NCBI GenBank assembly: GCA_049590095.1 | Contig: JBAWCC010000047.1 | Coordinates: 1,988 to 65,987 of the forward strand | Reading direction: 5' to 3' | DNA: 64,000 bases | Origin: Allosphingosinicella sp. | GTDB lineage: Bacteria > Pseudomonadota > Alphaproteobacteria > Sphingomonadales > Sphingomonadaceae | Shown here: piece by piece, positions 1-64,000 of the stretch | Layout of the letters: every line of letters begins with the position of its first letter | Position numbering within the stretch: position 1 is the first letter of the stretch | Notes under the pieces: model-generated | Databases searched by the model: none | What the model was told of the DNA's origin: nothing | The model's input: the letters and a program-made list of their open reading frames with translations, nothing else | Program-made: the position numbers and the translations under genes

Positions 1-3000
1 CGCTCGACAATCGGCCCGTCGTCTATGCGCTGTCGCTGCTTCTCACCCTGCTCGGCGTCGTCACCGCCCTGCGCACCCCGGTCGACGTGCTGCCCGATCT
101 CACCGCCCCGACCGTCGTCGTCGTGGTCGACGCCCGCGGCTATACGCCGACCGAAGCCGAGCAGCTCATCACCATCCCGCTCGAGACGGCGCTGAACGGC
201 GCGCCCGGGCTGCGGCGGATCCGCTCCAACTCCGCCACCGGCCTCTCCGTCGTCACGCTCGAGTTCGGCTGGGAGACCGCGCCGCCCGAGGCCCGGCGGA
301 TCGTTTCCGAGCGGCTGATCTCGGCGGCCGGGGCTCTGCCCGAGGACGTACCGCCGCCGGTGATGACTCCGGCCTCGTCGGTGATGGGCGAGATCATGTT
401 CGTAGCCCTGCGCTCCAACAGCGTCGCGCCGGCCGAGCTGAAGAGTCTCGCCGACTGGACGATCCGCCGGCGCCTGCTCGCCATCCCCGGAATCGCCGAG
501 GTGATGACGATCGGCGGGGACGAGCGGCAGGTGCAGCTCCTGCTCGACCCGGCGCGGATGAGCGCGCGCGGGGTCGGGGTCAATCAGGTGATCGAGGCGG
601 TCCGGCAGGCCAGCTCCAACCGCTCGGCGGGCGTGGTCGTCGAGGGCGGCCAGGAGGTGCTGGTCGAAGGCGTCGGCCGAGCCCGGACCCCGGCGGAGTT
701 CGGTGATGTCGTCGTGGGCGAGCAGGGCGGCCTCCCGGTCCTCGCCCGCGACGTCGCCGACATCCGCATCGGCGAGGGGCTGAAGCGCGGGACCGGCTCG
801 TTCAACGGCAAGCCAGCCGTCATCCTCGCCATCCAGAAGCAGCCGAGCGCCAACACGCTCGAGCTGACCGAGCGACTGGACTCGACCTTCGCGGAGATCC
901 AGCGGACGCTGCCGCGCGGGGTGGCGCTGGAGACCCACGTCTTCCGCCAGTCCGACTTCATCGAGCGCGCCGTCGACAATGTGACGGAGGCGCTGGTCGA
1001 GGGCCTGATCCTCGTCTCGATCATCGTCCTGGTCTTCCTCGCCTCCTGGCGCGCGACGATCGTCACCCTGGCGGCGATCCCGGTGTCGGTCGTCTCGGCA
1101 CTCCTCGCGGTCAACCTCGTCGGCGGCACAATCAACACTATGACCCTTGGGGGTATCGCCATCGCACTCGGCGTGCTCGTCGACGACGCTATCATCGTCG
1201 TCGAGAACGTCGTCCGAAGGCTCCGGCTGGAACGTGAGAAGCCTGAGCCGGAGCGGGCGCCGCTGCTCCGGGTCGTCGGCAACGCAACGGTGGAGGTGCA
1301 GGGATCGATCGTCTTCGCCACCCTCATCATCCTGCTCGTCTTCCTGCCTCTGTTCGGTTTGTCCGGAATCGAGGGCCGGCTTCTCCAGCCGCTGGCCCTG
1401 GCCTACGGCGTTGCCCTCCTGGCGAGCCTGGTAGTCGCTCTGACGCTTACCCCCGCCCTTGGCTTCGACGTGCTCTCTCGAAGTGACCGGGCGCTCGGCC
1501 GCGAGCCGCGGTGGGTGCACGGAATGAAGGAGCGTTACGGGCGGCTTTTGCAGCGGCTGCTGCCCCGCTGGCGGGCACTCGCCCTCGGCGCAGTCGCCTT
1601 GGTGGCGGTCGCCGCGGTCGGCCTCGCTTTGTCGGGCCAGGCCTTCCTGCCGGAGTTCAACGAAGGCAGCCTCACCGTCAACATTACCACCCTGCCGGGC
1701 ACCTCACTCGCCGAATCCGACCGAGTGGCGGCGGAGGTAGAAGCGGCGATCCTCGCTCAGCCGGAAGTCGTGACGACCGCCCGCCGTACCGGCCGAGCGC
1801 CGGGCGATCCGCATGCCCAGGAGGTCTTCGCCTCGGAGATCGAGGTGACCCTCAAGCCGGGCGGGCGCGACCGGGAGGCGCTTCTGACCGGCCTGCGCGC
1901 CGATGTCGCGCGGGTCCCCGGAATCCAGGCCATCTACGGCCAGCCCATCTCCCACCGCATCGACCACATCCTTTCGGGCGCTCGGGCGAACATCGCCGTC
2001 AAGGTCTTCGCTCCGGACCCCGCGACCCTGACGCGCCTGGCAGGCGAAGTGCAGCGGCGGGTGACCGCCGTCCCCGGCGCCGTCGATGTCCAGACCGACA
2101 CCCAGGCCCAGGTGCCCTATCTCCGCCTCCAGTTCCGTCGCCCGGAGCTGGCGCAGGCAGGTCTTACCGTCCAGGAAGCGGCCGACGCGGTCGGAGCGGC
2201 GATCGGCGGCACCACCGTCGGCACTCTTGTCGAGCGGCCGGTTATCACGGACGTCGTCGTCCGCTACGACCCCTCGCTGGTCGGCGGCGAAGGGACCCTC
2301 GACACGATGCTGATCGCCACGCGCGACGGCCGCCTGATTCCGCTCGGGGCCATCGCCGACGTCGTCCGCGACCAGGGGCCGAACGCCATCACCCGCGAGA
2401 GCGTCGAACGGGTCCAGCTCGTCCTCGCCAACGTCTCTGGCCGCGATCTCGGCGCGGTGGTCGACGACATTCGCGCCGCCCTGGCGCCGATCGCTCTGCC
2501 GCAGGGCGCCCGGATCGAGCTGGGCGGCCAGTTCGAGAGCGCAGCTTCAGCGACTCAGACCTTGCTCGCCCTGGGGCTGGTCGTCCTCGTCGGCATGTTC
2601 CTGCTCTTGCGGCAGGCGTTCCATTCGAGCCGCGACGCCGCGATCGTCATGCTGAATCTGCCGCTGGCGCTGGTCGGCGGGGTCATCGGCCTATGGGTGA
2701 CGGGCGGCGTCCTCTCGGTGGCGACGATCATCGGCTTCATCACCCTGTTCGGAATCGCCACCCGCAACGGCGTCATGCTGATCTCGCACATCAAGCACCT
2801 GCGCGAGGTGGAAGGCGTCACGGACCTCGAGTCCGCCGTCCGCCGTGCCGCCGAGGAAAGGCTGGTGCCGATCCTGATGACCGCGCTCGCCGCCGGCCTC
2901 GCCCTCGTCCCGCTCGCCCTCGCCATGGGCGAGCCGGGGAGCGAGATCCAGGCGCCGATGGCGATCGTCATCCTCTGCGGCCTCGCCAGCTCGACCGCTC

Positions 3001-3107
3001 TGAACATGCTGGTGCTTCCGGCCGTTTACCTCCGCATCGCCAAGCAAGGCTTCAGCCTGCCGACTTTCCGGCGACCGCTTTCGCAGACAAGCAAAGGAAC
3101 AGCATGA
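1..3107 (+). CDS. CusA/CzcA-family heavy-metal efflux RND inner-membrane permease (5' end upstream of window)
   Basis: Frame is open from base 3 (..RPVVYALSLLLTLLGVVTALRTPVDVLPDL..) to TGA 3105-3107. Over 1,000 aa with RND/HME-type stretches (GGIAIALGVLVDDAIIVVENV, ITLFGIATRNGVMLISH). ATGA stop/start overlap with the next gene. Confidence 0.85.
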   Translation, partial: LDNRPVVYALSLLLTLLGVVTALRTPVDVLPDLTAPTVVVVVDARGYTPTEAEQLITIPLETALNGAPGLRRIRSNSATGLSVVTLEFGWETAPPEARRIVSERLISAAGALPEDVPPPVMTPASSVMGEIMFVALRSNSVAPAELKSLADWTIRRRLLAIPGIAEVMTIGGDERQVQLLLDPARMSARGVGVNQVIEAVRQASSNRSAGVVVEGGQEVLVEGVGRARTPAEFGDVVVGEQGGLPVLARDVADIRIGEGLKRGTGSFNGKPAVILAIQKQPSANTLELTERLDSTFAEIQRTLPRGVALETHVFRQSDFIERAVDNVTEALVEGLILVSIIVLVFLASWRATIVTLAAIPVSVVSALLAVNLVGGTINTMTLGGIAIALGVLVDDAIIVVENVVRRLRLEREKPEPERAPLLRVVGNATVEVQGSIVFATLIILLVFLPLFGLSGIEGRLLQPLALAYGVALLASLVVALTLTPALGFDVLSRSDRALGREPRWVHGMKERYGRLLQRLLPRWRALALGAVALVAVAAVGLALSGQAFLPEFNEGSLTVNITTLPGTSLAESDRVAAEVEAAILAQPEVVTTARRTGRAPGDPHAQEVFASEIEVTLKPGGRDREALLTGLRADVARVPGIQAIYGQPISHRIDHILSGARANIAVKVFAPDPATLTRLAGEVQRRVTAVPGAVDVQTDTQAQVPYLRLQFRRPELAQAGLTVQEAADAVGAAIGGTTVGTLVERPVITDVVVRYDPSLVGGEGTLDTMLIATRDGRLIPLGAIADVVRDQGPNAITRESVERVQLVLANVSGRDLGAVVDDIRAALAPIALPQGARIELGGQFESAASATQTLLALGLVVLVGMFLLLRQAFHSSRDAAIVMLNLPLALVGGVIGLWVTGGVLSVATIIGFITLFGIATRNGVMLISHIKHLREVEGVTDLESAVRRAAEERLVPILMTALAAGLALVPLALAMGEPGSEIQAPMAIVILCGLASSTALNMLVLPAVYLRIAKQGFSLPTFRRPLSQTSKGTA

Positions 3108-3814
3108 CCTGGCAACGACTGCGCATTCCGGCCCACTGGGGCGCCGCGCTCACCGTCCTACTGCTGGCCGCGGGAACGGCCCTCGCGCACGGCGTCGCCG
3201 AAGGCGACCAGGCCTATATCGAGCAGACCAGCGGCCCTCAGATCGGCGCCTTCCTTTACCTCGGCGCCAAGCACATGGTCACCGGCTACGACCATCTGCT
3301 CTTCTTGTTTGGGGTCATCTTCTTCCTCTACCGGATGAAGCATGTCGCGACCTACGTGACGCTCTTCGCGATCGGCCACAGCACCACCCTGCTCGCAGGC
3401 GTCCTCCTCGGCACCAACGTCAGCTCGCACCTCGTCGACGCGATCATCGGCCTCTCCATCGTCTACAAGGCGCTGGACAACATGCGCGCCTACGAGCGCT
3501 GGTTCGGCATAAGACCGAACACCAAGGCGGCGGTGCTGATCTTCGGCTTCTTCCACGGCTTCGGCCTGGCGACGAAGCTCCAGGAGTTCTCGCTCTCGCC
3601 CGACGGCCTCGTCGTCAACCTCCTCGCGTTCAATGTCGGAGTCGAGATCGGCCAGATGCTCGCGCTGGGCGCCATCCTCATCGCGATGAGCTACTGGCGC
3701 TGGACGCCCAGCTTCCGCCGCCACGCCTTCACCGCCAACGCCGTGCTGATGACGGCCGGCTTCATCCTCTTCGGCTACCAGTTGGCCGGATATTTCGTTC
3801 TCGAAGGAGCCTGA
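3104..3814 (+). CDS. HupE/UreJ-family metal (Ni/Co-type) transporter-like membrane protein
   Basis: ATG 3104 overlaps the RND stop. 236 aa with a signal-like N-terminus, multiple TM segments and HupE-like motifs (HMVTGYDHLLF, FGFFHGFGLA, GVEIGQ). Only the 3' third of track ORF 1511..3814 is credible. Confidence 0.75.
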   Translation: MTWQRLRIPAHWGAALTVLLLAAGTALAHGVAEGDQAYIEQTSGPQIGAFLYLGAKHMVTGYDHLLFLFGVIFFLYRMKHVATYVTLFAIGHSTTLLAGVLLGTNVSSHLVDAIIGLSIVYKALDNMRAYERWFGIRPNTKAAVLIFGFFHGFGLATKLQEFSLSPDGLVVNLLAFNVGVEIGQMLALGAILIAMSYWRWTPSFRRHAFTANAVLMTAGFILFGYQLAGYFVLEGA

Positions 3815-3817
3815 TCC

Positions 3818-4450
3818 ATGGAAGAGCCCATCCACGCCCCCGCCATCGACGAGCTTCCCTCGAAGGCCCAACTCAACCGCGCCACCCTCATTGCCGCGGG
3901 CGTCGCCGCGGTAGTGCTGGTCACCACCGTCCTGCCGGCCGAATATGGCGTCGATCCCACCGGCATCGGCCGGGTGCTCGGGCTTACGCCAATGGGAGAG
4001 ATGAAGCGGGACGCTGCGACGGGAGCCGAAGCCGAGCCCACGCCCGCGACTGAGACGGCGGCGGCCGACACCGGCGACCTTACCCTTGATCCCGAACCCG
4101 CATCGCCCGCTGCGGCGGTTGGCGGCTCCATCGGCCGGGTGCAGCTCACTCTCGCGCCCGGCCAGGGCGAGGAGGTAAAGGCCACCATGAATGCCGGCGA
4201 CGAGTTCACTTACGACTGGTCCACGGGCGGCCCCGTCATCCGCTTCGAGCTTCACGGCGAGCCGATCCCCGCCAAAGGCGACGAGTTCACCAGCTTCGAA
4301 AAGGGAAGCTCGGCCGGCGCCAAGGGCAAGTTCCGCGCGCCCTTCAACGGCACCCACGGCTGGTACTGGCGCAACAACACCAACGCGCCCGTGACGGTCA
4401 CTGTCAGCGCCACCGGCACCTTCAGCAAGTTCGCCAAGGTCGGCGATTAG
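3818..4450 (+). CDS. membrane-anchored protein of unknown function (metal-module associated)
   Basis: AAGGAG-type RBS just upstream. One N-terminal TM helix (ATLIAAGVAAVVLVTTVL), an Ala/Glu/Pro linker, then a ~90-aa C-terminal domain. Family not recognised. Confidence 0.6.
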   Translation: MEEPIHAPAIDELPSKAQLNRATLIAAGVAAVVLVTTVLPAEYGVDPTGIGRVLGLTPMGEMKRDAATGAEAEPTPATETAAADTGDLTLDPEPASPAAAVGGSIGRVQLTLAPGQGEEVKATMNAGDEFTYDWSTGGPVIRFELHGEPIPAKGDEFTSFEKGSSAGAKGKFRAPFNGTHGWYWRNNTNAPVTVTVSATGTFSKFAKVGD

Positions 4451-4509
4451 CCTCAGGACCCGTTCATTCCCGCTCGACTAACAAACTTGCGACTTTTCAG
4501 GAGATTAGC

Positions 4510-4851
4510 ATGCGCCTCGTCCTCATCGCCGCCGCCGCCGCTGCTGTCGGCACCCTCTCGGCCCCGGCCCTCGGCCACCCCGGCGGCCATGCCGACGAAT
4601 ACCAGCCCCAGCGCCGCCCGATCACCGAGATCGCCCAGGAATCGGTGGTCAAGCTCGTCACCCAGGCAAAGCTTCCGGCGAGCTGGTCGAAGGCGAAGGT
4701 CGTGAAGAGCGATCTGCGCGTCAAAGGCGGCGCCCAGCAATGGGTCGTCACCTTCCAGAACCTCGCGGAACGCAACCGCGCCAAGCGCATGCTCTACGTC
4801 ATCATGAGCACGGACGGCACCTTCATCTCGGCCAATCACCGGCCGACTTGA
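4510..4851 (+). CDS. small secreted protein of unknown function
   Basis: AGGAG RBS at ~4497. Sec-type signal peptide (MRLVLIAAAAAAVGTLSAPALG). Followed by a hairpin plus T-run at 4924-4954. Confidence 0.6.
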   Translation: MRLVLIAAAAAAVGTLSAPALGHPGGHADEYQPQRRPITEIAQESVVKLVTQAKLPASWSKAKVVKSDLRVKGGAQQWVVTFQNLAERNRAKRMLYVIMSTDGTFISANHRPT

Positions 4852-4922
4852 TACGCTAAAGTGCTGCGGCCCGGTTCTTGAGAAGGCGACATAGGCTACT
4901 TGCTTGCCCCACCTACGAGAAT

Positions 4923-5065
4923 GGCCGGCGGCGGGAATCGCAGCCGGCTTTTTTCACCGCTAAGTGATTGATTTCATTAGCGCAAAAACGCGGTTTACGC
5001 CGCGAACGTACAGTGAATTGGCACAATTTTTCAAGGGTCCTTTTCACTGTTTTCGAGGGGGTCAA
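4923..5065 (+). repeat. Copy A of the dispersed intergenic element (short form)
   Basis: GCCGGC..GCCGGC hairpin plus TTTTTT (4924-4954), then a conserved core (GCTAAGTGATTGATTTCATTAGCGCAAAAACGCGGTTTACGCCGCGAACGTACAGTGAATTGGCACAATTTTTCAAG..TTTTCACTGTTTTCGA). It aligns by eye to copies B-D. Confidence 0.85.
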
Positions 5066-5186
5066 CACCGGCCTTTCGGCCGGGATCAGGCGAATTCGCG
5101 CTCACAGGCCTAGGCTTTGCGACCCCGCGGCAGTTCCTCGGTTTCCAGCGGCCAGCTCGGGCATCTGATCGCCACGCTTCAGTGAT

Positions 5187-6425
5187 TTAGTTGGGCTTGG
5201 CGGTCCATGCCGGAGCGCTGGAAGCGGCCATTCCGGGCCAAATGACCTCCTGCGTAGCGACTCCGGCAAACAGCGTCCGGTCGTCGTCCGCCACCTGGCG
5301 CCAGGTTCGGTCGAACGAGGCCAGCATTCTCAGCTCGCTCGGCCTGGCCGTCATCGCACGGCTCGTCTCGATCACGATATGGGCAATCTTCGCCGGCGCG
5401 ACGGCGAATGCCGGGTCGAGCGGCAAGGCGCTGAACATCGTCAACCTTGTTCCATTGGGGCGCCCGGACAAGAGAATCTCCAGCGATCCGATCGCCACGG
5501 TCCGAAGGCCGACATAAAGCTGAGGCACGGCGGCGCATTGCCGGGTCAGGGGCGCGCGCGCAGACACGACGATCACGGCCAGCCCGGCTCCGTCGCGGCA
5601 GGCGTCGCCGCCGACGAGGGCGATCTCTTCGGCCGCGGCCAGGAGCTCGACCTGCTCCGGCGACGGCCCGGTTTCGCCCTCGTCGATCCACCGGATCCGG
5701 CTTATCCCGAGCGCCTTGAGGTGATTGATCAGCGCCGCGGCTTCGTCCTCGGCCGTCGATTCGATGCCGCGCGCGGCCGGATCGCCGCTCGTTTCGCGCA
5801 GCCCTATTCGGATAGCCGTGGCGCTATCCAATGGCCCCGTCGGGGCGAAAGATATGAGGAATGCGGCGGGGCCTGGACCCTCTTCGAGGACGATCCTTCT
5901 GTCATAGAGGCCGCCGCCGCGATTGATTTCGGAAAATTGGCTCGCGAGGACGTCGCGCCACCGTCTCTGCGAAGCCGTCGCCGGGGTCGGCAGCATTCGA
6001 ACGACGATCCGCCCGGCATCGACGCCGGGCGGGAGGCTCGATCCCCGATATGCCAGATATCGCCAGAGCGAGCCGCATTGATCGGCGTCGAGCGCGTAAC
6101 GCGGCATCGATCGGGCCAGCGTGCGCCCATCGGCGCCCCGGCCCGACTTCAGCGCGCGACACAGCGCGGACGGATCGCGATACGGCTGCCCATCGCCGAA
6201 CATGCCCTGAATGGGCGGGATCGCCGTGCCCCCCTCCGTGCCGCCTTCGCCCGACAAACCGTGGCAGGACGCGCAGGCCTGTCCGGCGGCTGCGAGCCCG
6301 TGATAGAGGTTCCTTCCCTCCGCAGGAAGGTCGACAGGGGCCGCGCCGACGGCGGCGACGCCCAGGAGCCCGACACCAATGAGCCCCAGCCGACAGCCGA
6401 GCGGCCGGCGGCTAGCGCGCGGCAA
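5187..6425 (-). CDS. periplasmic c-type cytochrome domain fused to a solute-binding-protein-like domain
   Basis: Signal peptide (LGLIGVGLLGVAAVGA) and haem-binding CASCH motif near the N-terminus. The ~300-aa C-terminal part looks like a periplasmic binding fold. The start is TTG and overlaps the SCO1-like gene, so the exact start is uncertain. Confidence 0.6.
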   Translation of the reverse strand: MPRASRRPLGCRLGLIGVGLLGVAAVGAAPVDLPAEGRNLYHGLAAAGQACASCHGLSGEGGTEGGTAIPPIQGMFGDGQPYRDPSALCRALKSGRGADGRTLARSMPRYALDADQCGSLWRYLAYRGSSLPPGVDAGRIVVRMLPTPATASQRRWRDVLASQFSEINRGGGLYDRRIVLEEGPGPAAFLISFAPTGPLDSATAIRIGLRETSGDPAARGIESTAEDEAAALINHLKALGISRIRWIDEGETGPSPEQVELLAAAEEIALVGGDACRDGAGLAVIVVSARAPLTRQCAAVPQLYVGLRTVAIGSLEILLSGRPNGTRLTMFSALPLDPAFAVAPAKIAHIVIETSRAMTARPSELRMLASFDRTWRQVADDDRTLFAGVATQEVIWPGMAASSAPAWTAKPN

Positions 6426-6957
6426 TGCGGACGGCGGCGGCGAGCTTGGCCGGATCGGGTAGATCGTCGAAGCGCTTCACGAGACGTCCCGATTGGTCGA
6501 GCACCAGAATCTGGGAGGAGTGGAGCTGCACGTCGGCGGCGGTCTCGCCATAATGGCGCATCAGCCCTCCGACATCCCGCGGGCCGACATAGAGAGCGAC
6601 CCAGCCCGGTTTCGCGCCATGCTGACGAAGCCATCCGGTCAGCCTGGCAGGGGTCGTCTCGCGCGGCAGGATCGAGACCGAGACGATCCTGAACGGCTTA
6701 GCGGGCGGGCGCTTGGCCAGGATCGCCTGGGTGCGCGAAAGAACCGCGCCGGAAAGGGGGCAGAAGCTCTGGCAGCTGGGAAACATGAAATGCAGCACCG
6801 TCACCTGACCGCCGACGACTTGGTGGAAACCCCGCCGCCCACCGGACTGATCTATCGTCAGCGGATTTGGACCGGCCATCCGTGCGGCCAGCGGCTGCGG
6901 CACCGTGGCAGCCAGCGCCAGCAGCGCAGCAAGACAGGAACCCGCCCGCGACCTCAC
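6412..6957 (-). CDS. SCO1/SenC-family thioredoxin-like copper chaperone
   Basis: GTG 6957 forms a GTGA overlap with the upstream stop. Signal-like N-terminus (SCLAALLALAATV) and CxxxC motif (FPSCQSFCP) in a thioredoxin-like context. The longer track ORF (to 7302) overlaps the upstream gene and is rejected. Confidence 0.7.
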   Translation of the reverse strand: MRSRAGSCLAALLALAATVPQPLAARMAGPNPLTIDQSGGRRGFHQVVGGQVTVLHFMFPSCQSFCPLSGAVLSRTQAILAKRPPAKPFRIVSVSILPRETTPARLTGWLRQHGAKPGWVALYVGPRDVGGLMRHYGETAADVQLHSSQILVLDQSGRLVKRFDDLPDPAKLAAAVRIAAR

Positions 6958-8699
6958 GGCGCCACCCGAATCGTCGCAACCGGCCGCCCCGCAAGCCTGG
7001 CCGGAAGGGTTACAGGGTCCGGCATCACCAGAAAGGTGCCCGCCCGCATCATCGTGACCTCCGCCTCGAATGTGCCCTTCCCGAGGGACCGCGCCGCTAC
7101 GCGTTGCTGCATCCCGACCCCGCTCACGTCCATGATCAATACGCCCACCGTCGACGGCATGTTGCCACCGTCCTCGAGCGTGAAGCGGATCGGCACTGTC
7201 TGTCCGGCCTTTGCTTCGTGGGTGCCCGCGGCGAGGACCACTCGAGTCTGACGCTCTTCCGCTGCCAGCTTCGCCTGGCCCCGGACCTCGAACGCGGCGC
7301 ATTGCACGAAGCGCGGCTGCGTCCCCGCAACGACGGCGACGTAGCGGCCGGGCCGCTCGAGCCTGAACCCAGCCTCGAACCGGCCGGCTCCGACCGGGCG
7401 GATCGTCGGCCCCACCAGCAGCAACCGCTCGGGCATCAAACCGGGGCTTCGCAACGTGCCCGACGGGATGTTCATGCCTTCATGATAAAGATAGATCAGG
7501 TTGCGCTCGGCATCCGCCCAGGCCGAGAGCCCGTCGGGAGACACGGTAAGCGGCGCTCCGGACCGGGTCGGAGAGACGGGCTCGCCGCCCGCGATCCAGC
7601 GCGGTCCGCCGCCGTTCGGCTGAGCCAATTCGGCCAGCGGCATCACCATCGTCTCGCCGCGACCTTCGGTCCTGACGAACAGGAAGCTGTCCGATGCGGC
7701 CAGGCTCACCGGCCGGTCGGCCTCGATGGTCCGGACGAACGCGCCCTGCTCGAGATTGGCGACGTGAAGGCCCGAAGCGCTTCGGTCATGGATCACGGCG
7801 GCATCGCCGCTGGGCGAGAGCCAGAGGCGGGCCTTGCCGGGCCGTGCGGCCGGCATTCCGCGAACGGGGGTAATCTTGCCCGACCGACCGACAATGACCA
7901 GCGCACCGTCCGCGGTCAGCCCCGCCAGCCCATCCGCCCGTCGCGACCAGGCGGCATCCTTGAGCGCGATGTCGATGGTGCGTGCCCCGCTCCCGCCGCC
8001 GATACGGCGAACATTGCTCTCGCCGATCGCCCAAAGCTCGCCGTCCTCGCCGGGCGCGACCATGACGGCCCCTTCGGTACCGTCCAGCCACTTGTCGGAC
8101 CCAGCGCCGATCTTGCGGAGGCGGCGGCCCGGAGCGCGCGCGTACAGCGCCCCGTCGCCCGCGGCCGCCAGCTGGGTCACCGCTCCGGCGTCGCCGATGG
8201 TTCGGGCTATTCGCCAGCGGGCCACATCCACCGCCACGATCTTTCCGGCGGTGGGCAGAGCCACCCAGATGAGACCGTCGGCCGCCGCCCAGTGCCACGC
8301 GGACGGCGCGCTGCCGAGCGCGAGATGCGCCAGCGAGCGCGCGCCGCGTATGCCGTTGCGCGGATCGAGGACATGCAGGCTGCCGGCCGGATCCAGCATC
8401 GCGACGTGGATATTGTTGAAGTCCCGGGCGGCCGGCTGGAACGGACCCGAGCTCAGCAGGCGTTCTGCACGCCGCTCGCACGTCGCTGCGGCCGGATCGG
8501 CGGTTTCCTCGTAGTCGATCCAGGCGAAGGGCGGCTGGGCGGCATTGCCCGCCTCCGATCGCGGCGCGGTGGTGACGCTGAGCCGCATCGCCGAGCTGGT
8601 ATCCAGGCCCCCCTGGACCGCCGTTACCTTCACTTCGGGACCCGCACCGGAGAGGATAACCGCCGCCGCGACGATCGATGCCTGTTTCAGTACCGTCAC
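6954..8699 (-). CDS. periplasmic beta-propeller-repeat protein with Ig-like C-terminal domain (unknown function)
   Basis: GTG 8699 forms a GTGA overlap with the multicopper oxidase stop. Signal-like start (VTVLKQASIVAAAVILSGAG). Repetitive Gly/Asp/Trp-containing blocks typical of YVTN/cd1-type propellers. Family call is tentative. Confidence 0.5.
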   Translation of the reverse strand: MTVLKQASIVAAAVILSGAGPEVKVTAVQGGLDTSSAMRLSVTTAPRSEAGNAAQPPFAWIDYEETADPAAATCERRAERLLSSGPFQPAARDFNNIHVAMLDPAGSLHVLDPRNGIRGARSLAHLALGSAPSAWHWAAADGLIWVALPTAGKIVAVDVARWRIARTIGDAGAVTQLAAAGDGALYARAPGRRLRKIGAGSDKWLDGTEGAVMVAPGEDGELWAIGESNVRRIGGGSGARTIDIALKDAAWSRRADGLAGLTADGALVIVGRSGKITPVRGMPAARPGKARLWLSPSGDAAVIHDRSASGLHVANLEQGAFVRTIEADRPVSLAASDSFLFVRTEGRGETMVMPLAELAQPNGGGPRWIAGGEPVSPTRSGAPLTVSPDGLSAWADAERNLIYLYHEGMNIPSGTLRSPGLMPERLLLVGPTIRPVGAGRFEAGFRLERPGRYVAVVAGTQPRFVQCAAFEVRGQAKLAAEERQTRVVLAAGTHEAKAGQTVPIRFTLEDGGNMPSTVGVLIMDVSGVGMQQRVAARSLGKGTFEAEVTMMRAGTFLVMPDPVTLPARLAGRPVATIRVAP

Positions 8700-11600
8700 T
8701 CGCACTTGCTGCTGACCCTGAGCACCGCCCAGAGGCCGCCGTCGAAGCCCCAGCTGTAGGTGTCGCGAATTTGATAGTCGCCCGCAACCCGGCCGGAACC
8801 GCCGGCACCGTGCGCCAGCAGCAGGTTCCAGTTGCTTCCCGGCCCGACCACGTCTCGGGTGCCCAGATAGGTGCTCAGCAGGTCGGGTCCGAGCTCGGTG
8901 GAGTTGTTGATGAACGGCTGGTCGTCCCAATTGTGGCCGGCCACCTCGATCACATGGTTGCGGCCATGCCCGTTGGGGAACAGCACCCGCATCCGCACCG
9001 GATCGCCGGGAAGGGCGCAGAACCTCGGCGTCTGGTTGCGGCTGTTGATGCCGTTGAAGCTGTCGCTCAGCAGATCGTTCTGGCGCTGGAGCACCGTCTC
9101 CGACCGAGGCATGGCCGCCGAGTGGACCCGGCGCATCCAGCCGGCCTCGCTTCGATAGTTGAACGCCTTGTGGGCGGCGTCGACGGCGTCGACCTCCTCA
9201 TCGCGCACTTCGCACATCGTCTTGATCGCATCGTCGGCGGCGCCGACGCACTGGGCGACCCGGCGGACCGGCTCGTCGAAGTTCGTCGCCGCGAACTTGA
9301 CGGAAGGCGCCAGCCCATCCTGCTGCGGATCGAGCGTCTCCGTTCGAGCACTCCGCGAGCCCGACAGACGCAGGTTGGCGTCATCCTGGCCGACCAGCAC
9401 GAAGTCGCGGAACGGCTTGCGGCTGTTGCTGAAGACGACCGCCGAGGCGCGGGTCGCCAGCGGCACGGTGTCGCTCGAGAACGGCTCGGGCGGGGTCGTG
9501 TCGAAGCCCCAATAGGCATCCGCCGGCTGGATCACGAGCGCTCCGAACAGTCCCTTGCCGCCCTGCTTGATCGGATCGGCCGGCATCAGGTTGAGCGCTC
9601 CGAACTCGACGGGCTGGAATTTCGGCCTGTTGCGGTTCTCCCAGTTCACCACGCCCGCATACCATTCGTAGCGGCGCGACTGCCCCGGCAGGATCGTCTG
9701 GACCGGATTGCGGCCGGCATTGATGCCGTCGTTGGTGCCGACGTGCTTGCGCATGGACTGGGCGTGGATTCCGACCCGCTCGGTGGTGCGAAGCTGGTTG
9801 ATGTTGAAGCTCGGCGAGGGGAGATTGGCGAAGCTGTTCAGGTCGCTCGGCTTCATCGCGTTGGTCAGCATCACGCTCAGGCATTCACCCGCTCGGCCGT
9901 GCAGGATGAGAGGCTCGATCTTGCGATCCTTGCGCAGCTTTCCAGTCATCGGATCCAGATCGATCACCCTCACATACATCAGCCCCGTCGGATCGTGGGC
10001 CGTCTTCCAGGAGTCGCTGGTGCTCAGCGCCGGGTTGGCGAAGACCGTCCCCGGCCGGAAGCGGTGATAGATCAGGGTTCCGTCGGTCAGCACGGACTTC
10101 GCGTCGACCGCCGCGATCCAGTAGTAGCGCACCGGCGCCCTCGGCGCGCACACGGGCAGCGATTGCGGATCGTTCAGGTCGACGAAGCGCGGGAGGTTGG
10201 CCCGGATCTGCTCGAAACGATCCTTCTGCGCGGCGACGTCGTTGAGCGCAGCCGGTGCCGCCGAACGCGCGGCGGTGGCGCTGCGTCCGATCGGAACTCC
10301 GGGCATCCGGGTCGGGTCGTTCAGATAGGAGGCCGCGTCGAGCCGAAGCGCATGCAGGGTCTCGACCATCTCCTCATATTGGGCCTCGAGCACCGCCGAC
10401 GCGTAATAGCCGCTCTGCGAGATCGGCGGAGTGGCCATTCCGGTGGCGGCGGCCGCGCCGGAGCGGAAGTTCGCGGGCTGGGGCGAGGTAGGCGTCCTGG
10501 CGGCGGCGCCCGTCGAGTCGGAAACGGCTTTCGCGGTGGAGAAGGCGCGGTCCTGGTCCGCCGTCTCGTCGCCCGACACGGCGGTTGCGGACACCAGGCC
10601 GACGTCGACCGCCAGGCCGAGCGATCTCGCCTCGCCGACCAGTTGCGCTTCGACCTGCTCGGTATCGGCGATCAGGTTGCGCAGGTAAGTCTCGTCGACC
10701 GCCTCATACTCGGCGGCGATCTCCGCCTGGCCGGCCTGGGCCGTTGCGTCGATCTCGGCTTCAAGTGCATTGACCGAAGCCAGCTCGGCCGCCGACGCCA
10801 GCCGAGCGGCGTCGGCAAGGGTCGCCAGATAGGACGGCCGGGCACCTTCGCGGTAGGTCCGGATCAGTCCCCAATTGCCGTACCACACGTCCTCGATGCT
10901 CGCGCCGATCCGGTAGAGATGGTCGAGCTGGCTGAACTTCGGCTTGGCCCAATTCGTCGGGGCGAGGCTGCTGGGAATGTCGAGCACTCCGTTGAACTCG
11001 AAATGCTCCGAAAGGGCGGTGCCGATGAAGCTCCGGTAGCCTGAATTGGGCTCGTGGGGCGAGTTTCTCCAGGTGAGGCCGTTGATCGTGAAGCTGCGCT
11101 CATGCTCGTGCGCTCCGGCCAGCAGGCGGATCCGGAACGGCTCACGCTCTCCGACCTCGAGCAGCGGCGTGAAGGGATCGTGGGTAAGCATTCCCGGCGA
11201 CGGCAGCGGCCAGGAAGTCCGGCTGACGCCCCCGACCAAAGGATAGCTCGGGATCGGGTTGTTAAGATCGCTGTCGACCCGCGAGATCGAGCGGAAGGCG
11301 TGGGCGAGATCGCCCCGCACGCCGGCCGACGAGGCGAGTTGGCTGGCGTCCCACAGCCGCGGGGGCAGCGGTTCGGAGCGGTAGTTGATGCTCATCTGTC
11401 CGATGTCGTCGGCGGAAACCAGCTCCGGGGCGCACGGGATCGTCCCGGCCGGACAGTCGTCGCCCGGCATCCATTCGTGCTTGACCAGGCGCGGCAGGCT
11501 CGAGCCGGTATAATCGCCGGGGTCGGCGTCGGCGACCTGGTACGGATGGTTGAGTCCGTTGACCTGGACGAAAGATCCGTCGTTCTGCTGCTCGAACCGG

Positions 11601-14600
11601 TCGTCCTTCGAGAAGGCGATGTGGAAATCCTGGAATTCGAGCGCGAACTCGCGGAAATTGTCCTGCTTCCGGTCGCCGACCACCAGCGCCTTCCAGCTGG
11701 TCGGCCCGCCGTCGCGTCGCACGCCGAGCTCGGTTAGCGAGCCGCGGCCGAGATCGTCGAACCAGCGCGTGCGCGAGGGCTCGACGATCAGCCCGGCGTA
11801 AAGCCCGACCTGCTGATGATTGGACGCCCCGAAATGGTCGTGGGTGAACACCGTCTCGAGCGTCTTGTCGAAAGTCTGGCCGCTGGCGAGGTCGCTCGCC
11901 TCCTGGGTGTCGGCATACCAGCGCTGGATGGTCGCCTGGCCGCCGACCCAGGCGCTTTGGCCGGGGAACCAGGGATGCGGCTCGGCGATCGGACACTGCG
12001 GAGTGGCGACTCGCGTATCGCCCGAGCCTCGGGTCGGGCTTCCGCTGCAGCCGTTGGCGGCGCGGATCGCCTTGATCCGTGCGACGACTTCTTCCGCGGC
12101 CGGGGTCCCGTCCTCGTAGTTGAACCCGTTGGCGCCGCCGTCGGACGCCTGGACGTCGAACTTCACCAGATGGATGTGCTGACCGATGATGTCGGTCGGA
12201 ACCTCGAGCTGGAAGGCGTCGCGCTTCATCTTCTTCGGCACCACGTTGGTGTGCTCGACGACGACGCAATTGCCCGAATTGACGCGCATGAACAAAGGCT
12301 GAGGCAGCCGATCGCCGGACAAGGTCGGAAGGATGTCGTCGCGAAACGCGAGAATGCGCGCCTGCGGCGTATGCCATCCCTTTTTGTTGATGATCATGTC
12401 GTACTGGAACGCGCCGATCTGGAAGCGCCGGGTGGTGGTTCCCGTCGCGGGCAAGCAGGGCTCGGCGAACGGAGCACCCTCCACGGGAGCAAGCGAGTTG
12501 GTCAGGAAGGTCGCCGCCGAACCGTCGGAGCGGAAGCTGGCATGGTTCTGAGCGTGGAACTGCATCGCGGATTTCTCGAGCGCAGTGCCGGCTTCGGGCA
12601 GATAGCTGGGCTGGAGAGTGACATATTCCTTGACCATGCTCGGCGGGAAGCTGGCCGGGAAATTCGTCGGGGTGGTGATTCCGCCGACGATGATGTGCCG
12701 CTTGAGACCGCCGTCGATCGGGTTGCCGGAAGCGTCGTGCGCGATGTCCAGCGGCGGCGGCGGCGGCCGGCCGCCCGCTCTGGCGGGAACGTGAAAGGGG
12801 TAACCGGGATAGCGGGTGGGATCGATGCTCCCCGTATTGATCTGGCCGCCCGTGATGGTGACCGGGCCCGGCACAGGCGCCATGACGGCCCCGGGCAGCG
12901 GAACGAGCGCCGGGATCGGCGATCCGCGCTCCATCTCGCCGTCGGGCAAGGCGCGCGCGTTCAGCGCCACCCGGCCGTCGGAGTCGAGCTTGGTGCCGGC
13001 CTCGAACACGTCGTGGACCCGCCACAGCGCCCACATGCCTTGCGCGAAATGCGGATAGAAATGGCAGTGGAAGATCGAATCGCCGGCGGTCCGGTTGCGG
13101 TTGCCGCTGCCGCCATAGGCGATCTCGTAGGTATAGCCGCCGCCCGGGCCGATCGTCTGGCTGTCGAGATAGGGCGAGCGCGGATTTGTCTGGATCTGCA
13201 GCCACTGATGGGCGTGCAGATGGAAGACGTGATGCTCCTTGGGGCCGGCGTGAAGATTGCGGATCACTACGCGGTCGTTGAGGTAGCTATGGTAGACGTT
13301 CGACGGATCGTCGGGGAAATAGGCCTTTTCCGCGGGCTGGTTCTCGAACGGCATGCTCCGGATCTGCATGTTGGCCGGCTTGTCGACCACCATCGCCGGG
13401 TCGCCGACCGCCCAGGACGACAGGAAATATTCCTCCATCTGGCAGTCGACGCAGTCCTTGACCGGGCCGACCTTCTTGCGGTTCGAAAGTACTTCGGCGG
13501 CGATCCCGGCGGTGCCGTAGTTGATCGCGAACCCGTCGCGGCCACTATGCAGCGAGCGGGCGAGCGCGCGCTCGGCGACCGGCGCGTCGTCGGGGGCGTC
13601 GAACTCCTTGAACGCCTGCACCGCGCCCGATTCGTCATGGAATATGACGGTGAACTCGCGGTACGGCTTGGTTCGGTCGCCGCATACCGGGAACGGCTTG
13701 CCGGCGCTGTCGAGGCAGAGGAAATCCTTAGCGATCTCGGCCTTGCTGACGTCGATGATCGCGGTCAGGTCGCTGTGGACCAGCTCGCGGCCCTTCAGCA
13801 TCGCGAACGGCGAGTAATCGGCGAACAGCGGGTGGCCCGCCGGGGACGTGCCGGTCGCCGCCTTCGCCATTTCGGCGCGGCTGGTCTGCGACCGGTACCA
13901 GACCGACCCCTTCGGCTCCACCGTCACGGCGGCGAACAGGCCGGCGTGGATCGCCCCGCCATTGCCGTCCGATCCGATGGTCGCGGCCGGGCTGTAGGCG
14001 AAGAAGGTGCCTTCCTCCTCGGCGATCAGGCGATAGGTGATCGTCTGGTCGGGCGCGACCAGCGACGACGGATTGCCGCCGACATGCTGCGCCATAGCCA
14101 GGATCGAGGCGTCGGGGGCGAGGCCGGTGACGTGAAGCCCGGCCATCCTGTCCTTCGGCTGGTCGCCGCAACCCCCTTCGCCGACCGGCGCGTTGTCCGG
14201 CCTGGGCGGGCAGACCGCATGCTCGGGCTTGGTCGTGACGAACTGGTTGCGGCGGTCTTTGTCCAAAAGGTTGGTGAAGACGATCTCAAGGCAGTCGCCC
14301 TTGTTCACCCGGAGCACCAGCGGGCGCGGGCGCTTCCCCGGCCGAAGCGCGACCTTGCCGGACGACAGGGTCTCGCCGAGGCCCGGCGGGCGGATGCCGT
14401 CGGGCGCCGTCGGGTCGGCGACCCAAAGGTCCTTGGTCAGGGCGAACATCATCCCGTGCGGCTGGACTGCGCCGTAGCGGTTCCAGACCCAGGCCTGATC
14501 GAGCGCGGCAACCCGGGCGACGACGGTGTTCGTGGAATTACATTGCGGTACCGTATCGACCAGCTGCGCTTCCGCAGGTGCGCAAAGCCCTAAGCCGATT

Positions 14601-14635
14601 GCAGCGAGGAAAAACCCGATCAACCAACGCGCCAT
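8696..14635 (-). CDS. giant (1,979 aa) secreted multicopper-oxidase-family protein
   Basis: Sec signal peptide (MARWLIGFFLAAIGLGLCAPAEA/Q). Copper-ligand motifs HVFHLHAHQW, SIFHCHFYPHFAQGMW, GQHIHLVKFD and FTHDHFGASNHQQ. Single uninterrupted ORF; the long opposite-strand and alternate-frame ORFs are shadows. Confidence 0.85.
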   Translation of the reverse strand: MARWLIGFFLAAIGLGLCAPAEAQLVDTVPQCNSTNTVVARVAALDQAWVWNRYGAVQPHGMMFALTKDLWVADPTAPDGIRPPGLGETLSSGKVALRPGKRPRPLVLRVNKGDCLEIVFTNLLDKDRRNQFVTTKPEHAVCPPRPDNAPVGEGGCGDQPKDRMAGLHVTGLAPDASILAMAQHVGGNPSSLVAPDQTITYRLIAEEEGTFFAYSPAATIGSDGNGGAIHAGLFAAVTVEPKGSVWYRSQTSRAEMAKAATGTSPAGHPLFADYSPFAMLKGRELVHSDLTAIIDVSKAEIAKDFLCLDSAGKPFPVCGDRTKPYREFTVIFHDESGAVQAFKEFDAPDDAPVAERALARSLHSGRDGFAINYGTAGIAAEVLSNRKKVGPVKDCVDCQMEEYFLSSWAVGDPAMVVDKPANMQIRSMPFENQPAEKAYFPDDPSNVYHSYLNDRVVIRNLHAGPKEHHVFHLHAHQWLQIQTNPRSPYLDSQTIGPGGGYTYEIAYGGSGNRNRTAGDSIFHCHFYPHFAQGMWALWRVHDVFEAGTKLDSDGRVALNARALPDGEMERGSPIPALVPLPGAVMAPVPGPVTITGGQINTGSIDPTRYPGYPFHVPARAGGRPPPPPLDIAHDASGNPIDGGLKRHIIVGGITTPTNFPASFPPSMVKEYVTLQPSYLPEAGTALEKSAMQFHAQNHASFRSDGSAATFLTNSLAPVEGAPFAEPCLPATGTTTRRFQIGAFQYDMIINKKGWHTPQARILAFRDDILPTLSGDRLPQPLFMRVNSGNCVVVEHTNVVPKKMKRDAFQLEVPTDIIGQHIHLVKFDVQASDGGANGFNYEDGTPAAEEVVARIKAIRAANGCSGSPTRGSGDTRVATPQCPIAEPHPWFPGQSAWVGGQATIQRWYADTQEASDLASGQTFDKTLETVFTHDHFGASNHQQVGLYAGLIVEPSRTRWFDDLGRGSLTELGVRRDGGPTSWKALVVGDRKQDNFREFALEFQDFHIAFSKDDRFEQQNDGSFVQVNGLNHPYQVADADPGDYTGSSLPRLVKHEWMPGDDCPAGTIPCAPELVSADDIGQMSINYRSEPLPPRLWDASQLASSAGVRGDLAHAFRSISRVDSDLNNPIPSYPLVGGVSRTSWPLPSPGMLTHDPFTPLLEVGEREPFRIRLLAGAHEHERSFTINGLTWRNSPHEPNSGYRSFIGTALSEHFEFNGVLDIPSSLAPTNWAKPKFSQLDHLYRIGASIEDVWYGNWGLIRTYREGARPSYLATLADAARLASAAELASVNALEAEIDATAQAGQAEIAAEYEAVDETYLRNLIADTEQVEAQLVGEARSLGLAVDVGLVSATAVSGDETADQDRAFSTAKAVSDSTGAAARTPTSPQPANFRSGAAAATGMATPPISQSGYYASAVLEAQYEEMVETLHALRLDAASYLNDPTRMPGVPIGRSATAARSAAPAALNDVAAQKDRFEQIRANLPRFVDLNDPQSLPVCAPRAPVRYYWIAAVDAKSVLTDGTLIYHRFRPGTVFANPALSTSDSWKTAHDPTGLMYVRVIDLDPMTGKLRKDRKIEPLILHGRAGECLSVMLTNAMKPSDLNSFANLPSPSFNINQLRTTERVGIHAQSMRKHVGTNDGINAGRNPVQTILPGQSRRYEWYAGVVNWENRNRPKFQPVEFGALNLMPADPIKQGGKGLFGALVIQPADAYWGFDTTPPEPFSSDTVPLATRASAVVFSNSRKPFRDFVLVGQDDANLRLSGSRSARTETLDPQQDGLAPSVKFAATNFDEPVRRVAQCVGAADDAIKTMCEVRDEEVDAVDAAHKAFNYRSEAGWMRRVHSAAMPRSETVLQRQNDLLSDSFNGINSRNQTPRFCALPGDPVRMRVLFPNGHGRNHVIEVAGHNWDDQPFINNSTELGPDLLSTYLGTRDVVGPGSNWNLLLAHGAGGSGRVAGDYQIRDTYSWGFDGGLWAVLRVSSKCE

Positions 14636-15410
14636 GAACCTCAGCCCCTATTGAGGATTATATGCGATCGTTACTCAGCACCGGCGCAGCCATTGGCCCC
14701 GCGATTCCACTTATTCTCTACTATATACCTTCAAGCACCACGCTTTTGATGAGTCGATCGAGGATAGACCCTTCCCGACGAATCATTAACTGCATCTATA
14801 TTTGCAGCTATACAGTTAGTCACCACTTTTCAGCGCTGTAGGATAAATTGTGCAATGCTGCTCTTCGCTTTTAACGAAACAGGATTGTTTCGTCTCCGGT
14901 TTCCAGTCGCTAATGCTAGGTGAACCAAAGCCCCGCTATCGCGTCAGCTCCTCTTCACGAACAAGTCGGTCCGGTCTCCTACGTGCGCGTCGGCAGTCAA
15001 GGGGCTGCCAAGTGGATGTGAAGCGATTGCCTCAACAGGAGAGACCTTTCCTACCTTGATATTGGCACGCCTTCCGGCCCGGACGCACAGGCCGGAGTCC
15101 GGCGCGGCACTTTGTCGAGACGGTGCAAAAGGCGCGGCTCCCGCGAAACTTGGCTGAAAGGGCGATCGAAGAGGTGCGCGGCGCCGAAGGCCCGGCTTTC
15201 GACACTTTGGAAAGCCTGCTACAGTTTGCCTTCCCCGGCGCGATCCACGACGCCGTTCGGGCGGCTGCAGCAACTGGAGTGGGAGGCGGCCTAGCTGCGC
15301 GTGGCGGCATGCGATGTTTAGCTGGTTTACGTACTCCGGTCATCGTCCCGTGTGGCAGGACTTTTAGACCGTCTCATAAACTCTCTCTGGAGTTTGGAGC
15401 CAACGAAATC

Positions 15411-15580
15411 AACCACTTAGCTAATGCTTGGCTGGGGCGGCAGGATTCGCAGCCGGTTTTTTCTGAGGCTAAGTTGTTGATTTCGTTGACGCAAAAAACG
15501 CAATTTACGCCGCAGATGTACAGCGAATTGGCACAATTTTTCAAGCCGCTTTTTCACTGCTTTTCGATGGGTCGAAGCGG
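15411..15580 (+). repeat. Copy B of the dispersed intergenic element
   Basis: GGCT..AGCC hairpin plus TTTTTT (15430-15462). Core is ..TTGACGCAAAAAACGCAATTTACGCCGCAGATGTACAGCGAATTGGCACAATTTTTCAAGCCGCTTTTTCACTGCTTTTCGATGGGTCGAAGC. Confidence 0.85.
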
Positions 15581-16242
15581 TCACGAAAGGCCTCCGGCCC
15601 GGGCCTATTCCGCGTCGAAGAGGCCGTTGCGCGTTAGATGGTCAGACAGTCGCGCCAACTCGAGCCACTCCTCAAGGGTGGCCGCATTGTCTGTCTAGCC
15701 GCATATCCGTTCGGCTCGAGCCGCTGAAGGACGGAAGAGCGGAGGCTCTTTCCCGGACGTCCCTCAGGCCATCGCTGAGGGCCGAGATGCTTGACCTTAG
15801 CTTCACGAGGGGGCACCTCCCACAGGGGTCGCCATCTAAACAAATTAGCTACCGCGCCTTGTGCGCAGTCTCGCAGTCGCTGCAAATTTGCTGCAAAGCC
15901 GGAACTGGATTCCAAGCAATAAGCGCGCCGCTCGGTGAGTCGCCGCGTGACGTTACGCGCCGCCTCGGCAGATAGTCACTCATTCGGGTTATTTGTTACG
16001 ACGCATGGCTGTCTCGGCGGATCGTCGCGTGGGTTCGCGAGGGTCGCGGCGTATGAATGAGATCGAGAGGCATGGGCGCGGCCGCGGCGGGGGTCTCGCC
16101 CGCTCTATCTCCTGCAGCTCAACGCCGAGGAATTCGGCCAAGCCAGCCATCGGGATCAGCTTGATCGCGGCACCTCGCGGGTAGTCGCGACGGCAAATAG
16201 CGCTAAAACGTTACCGGCCCGAATCATCCGGTAGGTTGGACA

Positions 16243-17841
16243 ATGCGAAGCCCGCTTGCGATGACGATCCTTGAGCAACTGCCGGAACCGCTCAGGAAAG
16301 AAGTAGCTGCGATAGACTTTCGCCGTTCGCCAATGGGCGTTGCCGACGCCGTGGTCGTTTTCCACCGATGTACTCCAAATATCGATGATTTGCCTCGACT
16401 GCTCTTCGGCTCAAAGGTGTTCGAATCCGTCGTTCGAAAGTCACACGAACTCAAGGTACGGCTACGGGACGAGATTATTACCGATCTGCGGGCCGATATG
16501 GCTCCGGTCGCGCCTGCGGCCGCGGTGCCCACCAAGGTACGCGTTGCCTTTTGCGATCCCAATCTTAATAAAGCCCTTCATGCGGGACATCTTCGCAACA
16601 TTGCGATCGGCCACGCTGCCGCATCACTCTGGCGCTATTCGGGAGCCGCCGTCACCACTCAGAGCGTCGCGTGCGATATCGGCCGCAACATGGCCGAAGC
16701 GCTGGCTGGGCTTGAGCAGTCCGGTATGGCAGAACAAGCATTTGCGGGACGGCTCGACCGCCGTGTCGGCCAGCTCTACGCCGAGTATGTGCAGGCTGCT
16801 GGCGTTGACGAACAGCTCGCGAATCGCGCTGATCAGGTCATTTCACGCGAGCTCCAAGTACATCGGGACGAGGCCGACGATTATCTGACTCGCTGGCGCA
16901 CGGGAGAGCCGCAAGCACGTGCTTTATGGGCCAAGGTCGTCGACCGGATGCTCCGCGAGCAGGCAGAAACGCTGGACCGTCTCGGAGTGGCATTCGATAG
17001 GGTCGTCCTAGAATCAAACGCGCTCACGGGCGAGGCCGCGCTAGTCGACGAGCTCACCCGGCTCCGCATGGCGCGAGCGGAGTCTTCGGGCGCTGTGCTC
17101 ATCGAGACGGGACGGGAGGACTATCCACATTGCCCACTTCGCCGGTCCGATGGGTTTCCAACCGAGCATCTACGCGCGTTGAGCCTCTGGCGCGACCTCG
17201 CGCGGGAAGCGTATGACCTCACCATCCACGTCATGGGCGACGAGTGGCGGACCAGCACGGAGGTGAGGGTAGCTATTCTCGACCGATTGCAGGACACGAA
17301 GTTCGCCAAACGCTACGCCATCGTCACTCACGCACTAGTACGATTTAACTCGTCAACGATGAAATCGAGCAGTGGGAATGTACTGCTGATTGACGACGTG
17401 CTCGATGCGATCAGCCGCCGAGCCGAATCCGCCGACGCATGCGAGAGCGCACGGCCGGGCTGCCGCGGCATCCGCGCCGCGGCGCTGATACCGCTCCTGG
17501 CTATGCCGGCAGATCGGATCATCGACTTGAACGAAGCGACCTTCACCGAGACCGACACGAATCTCGGGTGGCAGCTTGCATGTACCGCCACGCGAGCGGG
17601 CGATGACCGAGCGCCGGGTATCGATCCCCGCTGTCCCGTCGAGCGCTACCTGGCGCTCCAGACGGAAAGGCTGTGCGAAGCAATCCCGCGGGCAGCACGC
17701 GCCAACGACCCGTTTTCCGTGGTGCGGGCATGTCGCCACCTGCTCGAGATCGACAAGCGGTTCGAATTGTCCGCCCGGGCGCAGTTATGGCGCGCAACGC
17801 TCATCGATGAAGGCATGTGCGCACTGGGGATCAAGCGGTAA
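16243..17841 (+). CDS. arginyl-tRNA-synthetase-like class I aaRS paralog (532 aa)
   Basis: HIGH-type motif in an ArgRS-like context (FCDPNLNKALHAGHLRNIAIGHAAAS). KMSKS-equivalent (STMKSSSGNVLLIDDVLD). C-terminal helical region compatible with a DALR-type domain. Shorter than a housekeeping ArgRS and located in an accessory cluster. Confidence 0.65.
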   Translation: MRSPLAMTILEQLPEPLRKEVAAIDFRRSPMGVADAVVVFHRCTPNIDDLPRLLFGSKVFESVVRKSHELKVRLRDEIITDLRADMAPVAPAAAVPTKVRVAFCDPNLNKALHAGHLRNIAIGHAAASLWRYSGAAVTTQSVACDIGRNMAEALAGLEQSGMAEQAFAGRLDRRVGQLYAEYVQAAGVDEQLANRADQVISRELQVHRDEADDYLTRWRTGEPQARALWAKVVDRMLREQAETLDRLGVAFDRVVLESNALTGEAALVDELTRLRMARAESSGAVLIETGREDYPHCPLRRSDGFPTEHLRALSLWRDLAREAYDLTIHVMGDEWRTSTEVRVAILDRLQDTKFAKRYAIVTHALVRFNSSTMKSSSGNVLLIDDVLDAISRRAESADACESARPGCRGIRAAALIPLLAMPADRIIDLNEATFTETDTNLGWQLACTATRAGDDRAPGIDPRCPVERYLALQTERLCEAIPRAARANDPFSVVRACRHLLEIDKRFELSARAQLWRATLIDEGMCALGIKR

Positions 17842-17876
17842 CCGCAGGGTGCCGCGAAGCCGCAGCACCCTGTGGC

Positions 17877-17932
17877 CATTTCCAGGGCATCGTTCCAGGG
17901 CATCATTTCCAGGGCATCATTTCCAGGGCATC
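17877..17932. repeat. four tandem copies of a 13-14 bp unit (ATTTCCAGGGCATC)
   Basis: Read directly: cATTTCCAGGGCATC g-TTCCAGGGCATC ATTTCCAGGGCATC ATTTCCAGGGCATC. Lies between two convergent genes, just after an 8-bp stem-loop (CAGGGTGC..GCACCCTG, 17845-17872). Confidence 0.9.
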
Positions 17933-17968
17933 CAGTATCACGAAAGCGGTCCGATCATGCCGGCGCGA

Positions 17969-18310
17969 TCAACGCGCTGGCACGGCATCGAACTGAGCCA
18001 GCGCGAAAGCAACCTTTGGAGCTGCTTCTGCCGCTGGCGCCGCTTCCCGGGCCAGTGGGTGCGCCGCTGGCACATTGAGGTCGTCCAGATCCCGTAATGG
18101 GACACGTGCTGGAACACCGACTGGTGCCCGCACTGGACTACTCACTGGAACGCCTTTGGCACCCGGTGGCGCGCTTAGTTTTGGCGCCGCCGCTGGCACG
18201 CCCGAAGCTGGAACCGCCAGATTGGCAAATGGTGCAGCAACGGAAGAGAGTCGAGCGCCCGCGAGCGCGAGCGACGACTTGATCTCACGTACAGCAAGAA
18301 CTTTGTCCAT
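17969..18310 (-). CDS. small Pro/Ala/Val-rich protein (113 aa), unknown function
   Basis: ATG 18310 is preceded by a strong GGAGAGGAGGTGA RBS. Loose G-V-P-x-x-x-P repeats (SGVPAAAP, KGVPVSSP, VGVPARVP). No recognisable family. Confidence 0.45.
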   Translation of the reverse strand: MDKVLAVREIKSSLALAGARLSSVAAPFANLAVPASGVPAAAPKLSAPPGAKGVPVSSPVRAPVGVPARVPLRDLDDLNVPAAHPLAREAAPAAEAAPKVAFALAQFDAVPAR

Positions 18311-18375
18311 TCTTATCACCTCCTCTCCATTCCCGGACGGAATTTCGGAGCGCGGCCTTGCGGCCGCGCAAGATA

Positions 18376-18430
18376 TGGCGCACCCGACGGGATTCGAACC
18401 CGCACCTTCCAACTCCCAAAGCTGGAGCTC
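18376..18430 (-). pseudogene. 3' fragment of a tRNA (anticodon loop UUUGGGA, Pro-UGG-like) without a 5' half
   Basis: Reverse complement reads GAGCT-CCAGC-TTTGGGA-GTTGG-AAGGT-GCGGG-TTCGAAT-CCCGT-CGGGTGC-G-CCA. That is an anticodon arm, variable loop, canonical T-arm, 3' acceptor strand and CCA. Upstream there is no matching D-arm or 5' acceptor strand (GCACCCG). Confidence 0.55.
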
Positions 18431-18568
18431 TTTAGCAGTCGATTTCCACCCTTCGTTGCACAGGTCCGGCCGATCCGATGATGCCCTGGAGAATCGGTCC
18501 GTTCTTCTCTGCGCTCTAGGAGCTTCCGTGTTCCGCCAATTGACCGGTTGAGCTACGGATGCGTAAAC

Positions 18569-19336
18569 TTAATCTCCTCTCTTTCTTGCGATCAGAATGG
18601 CATTTTCCTGCCCGTCCAGCGCGATGTAGCTGGGAGTGTTGCGGCGGTGAATGAAGCGAGCCTCGACAACCTCCAGACCCACCGCCGTCGCCGAGCGTGC
18701 AAGCACATCGGGATCGAGCAGGTGAAGCTCGGCGGGTAATTCGAGCAGGGTTGGATCGTCGGACAGGTGGTGAAGGCGGCGGCAATAGCCGGGCCAGCGG
18801 TCGCCCTCTGCCCGTCTGCGCTCGTATTCGACAATGAACGGCATTACGTTGCGGGCGTAAGGACTGCCGGAAATGGACAGAAACATGCCGCCTTCCTCAA
18901 GCCAGTCGGCAACCCGCACCAGGCCTTTTTCGATCTCGGACCCCGTCAGGAAGTTCAGCAAATTGGCGGCATGGATATGCGAGAGCGATCCGCTCGCGAA
19001 ATCGAGCTCCTCAGGAAAGCGGCGAGAGTCCAGCACAAGCCGGCTGAGCGCCTCCTCCGGCGCCGCGAGTCGCGTCGCTTCGAGATGATCGGGCGATATA
19101 TCGTTTGCAACGACGGTAGCGCCGGCATCGAGCGCAGCCAGCGCTACGACGCCGGTAGCACACCCGATGTCCAATACCGGCTGACGCGCCCGGGCAGCGA
19201 GCGCGACGAACCGCTCGTTGACCTCGTTCAAGATGCCCGACGTACGGCCAAGCCGGTTGAGCGTGACTAGGCTGGCGGCATCGCCCTGAGCACGGCCGTC
19301 TTCAACGGATAGCACCGGTTCGTAACTACAACTCAT
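18569..19336 (-). CDS. class I SAM-dependent methyltransferase
   Basis: Motif I VLDIGCATGVVALA followed by an acidic loop (VVANDIS). 4-nt overlap with the upstream gene. Confidence 0.75.
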   Translation of the reverse strand: MSCSYEPVLSVEDGRAQGDAASLVTLNRLGRTSGILNEVNERFVALAARARQPVLDIGCATGVVALAALDAGATVVANDISPDHLEATRLAAPEEALSRLVLDSRRFPEELDFASGSLSHIHAANLLNFLTGSEIEKGLVRVADWLEEGGMFLSISGSPYARNVMPFIVEYERRRAEGDRWPGYCRRLHHLSDDPTLLELPAELHLLDPDVLARSATAVGLEVVEARFIHRRNTPSYIALDGQENAILIARKRGD

Positions 19337-20472
19337 GCCGCCATCCGCTGCGCAACTGAATAGTAACGCGCCTGCAGATCGTCAGCCCATTCCTTCGCAT
19401 CCTCCACATGCATTTCTGAGCAGCGGTAGCCGAAGGTGGTGCCGAGTATCTCCATTTGCTCGGGTACAAACCGGATGACCCCGTTCGGCTGGATGCATTC
19501 GATACCCTCCAGCCGTTGACCGTCCAGGTTGATCGCAACGGCTTCCTCGCGGGAGACGCTCCCGGGCAGATCCAAGGTAACGGTCCTGTTGCCCACCACT
19601 ACGGGATATCCGCCAGGAAGTCCGCCCACTCCGGGTGCGTGCATCGGACGCGGCACATCTTCCAGCAATGTGTCGGCCATGGCCGCAGCTGCCGACGCGG
19701 CGACGATTTGACCTTCGATGCCGCGAACACGGGCGAAATCGCGATGGACGGCCATGAAGATCGCAGCCGGGTCTATGGCGGCGTCCGCCGGAGCGCTGCG
19801 GACTCGCACATGCAGCGCAGTCGGAGCCCCCCCGGGATGACCGTGCGAGGATATCGCATTGCATGCATAATGATGCCCGACGAACTTGACGGAGAGGTCG
19901 GCCACGGGGGCACCGATCGCAACGCTTGCCGCACGCGACAGCGTCGGCACCAGATTAGCAATGTTCCCGGCGCCGACCAATGGCGCGAGTCCAATGGTCG
20001 CGAGGGCCGGATTAACAGCATCCGGGAATGACGTGTTCACCACCGTCGGATTCATTCCGGTAAGCCGGACAGCTCGCATGACTGCCAGAGCGGTCGCCAG
20101 ATGGTTGGGCAGCCAAGGTCCGATTCGAGCCCGATTAAGGGTCTCGAAAAGCGACGGCGGCAGCAGCGATATCCGCCAGAAGGTCTGCATGCTTGTGGCA
20201 TTTATGATGAGGTCCGGATCGACCTGCGCGATAAGCTCGGTGGTCCGGTCGCAATCGAACACGTCGCTGCCTCGCGCCTCGACCATCGGAGCGAGGCCGA
20301 GGTTCATCGCGACCGTTATCGCAAGATTGGCGCGCTGCTTGACCTGCTCCAGGTCTCGTGCAGCGAGGACGACGCGGTACCGGTCGTTCATTCGGGCCAG
20401 CAAGTCAGCCGCCTGCCCGCCAATGACCCCCGCACCGAAGATCAATATGGTTCGCCGTGGCGAGGTCACCAT
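19333..20472 (-). CDS. saccharopine-dehydrogenase-like NAD(P)-binding oxidoreductase
   Basis: ATG 20472 overlaps the upstream stop. N-terminal Rossmann motif ILIFGAGVIGGQAADLL. Length and layout resemble the saccharopine/carboxynorspermidine dehydrogenase family (tentative). Confidence 0.55.
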   Translation of the reverse strand: MVTSPRRTILIFGAGVIGGQAADLLARMNDRYRVVLAARDLEQVKQRANLAITVAMNLGLAPMVEARGSDVFDCDRTTELIAQVDPDLIINATSMQTFWRISLLPPSLFETLNRARIGPWLPNHLATALAVMRAVRLTGMNPTVVNTSFPDAVNPALATIGLAPLVGAGNIANLVPTLSRAASVAIGAPVADLSVKFVGHHYACNAISSHGHPGGAPTALHVRVRSAPADAAIDPAAIFMAVHRDFARVRGIEGQIVAASAAAAMADTLLEDVPRPMHAPGVGGLPGGYPVVVGNRTVTLDLPGSVSREEAVAINLDGQRLEGIECIQPNGVIRFVPEQMEILGTTFGYRCSEMHVEDAKEWADDLQARYYSVAQRMAA

Positions 20473-21305
20473 TTCAGCGCCCCCATTGTCCAGGTCGGCA
20501 GGTACATGAACTCGCGCATGCAACCGCTGCCGCCTGCGCGGATCAGGAGGCTGTCAATTCCGATCTGGGTCGCCCCTCGGATATCCGTCTCGAGGGAATC
20601 GCCGATCATTAAAGGGCGCTGCGCCGCCGGTCCAAGTCGTGCCGCGGTCGCCAAGGCCTGCTTGAAGATCGGACTGTGCGGCTTGCCGGTTTCGATCACG
20701 CGTCCACCGAGCGGCCTCAGAAGGTCGGTGAGCAAGCCGACGCAATCGTGGAGCACCCCGTCGACCATCACGCGGCGATCCGGATTGCTCACGAGGAAGG
20801 GAAGACCCTGCTGCAGTGCCCGTTCGACCATGACACCAGTCCGATCGTTGTGCCAGCCGCACGGAAGAATGCCTAACGCGAGAACGAAATCGGCCTGCAT
20901 CGGGTCGTCAGTCACCACGGCGCCTGCCTCTTCAGCCCAATGTCCGCCAGGCTGCTCCCCGACAACGACGCAGCGGCGCGCTCCGGACAGCACCGGATGA
21001 CGCTCGGCAACGATCTCGAAGGCGGCGTCTCCAGCGGTAATTGCGGCGGTATAAGAATCGGGTTCAAGCCCGATCCCGGCAAGCATCTGCTGCAGGTCCG
21101 AGCCCCGTCGCGACGTGTTGGACACAAGAATGGTGGGGACACGATTGTCAGCGAGCCGGGCTAGGCACGAAGTGGCGGCGGGGAATGTGCGAGCTCCATC
21201 GATCAGCACGCCCCAAACGTCCAGCAGGACGCAGTCGTAGCGCTCCGCGACCTCGGATAGGCCGAGGAGGGTACCGCCATATGCATCGGCGAGCCCGGGC
21301 ATCAT
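20466..21305 (-). CDS. HAD-superfamily (subfamily IIA-like) hydrolase
   Basis: ATGA overlap with the aminotransferase stop. Nucleophile motif YDCVLLDVWGVLIDG and C-terminal MIGDSLETDI motif. Confidence 0.7.
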   Translation of the reverse strand: MMPGLADAYGGTLLGLSEVAERYDCVLLDVWGVLIDGARTFPAATSCLARLADNRVPTILVSNTSRRGSDLQQMLAGIGLEPDSYTAAITAGDAAFEIVAERHPVLSGARRCVVVGEQPGGHWAEEAGAVVTDDPMQADFVLALGILPCGWHNDRTGVMVERALQQGLPFLVSNPDRRVMVDGVLHDCVGLLTDLLRPLGGRVIETGKPHSPIFKQALATAARLGPAAQRPLMIGDSLETDIRGATQIGIDSLLIRAGGSGCMREFMYLPTWTMGALKW

Positions 21306-22741
21306 TGGACAGACCTGGAGAGCAGCTGTGGCTGCGCGCAACCGTCGATCGTGCGATGTCGGATCGCCCCCAGGATTGCAGGCCGAACCCGCTCGACAAG
21401 CGTCTGGGCAATCAACGCCCATGCCTGCGCAAAGGGAAACGCAAAGCGCTCCTCGCAACTTCGGTCCCAAACGACCGGCCAGTCCTCCTCGATCTCTCTC
21501 GAGATCGGGTAAGTGAAGGCGGTCCCGACCGACACCAGATTCGCACGCAGCAGCGGGCCGGCAATGCCCTGTGAAGAGACCGGCGCGAAGGCTGTCGCCG
21601 CATTTACGAGGAAGAAGCGCGTCAGCATGGCACCGACCTCAGGCCCACTCAATCCGCAGATCCGGGCGAAGCCGGAGAAGTCGAGCAGAACGGAATGACC
21701 ACATTGAGGCGAGTAGGCGACGCGGATGATTGGCTCCGAGTGCCCGGTGATATTGCGGATTTCAGAGTCTAGGTCGGCGATCAGCGAGTCGAACAGTCGA
21801 AGCCTCCGGAAGGCCTCGGCCACATTTGCGCGTCTATAAATTGGCGGAGCCGCAAGCGCGCCGAGTGCCGCTGCCTTGGCGACATGCGGGATGGATGCCG
21901 CTAGATCGCAAACGCGCTCCAGCACGAGGCGCACGAGGGCGTCTGGTCCGCAGCCCCAACCGATCCGCAGATTCGCCAGGCAATGCTGCTTGCTCGCGCC
22001 TGCGACCGTGAAAGTTTGGTCGTGCGCAACGGATCGCGCAAGCCTACCAGCCGGGCTCGCAGCCTCTCCATCTCCGGTATCCAGAAGCACGTCTTCGATC
22101 GCTAACGCGCCATGCGCCGAGACGACTTCAGCTATCTGTTCAATATGCGCCTGCGAATAAGCCGCACCAATCAACGTTGGGTTGAACAGTAGGAGCAACG
22201 CACGCTGCCCGAAGCGCCTCGCTCTGAGCTTGAGGTCTAGTTCGTCTCGGGAAAGGCGGAGACCGTCATCATTGTTAGCACTGACTACCACGAGTTCTAG
22301 ACCAAGCGCATCGCACCAAGCTGCAAGCGGATGGTAGAACCCCGGGCCGGTGAGGACCAAATCACCCTTGGACAAGAAGACAGAGAGCGCAACGTATATC
22401 AGTCTTGTGGATCCCGCGTCGATAACAACGTTGTTCGCACATTCCCCCGGCACTCCCAGTCGTTCAAACTCGGCAGCAATCTGGACGTCGAGCGCAGCGA
22501 ACGATTGGCGATAGAGGTAATTTTCAACGGGAGAATTGACTTCGTCGAACAAAGACCGACGCGCGTTGTGAAGAGCTTCCGGATAGGGCCGGCGCAGGCC
22601 TTCTCCATGGGCGAACGATACGACGCCCGGATCAAACATCGAAGGTCCGGATCGCGTGCCATCACCATTCAGGCCAGAGAGAGCGCTCCTCGCTGCACGA
22701 AGCGATGCCATCGGCGAGAAACTGTCCGCATTTATGGGCAT
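21302..22741 (-). CDS. PLP-dependent aminotransferase (class I/II fold)
   Basis: Fold-type I layout with a probable PLP lysine in TVAGASKQHCLANLRIGW. Start is uncertain (ATG 22741 chosen; GTG 22819 is the longest option). Confidence 0.65.
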   Translation of the reverse strand: MPINADSFSPMASLRAARSALSGLNGDGTRSGPSMFDPGVVSFAHGEGLRRPYPEALHNARRSLFDEVNSPVENYLYRQSFAALDVQIAAEFERLGVPGECANNVVIDAGSTRLIYVALSVFLSKGDLVLTGPGFYHPLAAWCDALGLELVVVSANNDDGLRLSRDELDLKLRARRFGQRALLLLFNPTLIGAAYSQAHIEQIAEVVSAHGALAIEDVLLDTGDGEAASPAGRLARSVAHDQTFTVAGASKQHCLANLRIGWGCGPDALVRLVLERVCDLAASIPHVAKAAALGALAAPPIYRRANVAEAFRRLRLFDSLIADLDSEIRNITGHSEPIIRVAYSPQCGHSVLLDFSGFARICGLSGPEVGAMLTRFFLVNAATAFAPVSSQGIAGPLLRANLVSVGTAFTYPISREIEEDWPVVWDRSCEERFAFPFAQAWALIAQTLVERVRPAILGAIRHRTIDGCAQPQLLSRSVQ

Positions 22742-23817
22742 AGTGCTGTCGGCATACGCGAAACATCTCCAAAGTATGCTGTAGAACGCGCACTCGCACG
22801 ACTGAACCGCGAACGTCACTTGCCCCGACTCGTGTCGCGTCCTGTTCAGATTATGCCTTCGCTGAGCGGAGTCAACCCCACCAGCCTAAGGTAAAGTTCG
22901 CGGCAAGATCAGACACTTTGCCTTGTCTACTAGACTTTGATGACAAGTCGTCTCCTGTCGGTTGTCTGTAGACCGGGACGTGGATCGAAGGGGGAGAGTC
23001 GTGAGGTGCGGTGCGCCTTCTTACTTTGAACGCGCAGCGTCGAGAGATCACGTCGGCTCAGTCGATAGCTGCTCGTCGGGGGAGCAGGACAACTAGGCGC
23101 ACTGGCGGTCAATCTTGAATGCCAAGTATCTTCTAGTAAGTAATGCGAATTGATTATCTGCCGTAGCCAAATCGCCTAAGCCTAAAATAATAGTGCAAAA
23201 TCGAAAGAGGGTAGAGTCTCTGATAAAAAGAAGCCTTACGGAAGGACCGACAAGTTTTTCTCAAAGTCAGCCCAGCCTAGTGTCAGGACACAACGGAAGA
23301 CTTGCAGTTGCGAACCAGATTGGCAGAAGCGCGCCCACTGCGCCCTCCTCGACCATTATTCGGCGGCAATGCTGGCGGGCGGCTCTGTGAAAACACATCT
23401 GGAGGGAATTCGGCACCAGGCCTACGCTCAACCCAAACAGCCTTCTCAGCATTCGCCCATATGTCGATTAGATGTCTCGGCCCTCGATCTATACGTCACG
23501 GTCGTCCACCATTGTCACCGACGTGCGCACCTTTATGCACCATGGCCGCGCTGCTGGCTGAGACACTCGGGAGCTGCGAGTTGGCGGCCACCGGATCTCG
23601 CGCATTGTTACGACGTCCACATGCTTATGCAGGCCGAGGTAGGGCAACACGCGATAGCCGCTCCAGCTTTAAGCCCGATTGCGTGCTCCACGCCGGATGC
23701 TCAGCGACCAGCCGGATTTCGGCGCCGCGAGCGACGCTCCGCGAACTTTCGCGCTGGTTCCCGAAGGCGCGATGCACGACGCCCTCCGCCGCGACAAATC
23801 CTGACGCTCAACGGCTT

Positions 23818-24130
23818 GCAACAGCTGGCACAAAACGGTAGTACAAAAAGACACAAAGGCGGACTCAGCGCTGCGGTTAAATCACTGGCTTTGAAGTGCT
23901 AATTGCTCGAAGTGCCTCCTCCCCGTAGGGGTCACCACCTAGCACTTTAGCCATCCAGATAAGTGTTCCGTCCGCAGGAAGTGGCTGGGCGCTAGGATTC
24001 GCAGCCGGATTTTATCGGGACTAAGTCGTTGATTTTGTTGACGCAAAAAACGCGATTTACGCCACAAATGTACAGCGAATTGGCACAATTTTTCAAGCCA
24101 CTTTTTCACTGTTTTTCGATGGGTCGAGGC
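23818..24130 (+). repeat. Copy C of the dispersed intergenic element (long form)
   Basis: Aligns with copy D over ~310 bp: GCAACAGCTGGCACAAAAC.., CCTCCTCCCC at 23915-23924, hairpin GGCTG..CAGCC (23983-24006) plus T-rich run, then the common core up to TTTTCGATGGGTCGAGGC. Confidence 0.85.
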
Positions 24131-24274
24131 AGCCATCACAGGGCTCGGCCCGCGTCTCGTCAAACACCCCCGACGGCGCGTAGCTGACTTGGCGACCGAT
24201 CGACGCCGAGAAGACGGTTCGCTGCCGAAACCTCGGTTGTTAGCCTTAGCCTGAAATCAAGGTGACCTGGACGA

Positions 24275-27200
24275 CTACTGGGAGAGGATGGCCTCGATCC
24301 GCTTGAGATGGGTCAGGTATTCGACGTGGTAGGAAAGATCGCGCGCGCGGAGCAGCAGGGTGCGGGCTTCCGGCAGGTCGAGCTTGGACATAGCGGTGCC
24401 GAGCAGGGTCATGGCGCCGATCTTGCGAAGCTCCATGTCGTGGCGCGTGGCGATCTGCATGGCCGCCTGGGCGGATGAGGCGGCGGCGCGATAATCGCCG
24501 AGCTGGAGCGCGAGCTCGCTCCGGAGCAGCGCGACCCGGCAGACGATCCGCGGCGCTCCCATGGTCCGGGCGTAGGCCTCGACCTCGGCCAGCTGATCTT
24601 CGTAGGTTCTTCGGCTGGCCAGCGGCAGAACCGGGCCCGGACGAGCTATCTCGATCGCGAGCCCGGCAAGATGGGCGAGGTGCCGTATGTCCTCGTGCCC
24701 TCCCTTGGCGGCGAAACTCGCGGCCTGGTCCGCGAGCAATGCCGCCCGTTCCAAATTGGGCCCGCCGAGCCGCTGCAGGCATTCCGCCCACTGGACCGAG
24801 AAGATCGCCGCCGAACGATAGCGCCTGATCCGGATCAGCTCGGAGATCACGGCCTTATATTCGGCGTCGGCCGAGCGCTGGTCTCCCTGCAAATCGCGAA
24901 TCAGCGCCAGATAGCCTCGGGCGATGGCGCGCAGCGCTGGCGTTTCGTCGCTTTCGTCGCGGACCCGGCCAAGTATCTCCTTCGCCTCCCCAAGCCGTCC
25001 GCGCTCGATCTGGGCGATCGCGCGATTGACGCCGATGCGCGCCTGGAGCGCGCCCCAGCCGCGAGTCTCGATACGCTCGCGCGCGATTCGGCTGGCATGG
25101 ACGAGCAGCGCGACGGCGTCCGAGAACCGCCCCTGCGCAAGGCTGATCACTCCGCACTCGTTGAACAGCCAAACGATCTCCTCGGCATGGAAGGTGCCGC
25201 GGAAATCGAGCGGCCCTGCCCTAGTCAGGCGGGTGGCCAGCCGAAGCATCCAGCGGACGCGCAAGCGGTGGCTTTCGAAATAGCCGCTTTCGGGCGTCTC
25301 CAGCCCCTCATGCTCGTAGGTGCTGAAGCGGGAGACGACCCCGACCGAATAGATCGACCTCAAGGCTCCGTAAGCCGCCCGAAGGCGGGCGCTTCGGAGC
25401 TCGCGGGTCTGCTTGCCGTCCGTCGATCGGTCGAGACGCTGGGCGAGATCCAGATAGGGATCCGGCGAGCCGTGCGCCCGCTCGTCGAGCGCCTTCTCGA
25501 ACAGCGATAATTGGTCGATGAGGTTGCGGACCCGCCGGTGGCCCTCGGCCGTCGGACGCGGCAGGTCGTCGGGCTGAGTGGCGTAGAGCGACACGGTGAG
25601 CTGGTCGACCTGCGAATAGTCAATGTTGGGCGCCTTGAACTGAAGGAATATGTGGCGCCGGATCGCCTTGTGCGTGGCGTAGCGATGGCCGCGCAGCGAG
25701 TCGGCCTCGTCCTCGGGGCCCTTGGCCGCCACCCGGTAGACGAGGCAGCGCTGGACAAGCAGGTCCATCATCCTTTCGAGAATTTCCCTCGCCTCGTCGT
25801 CTTCCTCGCGCTCGGCGGTCGGCGCCGGCAGCTTCGCGACCACCCGCTGCAGGGCGGTGGCGATCTTCTCGATGCCGGTCAGCACCCGCAGCTCGACCGG
25901 CTGGCCGATCAGCGCCAGCGAGACCAGGATGTTCTCCTGAAGCTCGAACAGCAGCGCGGCCGGCACGCCGCTCAGCTCTTGCGTCCCAGGCACCGCGACC
26001 GCGAGCTTCTTGCCCAGAGCGGAAAACTCGTCCGAACAATAGTTTTCGAGGACAAGCTTAACGGCGATCTCGTCGCGCGTGTCCGGCGCGCGGCCCACGG
26101 TGTTGCGGCGAAGCCGCTCGACGAAATCGCGCACCGGATAGAGGTCGACCACATTCTCCGGCGTGCCGGGCAGCCTTCGGACGATCATGTCGTCGATCGC
26201 CGCGAGCACGACCGTCATCGCGTAGCGATTGTGGCCCACGGCCACGTCGATCATGTTGAAAAAAGTCCAGGCCTCAGGGCGGACCTTGACGGAGCCCTTG
26301 TCGAGTATCTCCTCGACGGACGCCCGCACCCGCGCGCCGCCATTTTGCCACGTCGTCCGGTTCGAGCCGAGATCCTTCTGATAGGCATTGAGGACCTCGA
26401 GCATCACCGCCTCAATCCCGGCTCCCGCAAGCCAGGCGCCGGAAGCGCGGGATTTCCCCGCTCCGGCGAGCCTCGCCTCGAAGGCGTCGCGAACGCCGAT
26501 CTGGAATTCGAGCACCGATTGGTCGGTGCCGAAGCGCAATCTCGTGGCGTCGGGATATGCGTCGTCCAATTCGTCCGCGAAGGTGACGCAGGCGTCATCG
26601 GAGGGCTTCAGACTTCCCAGGTGCGCGAGTGCGGCGGCGGTACGCGGAAAGAAGCGGACGGCTAGCGTGACCGGCCGCATCCGGTCCAGAAAATGGATAT
26701 ATGTATCGAGCCGGTCGCGCTCCTCACTGCTGATCTCGGCCTCGCGGCCGTCGGCGATGGCGGTCGCCGCCTCGTGGCCGAACGCGTGCTCCATGCGTCG
26801 CTGGAGGACAGTCGTCGCCTTCGCAGAAAGGCCGACGGGCCTCAGGAATCCGACGGTCCGCCCGTCTTCCCGTGCGGCCGCCTCGCGCAGCGTCGTCGGC
26901 AGATGCTTTTCGTTGACGAAGAAGATGAAGTCGATCGGGGCCTCGTCGTATTTCGACGAGGTCAGAATCTCGAACAGCCGACCGACCTGGGCATTCTTGC
27001 GCCCGCCCTCGCCGTCGAAGAAGACGCTGACATGGTTCGTGATGACGACCAGCCGCTCCACCTCGCTGGCCGGTTTGGGCCCGACGGCGTGCAGTCGCTC
27101 CAGGGCGTGCTCAAGCCGTCCAAGCCGGTCGCCCCGGAGCTTCTCGCACTCCTTCAGGAAGCGCTCGGACTCGCGGCCGGAGCCCGGCATCGTCCGTTCG

Positions 27201-29803
27201 AGGATCCAGGTCAGGCGATCGAAGGTCGAGATGACCTCGTGCGACAGGCCGAGATTGAAGAAGATCCTCGCAATCCCCTTGGTCGACACCGCGTCCGCAC
27301 GCCGGCCCGCGGGCGCTTTGACGAGCCCCAGCCACTCGCACAGCTGCGCAAATCGCCGCGGGGAGCGCATCGCCGCGAAAACGTGGCCCCTCCCCGTGCC
27401 TCTTTCCCCCAGCAGGTAGAAAATACGTCTGCCGATCTTGGGCGGACGGACGATCGGCTGGCGCGGTCGGCGATTCGGAAAAAGAGCCCGGATCGGACCG
27501 CACGGCCGGACCCCGCATTCGGAGCGCAGGGAATCGCGCAGCGTCTCCATGGCGGGCGACGGGGCGCCGACGAAGAAGCGGTCGCTGGCCGGCGCCGCCT
27601 CCTGCCGCGCCTCCGCGTGAACGGCCCCGGCGGCTTCGACGCCGGCTTCGCTGTCCAAGTCCCGCAACAGGGTGCGATGCCGCGTGTATTCGAGTCCGTC
27701 CGTACCGCCGAGCGGTGAGCACTCGCCATCGGGCTCGCGCGAATCCGGTTCGCTTCCCCAATCTTCCAGCCACTCGGTCCACCGCTTCGCCATGTGCGCG
27801 AGCCAGGCGGTCAGGAAGGTGGTCAGGATCACGCTCTTCATCCCGTCGTTCAGCGCTCTCAGCGCCGGCAGCAGGGATTTGGGCAGGTCGGGCTGCCTCG
27901 AGATCGAATCAATCTGCTTCAGATGGCGGATGATCGTTTTCAGAGCCTTGACGGCACTCCTTTCCCCTTCGACGTCTTTGAGATTCGCTTCCACCTCCAT
28001 CAGCTCGCTCGCCGTCACCATTACGCTGCCCGGCTTGGTCGGCGGATCTTTCAATGGAAGCTGGTCCGATTTCAGCCGGTCATATAGCCGCTGCTGAAAG
28101 GCGAGGAGTTTGGTCATGAAGGGTTCGGAACCGGCCGCGGCTACCGGGTTCACGGTTCGGTTGATATGGCCGTAATAGAGCTGGTAGACACCGTAGCGGC
28201 TCAGGTTCAGCCGCTGCCTCTCCCGGCGCTTCTCCTCGGGGTCCATCGCCGGGAGCACCGCCACCGCGGGCCGGTCGCATAGCCTCGACACGCCCTCGCT
28301 GAAGGCTCGCAGCGGCCTCAAAATGTCGGGCTCGCTCATGCCCAGGCCGACGAACAGCAGCGGATTGGCGGTGAAAATCAGCCGCATCGCGTCGTCGGCG
28401 CATCCGCTGGGATCGTCGTCGCGGGCGTAACGCTCGCGATAGTCGCGCTCGCTCAGCACCAGCCACGAGCCGGGAGTCTTCGCGCGACCGTGGAGGTGCA
28501 GGATCTGTGGCCGATGCTCGCGCGTGTCTGCGCCGTAATCGTAGAGGAAGGCGGCCGAGCCCGGCTCGTAGGCCATCACCTCGGCCCGTTCCGAGCTCGG
28601 CGTCATCAGCATGCTTCGCGATCGCGAGCTTTTCCCCGCCGGCGACGACGACGGGATTTCGCCTGCCAGTGGGGCCGTCTCCGTTAGCTCCTCGAAGCCG
28701 CGCGAGGCCAGCAGGCGGGTAATCTCGTCGTCATAATTGGTGGTGAGGAACCGCTTCACGTTGCATTCGTCGAGAAGCACCGCGAGTGGGTCGCGATGCC
28801 TCGGCATATCCGGCCGGGGAAGCGGCTTGACGGGCCGGACGGACGCCTCGGTCTGCTCTTCCTTCCTGGATTTGGCCGCCTGCCTCGCGCGTTGCTGCGC
28901 CTGTCGAAGAACCGAATCGAGCCGGGCCGGCGTGAGCAGGTGCAGCGCCGCCTCGACGACGTGGCGGGTATCGGGTCCATCCTCCGAAACGGAATTGAGC
29001 TGCTTGCGCAGCAGCGACCTCAACCCCTTCTCGGCAAGACCGCAACTTCTTGGCGGTGCCAGGTACTTTGCAACCTGCCGCCGAAATTTTTCGTCCTCGT
29101 AGATCAGGCGCGCGAGCCGGCTGGCGAACTCATCCGCAAACGGACTGAGCGGCTCCTCGACGGTGACGGGGAAGCGCAAGCTCCTTTGCAACTCCTTCAG
29201 GACAGCAACTGCCTCCGATTTTTTCCGTATCTCCAGCAACCGCCCGATCATCAGCTCGATACGCCCGCGCCCGTCCTTGATCTGCCACCGCAGGCGATCG
29301 CGGAGGGCGGCGGCGGCGCGCTTCGCCTCGCGCCGACTGTCGGCGTCACGATCGCCGAGCCGCTTCAGCTTCAGGCGGCGCAGAGCGACGAGGACGTTTT
29401 CGCAAGCCTCGAACCAGAAAGGTATCGAATCCGCATCTAACTTATCCTTGGGAAGGGCTCCGAGGACGCTCACCGCCGCGTTCAGGACAGGGTGCGCCTC
29501 CCGCCACTGTTTCGAGCCTCCGTGGGCCTTTTGCTCCTGCTCGACCGCCTCGTGGACCGCCGCGGCCGCGTTGCGGAGAAGCTCCTCCCAGGACGGCTGG
29601 CCATAGCCATTGCTCACTCCGGAGCCGACCACGGCGATCAGCCGGCGGCCGTTCAGCGCCCGGGCGAGCTGTGCGATGGCGTGACGCTCGAGCAACTTGA
29701 CGTCGAACGAGCCGAGCAGCCTTTGCTCCGCATAGACCCAGTCGTGGAGGACCTGGCCGGGCTCTTCGTTAGATATCTCGGCCGAAGCCGATGGTCCGGT
29801 CAC
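24275..29803 (-). CDS. giant cytoplasmic SIR2-like / degenerate P-loop NTPase-like / TPR protein (~1,842 aa)
   Basis: No signal peptide. SIR2_2-type motifs LIAVVGSGVSNGYGQPSWEELL, FLTTNYDDEI, ILHLHGRAKTPGSWLVLSERDY and LLFVGLGMSEPDIL. P-loop-like FYLLGERGTGRGH. Helical-repeat (TPR-like) C-terminal ~300 aa. GTG 29803 forms a GTGA overlap with the TpsA stop (longest ORF start is 29908). Confidence 0.75.
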   Translation of the reverse strand: MTGPSASAEISNEEPGQVLHDWVYAEQRLLGSFDVKLLERHAIAQLARALNGRRLIAVVGSGVSNGYGQPSWEELLRNAAAAVHEAVEQEQKAHGGSKQWREAHPVLNAAVSVLGALPKDKLDADSIPFWFEACENVLVALRRLKLKRLGDRDADSRREAKRAAAALRDRLRWQIKDGRGRIELMIGRLLEIRKKSEAVAVLKELQRSLRFPVTVEEPLSPFADEFASRLARLIYEDEKFRRQVAKYLAPPRSCGLAEKGLRSLLRKQLNSVSEDGPDTRHVVEAALHLLTPARLDSVLRQAQQRARQAAKSRKEEQTEASVRPVKPLPRPDMPRHRDPLAVLLDECNVKRFLTTNYDDEITRLLASRGFEELTETAPLAGEIPSSSPAGKSSRSRSMLMTPSSERAEVMAYEPGSAAFLYDYGADTREHRPQILHLHGRAKTPGSWLVLSERDYRERYARDDDPSGCADDAMRLIFTANPLLFVGLGMSEPDILRPLRAFSEGVSRLCDRPAVAVLPAMDPEEKRRERQRLNLSRYGVYQLYYGHINRTVNPVAAAGSEPFMTKLLAFQQRLYDRLKSDQLPLKDPPTKPGSVMVTASELMEVEANLKDVEGERSAVKALKTIIRHLKQIDSISRQPDLPKSLLPALRALNDGMKSVILTTFLTAWLAHMAKRWTEWLEDWGSEPDSREPDGECSPLGGTDGLEYTRHRTLLRDLDSEAGVEAAGAVHAEARQEAAPASDRFFVGAPSPAMETLRDSLRSECGVRPCGPIRALFPNRRPRQPIVRPPKIGRRIFYLLGERGTGRGHVFAAMRSPRRFAQLCEWLGLVKAPAGRRADAVSTKGIARIFFNLGLSHEVISTFDRLTWILERTMPGSGRESERFLKECEKLRGDRLGRLEHALERLHAVGPKPASEVERLVVITNHVSVFFDGEGGRKNAQVGRLFEILTSSKYDEAPIDFIFFVNEKHLPTTLREAAAREDGRTVGFLRPVGLSAKATTVLQRRMEHAFGHEAATAIADGREAEISSEERDRLDTYIHFLDRMRPVTLAVRFFPRTAAALAHLGSLKPSDDACVTFADELDDAYPDATRLRFGTDQSVLEFQIGVRDAFEARLAGAGKSRASGAWLAGAGIEAVMLEVLNAYQKDLGSNRTTWQNGGARVRASVEEILDKGSVKVRPEAWTFFNMIDVAVGHNRYAMTVVLAAIDDMIVRRLPGTPENVVDLYPVRDFVERLRRNTVGRAPDTRDEIAVKLVLENYCSDEFSALGKKLAVAVPGTQELSGVPAALLFELQENILVSLALIGQPVELRVLTGIEKIATALQRVVAKLPAPTAEREEDDEAREILERMMDLLVQRCLVYRVAAKGPEDEADSLRGHRYATHKAIRRHIFLQFKAPNIDYSQVDQLTVSLYATQPDDLPRPTAEGHRRVRNLIDQLSLFEKALDERAHGSPDPYLDLAQRLDRSTDGKQTRELRSARLRAAYGALRSIYSVGVVSRFSTYEHEGLETPESGYFESHRLRVRWMLRLATRLTRAGPLDFRGTFHAEEIVWLFNECGVISLAQGRFSDAVALLVHASRIARERIETRGWGALQARIGVNRAIAQIERGRLGEAKEILGRVRDESDETPALRAIARGYLALIRDLQGDQRSADAEYKAVISELIRIRRYRSAAIFSVQWAECLQRLGGPNLERAALLADQAASFAAKGGHEDIRHLAHLAGLAIEIARPGPVLPLASRRTYEDQLAEVEAYARTMGAPRIVCRVALLRSELALQLGDYRAAASSAQAAMQIATRHDMELRKIGAMTLLGTAMSKLDLPEARTLLLRARDLSYHVEYLTHLKRIEAILSQ

Positions 29804-32800
29804 CGGCAGCTCCCCGCAAGCGGCCTCGGATCGTTCGGAAACGGATAGGGGCCTCGCGCCCTTAGGCCCAGTTGGCTCACCAAGCCGTCGTTGCGGGTCC
29901 CCGCGCACTGACTAATGAGGATTCCGAAGGCGTCGACGAACGAAGTAACCAGCTCTTGCGTGCCTTCGCTGACGTCCTCGACGTCGCTGTCGAGGAGCAG
30001 GTCCCCATCCACCAGCAGCACGTTAGGGACGTCGGCGGATCGAATGAAGAAGCCGCTGGTGATCCGAACGTTGGCCCCGCCCGCCTGGCCCAAAGCGAGG
30101 ATCGTGGCGCCGTCGGAAATGATCGCCAGCGGCTCGCCGATGGTGATTCGGCCGCCGGTCAGCGACGACGACGAGGTCGTGATCAGAACCGGGTTGAGGC
30201 GGCCGCGAAGGATCATGAGGCCGTCGCTCGGAAGTCGGATATTGATGTCGCCGGCCGGTCCCACGGCGTTGGTCGTCAGCACCGCGCCGTCGGTCAGTAT
30301 GACTCGGTCGGCGGCGATATTGATCGAGCCCGCCGCCCCCCCACCCAGCGCCGCCGCCTCGATTCCCGACCGCGTTCCGTCCGCCAGAAACGTCCGGGCC
30401 GAGACGTTGATGTTACCGCCGTTGCTCGGGGTGCCGGTGGTGGCGGAAGCGATCAGAACCCCGCCGTCGAGCAATTCCAACCGGTCGACGTCGATCGTCA
30501 GGGTGCCGCCGTTCGGGGCCGCGCCCGTGCTCGTGGAGATGGCCGATCGCCCCGTCGAGTCGAACCCGGAAACCCGCAGGGTCGCGTCCGGACCGACGAT
30601 CCGCACGTTGCCGGCAGCGCTGGCCGTACCGCTTATGTCGGACTGGATTCGGCTGAAGCCGGTAACCGTGCCGAGACGGCCGATCGCCACGTCGACCGCT
30701 CCGGCCGCGCCGGACCCGCTCGACGAGGTGGAGATGGTCGACCGGTCTTCGAGCAGCAGGTCCCGACGCGCGTTGACCAGGATCGCGCCGGCATCGCCCG
30801 TGCTCGCCGGGCGCGCGACGTCGGGATCGCCGCCGATGCTCTCCGAGCGCACCGATGCATTGCGCAAGGTGACGTCGGCGGCGTCGATCGCGACACGCCC
30901 GGCGTCGCCGCTCGCCGGCGCCCCCCCCTGCGGTGAGACCGTCTGCGAGATGATGTTGGCGCGATCGATGAGAAGGCCGGCCTGGGCAGTGACGGCGATC
31001 GGCCCGCTCGATTGCGAGCCGGTCGTCTCCGCAGCGATCCGGGTGCGTCGCGGCGCGTCTCCGGTGGGCTGGTCGCGCTGCCCGAGCAACTCGATCTCGC
31101 GGCCGCTGATGCTGATGCCGGCCGGCGGCGCCGCCCCCTGAGGGCCGGTCGAGCTCGACACGATCTGGATCAGGCCGCCGGGCGATCCGTCCGGAAGGGT
31201 GCCCGTCGACAGCTGGTCCGACGGCAGGAAGCCGATCGCGATCTGGTCCGCCGCCTCGATGCGGATGCCGCCGGTGCCGGCCGACAGACCCAGCGCGTTA
31301 GAGGAGATGTTGGAATTCGACAGCGTGATATCGTCGGCCGATCGGATCGTGATCGAGCCGGCTCGGCCCGAGGCCCCGGTAACCGGCGAGGGGTCGGTTC
31401 CGGTCGCCGTCGTGCTGATCAGCGTGCGCGAGGCGGCGATCGAGCCCTGGGTCGAGGTCAGCGAGACGTCGCCGCCGCTTCCGCGTCCCGTGGCAAGGCT
31501 CTCGATTCGGAATCCGGCGTCCATGGTGATCGACCCGGCCTGCAGGCGCAGCGCCCCTCCCGGCGCATCGCCTTCGGTGCGGCTGATCAAATTGGCCGGA
31601 CTCACGGGGGCCAGCAAGGACTGGCCGGTCAGGACCATCGCCCCGGAGACAGTGACTTCGATGTCCCCCGCCCGACCGGCGGCGACCGCGGTGCTCGCGA
31701 GCCGTCCCCCGGTCATCTGGAACGTGGCCGCGTCGATCCTAAGATTGCCGGCGCGGCCGCCGGCGTCGGAAGCGGTGTCGAAGATGGCATTGCTCAACCT
31801 CACCGTGCCGACATCGATCCTGATGTCGCCCGCATCGGCGGCGCCGGTCCGCCCGCTGATCGAGGCGTTGGCCATGTCCAAAGTGGCGGCCGGCCCGACG
31901 ATCTCGATTCTCGAATGCGTAAAGTCGAGGGGGATCTCGCCATTGTACAGGGCGCCGACCTGCGCTCCCCGGGTCGACGAGGGAGCGCCGCGCATCTGCA
32001 GCAGGTCCCGGACCTGCAGGCTGAGGAGATAAGGCGCTCCGGCGCCGTCACCCAGTATGCCGATATGGCTCGGGCCATCCATGATAAGGCGCGTAGCCCG
32101 AAGGAAGATGTCGCCGCCATCGATGCCGCCGCCGGGGGAGCCGAAGCCGCCGGCTCGGATCGAGCTGGAATCGAAATTGCGCGGATCGCTGACCACGCGC
32201 AGGTCGCCGGCCGACAGCGCGATCGCGGCGCGGTCCCCGCGCAAGTCGGTTGCCGGGCTCCAGACCGCTATTCGCGACTCGGAGATGAGGATCTGGCCGG
32301 CGGCGTCCGGCAGGGCTTGGCGGGGGTCGACCGCAATCTGGGCCGCGCCGCCGCCGACTGCCGCCATCCGAACCATCGTGTCCTCGAACAGGAGGTCGGC
32401 GCGGTCGAGGTTGATATTGCGGGCGGTAAAATGGGCGGCATCGCCGATGCCGGTCCGGATGCGAGCGCCGCCGGTCACGAAATTGCCCAGGAATTCGATG
32501 TTGCCGCTGCCGCCGCCGGAGAGGAAGCCGAAGCTGGCGGGCGAGGCCATGGCGAAGGTCGAGCCGTCGGCCGAGGCCGCGCGCAGCTGAGTCCCGTCGA
32601 CGAAGTTCAGCGAGTCCGCGGTGGAGGCGTAGAAGGCGCGCGGAACGTCGACCCGCGCGTCGGGGCCGAAGACGATGCCGGCAGGATTGATGAAGTAGAA
32701 ATCGGCATTGGCGAAGGCGGTCGAATCGATCCGGCCGTAGAGGTCCGAAGGGTCGCCGCCGGTGACCCGGTTGATTACGTTTCGGACGTCCGCCGCCCCG

Positions 32801-33135
32801 GGGCCGAACCAGCGTGCGGTGTCGCTAGCGCCGAGGTCGAAGCGGTTGAAGCTGTGGAACAGGTTTTGCGAGGGATTGGAGGCCGGACCGCTATAGCGGC
32901 CGCCGCCGATCGTATAGGTCCCCGCCGGTCCCGGCGGCGGCGCGATGGTGGTGCCGGTGGTCAATTGCGGGGCGGTATCGGGGATGATGGCGGTCGGCGG
33001 CTGGGCCGGCGCGGGGAAGGCGGCGAGCGCGAGGGCGAGTGCGATGAAGCTGGCCCTGGAGCGGCAGGATGTGGAGCAGCACCTCTTGAGCGTTCTTTTC
33101 TCGACGCTCCGCGCTGCATCGCCGTTACTCCTCAT
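29800..33135 (-). CDS. TpsA-type exoprotein (filamentous-haemagglutinin-like, 1,111 aa)
   Basis: Extended signal peptide (..SFIALALALAAFPAPAQ). TPS secretion-domain motifs NLFHSFNRFDL, VINRVTGG and FYFINPAGIVFG. The remainder is Gly/Ala/Ser/Asp-rich beta-helix-type repeats. No VENN/CT-toxin boundary seen. Confidence 0.85.
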   Translation of the reverse strand: MRSNGDAARSVEKRTLKRCCSTSCRSRASFIALALALAAFPAPAQPPTAIIPDTAPQLTTGTTIAPPPGPAGTYTIGGGRYSGPASNPSQNLFHSFNRFDLGASDTARWFGPGAADVRNVINRVTGGDPSDLYGRIDSTAFANADFYFINPAGIVFGPDARVDVPRAFYASTADSLNFVDGTQLRAASADGSTFAMASPASFGFLSGGGSGNIEFLGNFVTGGARIRTGIGDAAHFTARNINLDRADLLFEDTMVRMAAVGGGAAQIAVDPRQALPDAAGQILISESRIAVWSPATDLRGDRAAIALSAGDLRVVSDPRNFDSSSIRAGGFGSPGGGIDGGDIFLRATRLIMDGPSHIGILGDGAGAPYLLSLQVRDLLQMRGAPSSTRGAQVGALYNGEIPLDFTHSRIEIVGPAATLDMANASISGRTGAADAGDIRIDVGTVRLSNAIFDTASDAGGRAGNLRIDAATFQMTGGRLASTAVAAGRAGDIEVTVSGAMVLTGQSLLAPVSPANLISRTEGDAPGGALRLQAGSITMDAGFRIESLATGRGSGGDVSLTSTQGSIAASRTLISTTATGTDPSPVTGASGRAGSITIRSADDITLSNSNISSNALGLSAGTGGIRIEAADQIAIGFLPSDQLSTGTLPDGSPGGLIQIVSSSTGPQGAAPPAGISISGREIELLGQRDQPTGDAPRRTRIAAETTGSQSSGPIAVTAQAGLLIDRANIISQTVSPQGGAPASGDAGRVAIDAADVTLRNASVRSESIGGDPDVARPASTGDAGAILVNARRDLLLEDRSTISTSSSGSGAAGAVDVAIGRLGTVTGFSRIQSDISGTASAAGNVRIVGPDATLRVSGFDSTGRSAISTSTGAAPNGGTLTIDVDRLELLDGGVLIASATTGTPSNGGNINVSARTFLADGTRSGIEAAALGGGAAGSINIAADRVILTDGAVLTTNAVGPAGDINIRLPSDGLMILRGRLNPVLITTSSSSLTGGRITIGEPLAIISDGATILALGQAGGANVRITSGFFIRSADVPNVLLVDGDLLLDSDVEDVSEGTQELVTSFVDAFGILISQCAGTRNDGLVSQLGLRARGPYPFPNDPRPLAGSCR

Positions 33136-33991
33136 CGGGCATCTCCCGCTCGGCCTGCGCAGCCCTTTGGTTCCGAGCTTCGACCGCAGCCGGCGTCATT
33201 CGGTCACATGCGGCTTGGCGCTGGCCAGTGATGTAATTCCCCTCGGCGGCTTTGAGCTCGTTTCGCAATTCGTCCCTGAAGGCCGCGATTAAGGCTTCTT
33301 CGCCCAACCGCTTGTCTTCCGGATCCTCGGACCAAGGCCACCAGGAGCGAGAACGACTATTGCTATCGAGCTGAGCGGCGCATCGCTCCGCCATCTGGCC
33401 GATATCAGTTCCATAAGCCCGGTCACTGAATATGGCCTGCTGTCTTGCAAAGTAGGGGCCGAAGTTCCTGGCAAGATCAATGGCCTTCTGCCCGAAAAGC
33501 AGACAACTGGTTTTCTCGTTGCACACACCAGATTCCACGCAATTATTTACTGAGTCATAGAAGTCGTTGAAACTTGAAAAGTCTTCTATAAGGCCTCTGT
33601 AGTGATCAGATGGATATATTATTTTTAGATAAAACTCATAACGCTGGTCTGCCGACAACGAGTTAGGATCTATCATATCGAGCTCTTGACTAGCGCCGCC
33701 AGTAGATCTTTGCACAAACAACGCTTTGCACAGCAGGGCATCATCTACTCGAGAGCGTAGAGCCTCCATCGTTGGTGATGTCCATTTCTTCTGAAGTTCC
33801 ATCGCCTTGTCGCTGGTCCATTGATCATAGGCGACCCAACCTGCGTAAGCGAGAATTGCGGCCTGGAGGAGCGTAGCAATGGCTACCCAGCCCTCCGCGC
33901 TTTGCCGGATCAGCCATGCGGGCCGGCCCATCACCCATTGGAGCGCGCGGCCGAGCCATTTTCGCACCCGGATCAACCATTTTCGGTTCAT
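33125..33991 (-). CDS. single-pass membrane protein, unknown function (288 aa)
   Basis: ATG 33991 lies 3 nt after the upstream stop, and the 3' end overlaps the TpsA start by 11 nt. One TM helix (WVAIATLLQAAILAYAGWVAY). Contains a clearly AT-richer stretch (~33500-33760). No family recognised. Confidence 0.6.
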   Translation of the reverse strand: MNRKWLIRVRKWLGRALQWVMGRPAWLIRQSAEGWVAIATLLQAAILAYAGWVAYDQWTSDKAMELQKKWTSPTMEALRSRVDDALLCKALFVQRSTGGASQELDMIDPNSLSADQRYEFYLKIIYPSDHYRGLIEDFSSFNDFYDSVNNCVESGVCNEKTSCLLFGQKAIDLARNFGPYFARQQAIFSDRAYGTDIGQMAERCAAQLDSNSRSRSWWPWSEDPEDKRLGEEALIAAFRDELRNELKAAEGNYITGQRQAACDRMTPAAVEARNQRAAQAEREMPDEE

Positions 33992-33994
33992 GAC

Positions 33995-34375
33995 CTAGGG
34001 CCGCCTGATGGAACCGCAGTGCCTCTCGATTAATGAGAGCAGCGCCGGAGGAATTATCCCGCGCTTGAGCAAATCGCGGATGCATTTAGCTGTTCTAGAT
34101 GAGAGGTAGATGTCGGCACCGGGTTTCCTATCAGGATCGTTCGGATCGAGCGTGACGGGATCGCAGTCCAGGGTGACTTCACGGATACCCGGTGACTTTT
34201 CTTCATCAGCGGCCGTGCGAGCCATCCACGCCTCGAAGCATTCGCGGTCCTTGGCCTCGGGCATCAAAAGCTCATTGCCATCGGTCGAGAGGACGGCGCG
34301 TTGCGCCCGGCCTGCCTCAGCGGATCCAAGGCAAAGACATGCCGCCAAGGCGATCCTGCCAATCAATTTCATCAT
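33995..34375 (-). CDS. small secreted 4-Cys protein, unknown function (~126 aa)
   Basis: ATG 34375/34372 is preceded by GAGGAGGAGG. Signal peptide MMKLIGRIALAACLCLGSAEA. Four Cys in the mature part. An alternative GTG at 34405 would overlap the TpsB stop. Confidence 0.6.
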   Translation of the reverse strand: MMKLIGRIALAACLCLGSAEAGRAQRAVLSTDGNELLMPEAKDRECFEAWMARTAADEEKSPGIREVTLDCDPVTLDPNDPDRKPGADIYLSSRTAKCIRDLLKRGIIPPALLSLIERHCGSIRRP

Positions 34376-34401
34376 AGCCTCCTCCTCGAGGTGGTACGCA
34401 T

Positions 34402-36426
34402 TCACAATCGGAGCGGCCGCAGCGTCACGCCGAAGTGCAGGCCGTCATTCACCAGTGCGGGACCGGGGCCGGCAAGATCCCTGCCCAGACGCAATCCATA
34501 ATCAACGCGGACGGTGATCGCTTGCGATGGGATCCAGGCGAGACCCGCGCCGATGGCTCCGAGCTCGTCGTCCCGGCGGGTCGCCGGATTGAGATTCGAA
34601 GCCCAGGCGGCGTCAGCGAACAATGTGACTCGGAAGCGCTGCGGGTCGAAGCCGCCACCTTGGCCGAACGGCGCCCGCTCGCGGCCCAGGCTGAAATAGC
34701 GACTCAGCTCGACTGAGCCGACCAGCCCGCGATCGACCAGCAGAGCCGCCTGGGGGTAGCCGCGCACGGAATTCGGTCCGCCGACGGGCAGCCTTTCCGA
34801 CGTGTAGAGCAGTTGGTTCGACCATTGCCCCGACAGACGGGCCGTCAACAACAACTCCTTCCAGCGCAGCTGGCGGGAATAACCGATCTGGCCGCTGATC
34901 AGGACGAAGTGGCGGGACGGGGTCGCGAGTCCGGCGATGTCCGTCGCACTCCCGTCCAAGCCGAAGGACAAGCGGAGGCGCCCACCGAGCGTCCAGCCGC
35001 GTTCTCCGCCGGGAGTCGTGCGGCCGCGTTGAAGCCAGTCCGCTGACGCCCGGATCGCGGTGACGTGGGAACGTCCGTCGACGGACCCGGGCGCGAAGGA
35101 AAAGGGCTCGCCGAGCAGGAAGGATTGCGAGCTTCGATGGGAGAGGGTGAGCCCCAGCGTGAGGTCGCGCGCGCTCGCCCATCCGACCGGCGCATCGCCA
35201 ATGCGGCGCGCCGCGAGCCGGCAGGACTCGATGCCATCGCCGGCCGTGGCGCGCCGGGCTTCGCGCAGCAACGGCTCGCCGAACAACGGCGTCAGCGGGC
35301 AGCGTATCGCCCCGTAATAGAGAGATCCCTCGAAGCCCCAGCCTCGCGAGCGAATGTCGAGCGGGCGAAGCGCCGGATCGACGATCTCGGCTTCGTTGAA
35401 GTCTGCGGCGAGCCGCGCCGACCATCGCGGCCGAAGCGCTACGAGCAGGGATCCGGCGCCGTCCAGAGCGCCTTCCGTCGCGCCGGCATCCGCCGAGAAG
35501 AGAAAGCCGGCAGGCCCACGCAGCGTCAGACCCGCGAATGCGCGGATGCTTCCCGTCGATGGCGGCCGGTCATTGGCTACGCCGATCTCGGCTTCGATCC
35601 ACGGCTTGGTGACCACGAATGGCGGCGGGGTGGGCGCGTCGTCGGCGGTCCGGTCGCTCGGCAGCGCTATAGCCTGCCCGCCCAGGCCGTCACTCGCGTC
35701 GCGAGGGGAGACCAGCTCTGCTTTGCCTCTGCCTTCCGTGCCGGGACGGGGCCTCAGGCCCATGTTGACGTTGTCGATCCACGGGTCATTGTCATCGGCG
35801 AGTCGTCTGAAATCCCGCTCCAGCAGATAGACGTTGAAAGGCGCCTTCGGATTGCAGCCCTGCATAAGCCGCCGCCGCACGTAAGGGTACGAACCGGAAG
35901 GAAGACCGCGACCTCTGGCCTCGCGAGCAATTGCGGAAGCATCCAAAGGGCGATCGAACGCGCAAGCTCTGTCTTCGCCGTCGACCAGCCGGCCTTCGAC
36001 GGGCTCGATATGCAACTTTTCCCCCTCCTCCTTCAGAAGGATCCCGGAATTGACATAGCCATTTTCGTAAAAGGCTGTGTTGGCCTTCTCGATGTTCGCG
36101 TAGAGCTGCGGCAGGCGCTCGCGGTCGATCGCGAAGTCGGTCTCCTTTCCGGTAACGTCGGCGCCCGTGCCGTTGGCGAGACAATCGCGGAGCCAGTCGA
36201 CGTTCAGAAACCGCCGGCCGCTGGGCTTGCAGGGGTCGGCCGGCTTGGCCCCTCCGCGCCTCGGCGGCCGGATCATGACCGGGAATACGGTCTGCCAGCG
36301 CGATTTGGGCGGCAAGACGACCATTGCCTGAGCCGATTTTCGGGCGGCGGGCTCGCCAGCAACCTGGGCCGGCGCGCACAGAGCGACCCAGGCCAGAAGT
36401 GCCGCGAGGCCGGCCCGGCTCGACAT
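34402..36426 (-). CDS. TpsB (ShlB/FhaC/HecB-family) Omp85-type outer-membrane transporter
   Basis: Signal peptide MSSRAGLAALLAWVALCAPAQVAG. POTRA-like N-terminal region (LHIEPVEGRLVD). Conserved loop-6 motif GGPNSVRGYP and beta-barrel-type alternating C-terminal region. Confidence 0.8.
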   Translation of the reverse strand: MSSRAGLAALLAWVALCAPAQVAGEPAARKSAQAMVVLPPKSRWQTVFPVMIRPPRRGGAKPADPCKPSGRRFLNVDWLRDCLANGTGADVTGKETDFAIDRERLPQLYANIEKANTAFYENGYVNSGILLKEEGEKLHIEPVEGRLVDGEDRACAFDRPLDASAIAREARGRGLPSGSYPYVRRRLMQGCNPKAPFNVYLLERDFRRLADDNDPWIDNVNMGLRPRPGTEGRGKAELVSPRDASDGLGGQAIALPSDRTADDAPTPPPFVVTKPWIEAEIGVANDRPPSTGSIRAFAGLTLRGPAGFLFSADAGATEGALDGAGSLLVALRPRWSARLAADFNEAEIVDPALRPLDIRSRGWGFEGSLYYGAIRCPLTPLFGEPLLREARRATAGDGIESCRLAARRIGDAPVGWASARDLTLGLTLSHRSSQSFLLGEPFSFAPGSVDGRSHVTAIRASADWLQRGRTTPGGERGWTLGGRLRLSFGLDGSATDIAGLATPSRHFVLISGQIGYSRQLRWKELLLTARLSGQWSNQLLYTSERLPVGGPNSVRGYPQAALLVDRGLVGSVELSRYFSLGRERAPFGQGGGFDPQRFRVTLFADAAWASNLNPATRRDDELGAIGAGLAWIPSQAITVRVDYGLRLGRDLAGPGPALVNDGLHFGVTLRPLRL

Positions 36427-36455
36427 CTGCGTGATCGGGCTCGGCCTCCCCCCCC

Positions 36456-38261
36456 TCACCGCCAATTTCCGATCACCACGAACACGCCCCAATTGGCCGG
36501 GTAGCTTAGATCATTGGACTGACGCCGCGTCGTCTCGGTGCCCGCATAAGCAAGCTGCACTCGCCTCAGCGCCTGAGCCGCGGATTGCGCGGAGTCCGAA
36601 TCGTAATAGAGGCTCAGGAAGTCGGAATTCCTGTCCAGCTTGCTGTTGAAATAGCTGCTTGCTGTCTTGGCTTGTACCGGCGCGAGGGCCCCCACCGTAC
36701 TCAAGGCCCCGCCCCGCAGCGCCGCGCCGGCGAGGCCAAGGTCCCCGGCGCCTCCGACCGCACCCTCGCAAGCGAGGAAAATCAGCAGATCCAGGCCGCG
36801 AGACTTGCGCCGCCCCTCGCGCAACCATTCCTCGATCCGGCTCACCGGCATCCTGATCGACCCCGAGCCGGTTTCCGGATGAATCTGAAAATAACTGGTA
36901 CCGGGCAGATATTGCGCATGAGTAGCGAGCAACAGGGTCGAAAAATCGCCTCGCCTCAACGCCGTCTGCAATCCCTCGCGCGTGAACGGCCTCAGCCGTA
37001 CGGAGCCCACCTCGTCCCCCGCCGGAAGGGAAGCGATGGCGAGACCGGCCGAGCCGGAAAGTGCGGGCTCGACGATCCAAGGCGAAATATCCTCTTCTTT
37101 GGAGACCGCTGGCACGAAGCCGGAAAGGGCGGCTATTCCCAAGCCGCCGAGCATCAAGCCGCCGCGTACTCCCGGTCTCGGCGAGGGTCGAACATAAGCG
37201 AGGCCGGGACCCACGGCGATCGCGACCCGCCGGACAAGGTAGTCGGGCTCGCCGGAAGGGAGATCCGGTTTGCCGTGAAGGAGGGCCCAGGGAACATTTC
37301 GAAGCACAGGATCGGGAAAGAATATCAGGGTGGGGACCTTCTCTACCTCCGCTCCGGTCGAGTCCGTCCTGGGTGGGTCCGGCGGAATGAAACGCCGATT
37401 CAAAGGCTGGATGAGCAGTTCATAGAGGTTGTGCGCATCTGCCGAACCCCAGTCGGCTCGTGGACCGCTCAAGGTCGGATTGGAAAATTCGCGTGCGGCG
37501 AGAGGGAGACGCAGGAACAACTGTTTGGCGATGGGGGAAAGTATCGAGGCGCCGCTACCCTCACCCGCTCCCAGCAGCGTCCAGCCGTCTCCGGCTGTGG
37601 CCCTTCCTGCCCTGTCCGGTTTTCTCCCGACCAGCAAATAGGTGCGGCGGCTGCCGACGATCGGATAGACGATCGTCTCTCCGTCCAGCAGATGCTTGGG
37701 CGCCAGGGAGACCTGGAGCGGTTCGCACGAATCCGCGAGAACGAGGTCGATCTGCGCGCGCCGCGCCGTCTCGCCGAGATCGAGCAGCGAGGCGATCAGC
37801 CGCCGGTCCGTCGGTGTGGAACCGTCGGCGACCCGCTCGTAGGCGAGAGCGTCGGCGGCGGCCTGGAAAATCGGCAGAAGGCGAAGGGTGAACAGGTCGG
37901 CGTCGCGGCCGGCCGAATCCGCCGACCTCGTCCCCCGATCCTGCGCGAGCACGAGCTTGACGGTCTCGAACGCCTTGAGGACATGTCGCGGGTTCGGCTT
38001 CCCGCCCTCACCACCGAGCTCGGCCAGCTTCATCCAGGCCTGCGCCGTCGCGTAGGTCGGCCCGTCGTTCGCCGCTTGGGCCAGCAGGCGCTCGCATTGC
38101 AACTGACTCGCGCAGACACTCGCGGCAGGCGTTGCGGACGCTTGGCCAAGCGCTAGGTCTGCCTGCCCCGGCGCGGCGACGGCCGCGGGCCAACAGAGCC
38201 CCGACCCTGTCGCGGCAAGCAGAAGCGACAAGACTAGCTTCAGTTTCCCACCAAGTACCAC
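36456..38261 (-). CDS. secreted CHAT-domain (caspase-like) protease
   Basis: Signal peptide (KLKLVLSLLLAATGSGLCWPAAVAAP). C-terminal CHAT-type dyad context with His in FSTLLLATHAQ and Cys in LDLLIFLACEGA. First gene of the operon; GTG start. Confidence 0.7.
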   Translation of the reverse strand: MVLGGKLKLVLSLLLAATGSGLCWPAAVAAPGQADLALGQASATPAASVCASQLQCERLLAQAANDGPTYATAQAWMKLAELGGEGGKPNPRHVLKAFETVKLVLAQDRGTRSADSAGRDADLFTLRLLPIFQAAADALAYERVADGSTPTDRRLIASLLDLGETARRAQIDLVLADSCEPLQVSLAPKHLLDGETIVYPIVGSRRTYLLVGRKPDRAGRATAGDGWTLLGAGEGSGASILSPIAKQLFLRLPLAAREFSNPTLSGPRADWGSADAHNLYELLIQPLNRRFIPPDPPRTDSTGAEVEKVPTLIFFPDPVLRNVPWALLHGKPDLPSGEPDYLVRRVAIAVGPGLAYVRPSPRPGVRGGLMLGGLGIAALSGFVPAVSKEEDISPWIVEPALSGSAGLAIASLPAGDEVGSVRLRPFTREGLQTALRRGDFSTLLLATHAQYLPGTSYFQIHPETGSGSIRMPVSRIEEWLREGRRKSRGLDLLIFLACEGAVGGAGDLGLAGAALRGGALSTVGALAPVQAKTASSYFNSKLDRNSDFLSLYYDSDSAQSAAQALRRVQLAYAGTETTRRQSNDLSYPANWGVFVVIGNWR

Positions 38262-38418
38262 GATCGACGCCCCAAATTCGATTCGCCCCCGCTAATAGTA
38301 AACGTAAGTGCGCCTTTGGAAAGCCTGTTGAGCCTCCTTTCGATTCACTCAATCACTATGTCGTTGCGATTGCGGCGGAAGCGCCGAAAGGTTCCTTGGC
38401 CATAGAACCGGAACGCTG

Positions 38419-38690
38419 GCAACAGCTGGTACAAAACAGTAGTACAAGTAGCCACAAACGACGGACTCGCCAGCGCGGCTAAGCCACTGGTTTCAATCGC
38501 CAAAAGCGGCTCCTCCTGTAGAGGTCACCTAACCACTTTAGCCATCCAGATGAGTGTCGTGTCCGCAGGAAGTGGCCGGGCGGCAGGATTCGCAGTCGGT
38601 TTTTCCGTGGGCTAAGTCATTGGTTTTATTGACGCAAAAAACGCGATTTACGCCGCAGATGTACAGCGAATTGGCACAATTCTTCAAGCC
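38419..38690 (+). repeat. Copy D of the dispersed intergenic element (long form)
   Basis: GCAACAGCTGGTACAAAAC.., CTCCTCCT at 38510-38517, hairpin plus TTTTT (~38575-38604), and core ..TTGACGCAAAAAACGCGATTTACGCCGCAGATGTACAGCGAATTGGCACAATTCTTCAAGCC. Confidence 0.85.
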
Positions 38691-38825
38691 GAAATGTGAG
38701 CACCTGAGGGACCAACGATGCATCGCTGCTGGCGGTGAATCAGGACCCGTCCGGCGATAGGACCCGAGCTAACGAGCCTCACAGCTGGCGCTCGTCTCCC
38801 AGGCATTTCGTCACGCGGACGCACG

Positions 38826-39413
38826 TCAGCCAGGAGCGCCCTGATAAGCCCCGTATGCTTCAACGGCGGCGGCCACTGCCTCGGCCCGCTTGCCGTTATG
38901 CAACAAACGACGGTGGGGGATGTATCGGTCGACAACGCCTGCCACTTTCGCCCCGGCAAGCCGCCGGAAGACCGTGTCGTCATCACGTCCCTCGCCGAGC
39001 GGCACGTCCGGATCGAGCACCGTCAGAAAGACCAGGTCATACTCCGCGGACCAGGCCCGACAGATACTCTCGAGCCGATTGAGACGGCCCGGCTCCAATT
39101 CCCGATCTGTGTGTTCTAACGCCGCAAGGAGATATCCGAGTGCATCGGGGACCGGGCGGTCGACGAGGATCACCTCGGCAGCCAGCGTCGCCTGGGTTTC
39201 AAGTTCAATCGCATGGGCCATCAACCAAGCCGTGCTTTCAAAGGTATGCTGGGAAAGAATCGGAAAGCCCAGCTCCCGTGCTTTGGCAGCGCTGTCGTGA
39301 ACGTACCTCACCACCACTCCGCGAGCTTCGAATTCGTTTTGAAGCACGCCTAGAAACGTCGACTTGCCCGTAGAGTGCGTGCCCGCGACGGCGATCCTAT
39401 AAGGCCGCATCAC
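38826..39413 (-). CDS. small P-loop ATPase (NadR/AAA_28-like)
   Basis: Walker A IAVAGTHSTGKSTF and Walker B-like VILVDR. The GTGATG start region overlaps the exonuclease stop. Confidence 0.65.
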   Translation of the reverse strand: MMRPYRIAVAGTHSTGKSTFLGVLQNEFEARGVVVRYVHDSAAKARELGFPILSQHTFESTAWLMAHAIELETQATLAAEVILVDRPVPDALGYLLAALEHTDRELEPGRLNRLESICRAWSAEYDLVFLTVLDPDVPLGEGRDDDTVFRRLAGAKVAGVVDRYIPHRRLLHNGKRAEAVAAAVEAYGAYQGAPG

Positions 39414-39991
39414 AACAACGACGGCTGCTCGCCGCGCCGAATGTCGGCTTCTGCCAACAATGCCGTCCGCCGCGGCTCGTCGAGCGGCGCAAGCAGGTGT
39501 CGCAATAATAGCGCTGAAAGAACGGCATCATAGGGAGCAGAATGTACCAAGGCGCCGGTGATCCGTGCGGCTTCAGCGTCCAGCTTCAAGGCTGATCCCA
39601 GGTGCTCGAGTCCGTACTTAGGCTGGTCGGGCAAAAGCCTGCGGGCGAGCTTTAAGGTATCGTAAGCTGCTGAGGGCTCCCACCCCTCCAAGGCATCCGT
39701 AAGAATGCCGAGCTCCACTCGCACATTATGACCGACGATCGGCTTGTCTTCGAGCCAAGTCAGGAGGTCGTCGACGACATCTTCGACTTCCGGCGCGTCC
39801 TCCACATCGCGATCCCAGATTCCGTGAATGCGGGACGCTATCGGCGAGATGCCGTTGCGTGGCCGTAGGCGCCAATGCTTGCGGTGTCCCGTCAGTTCGA
39901 GGCCGTCCATCTCAACGATAGCGAGCTCAACGATCTCAGGCGGTGACTTGCCGCTGCCTTCGACGTCGACGGCCCACATCCGCTCAGCCAT
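39410..39991 (-). CDS. DEDDh-type 3'-5' exonuclease (DnaQ-like)
   Basis: Exo I WAVDVEGSG, Exo II IVGHNVRVELGIL and Exo III HSAPYDAV. The ATG overlaps the radical-SAM stop by 1 nt. Confidence 0.7.
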   Translation of the reverse strand: MAERMWAVDVEGSGKSPPEIVELAIVEMDGLELTGHRKHWRLRPRNGISPIASRIHGIWDRDVEDAPEVEDVVDDLLTWLEDKPIVGHNVRVELGILTDALEGWEPSAAYDTLKLARRLLPDQPKYGLEHLGSALKLDAEAARITGALVHSAPYDAVLSALLLRHLLAPLDEPRRTALLAEADIRRGEQPSLL

Positions 39992-41124
39992 TACCAGCCC
40001 TCCTCTGCGCGTCCGTGGCGGCCGGGCAAGTGCGGCAGCTTCCGGTCGTGGACCTGATATCCCAGCGAATGTTGGACGAAATATCGCTGCTGCTCGTTGC
40101 TATCTTCCACAAGAATGCGCCCGTCACAAATTTCGATCCGCCGTTCGTCTAGTCCTGCCGTTCGCGCGAGGTCAGCGAGTGCGAGAGGAACGGGCGCGCG
40201 ATGGGCGCCGGCACAGAGTCTCAATTGCGCCGCAGGACAGATGTCACAGATATCCTTGACCCCGAAGTGACCGTTGTAGTCTGCAACGCCGTGAGCAAAC
40301 GCCACACCGCACGATGTCTTGCGGAACAGCGGGCCACCTGAAAATCGCTCCAGCACTCGAGCTTCGAGATCGCGCGGCAGGATTTTGCGCCGAGGCGCCT
40401 GCTCATATAGGTCCTCCACGCCCGCATCCCGCAGGTAGGCCCTGATCTCCTGCCGATGAAATAGCCCCGTGAACACCGTGGCGTCGGCCAGTCGCGAAAG
40501 TTCGCCCGCTCGGCGGATGTTCGCGTCACTGTCGTTAAGTCCCGCGATCAATGGCCTCCAATAGAGAATGCGCTTCGTTCGGCGCGCGTACTTCGCGAGG
40601 TGGGCAAGCGACTCCTCAGCCACTTCGCTATCGACCGGCTCAATCCGACGGTCTGTGATGCCCGACCAAGTGACCAGCACGGTGACACGCACATGCCTCA
40701 ACTGCTCGAGGCGGTAGATGTCATCGGAAGTTATCTTCCACCGGGTTATCACCAACACGTGATTAGTCAGCTCGCGCGCATCGAGGAGCTCGAGGGTTCG
40801 CATCAGATGGTCTTTGACGCGGGGCAAGAAAGGGTCGGTGGCCCGATTGAACAGTTGAACCGGAGTGGTATGAGGGCGGAACGCCCAATGGCCCGTCAGC
40901 TGCTCGACGGCATGTTCGTCGCTCATGACGAGATGCGGGCGCTTCATCTCGAAGTTGTCGAACAGGTGCCTCACACAGTAGCCACAATCGAGTGGGCAGC
41001 CCACCACGTGGTTGAGGCTTAGCCCGGACTTCCGGTATTCAACCACGTCCGCAAGTGACGCCGGAAGGTCGGCAGGAGCGGGGCGAAGCCGAGGGAAATA
41101 CTCGAGGCCGACGATCGCGTTCAC
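39991..41124 (-). CDS. radical SAM protein (SplB/COG1533-like layout)
   Basis: GTG start with AAGGAG 8 nt upstream. CxxxCxxC cluster motif VGCPLDCGYCVRH about 40 aa from the N-terminus. Confidence 0.7.
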   Translation of the reverse strand: MNAIVGLEYFPRLRPAPADLPASLADVVEYRKSGLSLNHVVGCPLDCGYCVRHLFDNFEMKRPHLVMSDEHAVEQLTGHWAFRPHTTPVQLFNRATDPFLPRVKDHLMRTLELLDARELTNHVLVITRWKITSDDIYRLEQLRHVRVTVLVTWSGITDRRIEPVDSEVAEESLAHLAKYARRTKRILYWRPLIAGLNDSDANIRRAGELSRLADATVFTGLFHRQEIRAYLRDAGVEDLYEQAPRRKILPRDLEARVLERFSGGPLFRKTSCGVAFAHGVADYNGHFGVKDICDICPAAQLRLCAGAHRAPVPLALADLARTAGLDERRIEICDGRILVEDSNEQQRYFVQHSLGYQVHDRKLPHLPGRHGRAEEGW

Positions 41125-41296
41125 TGAACAATCTCCTTAGCGGCTGGTCCGCTTTGTTGTGCCACTCTTAGCGAGCCTCTGGTCTACGGCACCAGGACCG
41201 TCGCTAGGGACTGTTATCTCCGCAACGAAGATACCCTGTCCGATGATCTGACGCGGAGATCAGTCTCCCTGGAGTCCCTTGATTCCGGCGCGAAGC

Positions 41297-41524
41297 CTAG
41301 AACACCGAGCGATGCGCTTCTGGCTCTCTGAGCTGGAGACGGCGCTTCAGGAAATCCAGCAGCGCTTGCCCCACTGCGGTCGGAGCAAGTTCATGGCCTT
41401 TACACTTTGGGCAGTTCAAGCTCGCCCGCATCTCGTACGGATCGGCTTTCGGAGAATCTCCCGTGCCGCCGCACGCATCGCAAGGCTTCTCAAGGGCCGG
41501 TAGCTCCCAGTCACTGCTGTCCAT
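41297..41524 (-). CDS. small zinc-ribbon protein (75 aa)
   Basis: Two CxxC pairs (CDACGGTG ... CPKC). ATG 41524 with a purine-rich stretch upstream. Confidence 0.45.
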   Translation of the reverse strand: MDSSDWELPALEKPCDACGGTGDSPKADPYEMRASLNCPKCKGHELAPTAVGQALLDFLKRRLQLREPEAHRSVF

Positions 41525-41670
41525 GCGCACCCCTTTCAATGGAGCGCGTCGCAAAATACGAGGCGCTGCTGCCTGTGTATGCGACCCCACGGGAAATGGC
41601 GACGGGCCCGCAACGAGCAGCGCGGATCAGCGACGCAAGGATCGGCCGCACTGTCCCTCACAAGCAGCGC

Positions 41671-42465
41671 CTATTCTGCGGGAAACACGAACATGGGCGG
41701 AAGCGGATGCTTGGCGGCGAACGCAGCCGCCATTGCGCTAAAGGGCGAGGAAGGATCTGCAGCGCGCTCGTAAAATTCTCTGCGGCGCGTGACCAATTCT
41801 CTCAGCTCTGGATGCGGGTCCTCGTTGTTCTGGACGATGAACGCGTGATAGTCGCGCAGCTTGGCGATCAGTTTGTCACGCGGCTTGTGCTCAAGCCGGT
41901 CGAGCCCAAGTACCTTTATTGTCGCTTTCCCCCTCGCGCTGATCCCGCGGGGCATCTCGTCGACAAACTCGATATGCTCGGTGGGGTCTTCCGCGTCCGG
42001 CTTGAGAAGCTGCGGCGCTTCGGCCGCGATGGCCCGATGATGGTTGCGGGCGCGGGCGGCTGGGTCATCAAGTGGAAACTGCGTGCCCTTGTTGCTGCTG
42101 TTGCAGAATTGGCACGCGAGCAGCAGGTTATCCCACGCATAAGCCAGCCAATAATAGCCCGGCGGGGATGCCTTGATTCCTCGCGCCTGCTTGAAGCTTC
42201 CCTTTGGACGCCAATGCTCCACATGCGCGACCGCGTAGGGCCTGGGTATGCGAACCTCGCAAAATGCGCACTTCCCATGATGCGACACGTCGAGCGCGTC
42301 CCTGACCGTCTTGTGCCCGTAAATGGAGTCCTTGATCGTCAGGGTCTTAAGACCGCCGTCATAGGCCGCCGGGTCCTTATCATAGGCTTCGCAAAGCTCC
42401 TGCGCGCCCTCGACGCCGAGCGTCAACAGAACTGCAGGCGCGTCCCCTTTGTCGATCCGGATCAT
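41671..42465 (-). CDS. ptuB: HNH endonuclease, Septu PtuB-like
   Basis: HNH core (GKCAFCE ... HVEHWRPK ... NLLLACQFCNSSNKG). Starts 5 nt downstream of an AAA ATPase gene, the gene pair typical of Septu. Confidence 0.55.
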   Translation of the reverse strand: MIRIDKGDAPAVLLTLGVEGAQELCEAYDKDPAAYDGGLKTLTIKDSIYGHKTVRDALDVSHHGKCAFCEVRIPRPYAVAHVEHWRPKGSFKQARGIKASPPGYYWLAYAWDNLLLACQFCNSSNKGTQFPLDDPAARARNHHRAIAAEAPQLLKPDAEDPTEHIEFVDEMPRGISARGKATIKVLGLDRLEHKPRDKLIAKLRDYHAFIVQNNEDPHPELRELVTRRREFYERAADPSSPFSAMAAAFAAKHPLPPMFVFPAE

Positions 42466-42470
42466 CCGCC

Positions 42471-43859
42471 TTAGCCTTGCGAGTCTTCCGCAGCTCCGGA
42501 CATGAGCTGCTCAATATCTGCTTCCATACTGACCGAGCCGCTTTGCACCGCGTGAGCGAACCGGCTTAGCTCGGTGAGGCGATCGCTCTCCGGCGGGGAC
42601 AGGTCGCCTTTCTGAATCAAGTCGCGCCGCTCCGCGAGCAGCGCCTCGAAACGCAAGGGCAGCGAGGTCTCAAGCTCGAAAGCGCCAGTCATGACCTCAT
42701 CGAGCCTAACCGCCGCCGCTGGAAACGGATCAGGCTTGATGACAGCATGGTCGCCTTCCCAGCGCACGATCGAGACGGGATCGCCCGCAGCGATGCTCTC
42801 CTGCGCGATCACGGGCGAGTGGGTCGACACGATGAACTGAATTCTGGGAAAATGCTTCAACAGCTGGTGGCGCAAGCTGCGTTGCCAAACCGGATGCAGA
42901 TGCAGCTCGACCTCGTCGACCAGCACGATCGCGCTCTCCCTAAATGGGTCTAGGCTGTCAGGAAATTTGGTGCGCAGTCTCCATGCAAGGTCGACTAGCC
43001 ATGCGACCGTCGTTTGAGCGCCGAGGCTCAGCTGAGCGAGAGGGGCGAAGCCGGACGGCGTCCTGACGCTTATTCCACTTCCCTCAAGCTTCAGATCCTC
43101 TGGCGAGAGCTTTGGGATCAAGGCGGCGATAGCTGCCAGCATGGAGTCGCGGAAACCTTCCCAGCGACCCTGCTCCTCTGCATTATCGGCACGCTTAGCG
43201 AGCAGCGCATTATAATCAATGCGATCAGGCACTTCATCAGGATCGACTAGCTTGATCTCCTCGTCGAACAAAGCTTCTGTCGGGTCAAGCTCCTCGAACG
43301 CGGACAGGTTGCCATGGCCTGCGTGCCGAAAGGCACTGTAGGCGATAACCAGCGGCCCATCTCCGGATAGCAGCCGCCTGGCGAGCTTGGGCTCCGCTGA
43401 TTCCAACTCTCCGCATCTTGTGACCACGTCATAGCCAAAGCTGAACGCCTCGCCTTGCTCGGAGACCATATCGACATAGAGGCCAGCGGTCATCGCATCG
43501 CCACGGCGAACAAGGCTTTCAATGCGGGCATTCTCATAGTCCGCCAACGCGGGCGCGATCGCGTCCGGAGGACCGGCTTCCTTGCCCGGCGCGCTAGCCT
43601 GCTCCGGCTGCTGCTCCGCCGGATCCTTCTTGAGGACCGGATCCTCGTTTAGGAAGGCGGACGCGGGCGTGCTGACCGTGGGCACGGGGCGCATCGCCGC
43701 CAAGGCTTGCAAAAGCGTGGTCTTGCCAACGCCGTTCTCGCCGATGATCACGCACCAGCGCGCCGGCTTGCCATCCTTGGAGAGGTCGAGAGTCTGCCGC
43801 CCGCTAAACGCCCGCACATTGGCCAGCGACAGGCCGAGATAGTGGATAGGGTCGGACAT
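42471..43859 (-). CDS. ptuA: AAA15/21-type ATPase, Septu PtuA-like
   Basis: ATG 43859 with GAGGAG RBS. Walker A CVIIGENGVGKTTLL and Walker B-like AIVLVDEVELHLHP. ABC/SMC-like layout. Confidence 0.55.
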   Translation of the reverse strand: MSDPIHYLGLSLANVRAFSGRQTLDLSKDGKPARWCVIIGENGVGKTTLLQALAAMRPVPTVSTPASAFLNEDPVLKKDPAEQQPEQASAPGKEAGPPDAIAPALADYENARIESLVRRGDAMTAGLYVDMVSEQGEAFSFGYDVVTRCGELESAEPKLARRLLSGDGPLVIAYSAFRHAGHGNLSAFEELDPTEALFDEEIKLVDPDEVPDRIDYNALLAKRADNAEEQGRWEGFRDSMLAAIAALIPKLSPEDLKLEGSGISVRTPSGFAPLAQLSLGAQTTVAWLVDLAWRLRTKFPDSLDPFRESAIVLVDEVELHLHPVWQRSLRHQLLKHFPRIQFIVSTHSPVIAQESIAAGDPVSIVRWEGDHAVIKPDPFPAAAVRLDEVMTGAFELETSLPLRFEALLAERRDLIQKGDLSPPESDRLTELSRFAHAVQSGSVSMEADIEQLMSGAAEDSQG

Positions 43860-44282
43860 CGGCTCCTCGGACGGCAGCAAGTGCGTCGTGCCTAGACGCA
43901 TCCATCGGCTCTGACCACGTTGATGTTGGGCTTGACGCCTCCGATCTGCCTTTCGATCGAACTTTTCGGTTTGTGTCGGGCAGTAGCAATTTTCAGTATT
44001 TATCGCTGAGATGTGTCAAATAATATGGCTAAGGCTTACATTCAGTCTCCATATGTTTTAAGATGAATTATCACGCATCCCCAGTCTTTCAGCCAAAATG
44101 TGCCTAGAGTTAATTTGGACAACGCAGCTATACTGCGACTGCGTTTGCTACATGCTGGAAGCTCGCCGTGATCGGCGTTTCGACGAGGGGCGAGGCACGC
44201 ACGACATGCCGTCGCATAGGCACTTACACGCGTCCGACGCGCATGATATGGGATTTACAGAATCCTGCCACGGAGAGACACA

Positions 44283-44438
44283 ATGGAAGCGACGCCGATC
44301 CCGGCTCCCAAAGACGTTGCCCCCGATCCGCTTGGAGTCGACAGCGTCGTGCTGGCGCGACTGCTCGAGGAGGTGCGCAACAACATGGCAAGCGCGCCGA
44401 CGGCGTACAATCGGATGCACAACCGCCATAACCGCTAG
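44283..44438 (+). CDS. RiPP precursor peptide (51 aa) with C-terminal YNR-M-HNR-HNR core; not in ORF track
   Basis: GGAGAG RBS 7 nt upstream of ATG 44283. Translation is MEATPIPAPKDVAPDPLGVDSVVLARLLEEVRNNMASAPTAYNRMHNRHNR. TAG 44436-44438 lies 4 nt before the rSAM/SPASM gene. The leader resembles Fxs-type leaders. Confidence 0.65.
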   Translation: MEATPIPAPKDVAPDPLGVDSVVLARLLEEVRNNMASAPTAYNRMHNRHNR

Positions 44439-44442
44439 CGGC

Positions 44443-45579
44443 GTGCTGAGCGGAAAACTTCCCTCGACGAAGATCGATACCGTGCTCGTCAAGCTTGCGA
44501 GCCGTTGCAATCTCGACTGCGATTATTGCTACGTCTACAATATGGGCGACGACGCTTGGAGGCGTCAACCTAAGCTCATGTCGCTCGAGCTGATTGACGC
44601 GCTTGGCCGAGGACTGGCGCGGCTGATCGTGGCACAGAACGCGCCCCTTAGCGTGGTCTTTCACGGCGGCGAGCCGCTGCTGATGGGGCCTGCTCGCTTT
44701 GAGGCGATCTGCGCTGCGATACGCGCGCACGTCGGCCCTGAGATAGGCCTGCACGTGCAAACCAATGGCGTGCTGCTGACGGACGGCGTGATAGATGTCT
44801 GCGAGCGCTATGACGTCGGCATCAGCATCAGCATCGATGGCCCGGCGCAAGTCCACGATCGCCACCGCGTCACCCGGACTGGGCGCGGCTCGCACGCGGC
44901 TGTGCTGGCGGCGATCGCGCGGCTCGCCGCCCATCGGGCCGGAGGCACGTTGTTCTCGGGCCTGCTGTGCGTGATCGATCTCGCAGCGGATCCCGCGGAG
45001 GTGTATCGGTTTTTGAAGGCGACCGGAGCGCCGAGCATCGACTTTCTGTACCGGGATGGAAACCACGATCAGCTGCCCGTTGGCAAAACGCATCGTGACT
45101 CCGCCGAATATGGTACCTGGATGGCCCAGCTCCTCGACGTCTACCTTGGCGATCCCGCACCCATTCGCGTTCGCGTCCTCGACGACATGCTTCGCCTCCT
45201 GCTTGGCGGGCATGCGGTGAAGGAAGGCATAGGCGAGAACGCTTTCGGGATCCTGGTGGTCGACACCGATGGCACGGTGGCTAAGAACGACACCCTTAAA
45301 TCGGCAGCGAGTGGTGACCGGTTCAGTGGCAGCTGGTCGGTGCAGGATGGCCTTGACGCGCTTGTCGCATCGGCTGAGTTCGCTGCCTATCATCGCTCAC
45401 AGAGTCCGAGCGCGGCCGCCTGCATCGCCTGTACGGATCTGGCCATTTGCGGCGGCGGTATGCCAACCCACCGCTGGAGCGCTGAGCGCGGCCTTGATAA
45501 TCCGTCGGTGTTCTGCGCCGATCAGAAGCTGCTGATCGGGCAGATGCGCGCACGGATAGGATGCCGAGACGCAGCATGA
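44443..45579 (+). CDS. radical SAM/SPASM peptide maturase (FxsB / three-residue-cyclophane-forming type)
   Basis: CxxxCxxC motif ASRCNLDCDYCYV and Cys-rich SPASM tail (ACIACTDLAICGGG ... VFCADQ). GTG 44443 is chosen because the upstream part of track ORF 44098.. overlaps the precursor. Confidence 0.75.
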   Translation: MLSGKLPSTKIDTVLVKLASRCNLDCDYCYVYNMGDDAWRRQPKLMSLELIDALGRGLARLIVAQNAPLSVVFHGGEPLLMGPARFEAICAAIRAHVGPEIGLHVQTNGVLLTDGVIDVCERYDVGISISIDGPAQVHDRHRVTRTGRGSHAAVLAAIARLAAHRAGGTLFSGLLCVIDLAADPAEVYRFLKATGAPSIDFLYRDGNHDQLPVGKTHRDSAEYGTWMAQLLDVYLGDPAPIRVRVLDDMLRLLLGGHAVKEGIGENAFGILVVDTDGTVAKNDTLKSAASGDRFSGSWSVQDGLDALVASAEFAAYHRSQSPSAAACIACTDLAICGGGMPTHRWSAERGLDNPSVFCADQKLLIGQMRARIGCRDAA

Positions 45580-46157
45580 TCCTGGCGGATTTCACAAGCA
45601 GACAAGTTAAGGCGACGCCCTTTCCGCATGTCCGTGCCGTCCATGCCTTGCCGGAAGCGCTTGCGTCCAACGTGCTCGACTGGCTCGATGCGGACGCACC
45701 TTGGTCGCTGACGGAGGCCTCCTTCTACGAGCAGCAGGAGTTCTCGCTGCTCAGCGCCGACCTCCCTGAGGCCGTGGAGCCGCTCACCTCGTGCGCGCTC
45801 GTCGCCTCGATCGCTAGGGAGCTGGGCGCGTCGCTCAGCTCGGGACCGCTGGAGCTGGTCGACGTTAACGCGCACCGGCTTCTCTCGGGCATGACAATTC
45901 GGCTGCACAATGACTTTCTCGGGACCGCCGAGGAGTCGCACCGCATGCTCATCCAGCTCAATCGCGGCTGGTCGCAGGAGCAAGGCGGCCTGCTGATGCT
46001 GTTCGAGGAGGACCGCCCGGAAAGCGTGGCCGACATGGTGTTGCCGGTCCACCGCAGCGCCTTTGGATTCGAGATTTCCGAGTGCTCGCATCATGCGGTC
46101 TCGACGGTGCACAATGGCGTCCGCGACACGATAGTCTACACCTTCAAGAAAACGTGA
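45576..46157 (+). CDS. 2OG-Fe(II) oxygenase-superfamily protein
   Basis: ATGA overlap with the rSAM stop. HxD motif (IRLHNDF) and a distal His (CSHHAVSTV). Confidence 0.6.
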   Translation: MILADFTSRQVKATPFPHVRAVHALPEALASNVLDWLDADAPWSLTEASFYEQQEFSLLSADLPEAVEPLTSCALVASIARELGASLSSGPLELVDVNAHRLLSGMTIRLHNDFLGTAEESHRMLIQLNRGWSQEQGGLLMLFEEDRPESVADMVLPVHRSAFGFEISECSHHAVSTVHNGVRDTIVYTFKKT

Positions 46158-47041
46158 TGACCGCACGCGCGCGCGTTCTAGCAGCGATCGCTGGCACCTC
46201 GACACGATGGTATCCTAGCCTCGCGCCGCAGCTCGCCGATGCCAAATGGGATGCGCTGGCGACCTTGGGGCTTAACTCTGAAAGCTATGGCACGACCCGC
46301 ATGATTACCGCGGACCCGTTCGGTCCGCGGCGCATCGAGGGCACGGTGGAAATCGACGGACGCGAGATAAAGATCGAGGAGTTCAGCGATGCGATGGAAG
46401 CGCGTTACGCCTCGCTCGGCATAGCTTCGGCAGATGCGGGTCTCGTGCCGGATGCGGCGATTGGCCGGCTGTCGCGAGCGCTCAAGCTTCTCGAGCACGT
46501 GCCCGGACTGTCGCTCACGATAGGCGCGCTTGTGCGCTCGCTGCATCTGATACGGGTCGGCGAGCCGGAGTATGATGCAAGCTACAGCGATCCCGAGGTG
46601 CCCTTCTCGATTTTCATCGGGCTGCATCCTGAAGCCACTGAGATGGATGCGTTCCGCTTGGCGGAAAGTGTAGTGCACGAGGCCATGCATCTGCAGCTCT
46701 CATTGATCGAGGCGCAGGTTCCGCTGGTCGCGGGCGCACGCACGCTCGATCACTCGCCATGGCAGGATGGGCCGCGCCCAGCGCAGGGGCTGCTGCACGG
46801 ACTCTACGTCTTTCGCGCGATCCAAGATTTTCTGGCGGCGATCCCGTCGAACCAGCTCGACGAGGCTGGCACGCAGCATGTGCGGCGGCGGGTCGCGCTC
46901 ATCGACGATGAATGCGAGCAACTTGCGGGGTTCGATCAGACCTCAGACTTGACCGCTGAAGGCCGCATGCTCGCCGCTGGGCTTCTGCTGGGAGGACGAT
47001 ATAGACCAACGCGTGTGTCGGCTTCAGCTGCATCGATCTGA
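46157..47041 (+). CDS. HExxH-motif peptide-modification protein (FxsC-like)
   Basis: TGATG overlap with the upstream stop. HEAMH motif (SVVHEAMHLQLS). Genomic context is an rSAM/SPASM RiPP cluster. Confidence 0.65.
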   Translation: MTARARVLAAIAGTSTRWYPSLAPQLADAKWDALATLGLNSESYGTTRMITADPFGPRRIEGTVEIDGREIKIEEFSDAMEARYASLGIASADAGLVPDAAIGRLSRALKLLEHVPGLSLTIGALVRSLHLIRVGEPEYDASYSDPEVPFSIFIGLHPEATEMDAFRLAESVVHEAMHLQLSLIEAQVPLVAGARTLDHSPWQDGPRPAQGLLHGLYVFRAIQDFLAAIPSNQLDEAGTQHVRRRVALIDDECEQLAGFDQTSDLTAEGRMLAAGLLLGGRYRPTRVSASAASI

Positions 47042-47115
47042 ACGAAGTCGCTCAAGCGAATGACCGCTTGTATGACAGGCCATTTCATGACCGACAATTG
47101 GCGCCAAGCGGACGT

Positions 47116-47147
47116 CCTACAGCGATTTTGCACAAATTTCTCAAGCC
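47116..47147 (+). repeat. Copy E (degenerate remnant) of the dispersed intergenic element
   Basis: CCTACAGCGATTTTGCACAAATTTCTCAAGCC compared with the core ATGTACAGCGAATTGGCACAATTTTTCAAGCC. Confidence 0.55.
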
Positions 47148-47301
47148 CTTTAGGCGGTTTGAGGCCTCCTGCAGCGGCCGGAAAAGGTGTTGGCGACGCC
47201 CATGATCGGTCGACTCGTTGCCGCCGGAAGGTGGTAGAACGCGGCTTCGCGTTCAACTCGAGAATCCAGGGAATCGAAACAGGTGGTCAGGAGGGCCAAC
47301 T

Positions 47302-48576
47302 ATGATTTCGCGCGACGAGCTCTATCGGCTGGTCTGGTCCGAGCCGATGACCAGGATAGCTCAGCGGTTTGATGTGTCCGGCAGTTATCTCGCGAGAATC
47401 TGTAATTTGCTCAACGTGCCTCGGCCGGAGCGCGGCTATTGGGCCAAGTTCGCTCACGGCAAAGCACCGCCGCAACCACCCTTGTCACCGCCGCAACCTG
47501 GCGACCCCCTGCATTGGAGCAAGGAGGGCGAGCGCCTGGCCGTTCCAAAGCCCGAGGCGCCGCCGCGCCGGAGGCCGGAGAAGAAGGTGCGGATCGCCCG
47601 CCGGCAGGTTCATGCCTTGATCCGAGGGGCAAGGTCGCATTTCGAGAATGGCAGGCCGGTCGACGAAGGGGCGTATCTCAAGCCGTACAAGAAGCTGCTG
47701 GTGGACGTGACCGCCTCGAGGACCGGCCTCGACAAGGCGCTCGGTCTCGCCAACGATCTCTTCAACGCGCTCGAATCTGTCGGCTACCGTGTTGTTCTAG
47801 CACCGGCCGACGCTCGGCTTAGTCGGGAGCAGGTCGACGAGCGCGAGGTGGCCGCCAAGGCGCGCGAGCCCTGGCAATATAACGGCCTCTGGTCACCATA
47901 CCGGCCCACGGTCGTCAATGTCGGCTCGGTCGCCATCGGCCTCGCGATCGTCGAGATGTCGGAGAATGTCACCCTGCGCTATGTGAACGGCAAGTACATT
48001 CGCGACAGCGAGTATGTCCGCCCGCGCGGCCGTTATCATGTCGACCACAGCTGGACGACGACCCGCGATCTTCCGTCCGGGCGTATGCGCATCATGGCCT
48101 ATTCGCCCTACGGCCGGGTGGTTTGGTCAAAGCAGTGGCAGGAGACCAGGTCTGCATTGCTCCGCGGCCAGATCAGGACGATCGTGGAGGCGATCGAGGC
48201 GTCGGCGCCCGATCTCGTTGTCAAGCTGGAAGAGGCCGATCGCCAAGATGAGATCCGCCGCCAGCAATGGCTGGCAGAAGAAGAGCGGCGTCGGCAGGAG
48301 GAGGACCGTAGACGCGTCGAGCAGTCGATTGCCGACAGCAGGGCCGAGCTGCGGCACGTTATCGAGCGCTGGTCGGACGTCACGAGCATCGAACGCTTCC
48401 TGGCGGGCGTGGAACAGAAGGCTGATGACCTCGCAGAGACGGAGAGACGTCAGGTGCTCGGGCGACTCGCGCTTGCCCGCGCCTTCCTCGGAACTCAGGA
48501 TCCGCTGGATTTCTTCCGCGGTTGGAAGACGCCGAAGGAGCGCTATATTTCGCGATACGCTCGCGGGGACCAGTGA
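47302..48576 (+). CDS. hypothetical protein with Arg/Glu-rich coiled-coil segment (424 aa)
   Basis: AGGAGGG RBS upstream of ATG 47302. Conserved-looking N-terminus (ELYRLVWSEPMTRIAQRFDVSGSYLARICNLLNVPRPERGYWAK). No family recognised. Confidence 0.6.
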   Translation: MISRDELYRLVWSEPMTRIAQRFDVSGSYLARICNLLNVPRPERGYWAKFAHGKAPPQPPLSPPQPGDPLHWSKEGERLAVPKPEAPPRRRPEKKVRIARRQVHALIRGARSHFENGRPVDEGAYLKPYKKLLVDVTASRTGLDKALGLANDLFNALESVGYRVVLAPADARLSREQVDEREVAAKAREPWQYNGLWSPYRPTVVNVGSVAIGLAIVEMSENVTLRYVNGKYIRDSEYVRPRGRYHVDHSWTTTRDLPSGRMRIMAYSPYGRVVWSKQWQETRSALLRGQIRTIVEAIEASAPDLVVKLEEADRQDEIRRQQWLAEEERRRQEEDRRRVEQSIADSRAELRHVIERWSDVTSIERFLAGVEQKADDLAETERRQVLGRLALARAFLGTQDPLDFFRGWKTPKERYISRYARGDQ

Positions 48577-48684
48577 TCGCCGCGGCCGACCTGGTGTCGG
48601 TGAAGGCCCGGCCCGGCCCGGCCGGCGAAGAGTGGGCCTTTGACGACCGCAAGGTGATTCAGGATCGCGCCGTACACTCCTCCG

Positions 48685-49551
48685 TCAGGCAGCCATCGGT
48701 ACCTCAGTGGTGAACTTCAGTACCGCGGTCAGCTCCGTCTCAATGCGCTGGAGCAGGCAGCGCCGGGTTTCCTGGTTAGCGTCAGCGTCCAGTGGCTTGA
48801 TCGTGAGGACGTAGGCGCCCTTGGCAGATCTCTTGAGAACCGCCTGCCCCGGCTCGGAGCCAAGCTCCACGACATAATCGGCGCCTTCGCCGTCGATGTC
48901 CAAGAGCGTCCGCAAGAGCTCGCTCGGGCTGCACCTTCGGTCCGATGACGCGATCTCTTTCGCCTTATCGATCATGGCCTGGCCGCGATCGGATTTCAGC
49001 GCCTGAAGAAGCTTTGACCCGAAACTGACACTTATCGCCTCCGGATCTTTCAGGGCGAAGCGCACCTCGTCGGGGATCGCGAGCAACGCCAGCGTGTGCG
49101 AGACAGTGGTCTTGTTCTTCTGGACGCGCTCGGCGAGCCTGTCCTGGACGCCGCCGCAGAGGTTGACGAGCGCGTAGTGCCATGCCCTCGCGGTCTGGAA
49201 TGCGGTGATGCCCTTGCGGTCCTCGTTTTCCGAATAGGCGATCCGCCACGCCGTGCGATCGTCCGCCTCTACCAGATACGCTCGCAGCTTGGGCCCCTTG
49301 TCGGCTTGTTGAAGGAAGCGGACCGCCCCCAGACGCCGAGTGCCTGCGAGCACCTCGTAGCTTCCGTCGGCAAGCTTGCGGACCGGCACGGGGGTCATCT
49401 GGCCGTGTTGGCGTATGCTCTCGATCAACGCCTTGTTCTTCTCTTTGTCAAAAGGCGTGTCGCACCGTGCATTGGCCGGCGAGATCGTTACGTTGGAGGC
49501 ATCCATGAAGAGAAGTTTGCGGGGCGTCGCCGCTTCTGTATTCGAGGCCAT
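48685..49551 (-). CDS. ParB/Srx-domain protein (partition- or nuclease-type ParB-like)
   Basis: ParB box-like YEVLAGTRRLGAVRF followed by an HTH-like segment (KTTVSHTLALLAIP). Confidence 0.65.
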   Translation of the reverse strand: MASNTEAATPRKLLFMDASNVTISPANARCDTPFDKEKNKALIESIRQHGQMTPVPVRKLADGSYEVLAGTRRLGAVRFLQQADKGPKLRAYLVEADDRTAWRIAYSENEDRKGITAFQTARAWHYALVNLCGGVQDRLAERVQKNKTTVSHTLALLAIPDEVRFALKDPEAISVSFGSKLLQALKSDRGQAMIDKAKEIASSDRRCSPSELLRTLLDIDGEGADYVVELGSEPGQAVLKRSAKGAYVLTIKPLDADANQETRRCLLQRIETELTAVLKFTTEVPMAA

Positions 49552-49557
49552 GACGCA

Positions 49558-49890
49558 TTACTCCTGATTGCCGCCGGCACGGGCCGCCGAGTTGGGGCTT
49601 TCGGGCGCCTGGACCGGATCGCTCACCAACCCCGCGGCGAGCGCGGCTTTGATCGTCTCGCGCTTTCGCATCGCGATATTAAGCCTTTCCTCAAGACCTT
49701 CCCGCTTGTGGCAGAGCCGAGAGACCGCGCTGGGGTCCGCGGCGATCCGGGCGTCGATCTGCGAAATTTCCGTGTTGAGCGTGGCGACTAAGGTATCCAT
49801 CACCAGCAGCGAGTCCTGCCATCCCTGTGCGGTGGGAAGCCTGCCGTCGTGGACAGCGTCCACCAGGCCCGGAAAATGCTCGAACTGCAT
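49558..49890 (-). CDS. hypothetical protein (110 aa)
   Basis: ATG 49890 with AAGGAGG 6 nt upstream. Lies 6 nt upstream of the ParB-like gene. Confidence 0.5.
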   Translation of the reverse strand: MQFEHFPGLVDAVHDGRLPTAQGWQDSLLVMDTLVATLNTEISQIDARIAADPSAVSRLCHKREGLEERLNIAMRKRETIKAALAAGLVSDPVQAPESPNSAARAGGNQE

Positions 49891-50247
49891 GCTCGCCTCC
49901 TTCTGCCTTTGTCCTGACGCAGCGCCGTTCCCCATCCACAACAGGAGACCGTCGCCGCTTGGGCCCAATTGTACAGGATGATCTACGACAACAAAAGCCA
50001 CCCCTCACAGGATTAGTGAAATAAAGATTTTCGGTCGATGGATTGGGGGAGAGAATGTCTACGTTAATGAAATTGAAAGGTTGGAGCCATGCGAGGCAAC
50101 CTATTACAGTTGTAGTGACACATTGATGGGGGGAAGGCGTTTGCGGTCAGTAAATATTTCGTCTTCTCGGTATTGACAGCTCGACAACCTTGATATCCTC
50201 TGTTTCTGGGCTCGTAGGTGGTCTCTGGTCTTGCCGGGAGGCGTAGC

Positions 50248-52077
50248 GTGGCGTTTGGAATCGATTGGACGGACGGCAGAGAAGCCGTGACAGAGGCGCT
50301 CAAGGAAGCCCATCGCAGGCGGCATCGCGAGGGTCGCCTCGAGGGCCGGCGATGGCGGGAGGCGCAGGGGGTCGCACGTGAGGAGCGTTCGTCCCGGCGC
50401 GCGCGCGATGAGTGGCAGCGCGGGTTCGCCGCGATGCGCCGGCGTCGCCTTCGCCAGCAGGCCGAAGATGAACGGGACGGCCGCCGCCTCGGGGCTGCCT
50501 TAAGGAAGGCCGCTCGGGAAATGGAGGCGCAGGGTCGGGACACCTCTTTCTACGCCGGCTTCGAGCAGAGACTGATCGACTACATCCCGGGCGAGGGCCG
50601 GCACGCCCGCGATCTCATCGTCGATTGGTACAGCCGCGGCTTCGACTCCGGCCGCGAGCGGACCGATGCCGGTCGGAGGAAGCCGAACAGCGCCCGCACC
50701 GCCGAATGGTCGCCGGGCGAGTTCGCCGACAAGATCGGGTACATCTATCGCGACGGAGCCAGAGAGGATGTCAGCGGCAGCTTCCTCTCCAACATGGGCG
50801 AAGACGAGGCGGAGGCCGTCGCCTGCGCCCACGCCGTCGAAGAGGCCGAAGGAATGGGCCGCGGCAATGGCGGGGTCTACAAACACGTCATCATCGCCCT
50901 TCCTCACCAGCTGACGCCGCTGGAGCGGCTGGCGCTTCTCGAGGAGCTTGTCGCCCCGCTGCGCGAGATGGGCCTTCCTTTTTGCGCGGCGCCTCACCGG
51001 CCGGATCCAAAGGGCGACCCGCGCAATTTTCACGCGCACATCCTTCACTCCCAGCGGCCGATGACTCGCGGGGGGCCCAATCAATGGAGCTTCGGCGCGA
51101 GCAAGCTGACTTGGTTCGATTGCCGGGAAGGCGTGCTCCTCCAGCGCCGGCTCATCGCCGCGGCGTTCAACCGGGCTCTGGAGCGGGCTGGCCATGAGGA
51201 GCGCTGGACCTCCAGGTCTCGCGAAAACCGCGGCCTTCCTTCGCCTGGAAACACAAAGAAGGGCCCGGAGCGGACCAGGGCGGAACGTGACGCAACGGCG
51301 GCAGAGGCGGCGGCAGAGGCCGTGCGCTCGGAGCTGCGCGAGCGTGAAGCGGTCGCCGCAGGCGCCGAAGCCTTGCTGGAGTTGTCCGATCGTCTCGAGG
51401 ACATCTTCAGCCACCGCATGAAGGAACGTCGCGAGCGTGACGCGGACGAGCCGCCGACCTGGGAGGAGGAAGAGGCCTGGCAGATGCGCCTAGCCGATGA
51501 GCGCGCCCGTGCGGAAGGGCGTCCTCTGCCGAGCAACATCTTCTACGGGATAGAGGAGCCGGAGGAGGAGCCTCCTGGCTCCACGCCCGCCCCGGCTATC
51601 GCGGTCGACGCCGGGAGAATAGCTCGCGAGGATGCGGAACGCCGCCGTGAGGAGGTTCGCCGCGAGGAGGCGGCGAAAGAAGAGGCCGAACGGCGTCAGA
51701 AGCGAAAGAAGCTGCTGGCCCGAGAGGCTCAAGTCGCTCGCAGCATCGAGAACTTTCCAACGCCGATGAACGACCCGGATGTCTACTTCAGGGTGAGGGC
51801 CGCCGTAACCGGCAACCTAAAGCTTTACTCAGCCAGGAGCATTGCAGGCGATGTCATCATCGGCACCGTTGACGGCCTCTTCGCTGAGGACGCCGTTCGA
51901 ATATCGGAATGCGAGGCGGGGAGGCGCTATTTGGTTGCGGTCTCGCAGGGGCTTGATGCCTGGCCGACGGTCGAACCTCCGGGGCTCCGCCATGTCTATG
52001 TTCCGGGTCAGCCCCATCCGACGGCGTCCGTCGCCGAGCAGCACCAGCACCGGACGCGCGGACGGCGCGGCCGTTAA
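50248..52077 (+). CDS. MobA/MobL (MOBQ)-family relaxase-like protein with Arg/Glu-rich C-terminal half
   Basis: GTG 50248 with GGGAGG 6 nt upstream. Motifs resemble the relaxase family: IGYIYRDGA (Tyr region), VIIALPHQLTP and GDPRNFHAHILHS (His triad). Confidence 0.6.
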   Translation: MAFGIDWTDGREAVTEALKEAHRRRHREGRLEGRRWREAQGVAREERSSRRARDEWQRGFAAMRRRRLRQQAEDERDGRRLGAALRKAAREMEAQGRDTSFYAGFEQRLIDYIPGEGRHARDLIVDWYSRGFDSGRERTDAGRRKPNSARTAEWSPGEFADKIGYIYRDGAREDVSGSFLSNMGEDEAEAVACAHAVEEAEGMGRGNGGVYKHVIIALPHQLTPLERLALLEELVAPLREMGLPFCAAPHRPDPKGDPRNFHAHILHSQRPMTRGGPNQWSFGASKLTWFDCREGVLLQRRLIAAAFNRALERAGHEERWTSRSRENRGLPSPGNTKKGPERTRAERDATAAEAAAEAVRSELREREAVAAGAEALLELSDRLEDIFSHRMKERRERDADEPPTWEEEEAWQMRLADERARAEGRPLPSNIFYGIEEPEEEPPGSTPAPAIAVDAGRIAREDAERRREEVRREEAAKEEAERRQKRKKLLAREAQVARSIENFPTPMNDPDVYFRVRAAVTGNLKLYSARSIAGDVIIGTVDGLFAEDAVRISECEAGRRYLVAVSQGLDAWPTVEPPGLRHVYVPGQPHPTASVAEQHQHRTRGRRGR

Positions 52078-52092
52078 GGAGGAGAAGAATCT

Positions 52093-52764
52093 ATGTACGC
52101 GATCGCCCCGTCGGACGAGGAACGGGCTCAGATGACCAGCGCCCTCAAGGAACGGCTGTCGGTGCTTCGCGCACGCGCCAATGCGGCTATCGCCGGGCGT
52201 CGCCCCGAAGCGGCCGAGAAGGAACGCATTGTATTCCATGCTCGGCAGCAGGAGCTGATGCGGGCGGAGAAGCGCGGCCGGGACCAGAAGCTGTTCGCCC
52301 ACGGCTCCAACGCCGAGGTCGGCGGCTATCTGGAGCTCGATCAATATGCGATCCGCGGGCTTGAAGCCCACGGCCACCTCTATGGCTACTGGATGGCTCA
52401 GGCAGCCTTGCTGAGCGGCGGCACGACCCGGGCCGATCTTTTGCGGTGTATTTTCAGCGATCCTCGAAGACTGGATTATTGCGTGAAGCTGGGACTGGCC
52501 ATCAGCTGGGAATTCGCCCGCGACGCTCGCGCGCGTGAGACGGCCGAGTTCCTCGCCCGCGATGCGGAGGATCGGCGCAAGCTCTGGCGCAAGAGGGAGG
52601 TCACGCCGCTGCAGCGCTACGACATCCATTTGATCGAGATGCGCCTTGGTATCAAGGCTCCGAAGAAGCTTCGGCGAGGGACTGCGCACGACTGGATTGC
52701 CGAAATGGGCGGCCACCCCGATTTTTGGACGGCCCCGGAGCGACCGCGGGAATGGAAAATCTGA
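52093..52764 (+). CDS. hypothetical protein (223 aa)
   Basis: AAGGAGGAG RBS. Starts 16 nt after the relaxase-like gene. Followed by a terminator hairpin. Confidence 0.55.
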   Translation: MYAIAPSDEERAQMTSALKERLSVLRARANAAIAGRRPEAAEKERIVFHARQQELMRAEKRGRDQKLFAHGSNAEVGGYLELDQYAIRGLEAHGHLYGYWMAQAALLSGGTTRADLLRCIFSDPRRLDYCVKLGLAISWEFARDARARETAEFLARDAEDRRKLWRKREVTPLQRYDIHLIEMRLGIKAPKKLRRGTAHDWIAEMGGHPDFWTAPERPREWKI

Positions 52765-52779
52765 CGCGGCGTGCCCCAC

Positions 52780-52797
52780 AGTTGCGACCTCGCAACT
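52780..52797. repeat. 18-bp palindrome AGTTGCGA-CC-TCGCAACT, copy 1
   Basis: Read directly: 8-bp arms with a 2-nt spacer. The same sequence recurs at 53145-53161. Confidence 0.9.
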
Positions 52798-52802
52798 GAA
52801 CC

Positions 52803-52826
52803 GCGCCGCCGTTCGGCGGCGCTTTC
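52803..52826 (+). terminator. Rho-independent terminator-like hairpin
   Basis: GCGCCGCC-GTTC-GGCGGCGC followed by TTTC, 39 nt after the stop of 52093..52764. Confidence 0.5.
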
Positions 52827-52840
52827 AGGATTGAGCCAAG

Positions 52841-52921
52841 GAGGGTAAAGAGAGGGGGGTGTTGTCTGAGCTGTAGGGCTCCAGAAACAACACGTTGACG
52901 CGCCCCCCTCTCTTTACCCTC
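52841..52921. other. 81-nt extended hairpin/cruciform (19-bp perfect arms), oriT- or origin-like
   Basis: GAGGGTAAAGAGAGGGGGG (52841-52859) is the exact reverse complement of CCCCCCTCTCTTTACCCTC (52903-52921). Inner imperfect arms GTGTTGTCTG..CAGAAACAACAC. Confidence 0.85.
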
Positions 52922-53144
52922 TTCTGCCCTTCCTTCCCTGGCGCAGACATCAACCTCTGCGCCTCTTCCTGAAATTCTACGGTCCCGGCCTCGCTGCCGG
53001 GGGACCGCGAGTGGTGGGGTGGGCGGGTGGGTTCTACCTTCATCTCTCTTGAGGCAGGCATGGGGCGGAAGGCGGGGCCGGCGGCACTCACCCGCCGACA
53101 CGGGCCTGCCGCCTTTGTCGTTCAATTGGAAAGGGCCAAGCGCG

Positions 53145-53161
53145 GTTGCGACCTCGCAACT
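53145..53161. repeat. palindrome GTTGCGA-CC-TCGCAACT, copy 2
   Basis: Direct repeat of the 52780-52797 palindrome. Together the two copies bracket the 52.80-53.14 kb non-coding segment. Confidence 0.9.
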
Positions 53162-53241
53162 GCTCGGCAACTTCAACTCTGGCTGCTGGGATGAGTCTGC
53201 CAAGTGCTGTCCTGGCTAGCAGCCCCGAGGAGCGATCCGCG

Positions 53242-53850
53242 TCAGCGGCCGGAGCGGGTCAGCCAGGAATCGTAGATCGTCTTCTGCGCTCCATCTTCCG
53301 TGAGATCGTCGTCGCAATAGGCGCCCCAGCCCAGACCGGTCGCCATTCTTGGAATTACCAGGCAATGGACATGATGGGGGCGCGGCGAGCCGACCATGTG
53401 AGGCGCGTGCTGAATGAGGAGCACGGGCGCGCCATGTTGCTCCACGAACTCCCTCATCGCCCAGGCGCGAACGGCCTCGAAAGCCGCGTGCAAACGATCC
53501 TCGTCGGGGAAACGAAGGGTCACATAAGTGAGCAGGCTTCTGCGCCATTCCAGCCCTTGCGCGTCGTACGTGGTCAAGAGGTGGCTCGGATCCAGAAAGG
53601 CATCGGGTGCCCTGGGTGGGATGAGACATTCCCATCTCGCCGCCGTCGGCCGGAACGGAGCGGATGCCGGCGGCGGATCGACGGGATGGAGCTTGGCACG
53701 CCCAAAATCCGTCGCGGTATTGACCTTACCCTTCGCGGTACGCCGGCGCAGGACGCCGAATGCGTAGTCCGGCCAGTTGCCGAGCGGATTGAGGAACAGA
53801 AACTCCGACCAGGGGGCGCCGGCCGCGCGGCGCTGTGCGGCGCGCTTCAT
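53242..53850 (-). CDS. hypothetical protein with relaxase-like His-rich motif (202 aa)
   Basis: ATG 53850 with GGGGAGGA RBS. LRFPDEDRL ... LLIQHAPHMVGSPRPHHVHCLVIPR resembles the IALPxEL / HxxxxNPHxH region of the neighbouring MobA/MobL-like protein. Confidence 0.45.
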   Translation of the reverse strand: MKRAAQRRAAGAPWSEFLFLNPLGNWPDYAFGVLRRRTAKGKVNTATDFGRAKLHPVDPPPASAPFRPTAARWECLIPPRAPDAFLDPSHLLTTYDAQGLEWRRSLLTYVTLRFPDEDRLHAAFEAVRAWAMREFVEQHGAPVLLIQHAPHMVGSPRPHHVHCLVIPRMATGLGWGAYCDDDLTEDGAQKTIYDSWLTRSGR

Positions 53851-54383
53851 CACAATCCTCCCCACAATTGGCGTTTGAAGAACTCGGAGGCTCGGGCCAT
53901 CCCGGCGTCGCGTTCGTCCGCCTCGAGCGGATTGCCGAGCGGCGCCAGGCGCAGCCCATCTGGGCCGAGGCGGAGGTCGTCCGTTTGGAATCCCTCCCGC
54001 AGCAGCCAGAGCCCGCCGTCCGAGACGATGCAGGGGCGCAGGTCGCAGAACAGTTCGAAGCTGCCGTAACGCCTTACAATGGCATCGAAGGTCACGAAGC
54101 TCGCGGGATTGAGCGCAGTGTCGAGCCGCATCACGAGCACGTCGAGCCCGGTCGCCTCGGCGAGATCGAGCGCCTCCCGCATCAGAAGCGGGCGCTGGCA
54201 CGTGCTCGGCATGAGGAGGACGGGCCAATCCGCACAGTGGATACATCCGGAAGGCTGCGTGGGGTCACCGATTGTGCAGGCCTCCAGCGGTCCGCCGGCC
54301 TGGGCGATCGTCAGAGCCGCCGCGCGGAGGGCGCGTCGGCTCGGGAAGCCCAACTCGGGCAGTGGAGTTGTCGCTAATTGCAT
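53850..54383 (-). CDS. hypothetical protein (177 aa)
   Basis: ATG 54383 with AAGGA upstream. The stop overlaps the downstream start by 1 nt. Confidence 0.45.
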   Translation of the reverse strand: MQLATTPLPELGFPSRRALRAAALTIAQAGGPLEACTIGDPTQPSGCIHCADWPVLLMPSTCQRPLLMREALDLAEATGLDVLVMRLDTALNPASFVTFDAIVRRYGSFELFCDLRPCIVSDGGLWLLREGFQTDDLRLGPDGLRLAPLGNPLEADERDAGMARASEFFKRQLWGGL

Positions 54384-54521
54384 GAAGATAGTCCTTGGTG
54401 GTTCCAGCTACTCGCCTCGGCCGCGGGGCGCATTTTTCCCTTTCGAGCGAAGCCAAGCCTGTCTGTCGTCTGCATTCTTCATCCGGCCCGCCCGCGCGGG
54501 ACGGACCGGTCAGCGCCGGTG

Positions 54522-55070
54522 CTAGTTTTCCCAGATATAAGCGGAGAGAAGCCTATCGGCGGTCGTGATGCCCCTCCAGGGCTCACGCTCGGCGGCGCCG
54601 CCGGTGTCGTTGATCCAGGGCTGGGTCAGGGTTGGAATGAGACCGTGCCGCGTCAAGCGGAACAGGATCTCACCCGGACCCGTCCGTCCCACCAGCCAGA
54701 AGCGCTTCGAATCCGTGAACAGGCTGAGCCGACGTATCAGTGTTACCGGGCCTCCGTCCGTGTACGCCACATCGAACGTGACTTCGGCGATGTCGGCTAT
54801 GGGGTCCCGCATTCGCGCCAATATGGTCGTCGTCTTCCGCCAGTCCGCCGAGCCAACCAACTCGCGCTGGAAGACCGGTGCTACGGCCCGAGTAGCGCAC
54901 ACGTCGACCGCCGGTCCCGGGAGGTGATTCAGTTCGGGAAGCTTCCAACCGATGGTTGTCACCCGCCGACTCTCGGATTCCGACATGGCGGCGGCGAGAA
55001 AGTCAGATGTGCGGCGAAGCCGTCGGACTTCATCGAGCGAGACTATATTGGATCTTGGCAGCGGGTTCAT
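54522..55070 (-). CDS. hypothetical protein, paralog of 56154..56672
   Basis: N-termini align (SNIVSLDEVRRLRRTSDFLAAAMS versus SEVISLEDTRRAKRAVLFLAATMS). Similar length (182 versus 172 aa). Confidence 0.5.
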   Translation of the reverse strand: MNPLPRSNIVSLDEVRRLRRTSDFLAAAMSESESRRVTTIGWKLPELNHLPGPAVDVCATRAVAPVFQRELVGSADWRKTTTILARMRDPIADIAEVTFDVAYTDGGPVTLIRRLSLFTDSKRFWLVGRTGPGEILFRLTRHGLIPTLTQPWINDTGGAAEREPWRGITTADRLLSAYIWEN

Positions 55071-55264
55071 TCTCGAGGGCCTTCGCGACTGGAGTTCGCT
55101 GGGACCGTTTTTCCTTCCGGCCCGCAGCAGCGGCCCTTCCCCTCACCCTCCAGCGCGTTCCGCCGGCTTCGCCCTTGCGCAGTCTCCAAATAATTCGCGT
55201 AATCGCGGAACGCCTTGCCTTGATTAGTCGAAATGCATAGGCTTCCGGAACCCCGGCATCAGCA

Positions 55265-55432
55265 GGGGTCGAGGCGTGACAACCTCGCGACTATGAACCG
55301 GCTTTCGACCTCCTGGTCGACCGGATGGCGAGCGCGCATGTCCAGGGCCCCACGGCCTAAAGGCGCTCGCGGCTGGACATGGTCGCAGCTTGTCAACGTC
55401 CGGTTCCAGCAGCCGGCGCCGCCTCGTTCGAG
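55265..55432 (+). repeat. left arm of a ~165-bp imperfect inverted repeat
   Basis: Its reverse complement aligns by eye (~75-80% identity) with 57358-57518. Shared blocks include TCATAGTCGCGAGGTTGTCA, GCGCGCTCGCCAT and GAACCGGACGT(T/C)GACAAGCTGCGACC. Confidence 0.8.
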
Positions 55433-55478
55433 GTGACGCCGTCGGCCATCCGCCGTCGGTCAGCGACGGGGACAGATC

Positions 55479-56144
55479 ATGGCCGCCTACAAGATTATCA
55501 TGCTGCTGCTTGCCGTTGGCGCCGCCGCGACGGTGCAACCATCGCTGGCTGCCTCCGCTGAGAGAAGCGTTGCCGCACCCTGGAAGGTGGCCGGCGTGGC
55601 GCTGGGGATGAGCCCGCGCGAGGTCGAGCTTGCGATGCAGGCCGCGGGCTATTCCCGGGCAGGCCGCTCGACCAGCCGCTCCTGGCAGGGCGAAGTGGCG
55701 AGCCAGGCGCGTGTCCTGCGGGGCGTGATCGTCCCCGAAGGCCCCGAGGCGGTCAAATACGAAGACTTCAAGACGGGGCAGGAGCGAATCTCGATCGAAT
55801 ATGCTCCGAGCCGCGCCGGACCCCGGGTGGCGAAAGCCAAATATCAGATCAGCGTCACGGGAATCGATGCGGACACATTCCGCTCGGCGATCATGTCTCG
55901 CTACGGAGCGCCGACCAGGAAATGGGAGGTCGAGCTTCATTATTGCTCGGCCGGGGAAACCCATTGCGACACGCCCTTCCCCTTCTACAATCCCCAGCTT
56001 CCAAACCTCACCGTCTTCCTCACCGACGGAATGCGCCGATCGATCGATCTCTGGGAAGGCCGAAAGGCTCGCGACGCCCGCGAGCTCGCAATCCGCGCCG
56101 AGGTCGACCGGCTTTATCCCAAGAAGGACAAGCCGACCTTCTGA
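55479..56144 (+). CDS. secreted protein of unknown function (221 aa)
   Basis: Signal peptide MAAYKIIMLLLAVGAAATVQPSLAA. Starts 47 nt after the left IR arm. Confidence 0.55.
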   Translation: MAAYKIIMLLLAVGAAATVQPSLAASAERSVAAPWKVAGVALGMSPREVELAMQAAGYSRAGRSTSRSWQGEVASQARVLRGVIVPEGPEAVKYEDFKTGQERISIEYAPSRAGPRVAKAKYQISVTGIDADTFRSAIMSRYGAPTRKWEVELHYCSAGETHCDTPFPFYNPQLPNLTVFLTDGMRRSIDLWEGRKARDARELAIRAEVDRLYPKKDKPTF

Positions 56145-56153
56145 CGAAGCTCA

Positions 56154-56672
56154 TCAGCTTTCGAGAAACGCCACGAGTTGCTCGTCGGCTCTCGCCTTGG
56201 CGGCGACAAGCTCGATCTCATCGGTGAACGGAGCCGAAACCGTAGGGATCGGCCCCTCCGGGCGGAGTCGCAGCGCCACCGGATCCTCGGCTCCGCCGAT
56301 GAGCCAACGCTGGCCGTCTTGCGAGAAGGCGAGCCTGTATCCCGTGAGGGCCACAATGCCGCCATCGGCGAGATAGACGTCGATCAACAGCGCCTGCTTC
56401 TCGCCACGCCGGCATAGCCGGCCAATCATGCACGTCGTCTGCCGGTGCCGGACCCAGGCCAGGATCTCGCGCTCTGGCGGCAAGCCGTCGGCGGCGACGG
56501 CGATATCTACTCTCGGGCCTGCGAAATACTTCAGGCCCCGAATGGGGCAGGCGGCCCCCCTTAGGCTGTGACCGTTCGCACCTGACATCGTTGCGGCGAG
56601 AAAGAGGACGGCGCGCTTGGCACGGCGGGTATCTTCAAGCGATATCACTTCGGATCTGGGACGACGGCTCAT
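56154..56672 (-). CDS. hypothetical protein, paralog of 54522..55070
   Basis: See the paralog alignment above. No family recognised. Confidence 0.5.
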   Translation of the reverse strand: MSRRPRSEVISLEDTRRAKRAVLFLAATMSGANGHSLRGAACPIRGLKYFAGPRVDIAVAADGLPPEREILAWVRHRQTTCMIGRLCRRGEKQALLIDVYLADGGIVALTGYRLAFSQDGQRWLIGGAEDPVALRLRPEGPIPTVSAPFTDEIELVAAKARADEQLVAFLES

Positions 56673-56834
56673 TGGAGGCTTTCAGTTCAAGGGACCGTCC
56701 CAGACCAATTTCATTCACCGGCCTGCGACGCAGAGCCGCCTCATCGACCTTCCCTCCGTCGCTTTGACGCGCGGCCACCTTGCCTGCAGGCGAGCGGCAG
56801 GGTTCATTTGCGCGTCGAGAGTACGGCAGGGCTT

Positions 56835-57164
56835 CTAGCGGTCGCGTCCCAAGGCCACGTTCGCTAGGAATTTTCTCATTTCCAGGCAGGTTGCCTCAAT
56901 GCGGCCTATGATCTGGCAATCCCCCTCCCGGATCATCCACACACGACCGTGCTCGTCGAACTCGAACTCGATCTCGACGTCCGTCCGCAGCTGCTGAGCG
57001 CTCAGCTCAGGGGCCGGACCTCGACTGATGGCATCGGCGCCCATGGAGACATGGGCCGCGGCCTGAAACAGGCGAACCTCGTCCAGCTCGGCCGCGAGCC
57101 GCATCGCGGCATTGCGGAGGCGCTCGACGGACGCGGGCCCGTATTGCAGAGGTGTCTCGGGCAT
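56835..57164 (-). CDS. hypothetical protein (~109 aa)
   Basis: ATG 57164 with GGAG upstream (longest ORF starts at GTG 57263). Lies downstream, on the minus strand, of the right IR arm. Confidence 0.4.
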   Translation of the reverse strand: MPETPLQYGPASVERLRNAAMRLAAELDEVRLFQAAAHVSMGADAISRGPAPELSAQQLRTDVEIEFEFDEHGRVWMIREGDCQIIGRIEATCLEMRKFLANVALGRDR

Positions 57165-57357
57165 GGCCGCTCCGAAAAAAGAGGAAGGGCTTCGGTCTAG
57201 CGACAGGCCAGCGCTGCCTTGAGCGAGGCAGGCGATCGGCGGGAGAGGCCCGTTCTCAAGCACCGGCCGCCACTAGCGCCGCCCGAAATTCTGCAATCCG
57301 CTCGCATCGGCCTTCTCCACGATCGGAGACGCCCCGCCCCCGGGGTCCTGTCTCCAT

Positions 57358-57518
57358 GTTTCGAGGCGGTGCCGCCGGCGAGAACCGGACGTCGACAAGC
57401 TGCGACCTAATAGCCGCGAGCGTCTGCAGGCCGAATGACCTGAATGTGCGCGCTCGCCATCGGTCGACCCGGAGGGTCGAGGCCGGCTCATAGTCGCGAG
57501 GTTGTCAAGCCTCGGCCC
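57358..57518 (-). repeat. right arm of the ~165-bp imperfect inverted repeat
   Basis: See 55265-55432. Both arms face inward toward genes 55479..56144 (+) and 56835..57164 (-). Confidence 0.8.
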
Positions 57519-57650
57519 ACCAGGCGGTGGGCCAGGCGAGATAATCACGGATAATGTTGAAAGGCAATAGCCCACCTGTCGTTTTTCGACGGGCCCCGGA
57601 AAAGCCCTGCAAGGCTGTGCATTGCCCTCGCAGCGGGATAGGATCGGCCG

Positions 57651-58574
57651 ATGCGCACCGACCACGATCACCTTCCGGCCGCCAAGCGGCGCGAGCTGGA
57701 GCGCGTAGTCCAGATCCTGTTCGAGGAGTTCGCAGACTCGACCGCAATCGCCACCTCCGACTGGAAGAAGCAGGCGCGTATCCTCAAGGTCATCCTATAC
57801 GGCAGCTACGCCCGCGGCGGCTGGGTCGACGAGCCGCACACCGCCAAAGGCTATCAGTCGGACTTCGATCTCCTCATCATCGTCAATCATCACAAGCTGG
57901 CCTCCCGAGCGGAATTTTGGTCTGGCGCCGAGGAACGACTGAACCGCGAACTGGCGATCACAAAGTCGCTGAGAACGCCCGTCAACTTTATCGTGCACAG
58001 CCTCCACGAGGTGAACGATGGCCTTAGCCAGGGCCGCTACTTCTTCATGGACATCGCCCGCGACGGTATAGCGGTCTACCAGAGCGACGAGAGGGACTTG
58101 GTCGAACCGACGCCGCGGACGGCGGGCGAGGCCCTGGCACTGGCGAAGGAATATTTCGAGGAATGGCTACCGAGTGCCCGCCGATTTGAGCGCGCAGCGA
58201 AGGTGATGATCGAGGAAGGAGGGGTCAAGGAAGCCGCCTTCCAGCTTCATCAAGCTTCGGAACGTTACTACCATTGCGTCCTGCTGGTCTGCACTTTCTA
58301 TACACCCCACGTCCACAATCTCGGCTTCCTGCGCACCCAGGCGGAACGGATCGACATGCGCCTGTTCGACGTGTGGCCGCGCGAGGCGAAGCGGGAGCGC
58401 GCCATGTTCCAGAAGCTCAAGGAAGCATACGTCAAAGCCCGTTATTCAAAAAGTTTTCGCATCAACGAAGACGAGGTGGCCTGGCTAGGTGCTCGGGTTG
58501 AGGAACTCGGCCGAGTTATCGAAACGGTGTGCTCGGCGCGGCTCCACGACTTGAAGCGAATTGCTGGCGAGTAA
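57651..58574 (+). CDS. fused nucleotidyltransferase (MNT) - HEPN domain protein
   Basis: NTase motifs ILYGSYARGGW and DFDLLIIV. HEPN-like C-terminal half (AAFQLHQASERYYHCVLL ... AYVKARYSKSF). Confidence 0.7.
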   Translation: MRTDHDHLPAAKRRELERVVQILFEEFADSTAIATSDWKKQARILKVILYGSYARGGWVDEPHTAKGYQSDFDLLIIVNHHKLASRAEFWSGAEERLNRELAITKSLRTPVNFIVHSLHEVNDGLSQGRYFFMDIARDGIAVYQSDERDLVEPTPRTAGEALALAKEYFEEWLPSARRFERAAKVMIEEGGVKEAAFQLHQASERYYHCVLLVCTFYTPHVHNLGFLRTQAERIDMRLFDVWPREAKRERAMFQKLKEAYVKARYSKSFRINEDEVAWLGARVEELGRVIETVCSARLHDLKRIAGE

Positions 58575-58917
58575 GTTTCTCCTGCTCGGGACGCTTGGCG
58601 ACGACATCCAAATTTCGACGCCTTCTATCAAGCTCGGCGCGAGAGGCTCTGCGAGAGACTCATCGAACTGCTCGCAACTCCGCAGACGCGCCCGGCAGTT
58701 ACTCCCCAGGCGGCATAACCGCCCCTCCGTCTCACCAGTCATGCGCCGAGGACGCGCAGGCTATTGCTGTCTGTTGCGCCGAAGACAAAACTCTGTTCCC
58801 CCACACGGCCCGCCTCCACACCTGACTTTTCAGGTGGCGCTAGCTTCGCGGCAGGCTAATCTGGAAGAAAGCGCGGGACTCGCCGCGGCAGAATTTCCTG
58901 AGAGGGCGCAAGGGCAC

Positions 58918-59679
58918 GTGGGGATACAGGGGCTGAGGCCGTTCTTCGGCTACTACGGGGGCAAATGGCGGGACGCCCTGCGCAACTACCCGGCGCCGAA
59001 GCATGAGACGGTCGTCGAGCCCTTTGCGGGCTCCGCCGGCTATGCGCTGAGGTACCCGCACAAGAAGGTCGTCCTTTGCGAGCGGGACCCCCAGATCGCT
59101 GCGGTCTGGAGGTATCTGCTGAAGGTCAGGCCGAGCGAGGTCGGCGCCATCCCCGACGTCCCGCTCGACGGCACGGTCGACGACCTGCAGGTCTGCGAGG
59201 AGGCGAAATGGCTCGTCGGGCTGTGGCTCAACAGGGCGACTGCACGCCCGCGCAAAAGTCCGTCAAGCTGGATGCGGGCGAAGATCCGGCCAGGCTCGTT
59301 CTGGGGCGAGCGCGTCCGCTCGACGATCGCGTCGCAGGTCGAAACGATCCGCCATTGGCGGTTGATCGAGGGCGACTATACGGCCTGCGGGGCCGAGGGA
59401 TTAGCGACCTGGTTCATCGACCCGCCCTACCAGCTGGCGGGCCAGCATTATCATCACGGCTCGCGGGACATCGATTTTGAGGATCTCGGGCGTTGGTGCC
59501 GAAGCCGTCAGGGCCAAGTCATCGTCTGCGAGAATGAAGGGGCCGACTGGCTGCCTTTCAAGCTGCTCGACGCGGTGAAGACCACCCGGGCCGGCCGGCG
59601 CTCGGTCGAAGTCGTGTGGCTCGCCGACTCCCCTGGCGCAGCCCTGGACGACGAGACGGCCGTCAAAGCCGCGGCATGA
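58918..59679 (+). CDS. Dam-like (D12 class) N6-adenine DNA methyltransferase
   Basis: GTG 58918. N-terminal FFGYYGGKW, motif I EPFAGSAGYAL and motif IV WFIDPPYQ. Confidence 0.75.
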   Translation: MGIQGLRPFFGYYGGKWRDALRNYPAPKHETVVEPFAGSAGYALRYPHKKVVLCERDPQIAAVWRYLLKVRPSEVGAIPDVPLDGTVDDLQVCEEAKWLVGLWLNRATARPRKSPSSWMRAKIRPGSFWGERVRSTIASQVETIRHWRLIEGDYTACGAEGLATWFIDPPYQLAGQHYHHGSRDIDFEDLGRWCRSRQGQVIVCENEGADWLPFKLLDAVKTTRAGRRSVEVVWLADSPGAALDDETAVKAAA

Positions 59680-60242
59680 GCAAGGGCGAAAGAGCGGGTG
59701 ATCGCACGAGCGCCGTCACCGCGCGCCTGCACGAGGCCTTTCTCCAGCCGCTCGCCGGAGCGGTGGAGAGCAGCAGCGACATCGGCCGCAAACCTCTGCT
59801 GGTCGATCTCGGCCCTCCGCACCCTGCCCGCCTGCGGGTCTATCTCTATTCTCTCGTTCACGGAGCCGGCGAGCGGCAGAGACGCGAATACAAGATCGTG
59901 CTCCGGGTCCCTGGCCAATCGGTCGACAGATATGGCAGCTTTGACCATTCCGGCGGTCGTTTCACGATCCTCGCCGGCTACGATTCCACGCTCGACGTAT
60001 TCGTCCTCTGGGACGCGGTGCTCCATCCGCGGTTCACGAACGGCGGCAACCTCCAAGTACGGGACGAGGTCGTCCGCAAGGCCGCGGCGGTCGGCAGCGC
60101 GGAGCAGGTCCGGCGCCTCGGCAACGGCAGCCGCGAACTGGTGCTCGCGTGCCAGTCCCACAGCCTTGCCCGGGCACTGGCCGCGCGGGTGGCTTCGACG
60201 GGCGGCCTCGAGGAGGGCGAATGCGTCGGCTTTCTGACCTGA
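59676..60242 (+). CDS. hypothetical protein (188 aa) coupled to the MTase and PLD-helicase
   Basis: ATGA overlap with the MTase stop. The 3' end overlaps the next gene by 22 nt. No family recognised. Confidence 0.55.
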   Translation: MSKGERAGDRTSAVTARLHEAFLQPLAGAVESSSDIGRKPLLVDLGPPHPARLRVYLYSLVHGAGERQRREYKIVLRVPGQSVDRYGSFDHSGGRFTILAGYDSTLDVFVLWDAVLHPRFTNGGNLQVRDEVVRKAAAVGSAEQVRRLGNGSRELVLACQSHSLARALAARVASTGGLEEGECVGFLT

Positions 60243-62341
60243 CTCTCAAGACCGCCTACCACAAGGGCCGCGACGACATCGCGCGCGACTTCTACCTGCC
60301 GTGCATGGAGCGGGCGGCGCAGCTCGACCGCGCCGTCGGCTATTTCAGGAGCAGCGCCTTCATCATCTCCTGGCCTGCCTTGCGGGCGTTCGTGCGCGAC
60401 GGCGGCACCTATCGCATCCTGTGCTCGCAGGTGCTCGCCGACGACGACGTCGACGCCCTGAGCGAGGGCTATGAAGCCCGCATCGACCAGGATCTCGGCG
60501 CGAGATTCCGTGCCGAGGTGGAGGTCATGCTCGGCGACCCGGTCCTGCGCGCGCCGGCGCGGGTCCTTGCCGCGCTCGTCGCGCGCGGATCCCTCGATCT
60601 TCAGATTGCGATCCTCAGCGGCCAACAGCTTCGAAGCGCGAGCGGCCGCATCTTCCACGACAAGCTCGGCATCTTCCGGGACGCATCTGGCAACCGGGTG
60701 ATGTTCAAGGGTTCGATGAACGAGACCTGGAACGGCCTCGCCGCCGACGGAAACCTTGAGTCTGTGGACGTCGCCGCAAGCTGGATGGGACCCCGCGACC
60801 TGGAACGCGTCGACGTCGAGGACAGCTACTTCGGGGATCTTTGGAGCCGCACCTATCCGGGGCTGATCGTGCGGCCGTTCCCGGAGGTGGCGAGGGAAGA
60901 ATTCGTTAAGGCGGCCGACCCGAACTGGGAAGAGACGGTCGACTCCCTCCTTCTCGATCAGGAGAGGGAGAGCCGCCCGGACGTCCGCGGCCGGACGCTC
61001 AAGTCGCACCAGGCGAGCGGCCTCGCCTCCTGGACGGCGAACGGACGGCGCGGCATCCTCGCCTTTGCCACCGGCGCAGGCAAGACGTTCACCGCGATCA
61101 CGGCCATCCGCGAGTCCTTCTCTCACCGTTCGGAGCCGCTCCTCGTCGTCGTGCCGGACCAGACCCTCTTCGCGCAATGGTATGAGGAGCTGGCCGAGAC
61201 GACCGCCGATTTCGACCCGCAGATCCTGCGCGCCGGCGCCGGCCACTCCAACTGGCGCGGCCATGTGAGAAACTGGGTTAGCAAGAGCGACCGGCGCCGA
61301 ATCGTGCTCGCGACCGTGCAGACCGCCGGCTCGGACGAGTTCCTAGGCGAGCTGCCCCGATCGGGGGCCGTCTTCCTCGTCGCTGACGAGGTCCACCGCC
61401 TCGGCTCTCCCCGCTACAGGGCTCTGCTCGACGAGGAACGGTTCGGCGCGCGGCTCGGCCTCAGCGCCACGCCCGAACGCTACGGTGATCCCGAGGCCAC
61501 GGCGGCCATTCTCGATTTCTTCGGGGGCGTGCTTGAGCCGCGATACACGCTCGAGGACGCGATCCGCGACCAGGTGCTCTCGCCTTACTTCTACCGGCCG
61601 CATACGGTGAGACTCACCGACGACGAGGCGGGCCGTTGGCGAGTGCTGGCCGACGAGGCGTCGCGGCTGCGCGCGAGGATCGCTGCCGGCGACCAGACGC
61701 CGGGGCTTCAGCAAAAGCTTCAGAACCGGCTGATCGCCAGGGCGCGGATCGTCAAGCAGGCGGCCGGCAAGATCGGCCTGGCGGTCGAGGTCCTCCGATC
61801 CGAGTACCGAGCAGGACAGCGTTGGCTGGTCTATTGCGAGGAATCGGGCCAGCTCGCCTCCGTCACCGCCGCCCTCTCCGGCATCGGCCTGACCGTGCTT
61901 CCCTATCATTCCGCGATGGAGGGGGACCGAGAGCAGACGCTGCGGTGGCTCTCCCGCCGCGGCGGAATTGTAACGGCGATCAGGTGCCTCGACGAAGGCG
62001 TCGACATACCCTCCGTCACCCACGCCCTGATCCTCGCCTCCTCCCGCAATCCGCGCGAGTTCGTTCAACGGCGCGGGCGCGTGCTCCGCAAGGCGCCGGG
62101 CAAGGCGCTCGCTTATGTCCACGACGCCATCGTCCTGCCGCCGGAGCGACGCGCCGACGACGCCGGCGCGCGTGAGAGGGACACGGACTCCCTCACGACA
62201 GGCGAACTGACCCGCGCCATAGAATTCGCGCAATATGCCGATAATCCCGCTTCTGCGGCTGATCTAAAAGGGATAGCTCTGGCCGCCGGCCTCGACTGGC
62301 GCAGCCTGGCCGACATGGGAGACGAGGATGCTGACGAATGA
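60221..62341 (+). CDS. PLD-family (HKD) nuclease domain fused to SF2 DEAD/DEAH-box helicase
   Basis: GAGGAGGG RBS upstream of ATG 60221. HKD motif FHDKLGIFRD..FKGSMNET. Helicase motifs I FATGAGKTF, II LVADEVHRL, III LSATPER and VI VQRRGRVLR. Confidence 0.8.
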   Translation: MRRLSDLTLKTAYHKGRDDIARDFYLPCMERAAQLDRAVGYFRSSAFIISWPALRAFVRDGGTYRILCSQVLADDDVDALSEGYEARIDQDLGARFRAEVEVMLGDPVLRAPARVLAALVARGSLDLQIAILSGQQLRSASGRIFHDKLGIFRDASGNRVMFKGSMNETWNGLAADGNLESVDVAASWMGPRDLERVDVEDSYFGDLWSRTYPGLIVRPFPEVAREEFVKAADPNWEETVDSLLLDQERESRPDVRGRTLKSHQASGLASWTANGRRGILAFATGAGKTFTAITAIRESFSHRSEPLLVVVPDQTLFAQWYEELAETTADFDPQILRAGAGHSNWRGHVRNWVSKSDRRRIVLATVQTAGSDEFLGELPRSGAVFLVADEVHRLGSPRYRALLDEERFGARLGLSATPERYGDPEATAAILDFFGGVLEPRYTLEDAIRDQVLSPYFYRPHTVRLTDDEAGRWRVLADEASRLRARIAAGDQTPGLQQKLQNRLIARARIVKQAAGKIGLAVEVLRSEYRAGQRWLVYCEESGQLASVTAALSGIGLTVLPYHSAMEGDREQTLRWLSRRGGIVTAIRCLDEGVDIPSVTHALILASSRNPREFVQRRGRVLRKAPGKALAYVHDAIVLPPERRADDAGARERDTDSLTTGELTRAIEFAQYADNPASAADLKGIALAAGLDWRSLADMGDEDADE

Positions 62342-62519
62342 ACTGAGCGAATTGGCGACTGTCGTCGCCCGCATTCGCGGCGAGGCCCATCCCGAGATCG
62401 ACCAGCGCTTCGTCAGCGCCGTGCTCCAGGCCGAGGCCGATGCGGCTGGAAACCACGGAGCGGCTCTCCAGGCGATCCGGCGCGCGGTCGCCGATGCACT
62501 GGAGACGGATCCCGTCTGA
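62328..62519 (+). CDS. small protein (63 aa) translationally coupled on both sides
   Basis: The start overlaps the helicase 3' end by 14 nt. The stop TGA 62517-62519 overlaps the next ATG (62518). All-helical, acidic. No family recognised. Confidence 0.5.
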   Translation: MLTNELSELATVVARIRGEAHPEIDQRFVSAVLQAEADAAGNHGAALQAIRRAVADALETDPV

Positions 62520-64000
62520 TGCTTCGCCTGACGCGCCTCCAGATCGACGGGTTCGGGCCGTTCGCCGAGCCGCAGGAAATCATATTCCCGGCCGAGACGG
62601 GCGTTGTCGTCGTCTACGGCGAGAATATGCGCGGCAAGACAACCCTCCTGAACGCGATCCGCTACGCCTTCTTCGGCTATGCGCTCGGACGCGGCTCGCG
62701 CGAGCGCAAGCTCCATAGCCTTTCGAACCGCGAACGGGCCGCCCGCGGCGAATATGGCTTCAGCGTCAGTCTCTCCTTCGATTTCGACGGGGAGAGCTAC
62801 GAACTGGTACGCGAATGCCTGCCCCAGGTGGCCAAGCCGGAAACCGACGGCGACTACCGCCAGGACGCGATGCTCCGCTGCGGGGACCGCATCCTCGGGC
62901 CGGACCAGCGGGACGCGGCCCTGACGCGCATTTTCCCGAAGGAGATCTCCCGCTTCTTCCTGTTCGACGGCGAACTGCTCCAGGAATATGAGGAGCTGAT
63001 CATCGCCGAAAGCGAGGTCGGGCCGGACATCTCCGCCGCGATCGAACGCATCCTCGGCGTCCCGATCCTCAAGGCCGCCCGCAGCCACCTCGCCGAGCTG
63101 GCGCAGGAGGCGGACCAGGAAGCGGCGCGCGAGGCGAGCCGGCATACCGAGACGGTCGGCATCGGCAACGCGCTCAACACGAGCATCGCCCAGCGCGCCG
63201 CCCATCTTGCGGAACAGAAGCGCAAGCAGGACGAGTTGGAAGCGCTCACGCGCCGCCGCACCGAGCTCGAGGCGCAGCTCGCGGCCGACCGGCGCTACGC
63301 GGAGATCCTCGAGCGGCGCGACGAGGCTCTTCGGCAGGCGGACGCGGCGAAAGACAGGAAGGACCGGCTCGCGGCCGAGATCAGGACCGCGATGGCGGAA
63401 GCCTGGCGGACCCTCCTCAAGGAACCGATCCGCCGCGCCCGCACCGAGGCCCAGGCCGCGCTCGAGGCGGAACTCCAGCAGCTTCGGAGCAGCCTCAGGA
63501 GCAAGGCGCTGGAGACCGGCGAATGCGAGATCTGCCTCCAGCCGGTCGGCCCCGACGCGAAGGCTCACCTCGAAGGATCGACCGACGGAGCGTCTGCTGC
63601 CGCCCCGGCCCAGGGAAAGATAAGCCATCGCGACCTCGCCGCCCTAGTCGAGACGGACAATGCTGGCGAGATCCGCCAGCTCGTCCGCCAGCACGAGGAA
63701 GCGGCGGTCGAGGAGAAGACGGCCCGTGACCGGGCGGCGGACCTCGACGCCGCGCTCAAGGACGCCGACCCGGGCTCCATCAGGAGCACCCAGGCGGACT
63801 ATAGCGACGTCCAGGAGCAGATCGGATTCGCCAAGCAGGCGATCGAGCAGGAAGGAGCCAAGGTCGCTCAGCAGGATGCGGCGATCGAGCGCCTGCGCCA
63901 GAAGCTCAAGCAGACCAGCCCCGGCGACCTCGCCGCGATCGAGCGTCGCATCGAGCTTCTGCGCGCGGCGGAGGACGTCTTCCACCGCTCGATCGAGGCC
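62518..64000 (+). CDS. DndD/Rad50-like SMC-type ATPase (3' end beyond window; not in ORF track)
   Basis: I translated 62518 to 64000 by hand and found no stop. The protein begins MLRLTRLQIDGFGPFAEPQEIIFPAETGVVVVYGENMRGKTTLLNAIRY (Walker A). It also has FFLFDGELLQEY, long coiled-coil-like Ala/Glu/Arg/Gln text and a CxxC hook-like GECEICLQP. The minus-strand track ORFs 62264..63628 and 63644..63985 are shadows of it. Confidence 0.75.

Follow-up and report, generated by a model that had tools for sequence, protein, structure and literature searches.

Repeated tRNA-Gln 3' ends at gene-module borders in a Sphingomonadales contig: very probable att junctions of stacked, integrase-less islands

Why should gene modules that have nothing evident in common be set apart by the same stretch of non-coding DNA? 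This question is raised by the 64-kb window analysed here (the whole stretch of DNA, 64,000 nt long), in which a conserved element recurs at module borders and for which a first-pass annotation had listed, as possible identities, recombination or attachment sites, ends of mobile elements, and a reused terminator, sRNA or regulatory module. It is argued below that each copy is very probably an att junction, attR-type or internal, belonging to a family of integrative islands whose target is the tRNA-Gln(UUG) 3' end, and that at least four old islands without integrases are stacked in tandem in the window at one tRNA gene. The kind of structure is well known; the island family is one not previously described.

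A repeat search of the window recovers copies A through D as a four-copy family (at 4984, 15494, 24046 and 38637; 71-87% identity over 70 nt), and an nhmmer profile built from 18 copies (the window's four and 14 from related genomes) matches all four at full length on the + strand, at 4910-5047, 15412-15557, 23966-24109 and 38561-38698 (E between 4e-38 and 1e-47). The same orientation, claimed earlier for five copies, thus holds for these four; the fifth, E, is a 40-nt partial match confined to the final ~40 profile positions (107-147; window 47108-47152, E = 0.002), without the hairpin or tRNA part, and is either what is left of another junction or an internal site. The additional ~180 bp reported to the left of C and D is borne out as an extension of ~160-180 nt common to both and present also at two loci of other genomes, L008 and L030. 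When related genomes were searched, a check that the first-pass annotation had suggested, 26 related copies were found, all within one clade, with 1-2 per genome representative. By coordinate arithmetic, the start of a same-sample Logan contig falls near 38652, inside the copy D repeat.

The nature of the element is indicated by its first nucleotides, for every copy opens with the tRNA-Gln(ttg) 3' end in reverse complement. Copy B agrees at 21 of 21 nt, CCA included (0 mismatches; 0 such matches expected by chance), so that the target tRNA's 3' end stands at an island border here as an exact direct repeat; in relatives L015, L019 and L020 the tRNA-Gln(ttg) genes end in ...GGTTCGAATCCTGCCGCCCCAGCCA. 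The cores of A, C and D are versions of the same 3' end with indels. Read in the tRNA sense (the window's - strand), a copy therefore consists of a conserved arm of ~100-115 nt and, after it, the final 21 nt of tRNA-Gln. The related copies behave likewise: all 26 begin at the tRNA fragment, the sequence to their left is unrelated from copy to copy, and the cargo adjacent to the arm differs at every locus (hipBA in L009-L011, for example)--that is, the site is conserved while left flanks and cargo vary. The attachment-site identity listed at first pass is thereby supported; that the left half of the reported hairpin is a tRNA-Gln 3' end, which points to the target gene and the mechanism, had gone unnoticed, as had the placement of an island on the right of every copy. 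No tRNA gene was found in the window, the parts of which are read, from left to right, as follows.

4922-4941, - strand: junction A core, a degenerate tRNA-Gln 3'-end fragment with indels, TGGCCGGCGGCGGGAATCG on the + strand (alignment of 18-19 copies)
4942-5065, - strand: junction A arm, the integrase-distal (P-type) end of island 5066-15392, with AATCAAtcACTTAG and TTGTGCCA motifs
5066-15392: island A-B body, GC 0.668; cytochrome c, SCO1 and a giant multicopper-oxidase-like ORF, all on the - strand (Pfam)
15099-15298, + strand: hipA 3' remnant within island A-B, 80% identical to the end of L010 hipA
15395-15428, - strand: P' stub of island A-B, an integrase-proximal arm, AAGCATTAGCTAAGTGGTTGATTTCGTTGGCTCC in the tRNA sense
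15429-15449, - strand: junction B core, a perfect 21-nt tRNA-Gln(ttg) 3' end, CGAATCCTGCCGCCCCAGCCA, CCA included
15450-15605, - strand: junction B arm, the P-type end of island B-C; similarity to L006 extends to 15605
15606-23817: island B-C body, GC 0.611; ArgRS-like (+ strand), methyltransferase, saccharopine-dehydrogenase-like, HAD and aminotransferase (- strand) (Pfam)
23818-23981, - strand: extension (ext) of C, the P' end of island B-C, of a second P' type common to D, L008 and L030
23982-24001, - strand: junction C core, a tRNA-Gln 3' fragment altered by a 1-nt deletion and by substitutions at two positions
24002-24136, - strand: junction C arm, the P-type end of island C-D
24140-38418: island C-D body, GC 0.658; a - strand operon encoding CHAT, a ShlB-type transporter, a TPS-domain protein and a 1877-aa SIR2 protein (Pfam)
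38419-38572, - strand: ext of D, which is the P' end of island C-D and matches the C ext in type
38573-38592, - strand: junction D core, a tRNA-Gln 3' fragment showing the 1-nt deletion also seen in C and L008
38593-38718, - strand: junction D arm, the P-type end of the right-hand island; right-flank subfamily common to L003, L012, L013 and L016
38720-47107: island D body, first part, GC 0.613; AAA_28, DEDDh exonuclease, Septu PtuB/PtuA, radical-SAM and 2OG oxygenase (Pfam, PADLOC)
47108-47152, - strand: E, a partial, diverged distal-arm match with the pair TTTGTGCAAAATCGCTGTAG in the tRNA sense and no tRNA core
47153-64000, running past the window: mobile-backbone and defence region, GC 0.651; ParB, MobA/MobL relaxase, NTase-HEPN, PbeA and PbeC (Pfam, PADLOC, L018 gene calls)

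In relatives (Allosphingosinicella and other Sphingomonadales contigs), an intact tRNA-Gln gene is followed by ~150 nt containing three TTGTGCCA-like direct repeats and then by a tyrosine integrase of ~560-617 aa. In L019 and L020 an intact integrase lies directly 3' of tRNA-Gln, behind a conserved aminotransferase gene; the L021 and L022 contigs start within the tRNA T-arm and run into the same arm and an integrase that is likewise intact. The three direct repeats between the tRNA and the integrase start are found in L015 and L020-L022 and, more diverged, in L019. L015 is a whole island of ~5.3 kb, comprising, in order, tRNA-Gln (2418-2492), a frameshifted tyrosine integrase (PF00589), cargo, and the arm with a partial core (7693-7833, tRNA sense): tRNA-Gln stands on one side, the conserved arm and a tRNA fragment on the other, and it is here that an intact tRNA gene was found at an island's other end. 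It is from this layout, together with the L015 island, that a copy is read as an attR-type junction, namely core repeat plus integrase-distal arm. The integrase family comprises 62 matches at E<=1e-10, most of the closer ones being called at 500-566 aa; several of the matches carry the name 'integrase' from their sources.

The modules between the junctions are functionally unrelated, as the first-pass annotation had described them and as Pfam and PADLOC now confirm; they are 8-14 kb in length, have operons on both strands and range in GC from 0.61 to 0.68. Also confirmed is the lack of an integrase: neither a gene nor a remnant was found in the 64-kb window when the main ORFs were compared with Pfam, when the family integrases served as tblastn queries or when an integrase profile was run over all six frames with hmmsearch (best E 0.2), so that a recombinase gene adjoining the tRNA-proximal end is seen in relatives (L015, L019-L022) and not in the window. 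Between 5066 and 38418, no domain of an integrase, a relaxase or a T4SS was found. Islands A-B, B-C and C-D each lie between two junctions, and thus show the flanking att sites as well as the absence of integration and transfer genes of their own by which CIMEs are recognized; because the window lacks an integrase, they are filed as decayed (CIME-like) rather than autonomous. The earlier notion of an accretion hotspot, in which modules are delimited by one site, is accordingly supported by the tRNA identity, the integrase linkage in relatives and the heterogeneity of the cargo.

How such an array could arise may be pictured as follows. The circular form of an island would be arranged as arm-core-P' arm-integrase, and the tyrosine integrase would recombine the island's core with the tRNA gene, the tRNA fragment being the core repeat at which strands are exchanged and the arm being the integrase-distal end of the island. 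On one side the tRNA gene would be rebuilt; on the other, the displaced tRNA 3' end would come to lie beside the far end of the island. In other words, each copy would be the scar left by insertion of a mobile island at the same tRNA gene, and repeated rounds with different islands, or import of a ready composite, would yield the order tRNA-Gln, island n, core, island n-1, core, and so on. The window would then show the array from its distal side, with A as the outermost junction and with an island to the right of each copy; copy A is the most diverged (68-82% identity to all others), which fits the expectation for the outermost, oldest junction. An intact tRNA-Gln and any working integrase would be expected beyond 64000, neither being present in the window, and it is the relatives that suggest that the array ends at tRNA-Gln. 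On this reading, islands A-B, B-C and C-D have lost their integrases by deletion, with stubs of the integrase-proximal arm left in place, and are now fossils resembling cis-mobilizable elements.

Motifs within the junctions are in keeping with such a role. TTGTGCCA occurs 7 times in the window against 0.82 expected, with five of the seven inside copies and all on the - strand; AATCAAnnACTTAG occurs 5 times against 0.07 expected, every time at a junction. The latter, ~20 nt from the core, is a candidate IHF-consensus-like site. After it in the arm comes an inverted repeat, GRCGCAAA..TTTACGCC, and the last element of the arm is the pair TTGTGCCAA / CTGTACAT, which is interpreted as putative integrase arm-type binding sites because TTGTGCCA-like repeats stand three in a row between tRNA-Gln and integrase in relatives. 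At the other end of island A-B, the P' stub and core (15395-15449) are 91% identical over 55 nt to the sequence following tRNA-Gln in L019 and L020, and nhmmer returns an inverted partial profile match at 15393-15422; the integrase that lies behind this stub in relatives has been deleted here. The far end of the C ext reads LYYRFVPAVA in the tRNA sense, probably a 5' stub of an integrase, judging by its likeness to YYFRxRVP N-termini.

Integrase-proximal ends fall into at least three sequence types, as against a single type of distal arm, a pattern that the simple model does not predict. Wherever its flank is readable, the ext-type end (C, D, L008 and probably L030) has no integrase behind it, and it goes with a tRNA fragment bearing a 1-nt deletion in the acceptor strand; with strand exchange upstream of that deletion, such a core would rebuild no working tRNA. 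One proposal, considered unlikely when its two parts are taken jointly, is that the ext-type islands (B-C, C-D, L008 and probably L030) form a satellite-like, integrase-less lineage and that the arm contains an outward promoter. Both att arms of this lineage could be under selection, its members could be moved in trans or in cis by an integrase of the tRNA-Gln family, and they could swap cargo such as defence systems. The promoter, TTGAAA-18-TACAT, may read across the core into the integrase, and then only in the circle or at tandem junctions, the model for this being the Pcirc promoter of ICEclc. If true, ext-type islands would be a satellite-like class rather than mere fossils.

The same kind of site could have had a different history, in which a composite element with ready internal att junctions (an ICE or IME with a relaxase backbone and trailing integrase-less islands) was acquired in one event. 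This is a possibility of some standing, though a somewhat doubtful one. ParB and the MobA/MobL relaxase on the right indicate that a mobilizable element is present, and transfer of CIME-ICE tandems is documented (PMC5704250); C and D, moreover, are each other's nearest copies within the window and have in common both the ext and the 1-nt core deletion, which suggests that these two travelled or arose together. Yet GC varies by module, no second genome with the same module order was found among the related genomes searched, and the nearest relatives of A and of B in other genomes differ: copy B shares 96% identity with L028 and 94% with L025, versus 75-86% with A, C and D. The window copies are thus of separate ancestry and not each other's closest relatives.

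A far less probable reading is that of a functional RNA or regulatory cassette (an sRNA, or a terminator together with a promoter) that recurs at operon borders, with the tRNA-like start incidental. The copies are strongly conserved over 100 nt, the C arm includes a sigma-70-like, promoter-like TTGAAA-18-TACATT on the - strand (24096->24067), and the GC hairpin and T-run described at first pass do exist, the hairpin being very stable in A (-24.3 kcal/mol, z -4.6). It is strong only there, however: D is modest (z -1.4), and B and C (z +0.4 and +0.7) are no more stable than shuffled sequence. Nor was a terminator called at B and C, the two junctions scanned. The Rfam search that had been suggested yielded no family at the gathering score and, at E<=1, only a chance miRNA match; the RNAalifold structure scores -9.8 kcal/mol, its covariation term being +0.2, and of the 23 pairs predicted one is compensatory. 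Hence neither a known structured RNA nor, at the two junctions scanned, an intrinsic terminator is supported, and the same holds for the reused terminator, sRNA or regulatory module of the first-pass annotation; a cassette of this sort would leave the 21/21 tRNA-Gln identity and the integrase linkage in relatives unexplained.

Least credible of all is a dispersed MITE/REP repeat or some other recombination site (integron attC, Xer/dif-type border or relaxase oriT). In its favour are the direct repetition of the copies at module borders, the MobA/MobL relaxase, and a CTAAGT after the inverted repeat that is loosely reminiscent of how MOBQ oriT sites are arranged. MITE/REP, for which high copy number and scattered positions would be expected, is contradicted by the 1-2 copies per genome representative within one clade, each tied to a tRNA-Gln fragment, and by terminal inverted repeats and target duplications not being seen. 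An integron cassette array, which would call for an IntI integrase with attI, short cassettes that mostly lack promoters, and attC sites whose conservation is structural, is contradicted by 8-14 kb multi-operon modules in both orientations, by no integrase being found in the window and by a sequence-conserved site without covariation. The whole group is contradicted by the dedicated tyrosine integrase beside the same site in relatives.

The tRNA-Gln att junctions favoured here can be compared with several known systems. In lambda-type attP the core lies between P and P' arms that contain arm-type Int and IHF sites. The window's family would resemble it in having a core flanked on both sides by inverted IHF-consensus-like sites, and it resembles it in the direct repeats of one short motif on both arms and in the integrase gene beside the P' arm; it differs in that its sub-sites are assigned by sequence pattern only and that no excisionase was identified.

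Tandem islands at tRNA or tmRNA genes, integrase-less ones included, are well documented (PMC5704250, PMC3146451). In Dehalococcoides, multiple tandem islands lie downstream of one small-RNA gene, ssrA, with a direct repeat of ~20 bp of the gene's 3' end and extra conserved nucleotides beside it, insertion mapping to the T-loop region, as it would here; 15 of these islands are without integration modules and, like the islands of the window, are proposed to be cis-mobilizable (PMC3146451). There, however, the recombinase is the serine recombinase DsiB, the target a tmRNA gene and the cargo dehalogenases, whereas here they are a tyrosine recombinase, tRNA-Gln, and defence and metal genes.

Islands that decay to CIMEs and then accrete in tandem at tRNA genes have likewise been described (PMC5704250). 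With respect to ICESt1/ICESt3 of Streptococcus thermophilus and to the IME/ICE tandems, the window differs in its host (Sphingomonadales) and target (tRNA-Gln), in a different integrase family (~560-617 aa, with only PF00589 detected; PF20172/DUF6538 occurs in distant homologs), in its long conserved arm (~100-115 nt) and in that its cis-mobilization is putative. What it has in common with them is the overall architecture: att sites with the 3' end of the target gene, decayed islands that keep these sites while lacking integrase and transfer genes, unrelated cargo modules in a row and in one orientation, and a mobilizable element at one end of the array (PMC5704250).

A profile built from 18 copies of the element (14 of them from related genomes, the other four from the window) matches the window at four places, with E-values from 4e-38 to 1e-47:

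Full copies of the element (18-copy profile matches)
4910-5047, + strand: copy A
15412-15557, + strand: copy B
23966-24109, + strand: copy C
38561-38698, + strand: copy D

Repeat detection places the same family at 4984, 15494, 24046 and 38637, which bears out the four direct copies described in the first-pass annotation; the motifs quoted there are present when the sequence is read at the copies, and a MAFFT alignment shows that, beside the shared core, C and D have further sequence in common on the left. The fifth, degenerate copy proposed there, E, stands only in part: positions 47108-47152 give a partial or diverged match to the last ~40 profile positions (E = 0.002) and contain no core, so that E is not a full copy. 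The window copies are not recent duplicates of one another, inasmuch as B shares 96% identity with the copy at a related locus (L028) and only 75-86% with A, C and D. Overall, A has diverged furthest, consistent with its outermost place in the array. When coordinates are converted, the start of one Logan contig of this sample falls at ~38652, within the arm of D; here again the element acts as a repeat.

What the element is emerged from its relatives. When 185,579 species genomes were scanned for the exact pattern, 14 true copies came to light, at one or two per genome and all from Allosphingosinicella or other Sphingomonadales MAGs; a metagenome scan added eight further copies. In every copy the conserved block starts sharply at (AAC)TGGCTGGGGCGGCAGGATTCG, to the left of which the sequences are unrelated; on the right, conservation ends at ...GGCACAATTTTTCAAG, beyond which the flanks can be grouped into a few subfamilies, with differing genes after them. 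In one MAG contig (L004) the left flank is 92% identical to the DNA immediately downstream of a tRNA-Gln(ttg) gene at another locus (L015), and the element opens with 21 nt that are the exact reverse complement of the 3' end of that gene (...GGTTCGAATCCTGCCGCCCCAGCCA). Copy B matches this tRNA 3' end at 21 of 21 positions, where none would be expected by chance, and A, C and D have versions of the fragment with indels. ARAGORN calls neither a tRNA nor a tmRNA in the window, because the fragment is too short; it was recognized only by way of L015. Read in the sense of the tRNA, a copy thus consists of a conserved arm of ~100-115 nt, the last 21 nt of tRNA-Gln and then something else. This order of arm and core is classic for an attR, or for a junction inside a run of tandem islands. 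The interpretation originally favored, accretion of modules at attachment sites, is thereby supported and made specific, namely to a tRNA-Gln core that in relatives is linked to an integrase.

Several broader searches returned little: the element has no BLAST match among PLSDB plasmids, the arm none in IMG/VR and the extension motif of C and D none in metagenomes; BLAST with the first 25 kb gave only short gene-level matches. Among exact-protein look-ups aimed beyond the window, two proteins had no record and two led to Logan contigs of a single sample, which stop within the window.

Pfam and PADLOC confirm that the copies lie at the borders of unrelated modules:

Gene content of the modules, left to right
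left of A: RND efflux, DUF6488; GC 0.683
A to B: cytochrome c, SCO1, giant multicopper-oxidase-like ORF; GC 0.668
B to C: ArgRS-like gene; methyltransferase, HAD, aminotransferase; GC 0.611
C to D: CHAT, ShlB, TPS, SIR2; GC 0.658
D to E: AAA_28, DEDDh exonuclease, Septu PtuAB, radical SAM, 2OG oxygenase; GC 0.613
right of E: ParB, MobA/MobL relaxase, NTase-HEPN, PbeA, PbeC; GC 0.651

Because the modules differ in GC content and the window copies are not recent mutual duplicates, the modules are taken to have been acquired independently; the array itself may either have grown stepwise at this site or have arrived as a composite element.

Within these modules, the following features were also recorded:

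Individual cargo features
8696-14635, - strand: 1979-aa ORF whose sole domain match is a weak Cu-oxidase_2 (multicopper oxidase; E 7e-6), the rest being largely unannotated; the cytochrome c and SCO1 genes lie downstream
16243-17841, + strand: arginyl-tRNA-synthetase-like paralog with the tRNA-synt_1d catalytic domain only (E 8e-13)
24275-38261, - strand: one-strand operon encoding a CHAT protease-like protein, a ShlB/FhaC-type transporter, a TPS-domain exoprotein (1111 aa) and a SIR2-domain protein (1877 aa)
41671-42465, - strand: PtuB of a Septu pair (E 1e-85)
42471-43901, - strand: PtuA of the same pair (E 1e-136)
47218-48576, + strand: 452-aa protein without a Pfam match, adjoining ParB and the MobA/MobL relaxase
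60221-62341, + strand: PbeA of a Pbe-type defence cluster (E 2e-194)
from 62519 past the window end, + strand: PbeC (E 2e-121)

The ArgRS-like paralog stands at the head of a low-GC island with methyltransferase, saccharopine-dehydrogenase-like, HAD and aminotransferase genes, an island that may specify a small-molecule pathway using an aminoacyl-tRNA-synthetase-like enzyme. CHAT, SIR2 and two-partner secretion form an uncommon combination, and PADLOC has a model for none of the proteins of that operon. The 452-aa protein combines an N-terminus resembling a helix-turn-helix (…MTRIAQRFDVSGSYLARICNLLNVP…) with a charged coiled region and may regulate the mobile backbone. On a related island (L021), dndBCDE lie beside an integrase of the family described below.

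The related loci show what a complete unit looks like. L015 contains, in order, tRNA-Gln (2418-2492), ~100 nt with ATTGTGCCAAAAATTGTGCCAATAGACTGTGCCAA, an integrase, a nucleotidyltransferase gene, and an arm with a partial core (7693-7833). Its tyrosine integrase is broken across three frames, with PF00589 on the C-terminal piece; a search with it returned 62 homologs, the closer of which are mostly called at 500-566 aa and several of which carry the source name 'integrase'. Two further loci (L019 and L020) share one order: an Aminotran_4 aminotransferase is followed by tRNA-Gln(ttg), then by ~150 nt of arm in which three TTGTGCCA-like repeats lie, and finally by an intact integrase. The integrase frame can be read from a TTG further upstream; that start adds an N-terminal 'VYRRGHIFWWRR' segment and gives a total of 617 aa. 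The N-terminal DUF6538 expected in the L019 integrase was undetected by Pfam, even from the upstream TTG start. Two other contigs (L021 and L022) begin within the tRNA T-arm, as assemblers would yield for a repeated core, and read on through the same arm into the integrase. Decayed forms are frequent among the related loci: in L004 the integrase following the junction has an internal deletion, and in L013 two junctions (5506-5648 and 7090-7168, the second internally deleted) lie 1.5 kb apart and enclose only a ~25-codon integrase stub and a glucokinase gene, a spacing that implies that array modules can shrink to a single gene.

The window itself lacks an integrase, as had been supposed from its sequence: Pfam, tblastn and a six-frame profile search detect none, remnants included. 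Inasmuch as the sense of the tRNA is the - strand of the window, the island belonging to each copy lies to its right, and the intact tRNA-Gln is expected beyond 64000. To the left of junction B are 34 nt of the integrase-proximal arm of L019/L020, which together with the core are 91% identical over 55 nt. Just beyond is a 3' remnant of hipA (15099-15298, + strand), with 80% DNA identity to the hipA end of L010; in L009-L011 a complete hipBA, with ATATAC-rich operator-like repeats, follows the arm directly. When all loci were compared with the window by tblastx, only the arms and this remnant were shared, the numerous low-score lines being noise.

Junctions C and D, as well as L008 and L030, have a second type of proximal end (the extension), and the core linked to it bears a 1-nt acceptor-strand deletion common to C, D and L008. 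At its far end, in tRNA sense, the extension reads LYY(R/C)FVPAVA, which is similar to the YYFRxRVP found N-terminally in distant integrase homologs and is probably an integrase stub; no locus with a readable flank has an integrase after the extension. A small ORF in the extension was rejected, its frame being broken by indels between C and D. The extension also contains a hairpin, AAGTGC...GCACTT around CCCCTACGGGG, with compensatory changes in 5 of 17 predicted pairs, in four sequences only and at low energy:

Occurrences of the extension hairpin
window 23880-23960
window 38480-38560
L008 3465-3573
L030 805-925

A third type of proximal end occurs in L025, L027 and L031, so that one type of distal arm is set against at least three proximal types (L015/L019, the extension, and L025/L027/L031). 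The left flank of the L025 copy (~370-700, - strand) contains what looks like the mid-part of a Xer-like recombinase ORF directed at the core; a second integrase family, represented here by a truncated member, may share the site.

The arm resolves into an ordered series of sub-sites, whose functions are proposed here from sequence pattern:

Arm parts in tRNA sense
part 1: CTTGAAAAATTGTGCCAATTCGCTGTACAT
part 2: inverted repeat GGCGTAAA-N-TTTGCGYC
part 3: AAATCAAnnACTTAG, a match to the IHF consensus WATCAANNNNTTR
part 4: A-run
part 5: CCGGCTG
part 6: core

In the alignment, changes in the inverted repeat in L001 and L008 keep or improve pairing, and the variable positions of AAATCAAnnACTTAG fall within the N stretch of the IHF consensus. 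The window contains seven occurrences of TTGTGCCA versus 0.82 expected, five of them in the copies, these all in tRNA sense, and five IHF-like motifs versus 0.07 expected, all at junctions; one of the latter lies inverted across core B and recurs, in that orientation, after the tRNA in L015 and L019-L022. These counts support a role for such arm sites, of which AATCAAnnACTTAG is a candidate IHF site and TTGTGCCAA a candidate integrase arm-type site. The arrangement appears to follow a lambda-like plan: a core between putative bending sites, with repeated putative arm-type sites on both arms. Arm C also has a weak sigma-70-like promoter, TTGAAA-18-TACATT (24096->24067, - strand), which points across the tRNA core, overlaps a TTGTGCCAA site and has equivalent positions in A, B and D; one might speculate that, once an island is circularised, transcription from it would enter the integrase gene. 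A sigma-54 promoter at TGGCACAATTTTTCAAG was rejected by eye, its -12 GC element being absent or out of register.

Could the element instead be a structured RNA or a terminator? A hairpin is strong in copy A only: in D it is modestly stable, and in B and C it is not stabler than in shuffled sequence. Moreover, RNAalifold gives -9.8 kcal/mol without covariation support, Rfam yields nothing real (at the gathering score over the entire window or at E<=1 around C), and no terminator is called at the scanned junctions B and C. A MITE or REP element fits poorly with one or two copies per genome, each tied to a tRNA fragment. An integron, Xer or oriT site is opposed by a window without an integrase, by modules that are multi-operon units on both strands, and by the dedicated tyrosine integrase beside the same site in relatives.

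Understood as a tRNA-Gln attachment junction, this previously unrecognised repeat is now usable as a marker: its 21-nt core and ~100-nt arm delimit islands in Allosphingosinicella and in other Sphingomonadales genomes and MAGs. It also accounts for assembly breaks, both those in the T-arm (L021, L022) and in arm D (another Logan contig) and those in one MAG, two contigs of which (L004, L010) end or start inside the element. The tRNA-Gln gene is a hotspot that accumulates defence systems (Septu, Pbe, and the SIR2/CHAT/two-partner-secretion operon), toxin-antitoxin and metal-handling genes, and the loci provide a natural att-site/integrase series suited to the study of arm-site recognition and of island decay into integrase-less modules.

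No new principle is revealed. In ICE/IME tandems at tRNA genes, integration is followed by decay to a cis-mobilizable element (CIME) that keeps its att sites, one of which a further element then enters (PMC5704250). In Dehalococcoides, more than a dozen tandem islands lie behind ssrA, each marked by a 20-bp repeat of the 3' end of that gene, next to which further bases are conserved; integration modules are missing from 15 of these islands (PMC3146451). The array described here is of the same structural kind as both, but differs from them in host clade, in target gene (tRNA-Gln), in integrase family and in cargo.

Follow-up and report, generated by a model that had tools for sequence, protein, structure and literature searches.

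Organization of the six-gene locus

In a 64,000-nucleotide stretch of Allosphingosinicella sp. DNA (hereafter the window), six consecutive minus-strand genes associate an envelope secretion and proteolysis apparatus with a giant cytoplasmic SIR2 protein. Do these genes constitute one functional system, as the original prediction proposed, or a mobile set of separable modules? They follow one another in the order CHAT, TpsB, 126-aa protein, 288-aa protein, TpsA and SIR2 giant, downstream of a leader region:

38262..38402, minus strand: conserved leader at the 5' end, probably containing the operon's own promoter (window/L002 homology)
36456..38261, minus strand: Sec-exported CHAT (caspase-like) protease, 601 aa (Pfam CHAT, 5.8e-21)
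34402..36426, minus strand: TpsB/FhaC-type Omp85 transporter, 674 aa, ATG start (Pfam ShlB, 5.3e-11; loop-6 NSVRGY)
33995..34375, minus strand: 126-aa secreted protein or possible lipoprotein (signal peptide MMKLIGRIALAAC)
33125..33991, minus strand: single-pass membrane protein of 288 aa whose C-terminal domain is Cys-rich (orthologs in other loci)
29800..33135, minus strand: TpsA beta-helical exoprotein, 1111 aa (Pfam TPS, 2.3e-25)
24275..29803, minus strand: cytoplasmic 1,842-aa giant with SIR2, P-loop-like core and TPR-like tail (Pfam, homologs)

The junctions along this operon measure 29, 26, 3, -11 and -4 nt, exactly as first described, the 26-nt value presupposing an ATG at 34375 (the alternative GTG at 34405 would produce a 4-nt overlap). 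The -4 junction, between tpsA and the giant gene, is a GTGA stop/start overlap with GGAG located 6 nt upstream of the GTG. Terminator-like sites within the operon were not above chance (10 found versus 11.6 expected). Homology between the window and the related locus L002 starts at window position 38402, which precedes the CHAT start by 141 nt, and the leader delimited in this way probably serves as promoter region. A scan of 23500-39000 for promoter-like sites retrieved none besides that in a repeat; in the repeat copy upstream of the operon (copy D, see below) this is a sigma70-like TTGAAG-18-TACATC directed at the operon and assigned from its homology with the site of copy C.

These signals bear on the possibility that the giant is simply juxtaposed to the secretion genes without being co-expressed with them, driven by a promoter of its own within the 3' end of tpsA and overlapping that gene only incidentally. 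Such an arrangement would agree with the existence of solitary giant homologs, which must have their own promoters. We nevertheless regard it as unlikely, given the outcome of the promoter scan and the retention of the 4-nt GTGA overlap and of the SD within tpsA at three loci, although their giant proteins diverge by 25-33%.

A CHAT-linked two-partner secretion module

Both components that define type Vb (two-partner) secretion, a TPS-domain exoprotein and an Omp85-type TpsB, are encoded in the operon. The N-terminal TPS domain of TpsA was also recognized by TIGR01901 (8.4e-16) and by a PDB match to the HxuA TPS domain, and TpsB is 79% identical to its L002 and L039 orthologs. The catalytic dyad of the CHAT protein, His448 and Cys498, is invariant in 5 homologs, which places it among the CHAT peptidases (clan CD), and its homologs bear signal peptides at their N-terminus. 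All the motifs initially reported (LLLATHAQ, LIFLACEG, NSVRGY, NLFHSFNRFDL, INRVTGG and FINPAGIVFG) occur in the translations; Pfam confirmed the CHAT, ShlB, TPS and SIR2_2 assignments, but the TPR repeats (TPR_19, 0.002) stayed below its cut-off.

The 126-aa protein yielded zero matches in Pfam, NCBIfam and PADLOC. It has orthologs in L002 and L039 (43-50% identity), and in L008 a 145-aa gene was called at the same position, yet without any tblastn match to it. Family and PDB searches gave no match for the 288-aa protein, of which orthologs exist in L002, L007, L008, L009 and L039.

A TPS exoprotein processed by a dedicated envelope protease is known in Bordetella, in the form of FhaB/FhaC and SphB1, a subtilisin autotransporter encoded elsewhere (PMC6070651, PMC8263021). 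We take this likeness as a working model for the CHAT gene, with the differences that the protease is here a Sec-exported CHAT encoded by the first gene of the operon and that TpsA has no long prodomain. CHAT genes beside TpsA/TpsB genes, which the original prediction mentioned, do exist in other genomes: Nostoc punctiforme pNPUN01 (NPUN_RS34080/34075), Acaryochloris marina pREB1 (WP_012166786.1), Blastomonas fulva and Phenylobacterium. All of them share with the window a TPS exoprotein linked to a CHAT protease, adjacent or fused (a single TPS-CHAT protein in Acaryochloris), but their genes are arranged otherwise (CHAT-TpsA-TpsB or TpsA-CHAT), neither the 126-aa nor the 288-aa gene was seen and the giant is absent. 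We found no experimental study of CHAT-TPS pairs or fusions in the literature searched. As to genomic surroundings, L009 adjoins eCIS genes and the cyanobacterial CHAT-TPS examples sit among NB-ARC and caspase genes.

A TpsA/TpsB pair on a mobile island recalls CdiA/CdiB, and the TPS/CHAT arm might be conceived as a CDI-type interbacterial weapon, for which the giant or the small proteins would provide immunity or accessory functions. TPS systems do include CdiA/CdiB, and the eCIS, NB-ARC and caspase neighbours would suit this reading. However, Pfam detected only the TPS domain in TpsA, with no VENN/PT (pre-toxin) motif and no toxin domain, as had been anticipated, and the last 130 aa of the protein are conserved and non-polymorphic across 6 loci with and without the giant. 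Likewise, no small polymorphic immunity gene follows tpsA: the gene found there encodes the 1,842-aa SIR2 protein, which is unlike immunity proteins. We therefore discarded CdiBAI as the identity of the locus and hold a weapon of this type to be highly improbable.

A giant protein with a defence-type SIR2 domain

Three regions make up the giant protein:

28124..29686, minus strand: SIR2 NADase-type domain, residues ~40-560, with a helical insertion of ~240 aa (SIR2_2, 3.2e-15)
26504..27466, minus strand: alpha/beta core resembling a P-loop NTPase but degenerate, residues ~780-1100, with helical domains after it (AF2)
24278..25366, minus strand: C-terminal TPR-like alpha-solenoid, presumed sensor (TPR_19, E 0.002, below the Pfam cut-off)

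The SIR2 residues N356, H436 and H438 are invariant across 40 homologs, the first two being the N391 and H471 singled out earlier in the numbering of a 1877-aa ORF. The top fold matches of the AF2 model of this region (pLDDT 85) are all anti-phage SIR2 proteins, namely ThsA, KomC, DSR2, SIR2-HerA and SPARSA. The giant possesses a defence-type SIR2 fold with catalytic Asn and His, and is predicted to be an immune-type NADase.

The central core (AF2 model with pLDDT 82.5 and pTM 0.88) had weak fold matches (E >=0.01, TM <0.31), all of them AAA+/ORC/NLR NTPases. The P-loop-like segment noticed at the outset is present but degenerate (G-x-R-G-x-G-R-G): the Walker A position reads G-E-R-G-T-G-R-G, without Lys, the preceding strand ends in N-H, and the motif invariant among homologs is R801-G802-x-G804-x-G806. 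Since the core has neither the canonical Walker A Lys nor the Walker B acid, an Avs-like ATP-dependent switch is doubtful. The tail has a weak profile match to a PDB TPR protein (E 0.12), and homologs carry TPR_12 and TPR_MalT. The family is small (181 clusters), nearly all its members measuring 1.5-2.3 kaa with an identical layout, and dN/dS values of 0.24-0.31 indicate purifying selection on the giant.

Like Avs5/SIR2-STAND (PMC11897194, PMC12931631), the giant is a large single cytoplasmic protein with an N-terminal SIR2 domain containing the catalytic Asn/His, a core of nucleotide-binding type and a sensor made of C-terminal repeats, for which the predicted outcome would be NAD+ depletion. 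Unlike Avs5, it has the 240-aa helical insertion in SIR2 and a replaced Walker A Lys, and it measures 1,842 aa and is encoded by the last gene of a secretion operon; it had no match at E <=0.01 to the Avs models of PADLOC 2.0.0, and no Avs5 structure appeared among its listed sequence matches or best 50 fold matches. DSR1/DSR2 (PMC11850899) also join a SIR2 NADase head and a long helical sensor in one gene, but DSR2 is devoid of the P-loop-like core and TPR-like tail, and we rejected a DSR identity, the Dsr1 model matching only locally (residues 464-530, E 1.7e-4) and not over the full length. Thoeris was discarded as well: ThsA models match only the N-terminal 50 aa of SIR2, and no TIR gene, the ThsB partner, was found among the window ORFs scanned with Pfam. 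SAMD9/SAMD9L and their bacterial analogues, large antiviral-type proteins, display SIR2, P-loop NTPase and TPR in this order (PMC12680541), which is also that of the giant; the latter nevertheless lacks SAM, AlbA_2 and OB domains, and SAMD9 structures gave no sequence or fold match among its listed PDB results. The locus corresponds to no named PADLOC system, the matches being only weak, local and to SIR2 (E 1e-4 to 1e-5), which supports the original prediction on this point.

The giant could alternatively be an NAD-dependent regulator or modifier of a housekeeping or TPS-related target instead of an immune NADase. The degenerate P-loop would be compatible with such a role, as would the lack of a PADLOC family match and the sparse defence genes, hence weak enrichment, near solitary homologs. 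We find it very unlikely, however, for a protein of the SIR2_2 rather than the deacetylase class whose fold matches are only anti-phage NADases, and whose homologs are patchy, rare, located in variable or mobile contexts, and rapidly gained and lost.

An islet bounded by repeats of the tRNA-Gln 3' end

Two copies of a repeated element flank the unit:

38540..38760, minus strand: repeat copy D, upstream islet boundary (AT-rich arm, 16-21 nt core, downstream arm)
23950..24170, minus strand: repeat copy C, downstream islet boundary (core GCGAATCCTGCCGCCC with 2 mismatches)

The core GCGAATCCTGCCGCCC occurs without mismatches in copy D (38578-38593) and reproduces the tRNA-Gln 3' end exactly. The original prediction placed the unit exactly between C and D; they do bracket it, but with gaps, copy C beginning 124 nt past the giant stop and copy D ending 317 nt before the CHAT start. 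The window contains four copies of the element, of which the other two flank neighbouring, unrelated gene sets. The unit of L002 is preceded by an intact tRNA-Gln and followed, 116 nt past the giant stop, by the element (14616-14782; 80% identical to copy B along 170 nt, E 7.5e-36). Direct repeats of the tRNA 3' end, which characterize tRNA-targeted islets, are thus found at both ends.

No integrase domain was detected in any of the scanned ORFs of the window; an integrase, if any, must work in trans or sit outside it. The neighbourhood is mobile and rich in defence genes (Septu PtuA, 1e-136, and PtuB, 1e-85; DEDDh, ParB and MobA/MobL). The repeat copies in the window and the tRNA-Gln and element of L002 support the proposal of a portable cassette: the 14.4-kb segment appears to be an integrase-less islet with att-like repeats derived from the tRNA-Gln 3' end.

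Separate distribution of the giant and the secretion module

Synteny between giant and TPS genes was recovered at the loci of the closest homologs, L001 and L002, with the same 4-nt overlap, but not at 28 other loci (<=44% identity), where the giant is a solitary gene; tblastn and profile HMM searches of the latter revealed no TPS, CHAT or TpsB and no recurrent neighbour. The giants of the fused loci have no domain in addition to those of their solitary homologs, with which they align at 98-100% coverage. Conversely, the CHAT+TPS module is independent and widespread: examples without the giant come from Sphingomonas, Allosphingosinicella, Blastomonas, Phenylobacterium and Nostoc, and the module is complete in its absence in L007, L008, L037, L038 and Nostoc (the L009 contig stops 73 nt past tpsA). 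The linkage is restricted to one shallow lineage formed by the window, L001 and L002, and therefore represents one evolutionary event. TpsA is 88-89% identical among these three and L039, in which (89% identity to the window TpsA) the giant has been deleted except for its first few and last 69 codons, with the TPS genes intact as ORFs. All 6 genes of the unit are under purifying selection (dN/dS), and their uneven dS (0.28 for TpsA, 0.54-0.98 for the giant, >2 for the TM protein) points to a mosaic history.

The original prediction had united the envelope module and the giant in one system. In an integrated device of this kind, TpsA/CHAT would sense or engage an invader or competitor at the envelope (through, for example, phage adsorption, contact or failed secretion), the 288-aa protein would relay the event and the giant would deplete NAD+. 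The tight operon with its translational coupling, the six-gene order kept in L002 and the TpsA-giant overlap kept in L001, the movement of the whole unit as a single islet and the purifying selection on every gene all agree with it. Nevertheless, the association goes back to a single event, solitary homologs share the full-length architecture of the giant, none of whose domains is peculiar to the fused loci, complete TPS modules occur in other loci that lack it, and L039 deleted it while keeping the TPS genes intact. The reading of the six genes as a single system is, consequently, weakly supported, and we estimate an integrated device to be quite unlikely.

Two probable cargo modules in one islet

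We consider it probable that the islet carries two separable cargo modules, a CHAT-linked TPS and a SIR2 giant captured once, both transcribed from one promoter. In the first, made of five genes, TpsB would export the beta-helical TpsA, and the exported CHAT protease would act in the envelope, where its most likely role is the maturation or release of TpsA, the part that SphB1 plays for FhaB; the 126-aa and 288-aa proteins would be envelope accessories peculiar to the sphingomonad subfamily. In the second, recognition of an invader protein by the TPR-like tail would lead to assembly, NAD+ hydrolysis and abortive infection, an activation scheme that we infer by analogy with Avs5 and DSR2 from the fold class and catalytic residues. 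The giant would have joined the TPS operon at its 3' end, once, in one sphingomonad lineage, would now be expressed via translational coupling to tpsA, and could be lost again leaving the TPS genes unharmed, as their intact ORFs in L039 suggest.

Given their joint movement within the islet and the retained overlap, there may be a selective link between the giant and the secretion genes. If they did operate as an integrated device, it would provide an NLR-like immune effector with an outside-in trigger.

Organization of the six-gene operon

Six minus-strand ORFs occupy positions 24275-38261 of the window, separated by gaps of 29, 26, 3, -11 and -4 nt, which confirms the genes and junctions of the original prediction. 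Their start codons were chosen from the N-termini of homologs and from ribosome-binding sites.

Genes of the operon
36456-38261, minus strand: CHAT protease (Pfam CHAT, 5.8e-21)
34402-36426, minus strand: TpsB (Pfam ShlB, 5.3e-11)
33995-34375, minus strand: 126-aa secreted protein
33125-33991, minus strand: 288-aa single-pass protein
29800-33135, minus strand: TpsA (Pfam TPS, 2.3e-25; NCBIfam TIGR01901)
24275-29803, minus strand: giant protein of 1,842 aa (Pfam SIR2_2, 3.2e-15)

The tpsA gene and that of the giant SIR2 protein share a GTGA in which stop and start codons overlap, and a GGAG lies 6 nt upstream. A longer reading of the giant (1,877 aa) was discarded because the homolog N-termini, the SD sequence and the gene calls of two closely related loci, L001 and L002, all fit a GTG start at 29803. 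Terminator-like sites within the operon were no commoner than expected by chance. The CHAT, TPS, ShlB and SIR2_2 domains proposed for these proteins were all recovered by Pfam, whereas the TPR repeats of the giant remained below its threshold; the CHAT and 288-aa proteins had no useful match among PDB sequences. PADLOC recognized no named defence system in the locus at the system level, as anticipated; all it detected was weak, local similarity between the SIR2 portion of the giant and LmuA, ThsA and Dsr1.

We considered whether TpsA could belong to a contact-dependent inhibition (CDI) system. As originally noted, it lacks a CdiA-type toxin domain, and its last 130 residues are conserved, not polymorphic, across loci with and without the giant. 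Both features argue against a CdiA-like polymorphic toxin, and CDI was rejected.

The giant SIR2 protein and its family

The fold matches of the AF2 model of residues 1-690 (pLDDT 85, pTM 0.88) were almost exclusively anti-phage SIR2 NADases (ThsA, KomC, DSR2, SIR2-HerA and SPARSA), with probabilities reaching 1.0 and weak E-values, the latter due to a helical insertion of 240 aa. Residues N356 and H436/H438 were invariant in 40 sequences. The model of residues 690-1420 (pLDDT 82.5, pTM 0.88) places helical domains after an alpha/beta core, and its weak fold matches (best E-value 0.0099) were mostly to AAA+/ORC-Cdc6 ATPases and to the NLRs NLRC4 and NRC2. The P-loop-like motif of this region, G-x-R-G-x-G-R-G, is invariant and devoid of lysine, and the putative Walker B strand terminates in N-H. 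The C-terminus may be TPR-like. This layout is alike in kind to that of Avs5, DSR and SAMD9 (PMC11897194, PMC12931631, PMC11850899, PMC12680541), although the membership tests did not place the giant in any of them.

A word-indexed search retrieved 45 homologs of the giant, all with SIR2_2 and almost all of 1.6-2.2 kaa. A full HMMER scan of 1.84 billion representatives, with the family-specific middle region as query, found 181 clusters, nearly all of them proteins of 1.5-2.3 kaa with this domain at the same position. The giants are a small, coherent family of ~180 clusters, whose members unite SIR2 with a degenerate P-loop-like core and a TPR-like tail, and which is not included in PADLOC 2.0.0.

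The two closest relatives, P0001 (75% identity, in L001) and P0002 (67%, in L002), are both immediately preceded by TpsA with the same 4-nt overlap as in the window, and L002 contains the complete six-gene set in the same order. Beyond these two homologs the linkage with secretion genes was absent: neither tblastn nor profile HMMs built for the three families detected TpsA, TpsB or CHAT near the giant in the remaining loci, namely L003/L004, L005 (Asticcacaulis biprosthecium), L006 (the contig with P0013, from Sphingomonas alpina), the locus of P0022 and 25 loci from metagenomes (L010-L034). The solitary homologs align across 98-100% of the window giant, so that the copies joined to the TPS genes carry no extra domain. 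An all-against-all comparison of their flanking ORFs revealed no recurrent neighbour at all. Among 135 such ORFs only about a dozen had PADLOC matches, which neither strongly supports nor contradicts a defence-island habit of these genes.

CHAT-associated two-partner secretion in other bacteria

The homologs of TpsA number more than 950, the majority from Sphingomonadales and Caulobacterales, and a CHAT gene adjoined the TPS genes in all six genomic contexts fetched (L007-L009, L037, L038 and L039). This association, already noted in the original prediction, was also found on annotated plasmids of Cyanobacteria, as a gene pair and as a single fused protein.

Loci with CHAT and TPS genes
L007, matching an Allosphingosinicella MAG protein: CHAT, TpsB, a gene of ~230-285 aa and TpsA; giant absent
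L008, Sphingomonas: CHAT, TpsB, a called small gene, a gene of ~230-285 aa and TpsA; giant absent
L009: CHAT, TpsB, a gene of ~230-285 aa and TpsA; giant absent, but the contig stops right after tpsA
L037, Blastomonas fulva: CHAT, TpsA and TpsB
L038, Phenylobacterium: CHAT, TpsA and TpsB
L042 7830-12602, Nostoc punctiforme pNPUN01: TpsA gene and, 12 nt downstream, a CHAT gene
L040 7827-13097, Acaryochloris marina pREB1: single protein of 1,756 aa, combining a TPS domain (5e-51) and a CHAT domain (2e-59) with TPRs

Of L007-L009, L008 alone had a gene call for the small protein. Since CHAT adjoins or is fused with TPS from Cyanobacteria to Alphaproteobacteria, the association is old, widespread and independent of the giant. 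We found no paper linking the CHAT domain with two-partner secretion. The Phenylobacterium locus (L038 1-5494) has a further CHAT protein, this one with TPRs, and just upstream a protein of >3,875 aa without Pfam match. The Acaryochloris and Nostoc genes sit among NB-ARC, caspase or RTX-type genes, and a DUF928 gene precedes the Acaryochloris fusion.

Scanning a genome collection with the CHAT alignment produced 600 pattern matches and no real one, the patterns being too degenerate. A hand-made pattern for the CHAT C-terminus, searched in species representatives (the window's own genome not being among them), matched only two genomes. These were Sphingomonas sp. Sphisp66 and a MAG of Allosphingosinicella, and the matches apparently correspond to the loci listed above as L008 and L007, respectively. 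The operon DNA and the CHAT protein had no match in a plasmid collection.

Loss of the giant and divergence of the unit

L039, another close relative of the window locus, retains TpsB, the small gene, the transmembrane (TM) gene and TpsA as intact ORFs, the last 89% identical to that of the window. Next to them (L039 6886-7149), an ATGA overlap at the tpsA stop is followed by ~50 nt of the 5' end of the giant and then by its last 207 coding nt (residues 1774-1842, 91% identical), with ~5.3 kb missing. This remnant beside intact TPS ORFs indicates that the ancestor possessed the six-gene unit and that the giant was lost later.

The dN/dS ratios of 0.13-0.31 across all genes of the unit imply that the giant, where present, is maintained by selection. 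The dS values between the window unit and L002, L001 and L039 were 0.28-0.30 for TpsA, 0.5 for TpsB, 0.8 for CHAT, 0.54-0.98 for the giant and >2 for the TM protein, an up to eight-fold spread (TpsA 0.28 vs TM protein >2) which, within the limits that saturation and codon bias set to such comparisons, suggests recombination inside the unit and not strict co-divergence. TpsA is 88-89% identical among the window, L001, L002 and L039 in a star-like pattern, and there are hints that recombination or gene conversion keeps tpsA uniform.

An islet bounded by att-like elements

Four copies of an element of ~165-220 nt lie in the same orientation in the window, at ~4900-5100 (A), 15400-15620 (B), 23950-24170 (C) and 38540-38760 (D). 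Read on the minus strand, the element comprises an AT-rich arm of ~110 nt with a sigma70-like TTGAAA-18-TACATT, a core identical in sequence to the tRNA-Gln 3' end (21 nt in copy B) and a further downstream arm; C and D share ~250 nt on their downstream side. Between the copies lie segments of 10.5, 8.5 and 14.6 kb, whose cargos are unrelated. The L002 unit is preceded by an intact tRNA-Gln(ttg), 430 nt upstream of CHAT, and a copy of the element is found 116 nt past the stop of the giant (80% identity over 170 nt, E-value 7.5e-36). The homology between the window and L002 extends from 141 nt upstream of CHAT through the stop of the giant; together with the bounding elements, this indicates that in both genomes an att-bounded islet carries these six genes and nothing else, and the portable cassette envisaged in the original prediction is borne out. 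A reading of the repeats as mere REP or promoter elements was rejected in view of their tRNA-Gln core and of the arrangement in L002. We found neither an integrase nor a tRNA gene in the window, and Rfam returned nothing at gathering score there and nothing meaningful on the repeat. We infer that integrative elements and islets are arrayed here in tandem.

The A-B segment contains a second giant ORF (8696-14635, minus strand; 1,979 aa) with a multicopper-oxidase domain, followed by SCO1/SenC and cytochrome c genes. The B-C segment (16243-22819), of lower GC (0.57-0.63), encodes an ArgRS-like class I tRNA-synthetase paralog (plus strand) and a minus-strand operon of aminotransferase, HAD hydrolase, saccharopine-dehydrogenase-like protein and methyltransferase; this cargo perhaps amounts to a small-molecule pathway borne by an islet. 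Directly past copy D, a minus-strand operon (38826-41124) encodes a 377-aa family-less protein, a DEDDh exonuclease (PADLOC DEDDh 1.5e-25, PDC-S48 1.9e-20) and an AAA_28 ATPase. A complete Septu pair, PtuA (1e-136) and PtuB (1e-85), is located at 41671-43901 (minus strand), 3.4 kb upstream of the islet.

Other genes to the right of the islet
44098-45579, plus strand: radical SAM protein with a weak pVip-like match
48685-49551, minus strand: ParB-like protein
50218-52077, plus strand: MobA/MobL relaxase
57651-58574, plus strand: nucleotidyltransferase-HEPN protein
60149-62341, plus strand: ResIII/SNF2-type helicase

The first three suggest an integrated mobilisable element beside the islet; against the plasmid collection, the mobile region at 46-58 kb gave only trivial HEPN matches. 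At its right end, the window holds further conflict-type genes, those for the HEPN protein and the helicase. Inverted repeats in a nested arrangement (58, 46 and 42 nt; 71-87% complementary) at 55266-55426 and 57362-57518 enclose ~2 kb of ORFs without Pfam match; an insertion element and a palindromic junction are possible explanations.

One system or two

The original prediction viewed the six genes as a single wired system. Such a reading rests on one evolutionary event, and both the independent occurrence of the two modules and the natural deletion in L039 contradict it. A truly integrated device appears very unlikely. We favour, as the probable scenario, that a CHAT-associated TPS operon acquired at its tail a solitary SIR2 immune-type gene, with which it is now co-expressed. 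The first module would be a secretion system, and the second would have an immune-type role.

CHAT-TPS loci constitute a type Vb class, with a caspase-like protein as partner, that has gone unstudied, and the giant family, with its lysine-less Walker A, would make it possible to test whether ATP is required at all by NLR-like SIR2 effectors. The locus illustrates that a defence-type gene can enter an unrelated operon, gain translational coupling and be lost again, a capture and loss that call for caution in the guilt-by-association prediction of new defence systems.

Follow-up and report, generated by a model that had tools for sequence, protein, structure and literature searches.

We found that a gene on the reverse strand of the window (the whole 64,000-nucleotide stretch of the Allosphingosinicella sp. 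contig analyzed here) encodes a giant protein of three main parts. According to its motifs and structure models, these are a SIR2 domain with a large helical insert, a STAND/AAA+-like module with eroded ATPase motifs and a TPR region, which is presumed to be the sensor. By analogy, the giant seems to be a cytoplasmic, self-contained NLR-like NADase that is encoded by one gene and whose nucleotide switch has eroded, and we give this reading a probability of about 0.55. The protein belongs to a large and undescribed family, which resembles the antiviral SIR2-STAND proteins yet is separate from them. In the literature, we found no description of a large family uniting an intact SIR2 NADase, a TPR sensor and a NOD-like core in which almost all members lack the Mg-coordinating and acidic catalytic residues.

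The size of the family was revealed by an exhaustive representative search, which gave 528 representatives (50% identity) at E ≤ 1e-3. Every member examined had the SIR2, central and TPR architecture. A word-indexed homologue search with the central-module alignment returned P0017 alone, and a genome-collection scan with the single giant protein returned one locus, that of Asticcacaulis, which was already known. About 1,000 central residues of the family are invisible to Pfam. Among approximately 145-155 representatives with at most 50% mutual identity, the residues G95/G97, N391, D393, H473, G837, G839 and G841 were invariant or nearly so. To judge from this alignment, the conserved glycines and catalytic residues of the giant are not a matter of chance.

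Gene structure and translation start

24275..29803, reverse strand: gene of the SIR2 / NOD-like / TPR giant, 1,842 aa, with a GTG start at 29803 and the stop codon at 24275-24277 (from the ORF list and translation)

Residue numbers of the giant are given in the frame of ORF 24275..29908 (reverse strand). In this numbering, all the motif positions that an earlier sequence-only reading had claimed for the giant were found where it had placed them. Translation most likely begins at the GTG at 29803, as suggested by its sequence context. It overlaps the stop codon of the upstream gene as GTGA, and a Shine-Dalgarno-like site, GGGGAG, lies 6 nt upstream. The identical 4-nt overlap with the upstream gene was observed in the two closest homologous loci (P0001 and P0002). 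The ORF start at 29908 was dropped: it would place 109 nt of the reading frame within the upstream gene, and no homologue supports it. Starting from the GTG at 29803, the protein has 1,842 aa, and therefore the numbering used here runs 35 residues ahead of the real one. Neither a signal peptide nor a transmembrane helix was found in the giant, and an NCBIfam search with the whole protein gave zero matches.

The SIR2 domain and its helical insert

29588..29638, reverse strand: SIR2 strand 1 and glycine-rich NAD loop, IAVVGSGVSNGYGQPSW (ORF aa 91-107; predicted strand at aa 91-94)
28754..29587, reverse strand: 278-aa all-helical insert within the SIR2 fold (ORF aa 108-385), between strand 1 and TTNYD
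28109..28753, reverse strand: remaining SIR2 catalytic domain (ORF aa 386-600) with TTNYD (N391, D393), HLHG (H473) and LLFVGLGMSEPD

The first of these segments carries GSGVS at aa 95-99 (nt 29612-29626) and PSW at aa 105-107 (nt 29588-29596). The third carries TTNYDDE at aa 389-395 (nt 28724-28744), HLHG at aa 471-474 (nt 28487-28498) and LLFVGLGMSEPD at aa 517-528 (nt 28325-28360), and Pfam SIR2_2 matched it at aa 386-568 with E = 3.2e-15, above the gathering score. Conservation extended over both segments. The strand 1 and GxG loop IAVVGSGVS was conserved (G95 in 131 of 137 sequences, G97 and W107 in all 137), and N391, D393, H473 and G474 were invariant in the 145 relatives aligned. From its motifs, the SIR2 domain looks catalytically competent.

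The AF2 model of the SIR2 domain had a pLDDT of 81.8. All 50 Foldseek matches listed for this model were SIR2 defense proteins, at modest E-values. The best was ThsA (8bto; E = 4.3e-3, probability 1.00), and the top matches were ThsA, KomC/HAM-SIR2, DSR2, SPARSA or SIR2-HerA. Thus, the motifs model as one SIR2/Rossmann fold, in agreement with the sequence-only reading. A PADLOC search at E ≤ 1 gave only weak matches of the giant, to LmuA, ThsA, Dsr1, SIR2 and PDC-S25. The LmuA, ThsA and generic SIR2 models matched the SIR2 N-terminus and the Dsr1 model matched aa 464-530. Membership in DSR1 was dropped, because this match was weak and confined to the SIR2 domain. We take PADLOC 2.0 to contain an Avs5 model; no sequence relationship of the giant to Avs5 was detected, the PADLOC matches being limited to weak SIR2 and other hits.

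The insert at aa 108-385 was predicted to be 71% helix and 0% strand, and R, K, E and L made up 41.7% of it, compared with 33.0% in the rest of the protein. The impression of an R/K/E/L-rich, helical segment was therefore correct. In the AF2 model it formed about a dozen helices, mostly of high pLDDT, and Pfam gave zero matches to it. A large insertion within the SIR2 domain had also been proposed, and this holds for the whole family. The segment aligned to aa 108-385 spans 213-432 aa in 24 homologues, and the distance from GSG to TTNYD is 194-617 aa (median 332) among 110 representatives. In sirtuins, strand 1 and the strand of TTNYD are separated by a module that is variable and either helical or zinc-containing. 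The insert lies at this position. On that reading, the SIR2 fold is not abnormally split, and the insert is the normal variable module, greatly enlarged. The description of the fold as split is accurate in that a large helical insert interrupts it.

ThsA, DSR1, DSR2, KomC/HAM-SIR2 and SIR2-HerA are the closest structural matches to this domain and share its catalytic Asn and His. They differ from the giant in having no NOD-like module. Their glycine loop is also separated from the catalytic Asn by approximately 100 residues, whereas the distance is 296 in the giant and 194-617 in its family. The catalytic Asn is N112 in ThsA and N133 in DSR2. In EfAvs5, it is N141 (PMC11897194).

The central module and the C-terminal region

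27467..28108, reverse strand: linker or pre-NBD region (ORF aa 601-814) with conserved W713, W717, R743 and D776
26819..27466, reverse strand: P-loop-NTPase-like domain (ORF aa 815-1030), from the AF2 model and Foldseek
27383..27415, reverse strand: degenerate Walker A, LLGERGTGRGH (aa 832-842), with Arg840 for Lys and Gly841 for Ser/Thr
27035..27052, reverse strand: strand at the Walker B position, LVVITN (aa 953-958; a strand in the model), without an acidic residue
26993..26998, reverse strand: near-invariant Lys971-Asn972 in the loop after the Walker-B-position strand
26909..26935, reverse strand: strand 4, IDFIFFVNE (aa 992-1000), with D993 at its start and E1000 at the sensor-1 position
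25289..26818, reverse strand: helical and winged-helix-like domains (aa 1031-1540), including IGQPV (aa 1334-1338) and the RYATH motif with His1413
24278..25288, reverse strand: C-terminal TPR-type repeat region, presumed sensor (aa 1541-1877)

No family match was found for the linker region, aa 601-814. It was modeled from aa 690 on, and its W713, W717, R743 and D776 are invariant alignment columns.

The AF2 model of the central module was built from a shallow alignment of 32 sequences and had a pLDDT of 83.9 and a pTM of 0.89. It begins with a strand, a glycine loop and a helix. Five strands were modeled in the P-loop-like domain, at aa 828-834, 880-885, 953-958, 992-999 and 1019-1022. The top Foldseek matches were ORC2 (1w5t), Mpa, ORC/Cdc6, ClpX, Vps4, p97 and the NLR NRC3. 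Among the matches listed, ORC/Cdc6 and AAA+ proteins predominated overwhelmingly, plus one NLR, with probabilities of 0.6-0.93, E-values of about 8e-3 to 1e-1 (none below 1e-3) and TMq of 0.11-0.16. Of the interpretations that had been offered for the module, a divergent STAND or pseudo-NTPase is the one favored by this fold search, at weak E-values. Sequence methods gave no such signal: Pfam searches with the central segments of 15 members at E ≤ 10 had zero relevant matches, and an HMMER profile of the module found nothing relevant among PDB sequences. When family profiles of 15 and about 110 sequences were compared by hhalign with MalT, represented by E. coli MalT or by a MalT alignment of low diversity (Neff about 2), the P-loop alone was aligned (pairwise P of 0.009-0.35, non-significant). 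It was the best single segment and in register with the GYGKTT of MalT, again without significance.

The canonical Walker A, GxxGxGK[ST], is absent from the window protein, which reads G-E-R-G-T-G-R-G. A scan of the protein for [AG]xxxxGK[ST] was empty. Across 167 family proteins the same pattern occurred 18 times, compared with 12.7 expected from shuffled sequences, at scattered and non-homologous positions. Therefore, no canonical Walker A was overlooked; a copy elsewhere in the giant was dropped as a candidate, and LLGERGTGRGH, with its GRG, stands as it had been described. The canonical Walker B, hhhhD[DE], is also absent in the window, which reads LVVITNH. Position 958 is N in 103, S in 33, G in 8, D in 7 and H in 3 (the top five residues, n = 160), so that N, S or G account for 144 of the 160. 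Position 959 is A, G, H or S, and R952 precedes the strand in 158/160. The claim that the module lacks canonical Walker motifs is thus borne out by residues 840 (R), 841 (G) and 958 (N).

Position 840 was variable. It is Lys in 117, Arg in 32, Ser in 2, Met in 1 and Gln in 1 (the top five residues, n = 155), and it tolerates Ala as well. The lack of the lysine is correct for the window protein and its own cluster of 16 members (15 Arg and 1 Met), but it does not describe the family, in which Lys prevails. Likewise, in the homologue alignment the insert is family-wide and the GRG variant is not, while Gly841 was found in 155/155 and R836 in 144/155. Arg840 recurs in several other clusters. From these distributions, Arg840 is a derived state of the window's clade. 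What sets the whole family apart is position 841, where Ser/Thr has given way to an invariant Gly, together with the Asn, Ser or Gly found at the Walker B position. The basic P-loop residue is almost always retained, and some nucleotide binding may persist.

Besides the P-loop, K971 was conserved in 157/161, N972 in 150/161 and D993 in 161/161, and position 1000 was E in 101 and D in 23 of 160. Among the polar residues of the module, conservation is highest at R836, K/R840, N885, E891, N958, K971, N972, E1000 and H1413. The last of these lies directly after a predicted wing hairpin: the model has a helix at 1369-1386, hairpin strands at 1390-1393 and 1409-1412 and then a helix. STAND and NB-ARC proteins have a GxP motif (Leipe et al. 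2004) and a winged-helix His, that of the MHD motif. Candidate counterparts in the family were conserved (G1335 in 149, P1337 in 160 and H1413 in 162 of 166), as was R1409 (160 of 166); their likeness to GxP and MHD is a resemblance between motifs, not the product of an alignment. At the C-terminus, Pfam TPR_19 matched aa 1590-1661 with E = 0.002, under the curated cut-off, and homologues matched TPR_12 and TPR_MalT.

Gene neighborhood

29800..33135, reverse strand: gene of a TpsA-like exoprotein, upstream of the giant and in one operon with it, carrying a TPS secretion domain (Pfam TPS, E = 2.3e-25)
33125..38261, reverse strand: rest of the six-gene block, encoding a 288-aa membrane protein, a 136-aa secreted protein, a ShlB/FhaC-type TpsB transporter and a secreted CHAT protease

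Pfam matches in the block included ShlB (5.3e-11) and CHAT (5.8e-21), and all five partner proteins carry signal peptides or a transmembrane helix, as read from their translations. The stop of the TpsA-like gene overlaps the start of the giant, and this arrangement is repeated beside P0001 and P0002. The order CHAT, TpsB, 136 aa, 288 aa, TpsA, SIR2 giant was kept in the window and at locus L006, which encodes P0002. At L005, which encodes P0001, the contig starts inside the upstream gene, so that only this gene and the 4-nt overlap are visible. The downstream flanks of the giant differ in all three places. The CHAT/TPS context was restricted to a subclade at ≥65% identity. It seems, from the overlapping genes, that the giant is translationally coupled to a CHAT/two-partner-secretion operon in this subclade only. 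In seven more distant relatives, the gene stands alone in an unrelated context, without TPS or CHAT neighbors, and some of these genes adjoin integrase or transposase fragments.

A complete Septu system (PtuA, E = 1e-136; PtuB, E = 1.4e-85) lies about 3.4 kb from the operon. Most of the homologue neighborhoods examined were not obvious defense islands. In two metagenome scans, no further copies of the 288-aa operon protein were found. A conserved small partner gene was also considered and dropped, the two genes upstream of P0005 being unrelated to the 136-aa and 288-aa genes of the window. The envelope and secreted proteins sharing the operon in the subclade are not explained by a stand-alone immune sensor.

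Comparison with known systems

In EfAvs5, a SIR2-STAND protein, Walker A (K379/S380) and Walker B (D426) are canonical, and defense depends on both; the protein needs ATP binding, binds ATP-Mg and shows no ATPase activity (PMC11897194). The central module of the giant had been proposed to differ from characterized SIR2-STAND proteins, and against these canonical motifs it does: the family has an invariant Gly for Ser/Thr and Asn/Ser for the Walker B acid, with Arg for Lys in the window's clade. The giant also has the SIR2 insert of about 280 aa and a TPR sensor. In logic, however, it is most like Avs5, and oligomerization leading to NAD+ depletion is likely to be common to both.

In motif degeneracy, the NOD of the giant resembles the iSTAND and iSTAND2 modules, as far as these can be compared by the descriptions in the available portions of Kaur et al. 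2020 and 2021. There, they are inactive modules of STAND origin whose NTP-binding motifs have eroded; effector or signaling domains are fused to their N-termini, and they are proposed to be sensing or assembly components (PMC7159879, PMC8195603). Each is the third component of a MoxR-vWA ternary system, and the domain at the N-terminus is TIR, DRHyd, caspase, trypsin or EAD (PMC7159879, PMC8195603). SIR2 is not among the N-terminal domains listed in these portions, and the term "SIR2" does not occur in the 2020 paper (PMC7159879, PMC8195603). A further difference is that no MoxR or vWA genes were annotated near the giant, either in the window or in ten homologue loci.

The order of domains recalls SAMD9/SAMD9L, which the available parts of the sources describe as very large antiviral proteins with a SIR2-like domain, a STAND-like P-loop NTPase and TPRs in succession (PMC5445408, PMC12680541). 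SAMD9 is described there with extra SAM, AlbA and OB domains and from animals and actinomycetes (PMC5445408). The likeness is an architectural analogy only, and no sequence similarity was detected. MalT-type STAND regulators are similar in that a NOD is followed by a MalT-like TPR/SUPR sensor, and distant family members match PF17874 (TPR_MalT). Their P-loop and that of the giant fall in register in the non-significant alignment described above. MalT differs in its canonical Walker A and in its output, which is DNA binding and not a SIR2 effector.

Proposed mechanism

From the order of its domains, the conservation of its motifs, the similarity of its folds and the genes around it, all observed here, we propose by analogy that the giant would respond to a trigger, oligomerize, act as an NADase and serve in defense. 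The parts would be arranged as an intact SIR2 domain, in which the position of a small module has grown into a helical domain of about 280 aa, then a NOD-like core (a domain with the P-loop fold, joined to helical domains and a winged helix) and then the TPR array. By analogy with Avs5, ThsA and DSR2, the TPR array would recognize the trigger, probably a phage component. Recognition would release the autoinhibited NOD, which would drive oligomerization and so activate the SIR2 domain. NAD+ would then be depleted and growth of the infected cell would stop. The helical insert is placed where it might gate the NAD pocket or mediate SIR2-SIR2 contacts.

As the Mg2+-coordinating Ser/Thr and the Walker B acid are lost and the basic residue is kept, as Lys or Arg interchangeably, the NOD is most likely non-hydrolyzing. 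To judge from its motifs, it is probably not an ATP-hydrolyzing switch; it may only bind a nucleotide or another anion, or it may be a pure assembly scaffold.

Alternative explanations

The conserved E1000, K971 and N972 could together make up an active site of a non-canonical kind, which would count against an eroded switch. The central module would then still be a working nucleotide switch, rewired so that K/R840 binds phosphate, E1000 (perhaps with K971/N972) replaces the Walker B acid and the Walker A Ser/Thr, and H1413 contacts the nucleotide like the MHD His of NB-ARC proteins. Several of the most conserved polar residues do lie in the P-loop or at C-terminal strand ends in the model, where P-loop active sites sit. 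About a quarter of the relatives read GKG[TS] at the P-loop. The P-loops of adenylate kinases read GxxGxGKG[T], and hence nucleotide binding can be compatible with a Gly that follows the Lys. Nevertheless, Ser, Met, Gln and Ala also occur at position 840, position 999/1000 varies, and we know of no precedent for a STAND with such an arrangement. We consider a rewired switch somewhat unlikely. It is also very improbable, in our view, that the module is not derived from a P-loop NTPase at all, with the RGxGxG loop and the AAA+/ORC-like matches being convergent or an artefact of a model from a shallow alignment. No sequence or profile method links the module to an NTPase family, and the Foldseek values (no E below 1e-3, TMq 0.11-0.16) agree with this. 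However, the model is confident (pLDDT 83.9, pTM 0.89) and the matches listed are overwhelmingly of one fold class. The strand/Gly-loop/helix, the R-hhhhh strand, the next hydrophobic strand and the winged helix with its His also follow the NB-ARC/STAND order, and the best hhalign segment, although non-significant, is the P-loop in register with MalT.

The gene context raises another explanation, namely that the giant is not an immune sensor but the cytoplasmic regulatory or effector arm of the CHAT/two-partner-secretion operon, for example an NAD-dependent modifier or checkpoint acting on TpsA export or processing. The six-gene block with its 4-nt TpsA-giant overlap, kept in the window and at L006, speaks for this, as do the differing downstream flanks in the window, L005 and L006. 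This context is nevertheless limited to the ≥65%-identity subclade, with the seven distant relatives solitary, and the giant lacks the signal peptide or transmembrane helix of the five partners; such a role is quite unlikely. A bolder idea, which we regard as unlikely, is that the family is a distinct class of bacterial NLR-like receptors in which the pocket is no longer an ATP-hydrolyzing switch, the insert of about 200-600 aa is a gate and the subclade is wired to CHAT/TPS. In such a class, assembly may be independent of nucleotide, or the pocket may bind another phosphate-bearing ligand (NAD+, ADP-ribose or a nucleotide signal), coupling SIR2 chemistry to the state of the NOD. If it is true, the subclade wiring would connect a cytoplasmic NADase with a system of the envelope.

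Significance

SIR2-STAND proteins (Avs5) and inactive STAND modules were already known, each separately. If the family of single-gene NLR-like proteins described here is immune, it would offer a natural way to ask whether a canonical nucleotide switch is necessary for NLR-like assembly. An indication in this direction already comes from EfAvs5, which binds ATP without hydrolyzing it. The enlarged helical module in the SIR2 fold is a candidate autoinhibition or oligomerization element that is directly dissectable, and the tie of the subclade to a CHAT/two-partner-secretion operon could reveal a new system composition.

The gene, its start and its SIR2 domain

The giant SIR2/central module/TPR protein lies in an ORF, 24275..29908 (-), which translates without interruption and whose numbering we use for residues. 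The six motifs quoted in the sequence-only reading were each confirmed at their residues and nucleotides. A gene start at the 5′ end of the ORF (29908) was not borne out, and the first 35 codons overlap the upstream gene. A GTG at 29803 overlaps the stop codon of that gene (GTGA), with GGGGAG 6 nt upstream, and a 4-nt overlap of this kind also joins each of the two closest homologues to its own upstream gene. This GTG is most likely the real start, and the sole supported one; the giant therefore most likely has 1,842 aa.

Pfam SIR2_2 matched aa 386-568, and the N-termini of the PADLOC models LmuA, ThsA and generic SIR2 matched aa 76-152. A confident structural model (aa 36-620; 32 sequences; pLDDT 81.8, pTM 0.82) placed strand 1 (IAVV) and the glycine loop ahead of about a dozen helices, which are followed by the TTNYD strand and the remaining Rossmann sheet. 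All 50 PDB matches listed by Foldseek were defence sirtuins (ThsA, KomC/HAM-SIR2, DSR2, SPARSA and SIR2-HerA), the best with E 4.3e-3 and probability 1.00. The N-terminal motifs thus formed one SIR2 fold, as had been supposed, and the contrary outcome set out beforehand, a failure to model as such a fold, did not occur. Residues N391, D393 and H473 were invariant in 145/145 relatives, which argues for an active enzyme.

An enlarged helical module

The segment from GSGVS..PSW to TTNYDDE (278 residues) had been called Arg/Lys/Glu/Leu-rich and helical. Both composition and prediction agreed: these residues made up 41.7% of it, compared with 33.0% of the remaining protein, and 71% helix and no strand were predicted. 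In 24 homologues, the segment aligned to aa 108-385 of the giant was 213-432 aa long. GSG and TTNYD were 194-617 residues apart (median 332) in 110 representatives; comparatively, defence sirtuins have only about 100 residues at this position. Judging from these alignments, the helical insert is a trait of the whole family. Few of its positions are conserved (F166, D212, P312 and R315, plus D373/P374 at its end).

Sirtuins carry a variable helical or zinc module where the insert sits. On this reading, the insert is that normal module, enlarged two- to six-fold. The claim of a split SIR2 fold with a large insertion thus holds for the insertion, which is helical and family-wide, but "split" was an overstatement. 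The insert may gate the NAD pocket or make SIR2-SIR2 contacts. The figure of about 100 residues for defence sirtuins follows from their catalytic Asn, N112 in ThsA and N133 in DSR2. In EfAvs5 it is N141 (PMC11897194).

The central module

Searches of Pfam, NCBIfam and PDB sequences gave no match to the central module, even for 15 members at E<=10. Its model (aa 690-1540; pLDDT 83.9, pTM 0.89) was confident and comprised the following elements.

Elements of the modelled central module (residues)
828-834, strand, followed by RGTGRG loop and helix
880-885, strand, then three helices
953-958, strand
992-999, strand
1019-1022, strand, then helical domains
1369-1423, helix/hairpin/helix element

Among the Foldseek matches listed, ORC/Cdc6 and AAA+ proteins were overwhelmingly represented, including Aeropyrum ORC2 (1w5t, E 7.8e-3, probability 0.89), Mpa (probability 0.93), Drosophila ORC/Cdc6, ClpX, Vps4 and p97; one NLR, NRC3, was also listed. 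The scores were weak, none below 1e-3, and the fold class was consistent. In a profile-profile comparison with MalT, the best single alignment was the strand/P-loop/helix segment, with GxG[RK]G aligned to GYGKTT, without significance. Our interpretation is a NOD of STAND/ORC/AAA+ type that has diverged strongly; its place among the STAND proteins is putative.

The giant has no canonical Walker A, as had been noticed, and its relatives have no conserved one either. Among 167 family proteins, the pattern [AG]xxxxGK[ST] matched 18 times at scattered positions, compared with 12.7 times after shuffling. Motif positions were counted in about 155-166 representatives each. The family P-loop is [AG]-x-R-G-x-G-[KR]-G, with G837, G839 and G841 invariant and R836 present in 144/155. 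Position 840 is Lys in 117/155 and Arg in 32/155, occasionally Ser, Met, Gln or Ala. In the giant's own cluster it is Arg in 15/16 and Met in 1/16, and Arg is sporadic in other clusters. The missing lysine is therefore a derived, clade-level Lys-to-Arg change and does not define the family. Thus, of the two features proposed for an alignment check, the insert proved family-wide; in GRG, both Gly residues (839 and 841) are invariant and Arg840 is clade-level. The repeated Lys/Arg exchange suggests that the constraint at 840 is on positive charge, not on a catalytic lysine.

Family-wide, Gly replaces the Walker A Ser/Thr that coordinates Mg2+, and the Walker B acid is absent; at the end of its strand, which a near-invariant R952 precedes, stands Asn (103), Ser (33), Gly (8) or Asp (7). 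The sensor-1 position (1000) is acidic (Glu 101/160, Asp 23/160). Other near-invariant residues are K971 (157/161), N972 (150/161), D993 (161/161), G1335/P1337 and H1413 (162/166). The layout recalls that of NB-ARC proteins: "AFFNLSFS" is presumably RNBS-A, and we take "R-hLhVhN" to stand in the place of kinase-2 ("KRhLhVLDD") and "IDFIhhxxE" in that of RNBS-B ("hhhTTR").

The motif sequences point to a central module that no longer hydrolyses NTP canonically, although binding of some ligand with a phosphate group may persist. As a possible alternative, the active site has been rewired. K971/N972 and D993 (window 26993-26998 and 26909-26935 (-)) are more strictly conserved than the basic residue of the P-loop. 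K971 might be a pocket lysine that has changed its place; D993 and R952, which open two consecutive strands, might be paired in a structural salt bridge.

Genomic neighborhood

The giant is the last gene of a six-gene block on the minus strand.

The five genes upstream of the giant
36456-38261 (-), CHAT protease, secreted, first gene of the block
34402-36492 (-), ShlB/FhaC-type TpsB transporter
(-), 136-aa secreted protein
(-), 288-aa membrane protein
29800-33135 (-), TPS-domain exoprotein, directly upstream of the giant

The first five products each have a signal peptide or TM helix; the giant lacks both. This envelope block spans 29800-38261 (-) in the window and 509-8915 at L006 (the locus of homologue P0002, 65% identity); the corresponding stretch at L005 (that of P0001, 74% identity) is 3-3155. 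L006 has the same six-gene order and 4-nt overlap. The L005 contig begins inside the upstream gene, and it shows only that gene and the 4-nt overlap. The downstream flanks differ among the three loci. In both the window and L006, the envelope block and the cytoplasmic giant are coupled translationally. At <=47% identity, seven relatives stand alone in unrelated neighborhoods, without the envelope block, and two metagenome scans revealed no further copies of it. Since these distant relatives are solitary, the giant would be a self-sufficient unit, and its coupling to the two-partner-secretion/CHAT operon an addition of this subclade. Integrase or transposase fragments adjoin some of the seven. 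In a single instance (P0029, L012 4982-10652), the gene immediately upstream, in the same orientation as the SIR2 giant, encodes an NrtR-type regulator (NUDIX + WHD_NrtR); such proteins regulate NAD metabolism.

Some 3.4 kb past the CHAT gene, at 41671-43901 (-), is a complete Septu system, which gives modest support to a defence-island setting. The three-gene run between the two, at 38826-41124 (-), may be another defence candidate.

Genes beyond the CHAT operon
38826-39413 (-), AAA_28 P-loop protein, three-gene run
39410-39991 (-), DEDDh/RNase_T exonuclease, three-gene run; also matches PADLOC candidate PDC-S48, E 1.9e-20
within 38826-41124 (-), 377-aa protein without family match
41671-42465 (-), PtuB of Septu, PADLOC E 1.4e-85
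42471-43901 (-), PtuA of Septu, PADLOC E 1e-136
44098-45579 (+), radical SAM protein adjoining Septu, Pfam E 2.6e-15

The radical SAM protein weakly matched prokaryotic viperin models (pVip, E 9.8e-12), which leaves two readings, a viperin-like defence gene and an ordinary enzyme of the radical SAM class. Another very long ORF, 8696-14635 (-), 1,979 aa, matched Cu-oxidase_2 (multicopper oxidase, E 7.3e-6). None of the long plus-strand ORFs that overlap it matched Pfam; the true gene is therefore probably the one on the minus strand.

Comparison with known systems

In the SIR2-STAND protein EfAvs5, the canonical K379/S380 and D426 are required for defence, and the protein binds ATP-Mg but has no ATPase activity (PMC11897194). 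The giant's family differs in its invariant Gly for Ser/Thr and its lost Walker B acid, in line with the earlier view that it departs from described SIR2-STAND proteins. Inactive STAND modules (iSTAND, iSTAND2 and a third kind) occur in MoxR-vWA and other conflict systems, and the available text of the two sources gives their N-termini as TIR, caspase, trypsin or EAD; unlike in the giant, SIR2 is not listed there (PMC7159879, PMC8195603). No MoxR or vWA genes were found among the annotated neighbors of the giant and the relatives examined. SAMD9/9L have the SIR2-like/P-loop/TPR order in common with the giant, which is an architectural analogy only. By analogy, the giant would work most like Avs5 and resemble iSTANDs in degeneracy; by the membership criteria tested, it falls outside both.

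Overall, the initial observation was confirmed and its interpretation borne out in part. With a probability slightly above one half, we regard the giant as an NLR-like SIR2 NADase encoded by a single gene, whose NOD is eroded and probably does not hydrolyse NTP and whose SIR2 fold contains an enlarged helical module.

A word-indexed search returned 31 relatives of 1,600-2,170 aa, all with SIR2_2 and several with TPR_12 or MalT-like TPR. A profile covering the central 751 residues was run exhaustively with HMMER over 1.84 billion representatives (clusters at 50% identity); 528 proteins reached E<=1e-3, and 264 reached E<=1e-30. Sampled distant members had the same SIR2/central/TPR layout. The source names were only "SIR2 family protein", "tetratricopeptide repeat protein" and "hypothetical protein", and our literature search found no paper describing the family. 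The family is thus large and uncharacterised, and it is of interest mainly because it offers a natural test of the need for a canonical nucleotide switch in NLR-like assembly.
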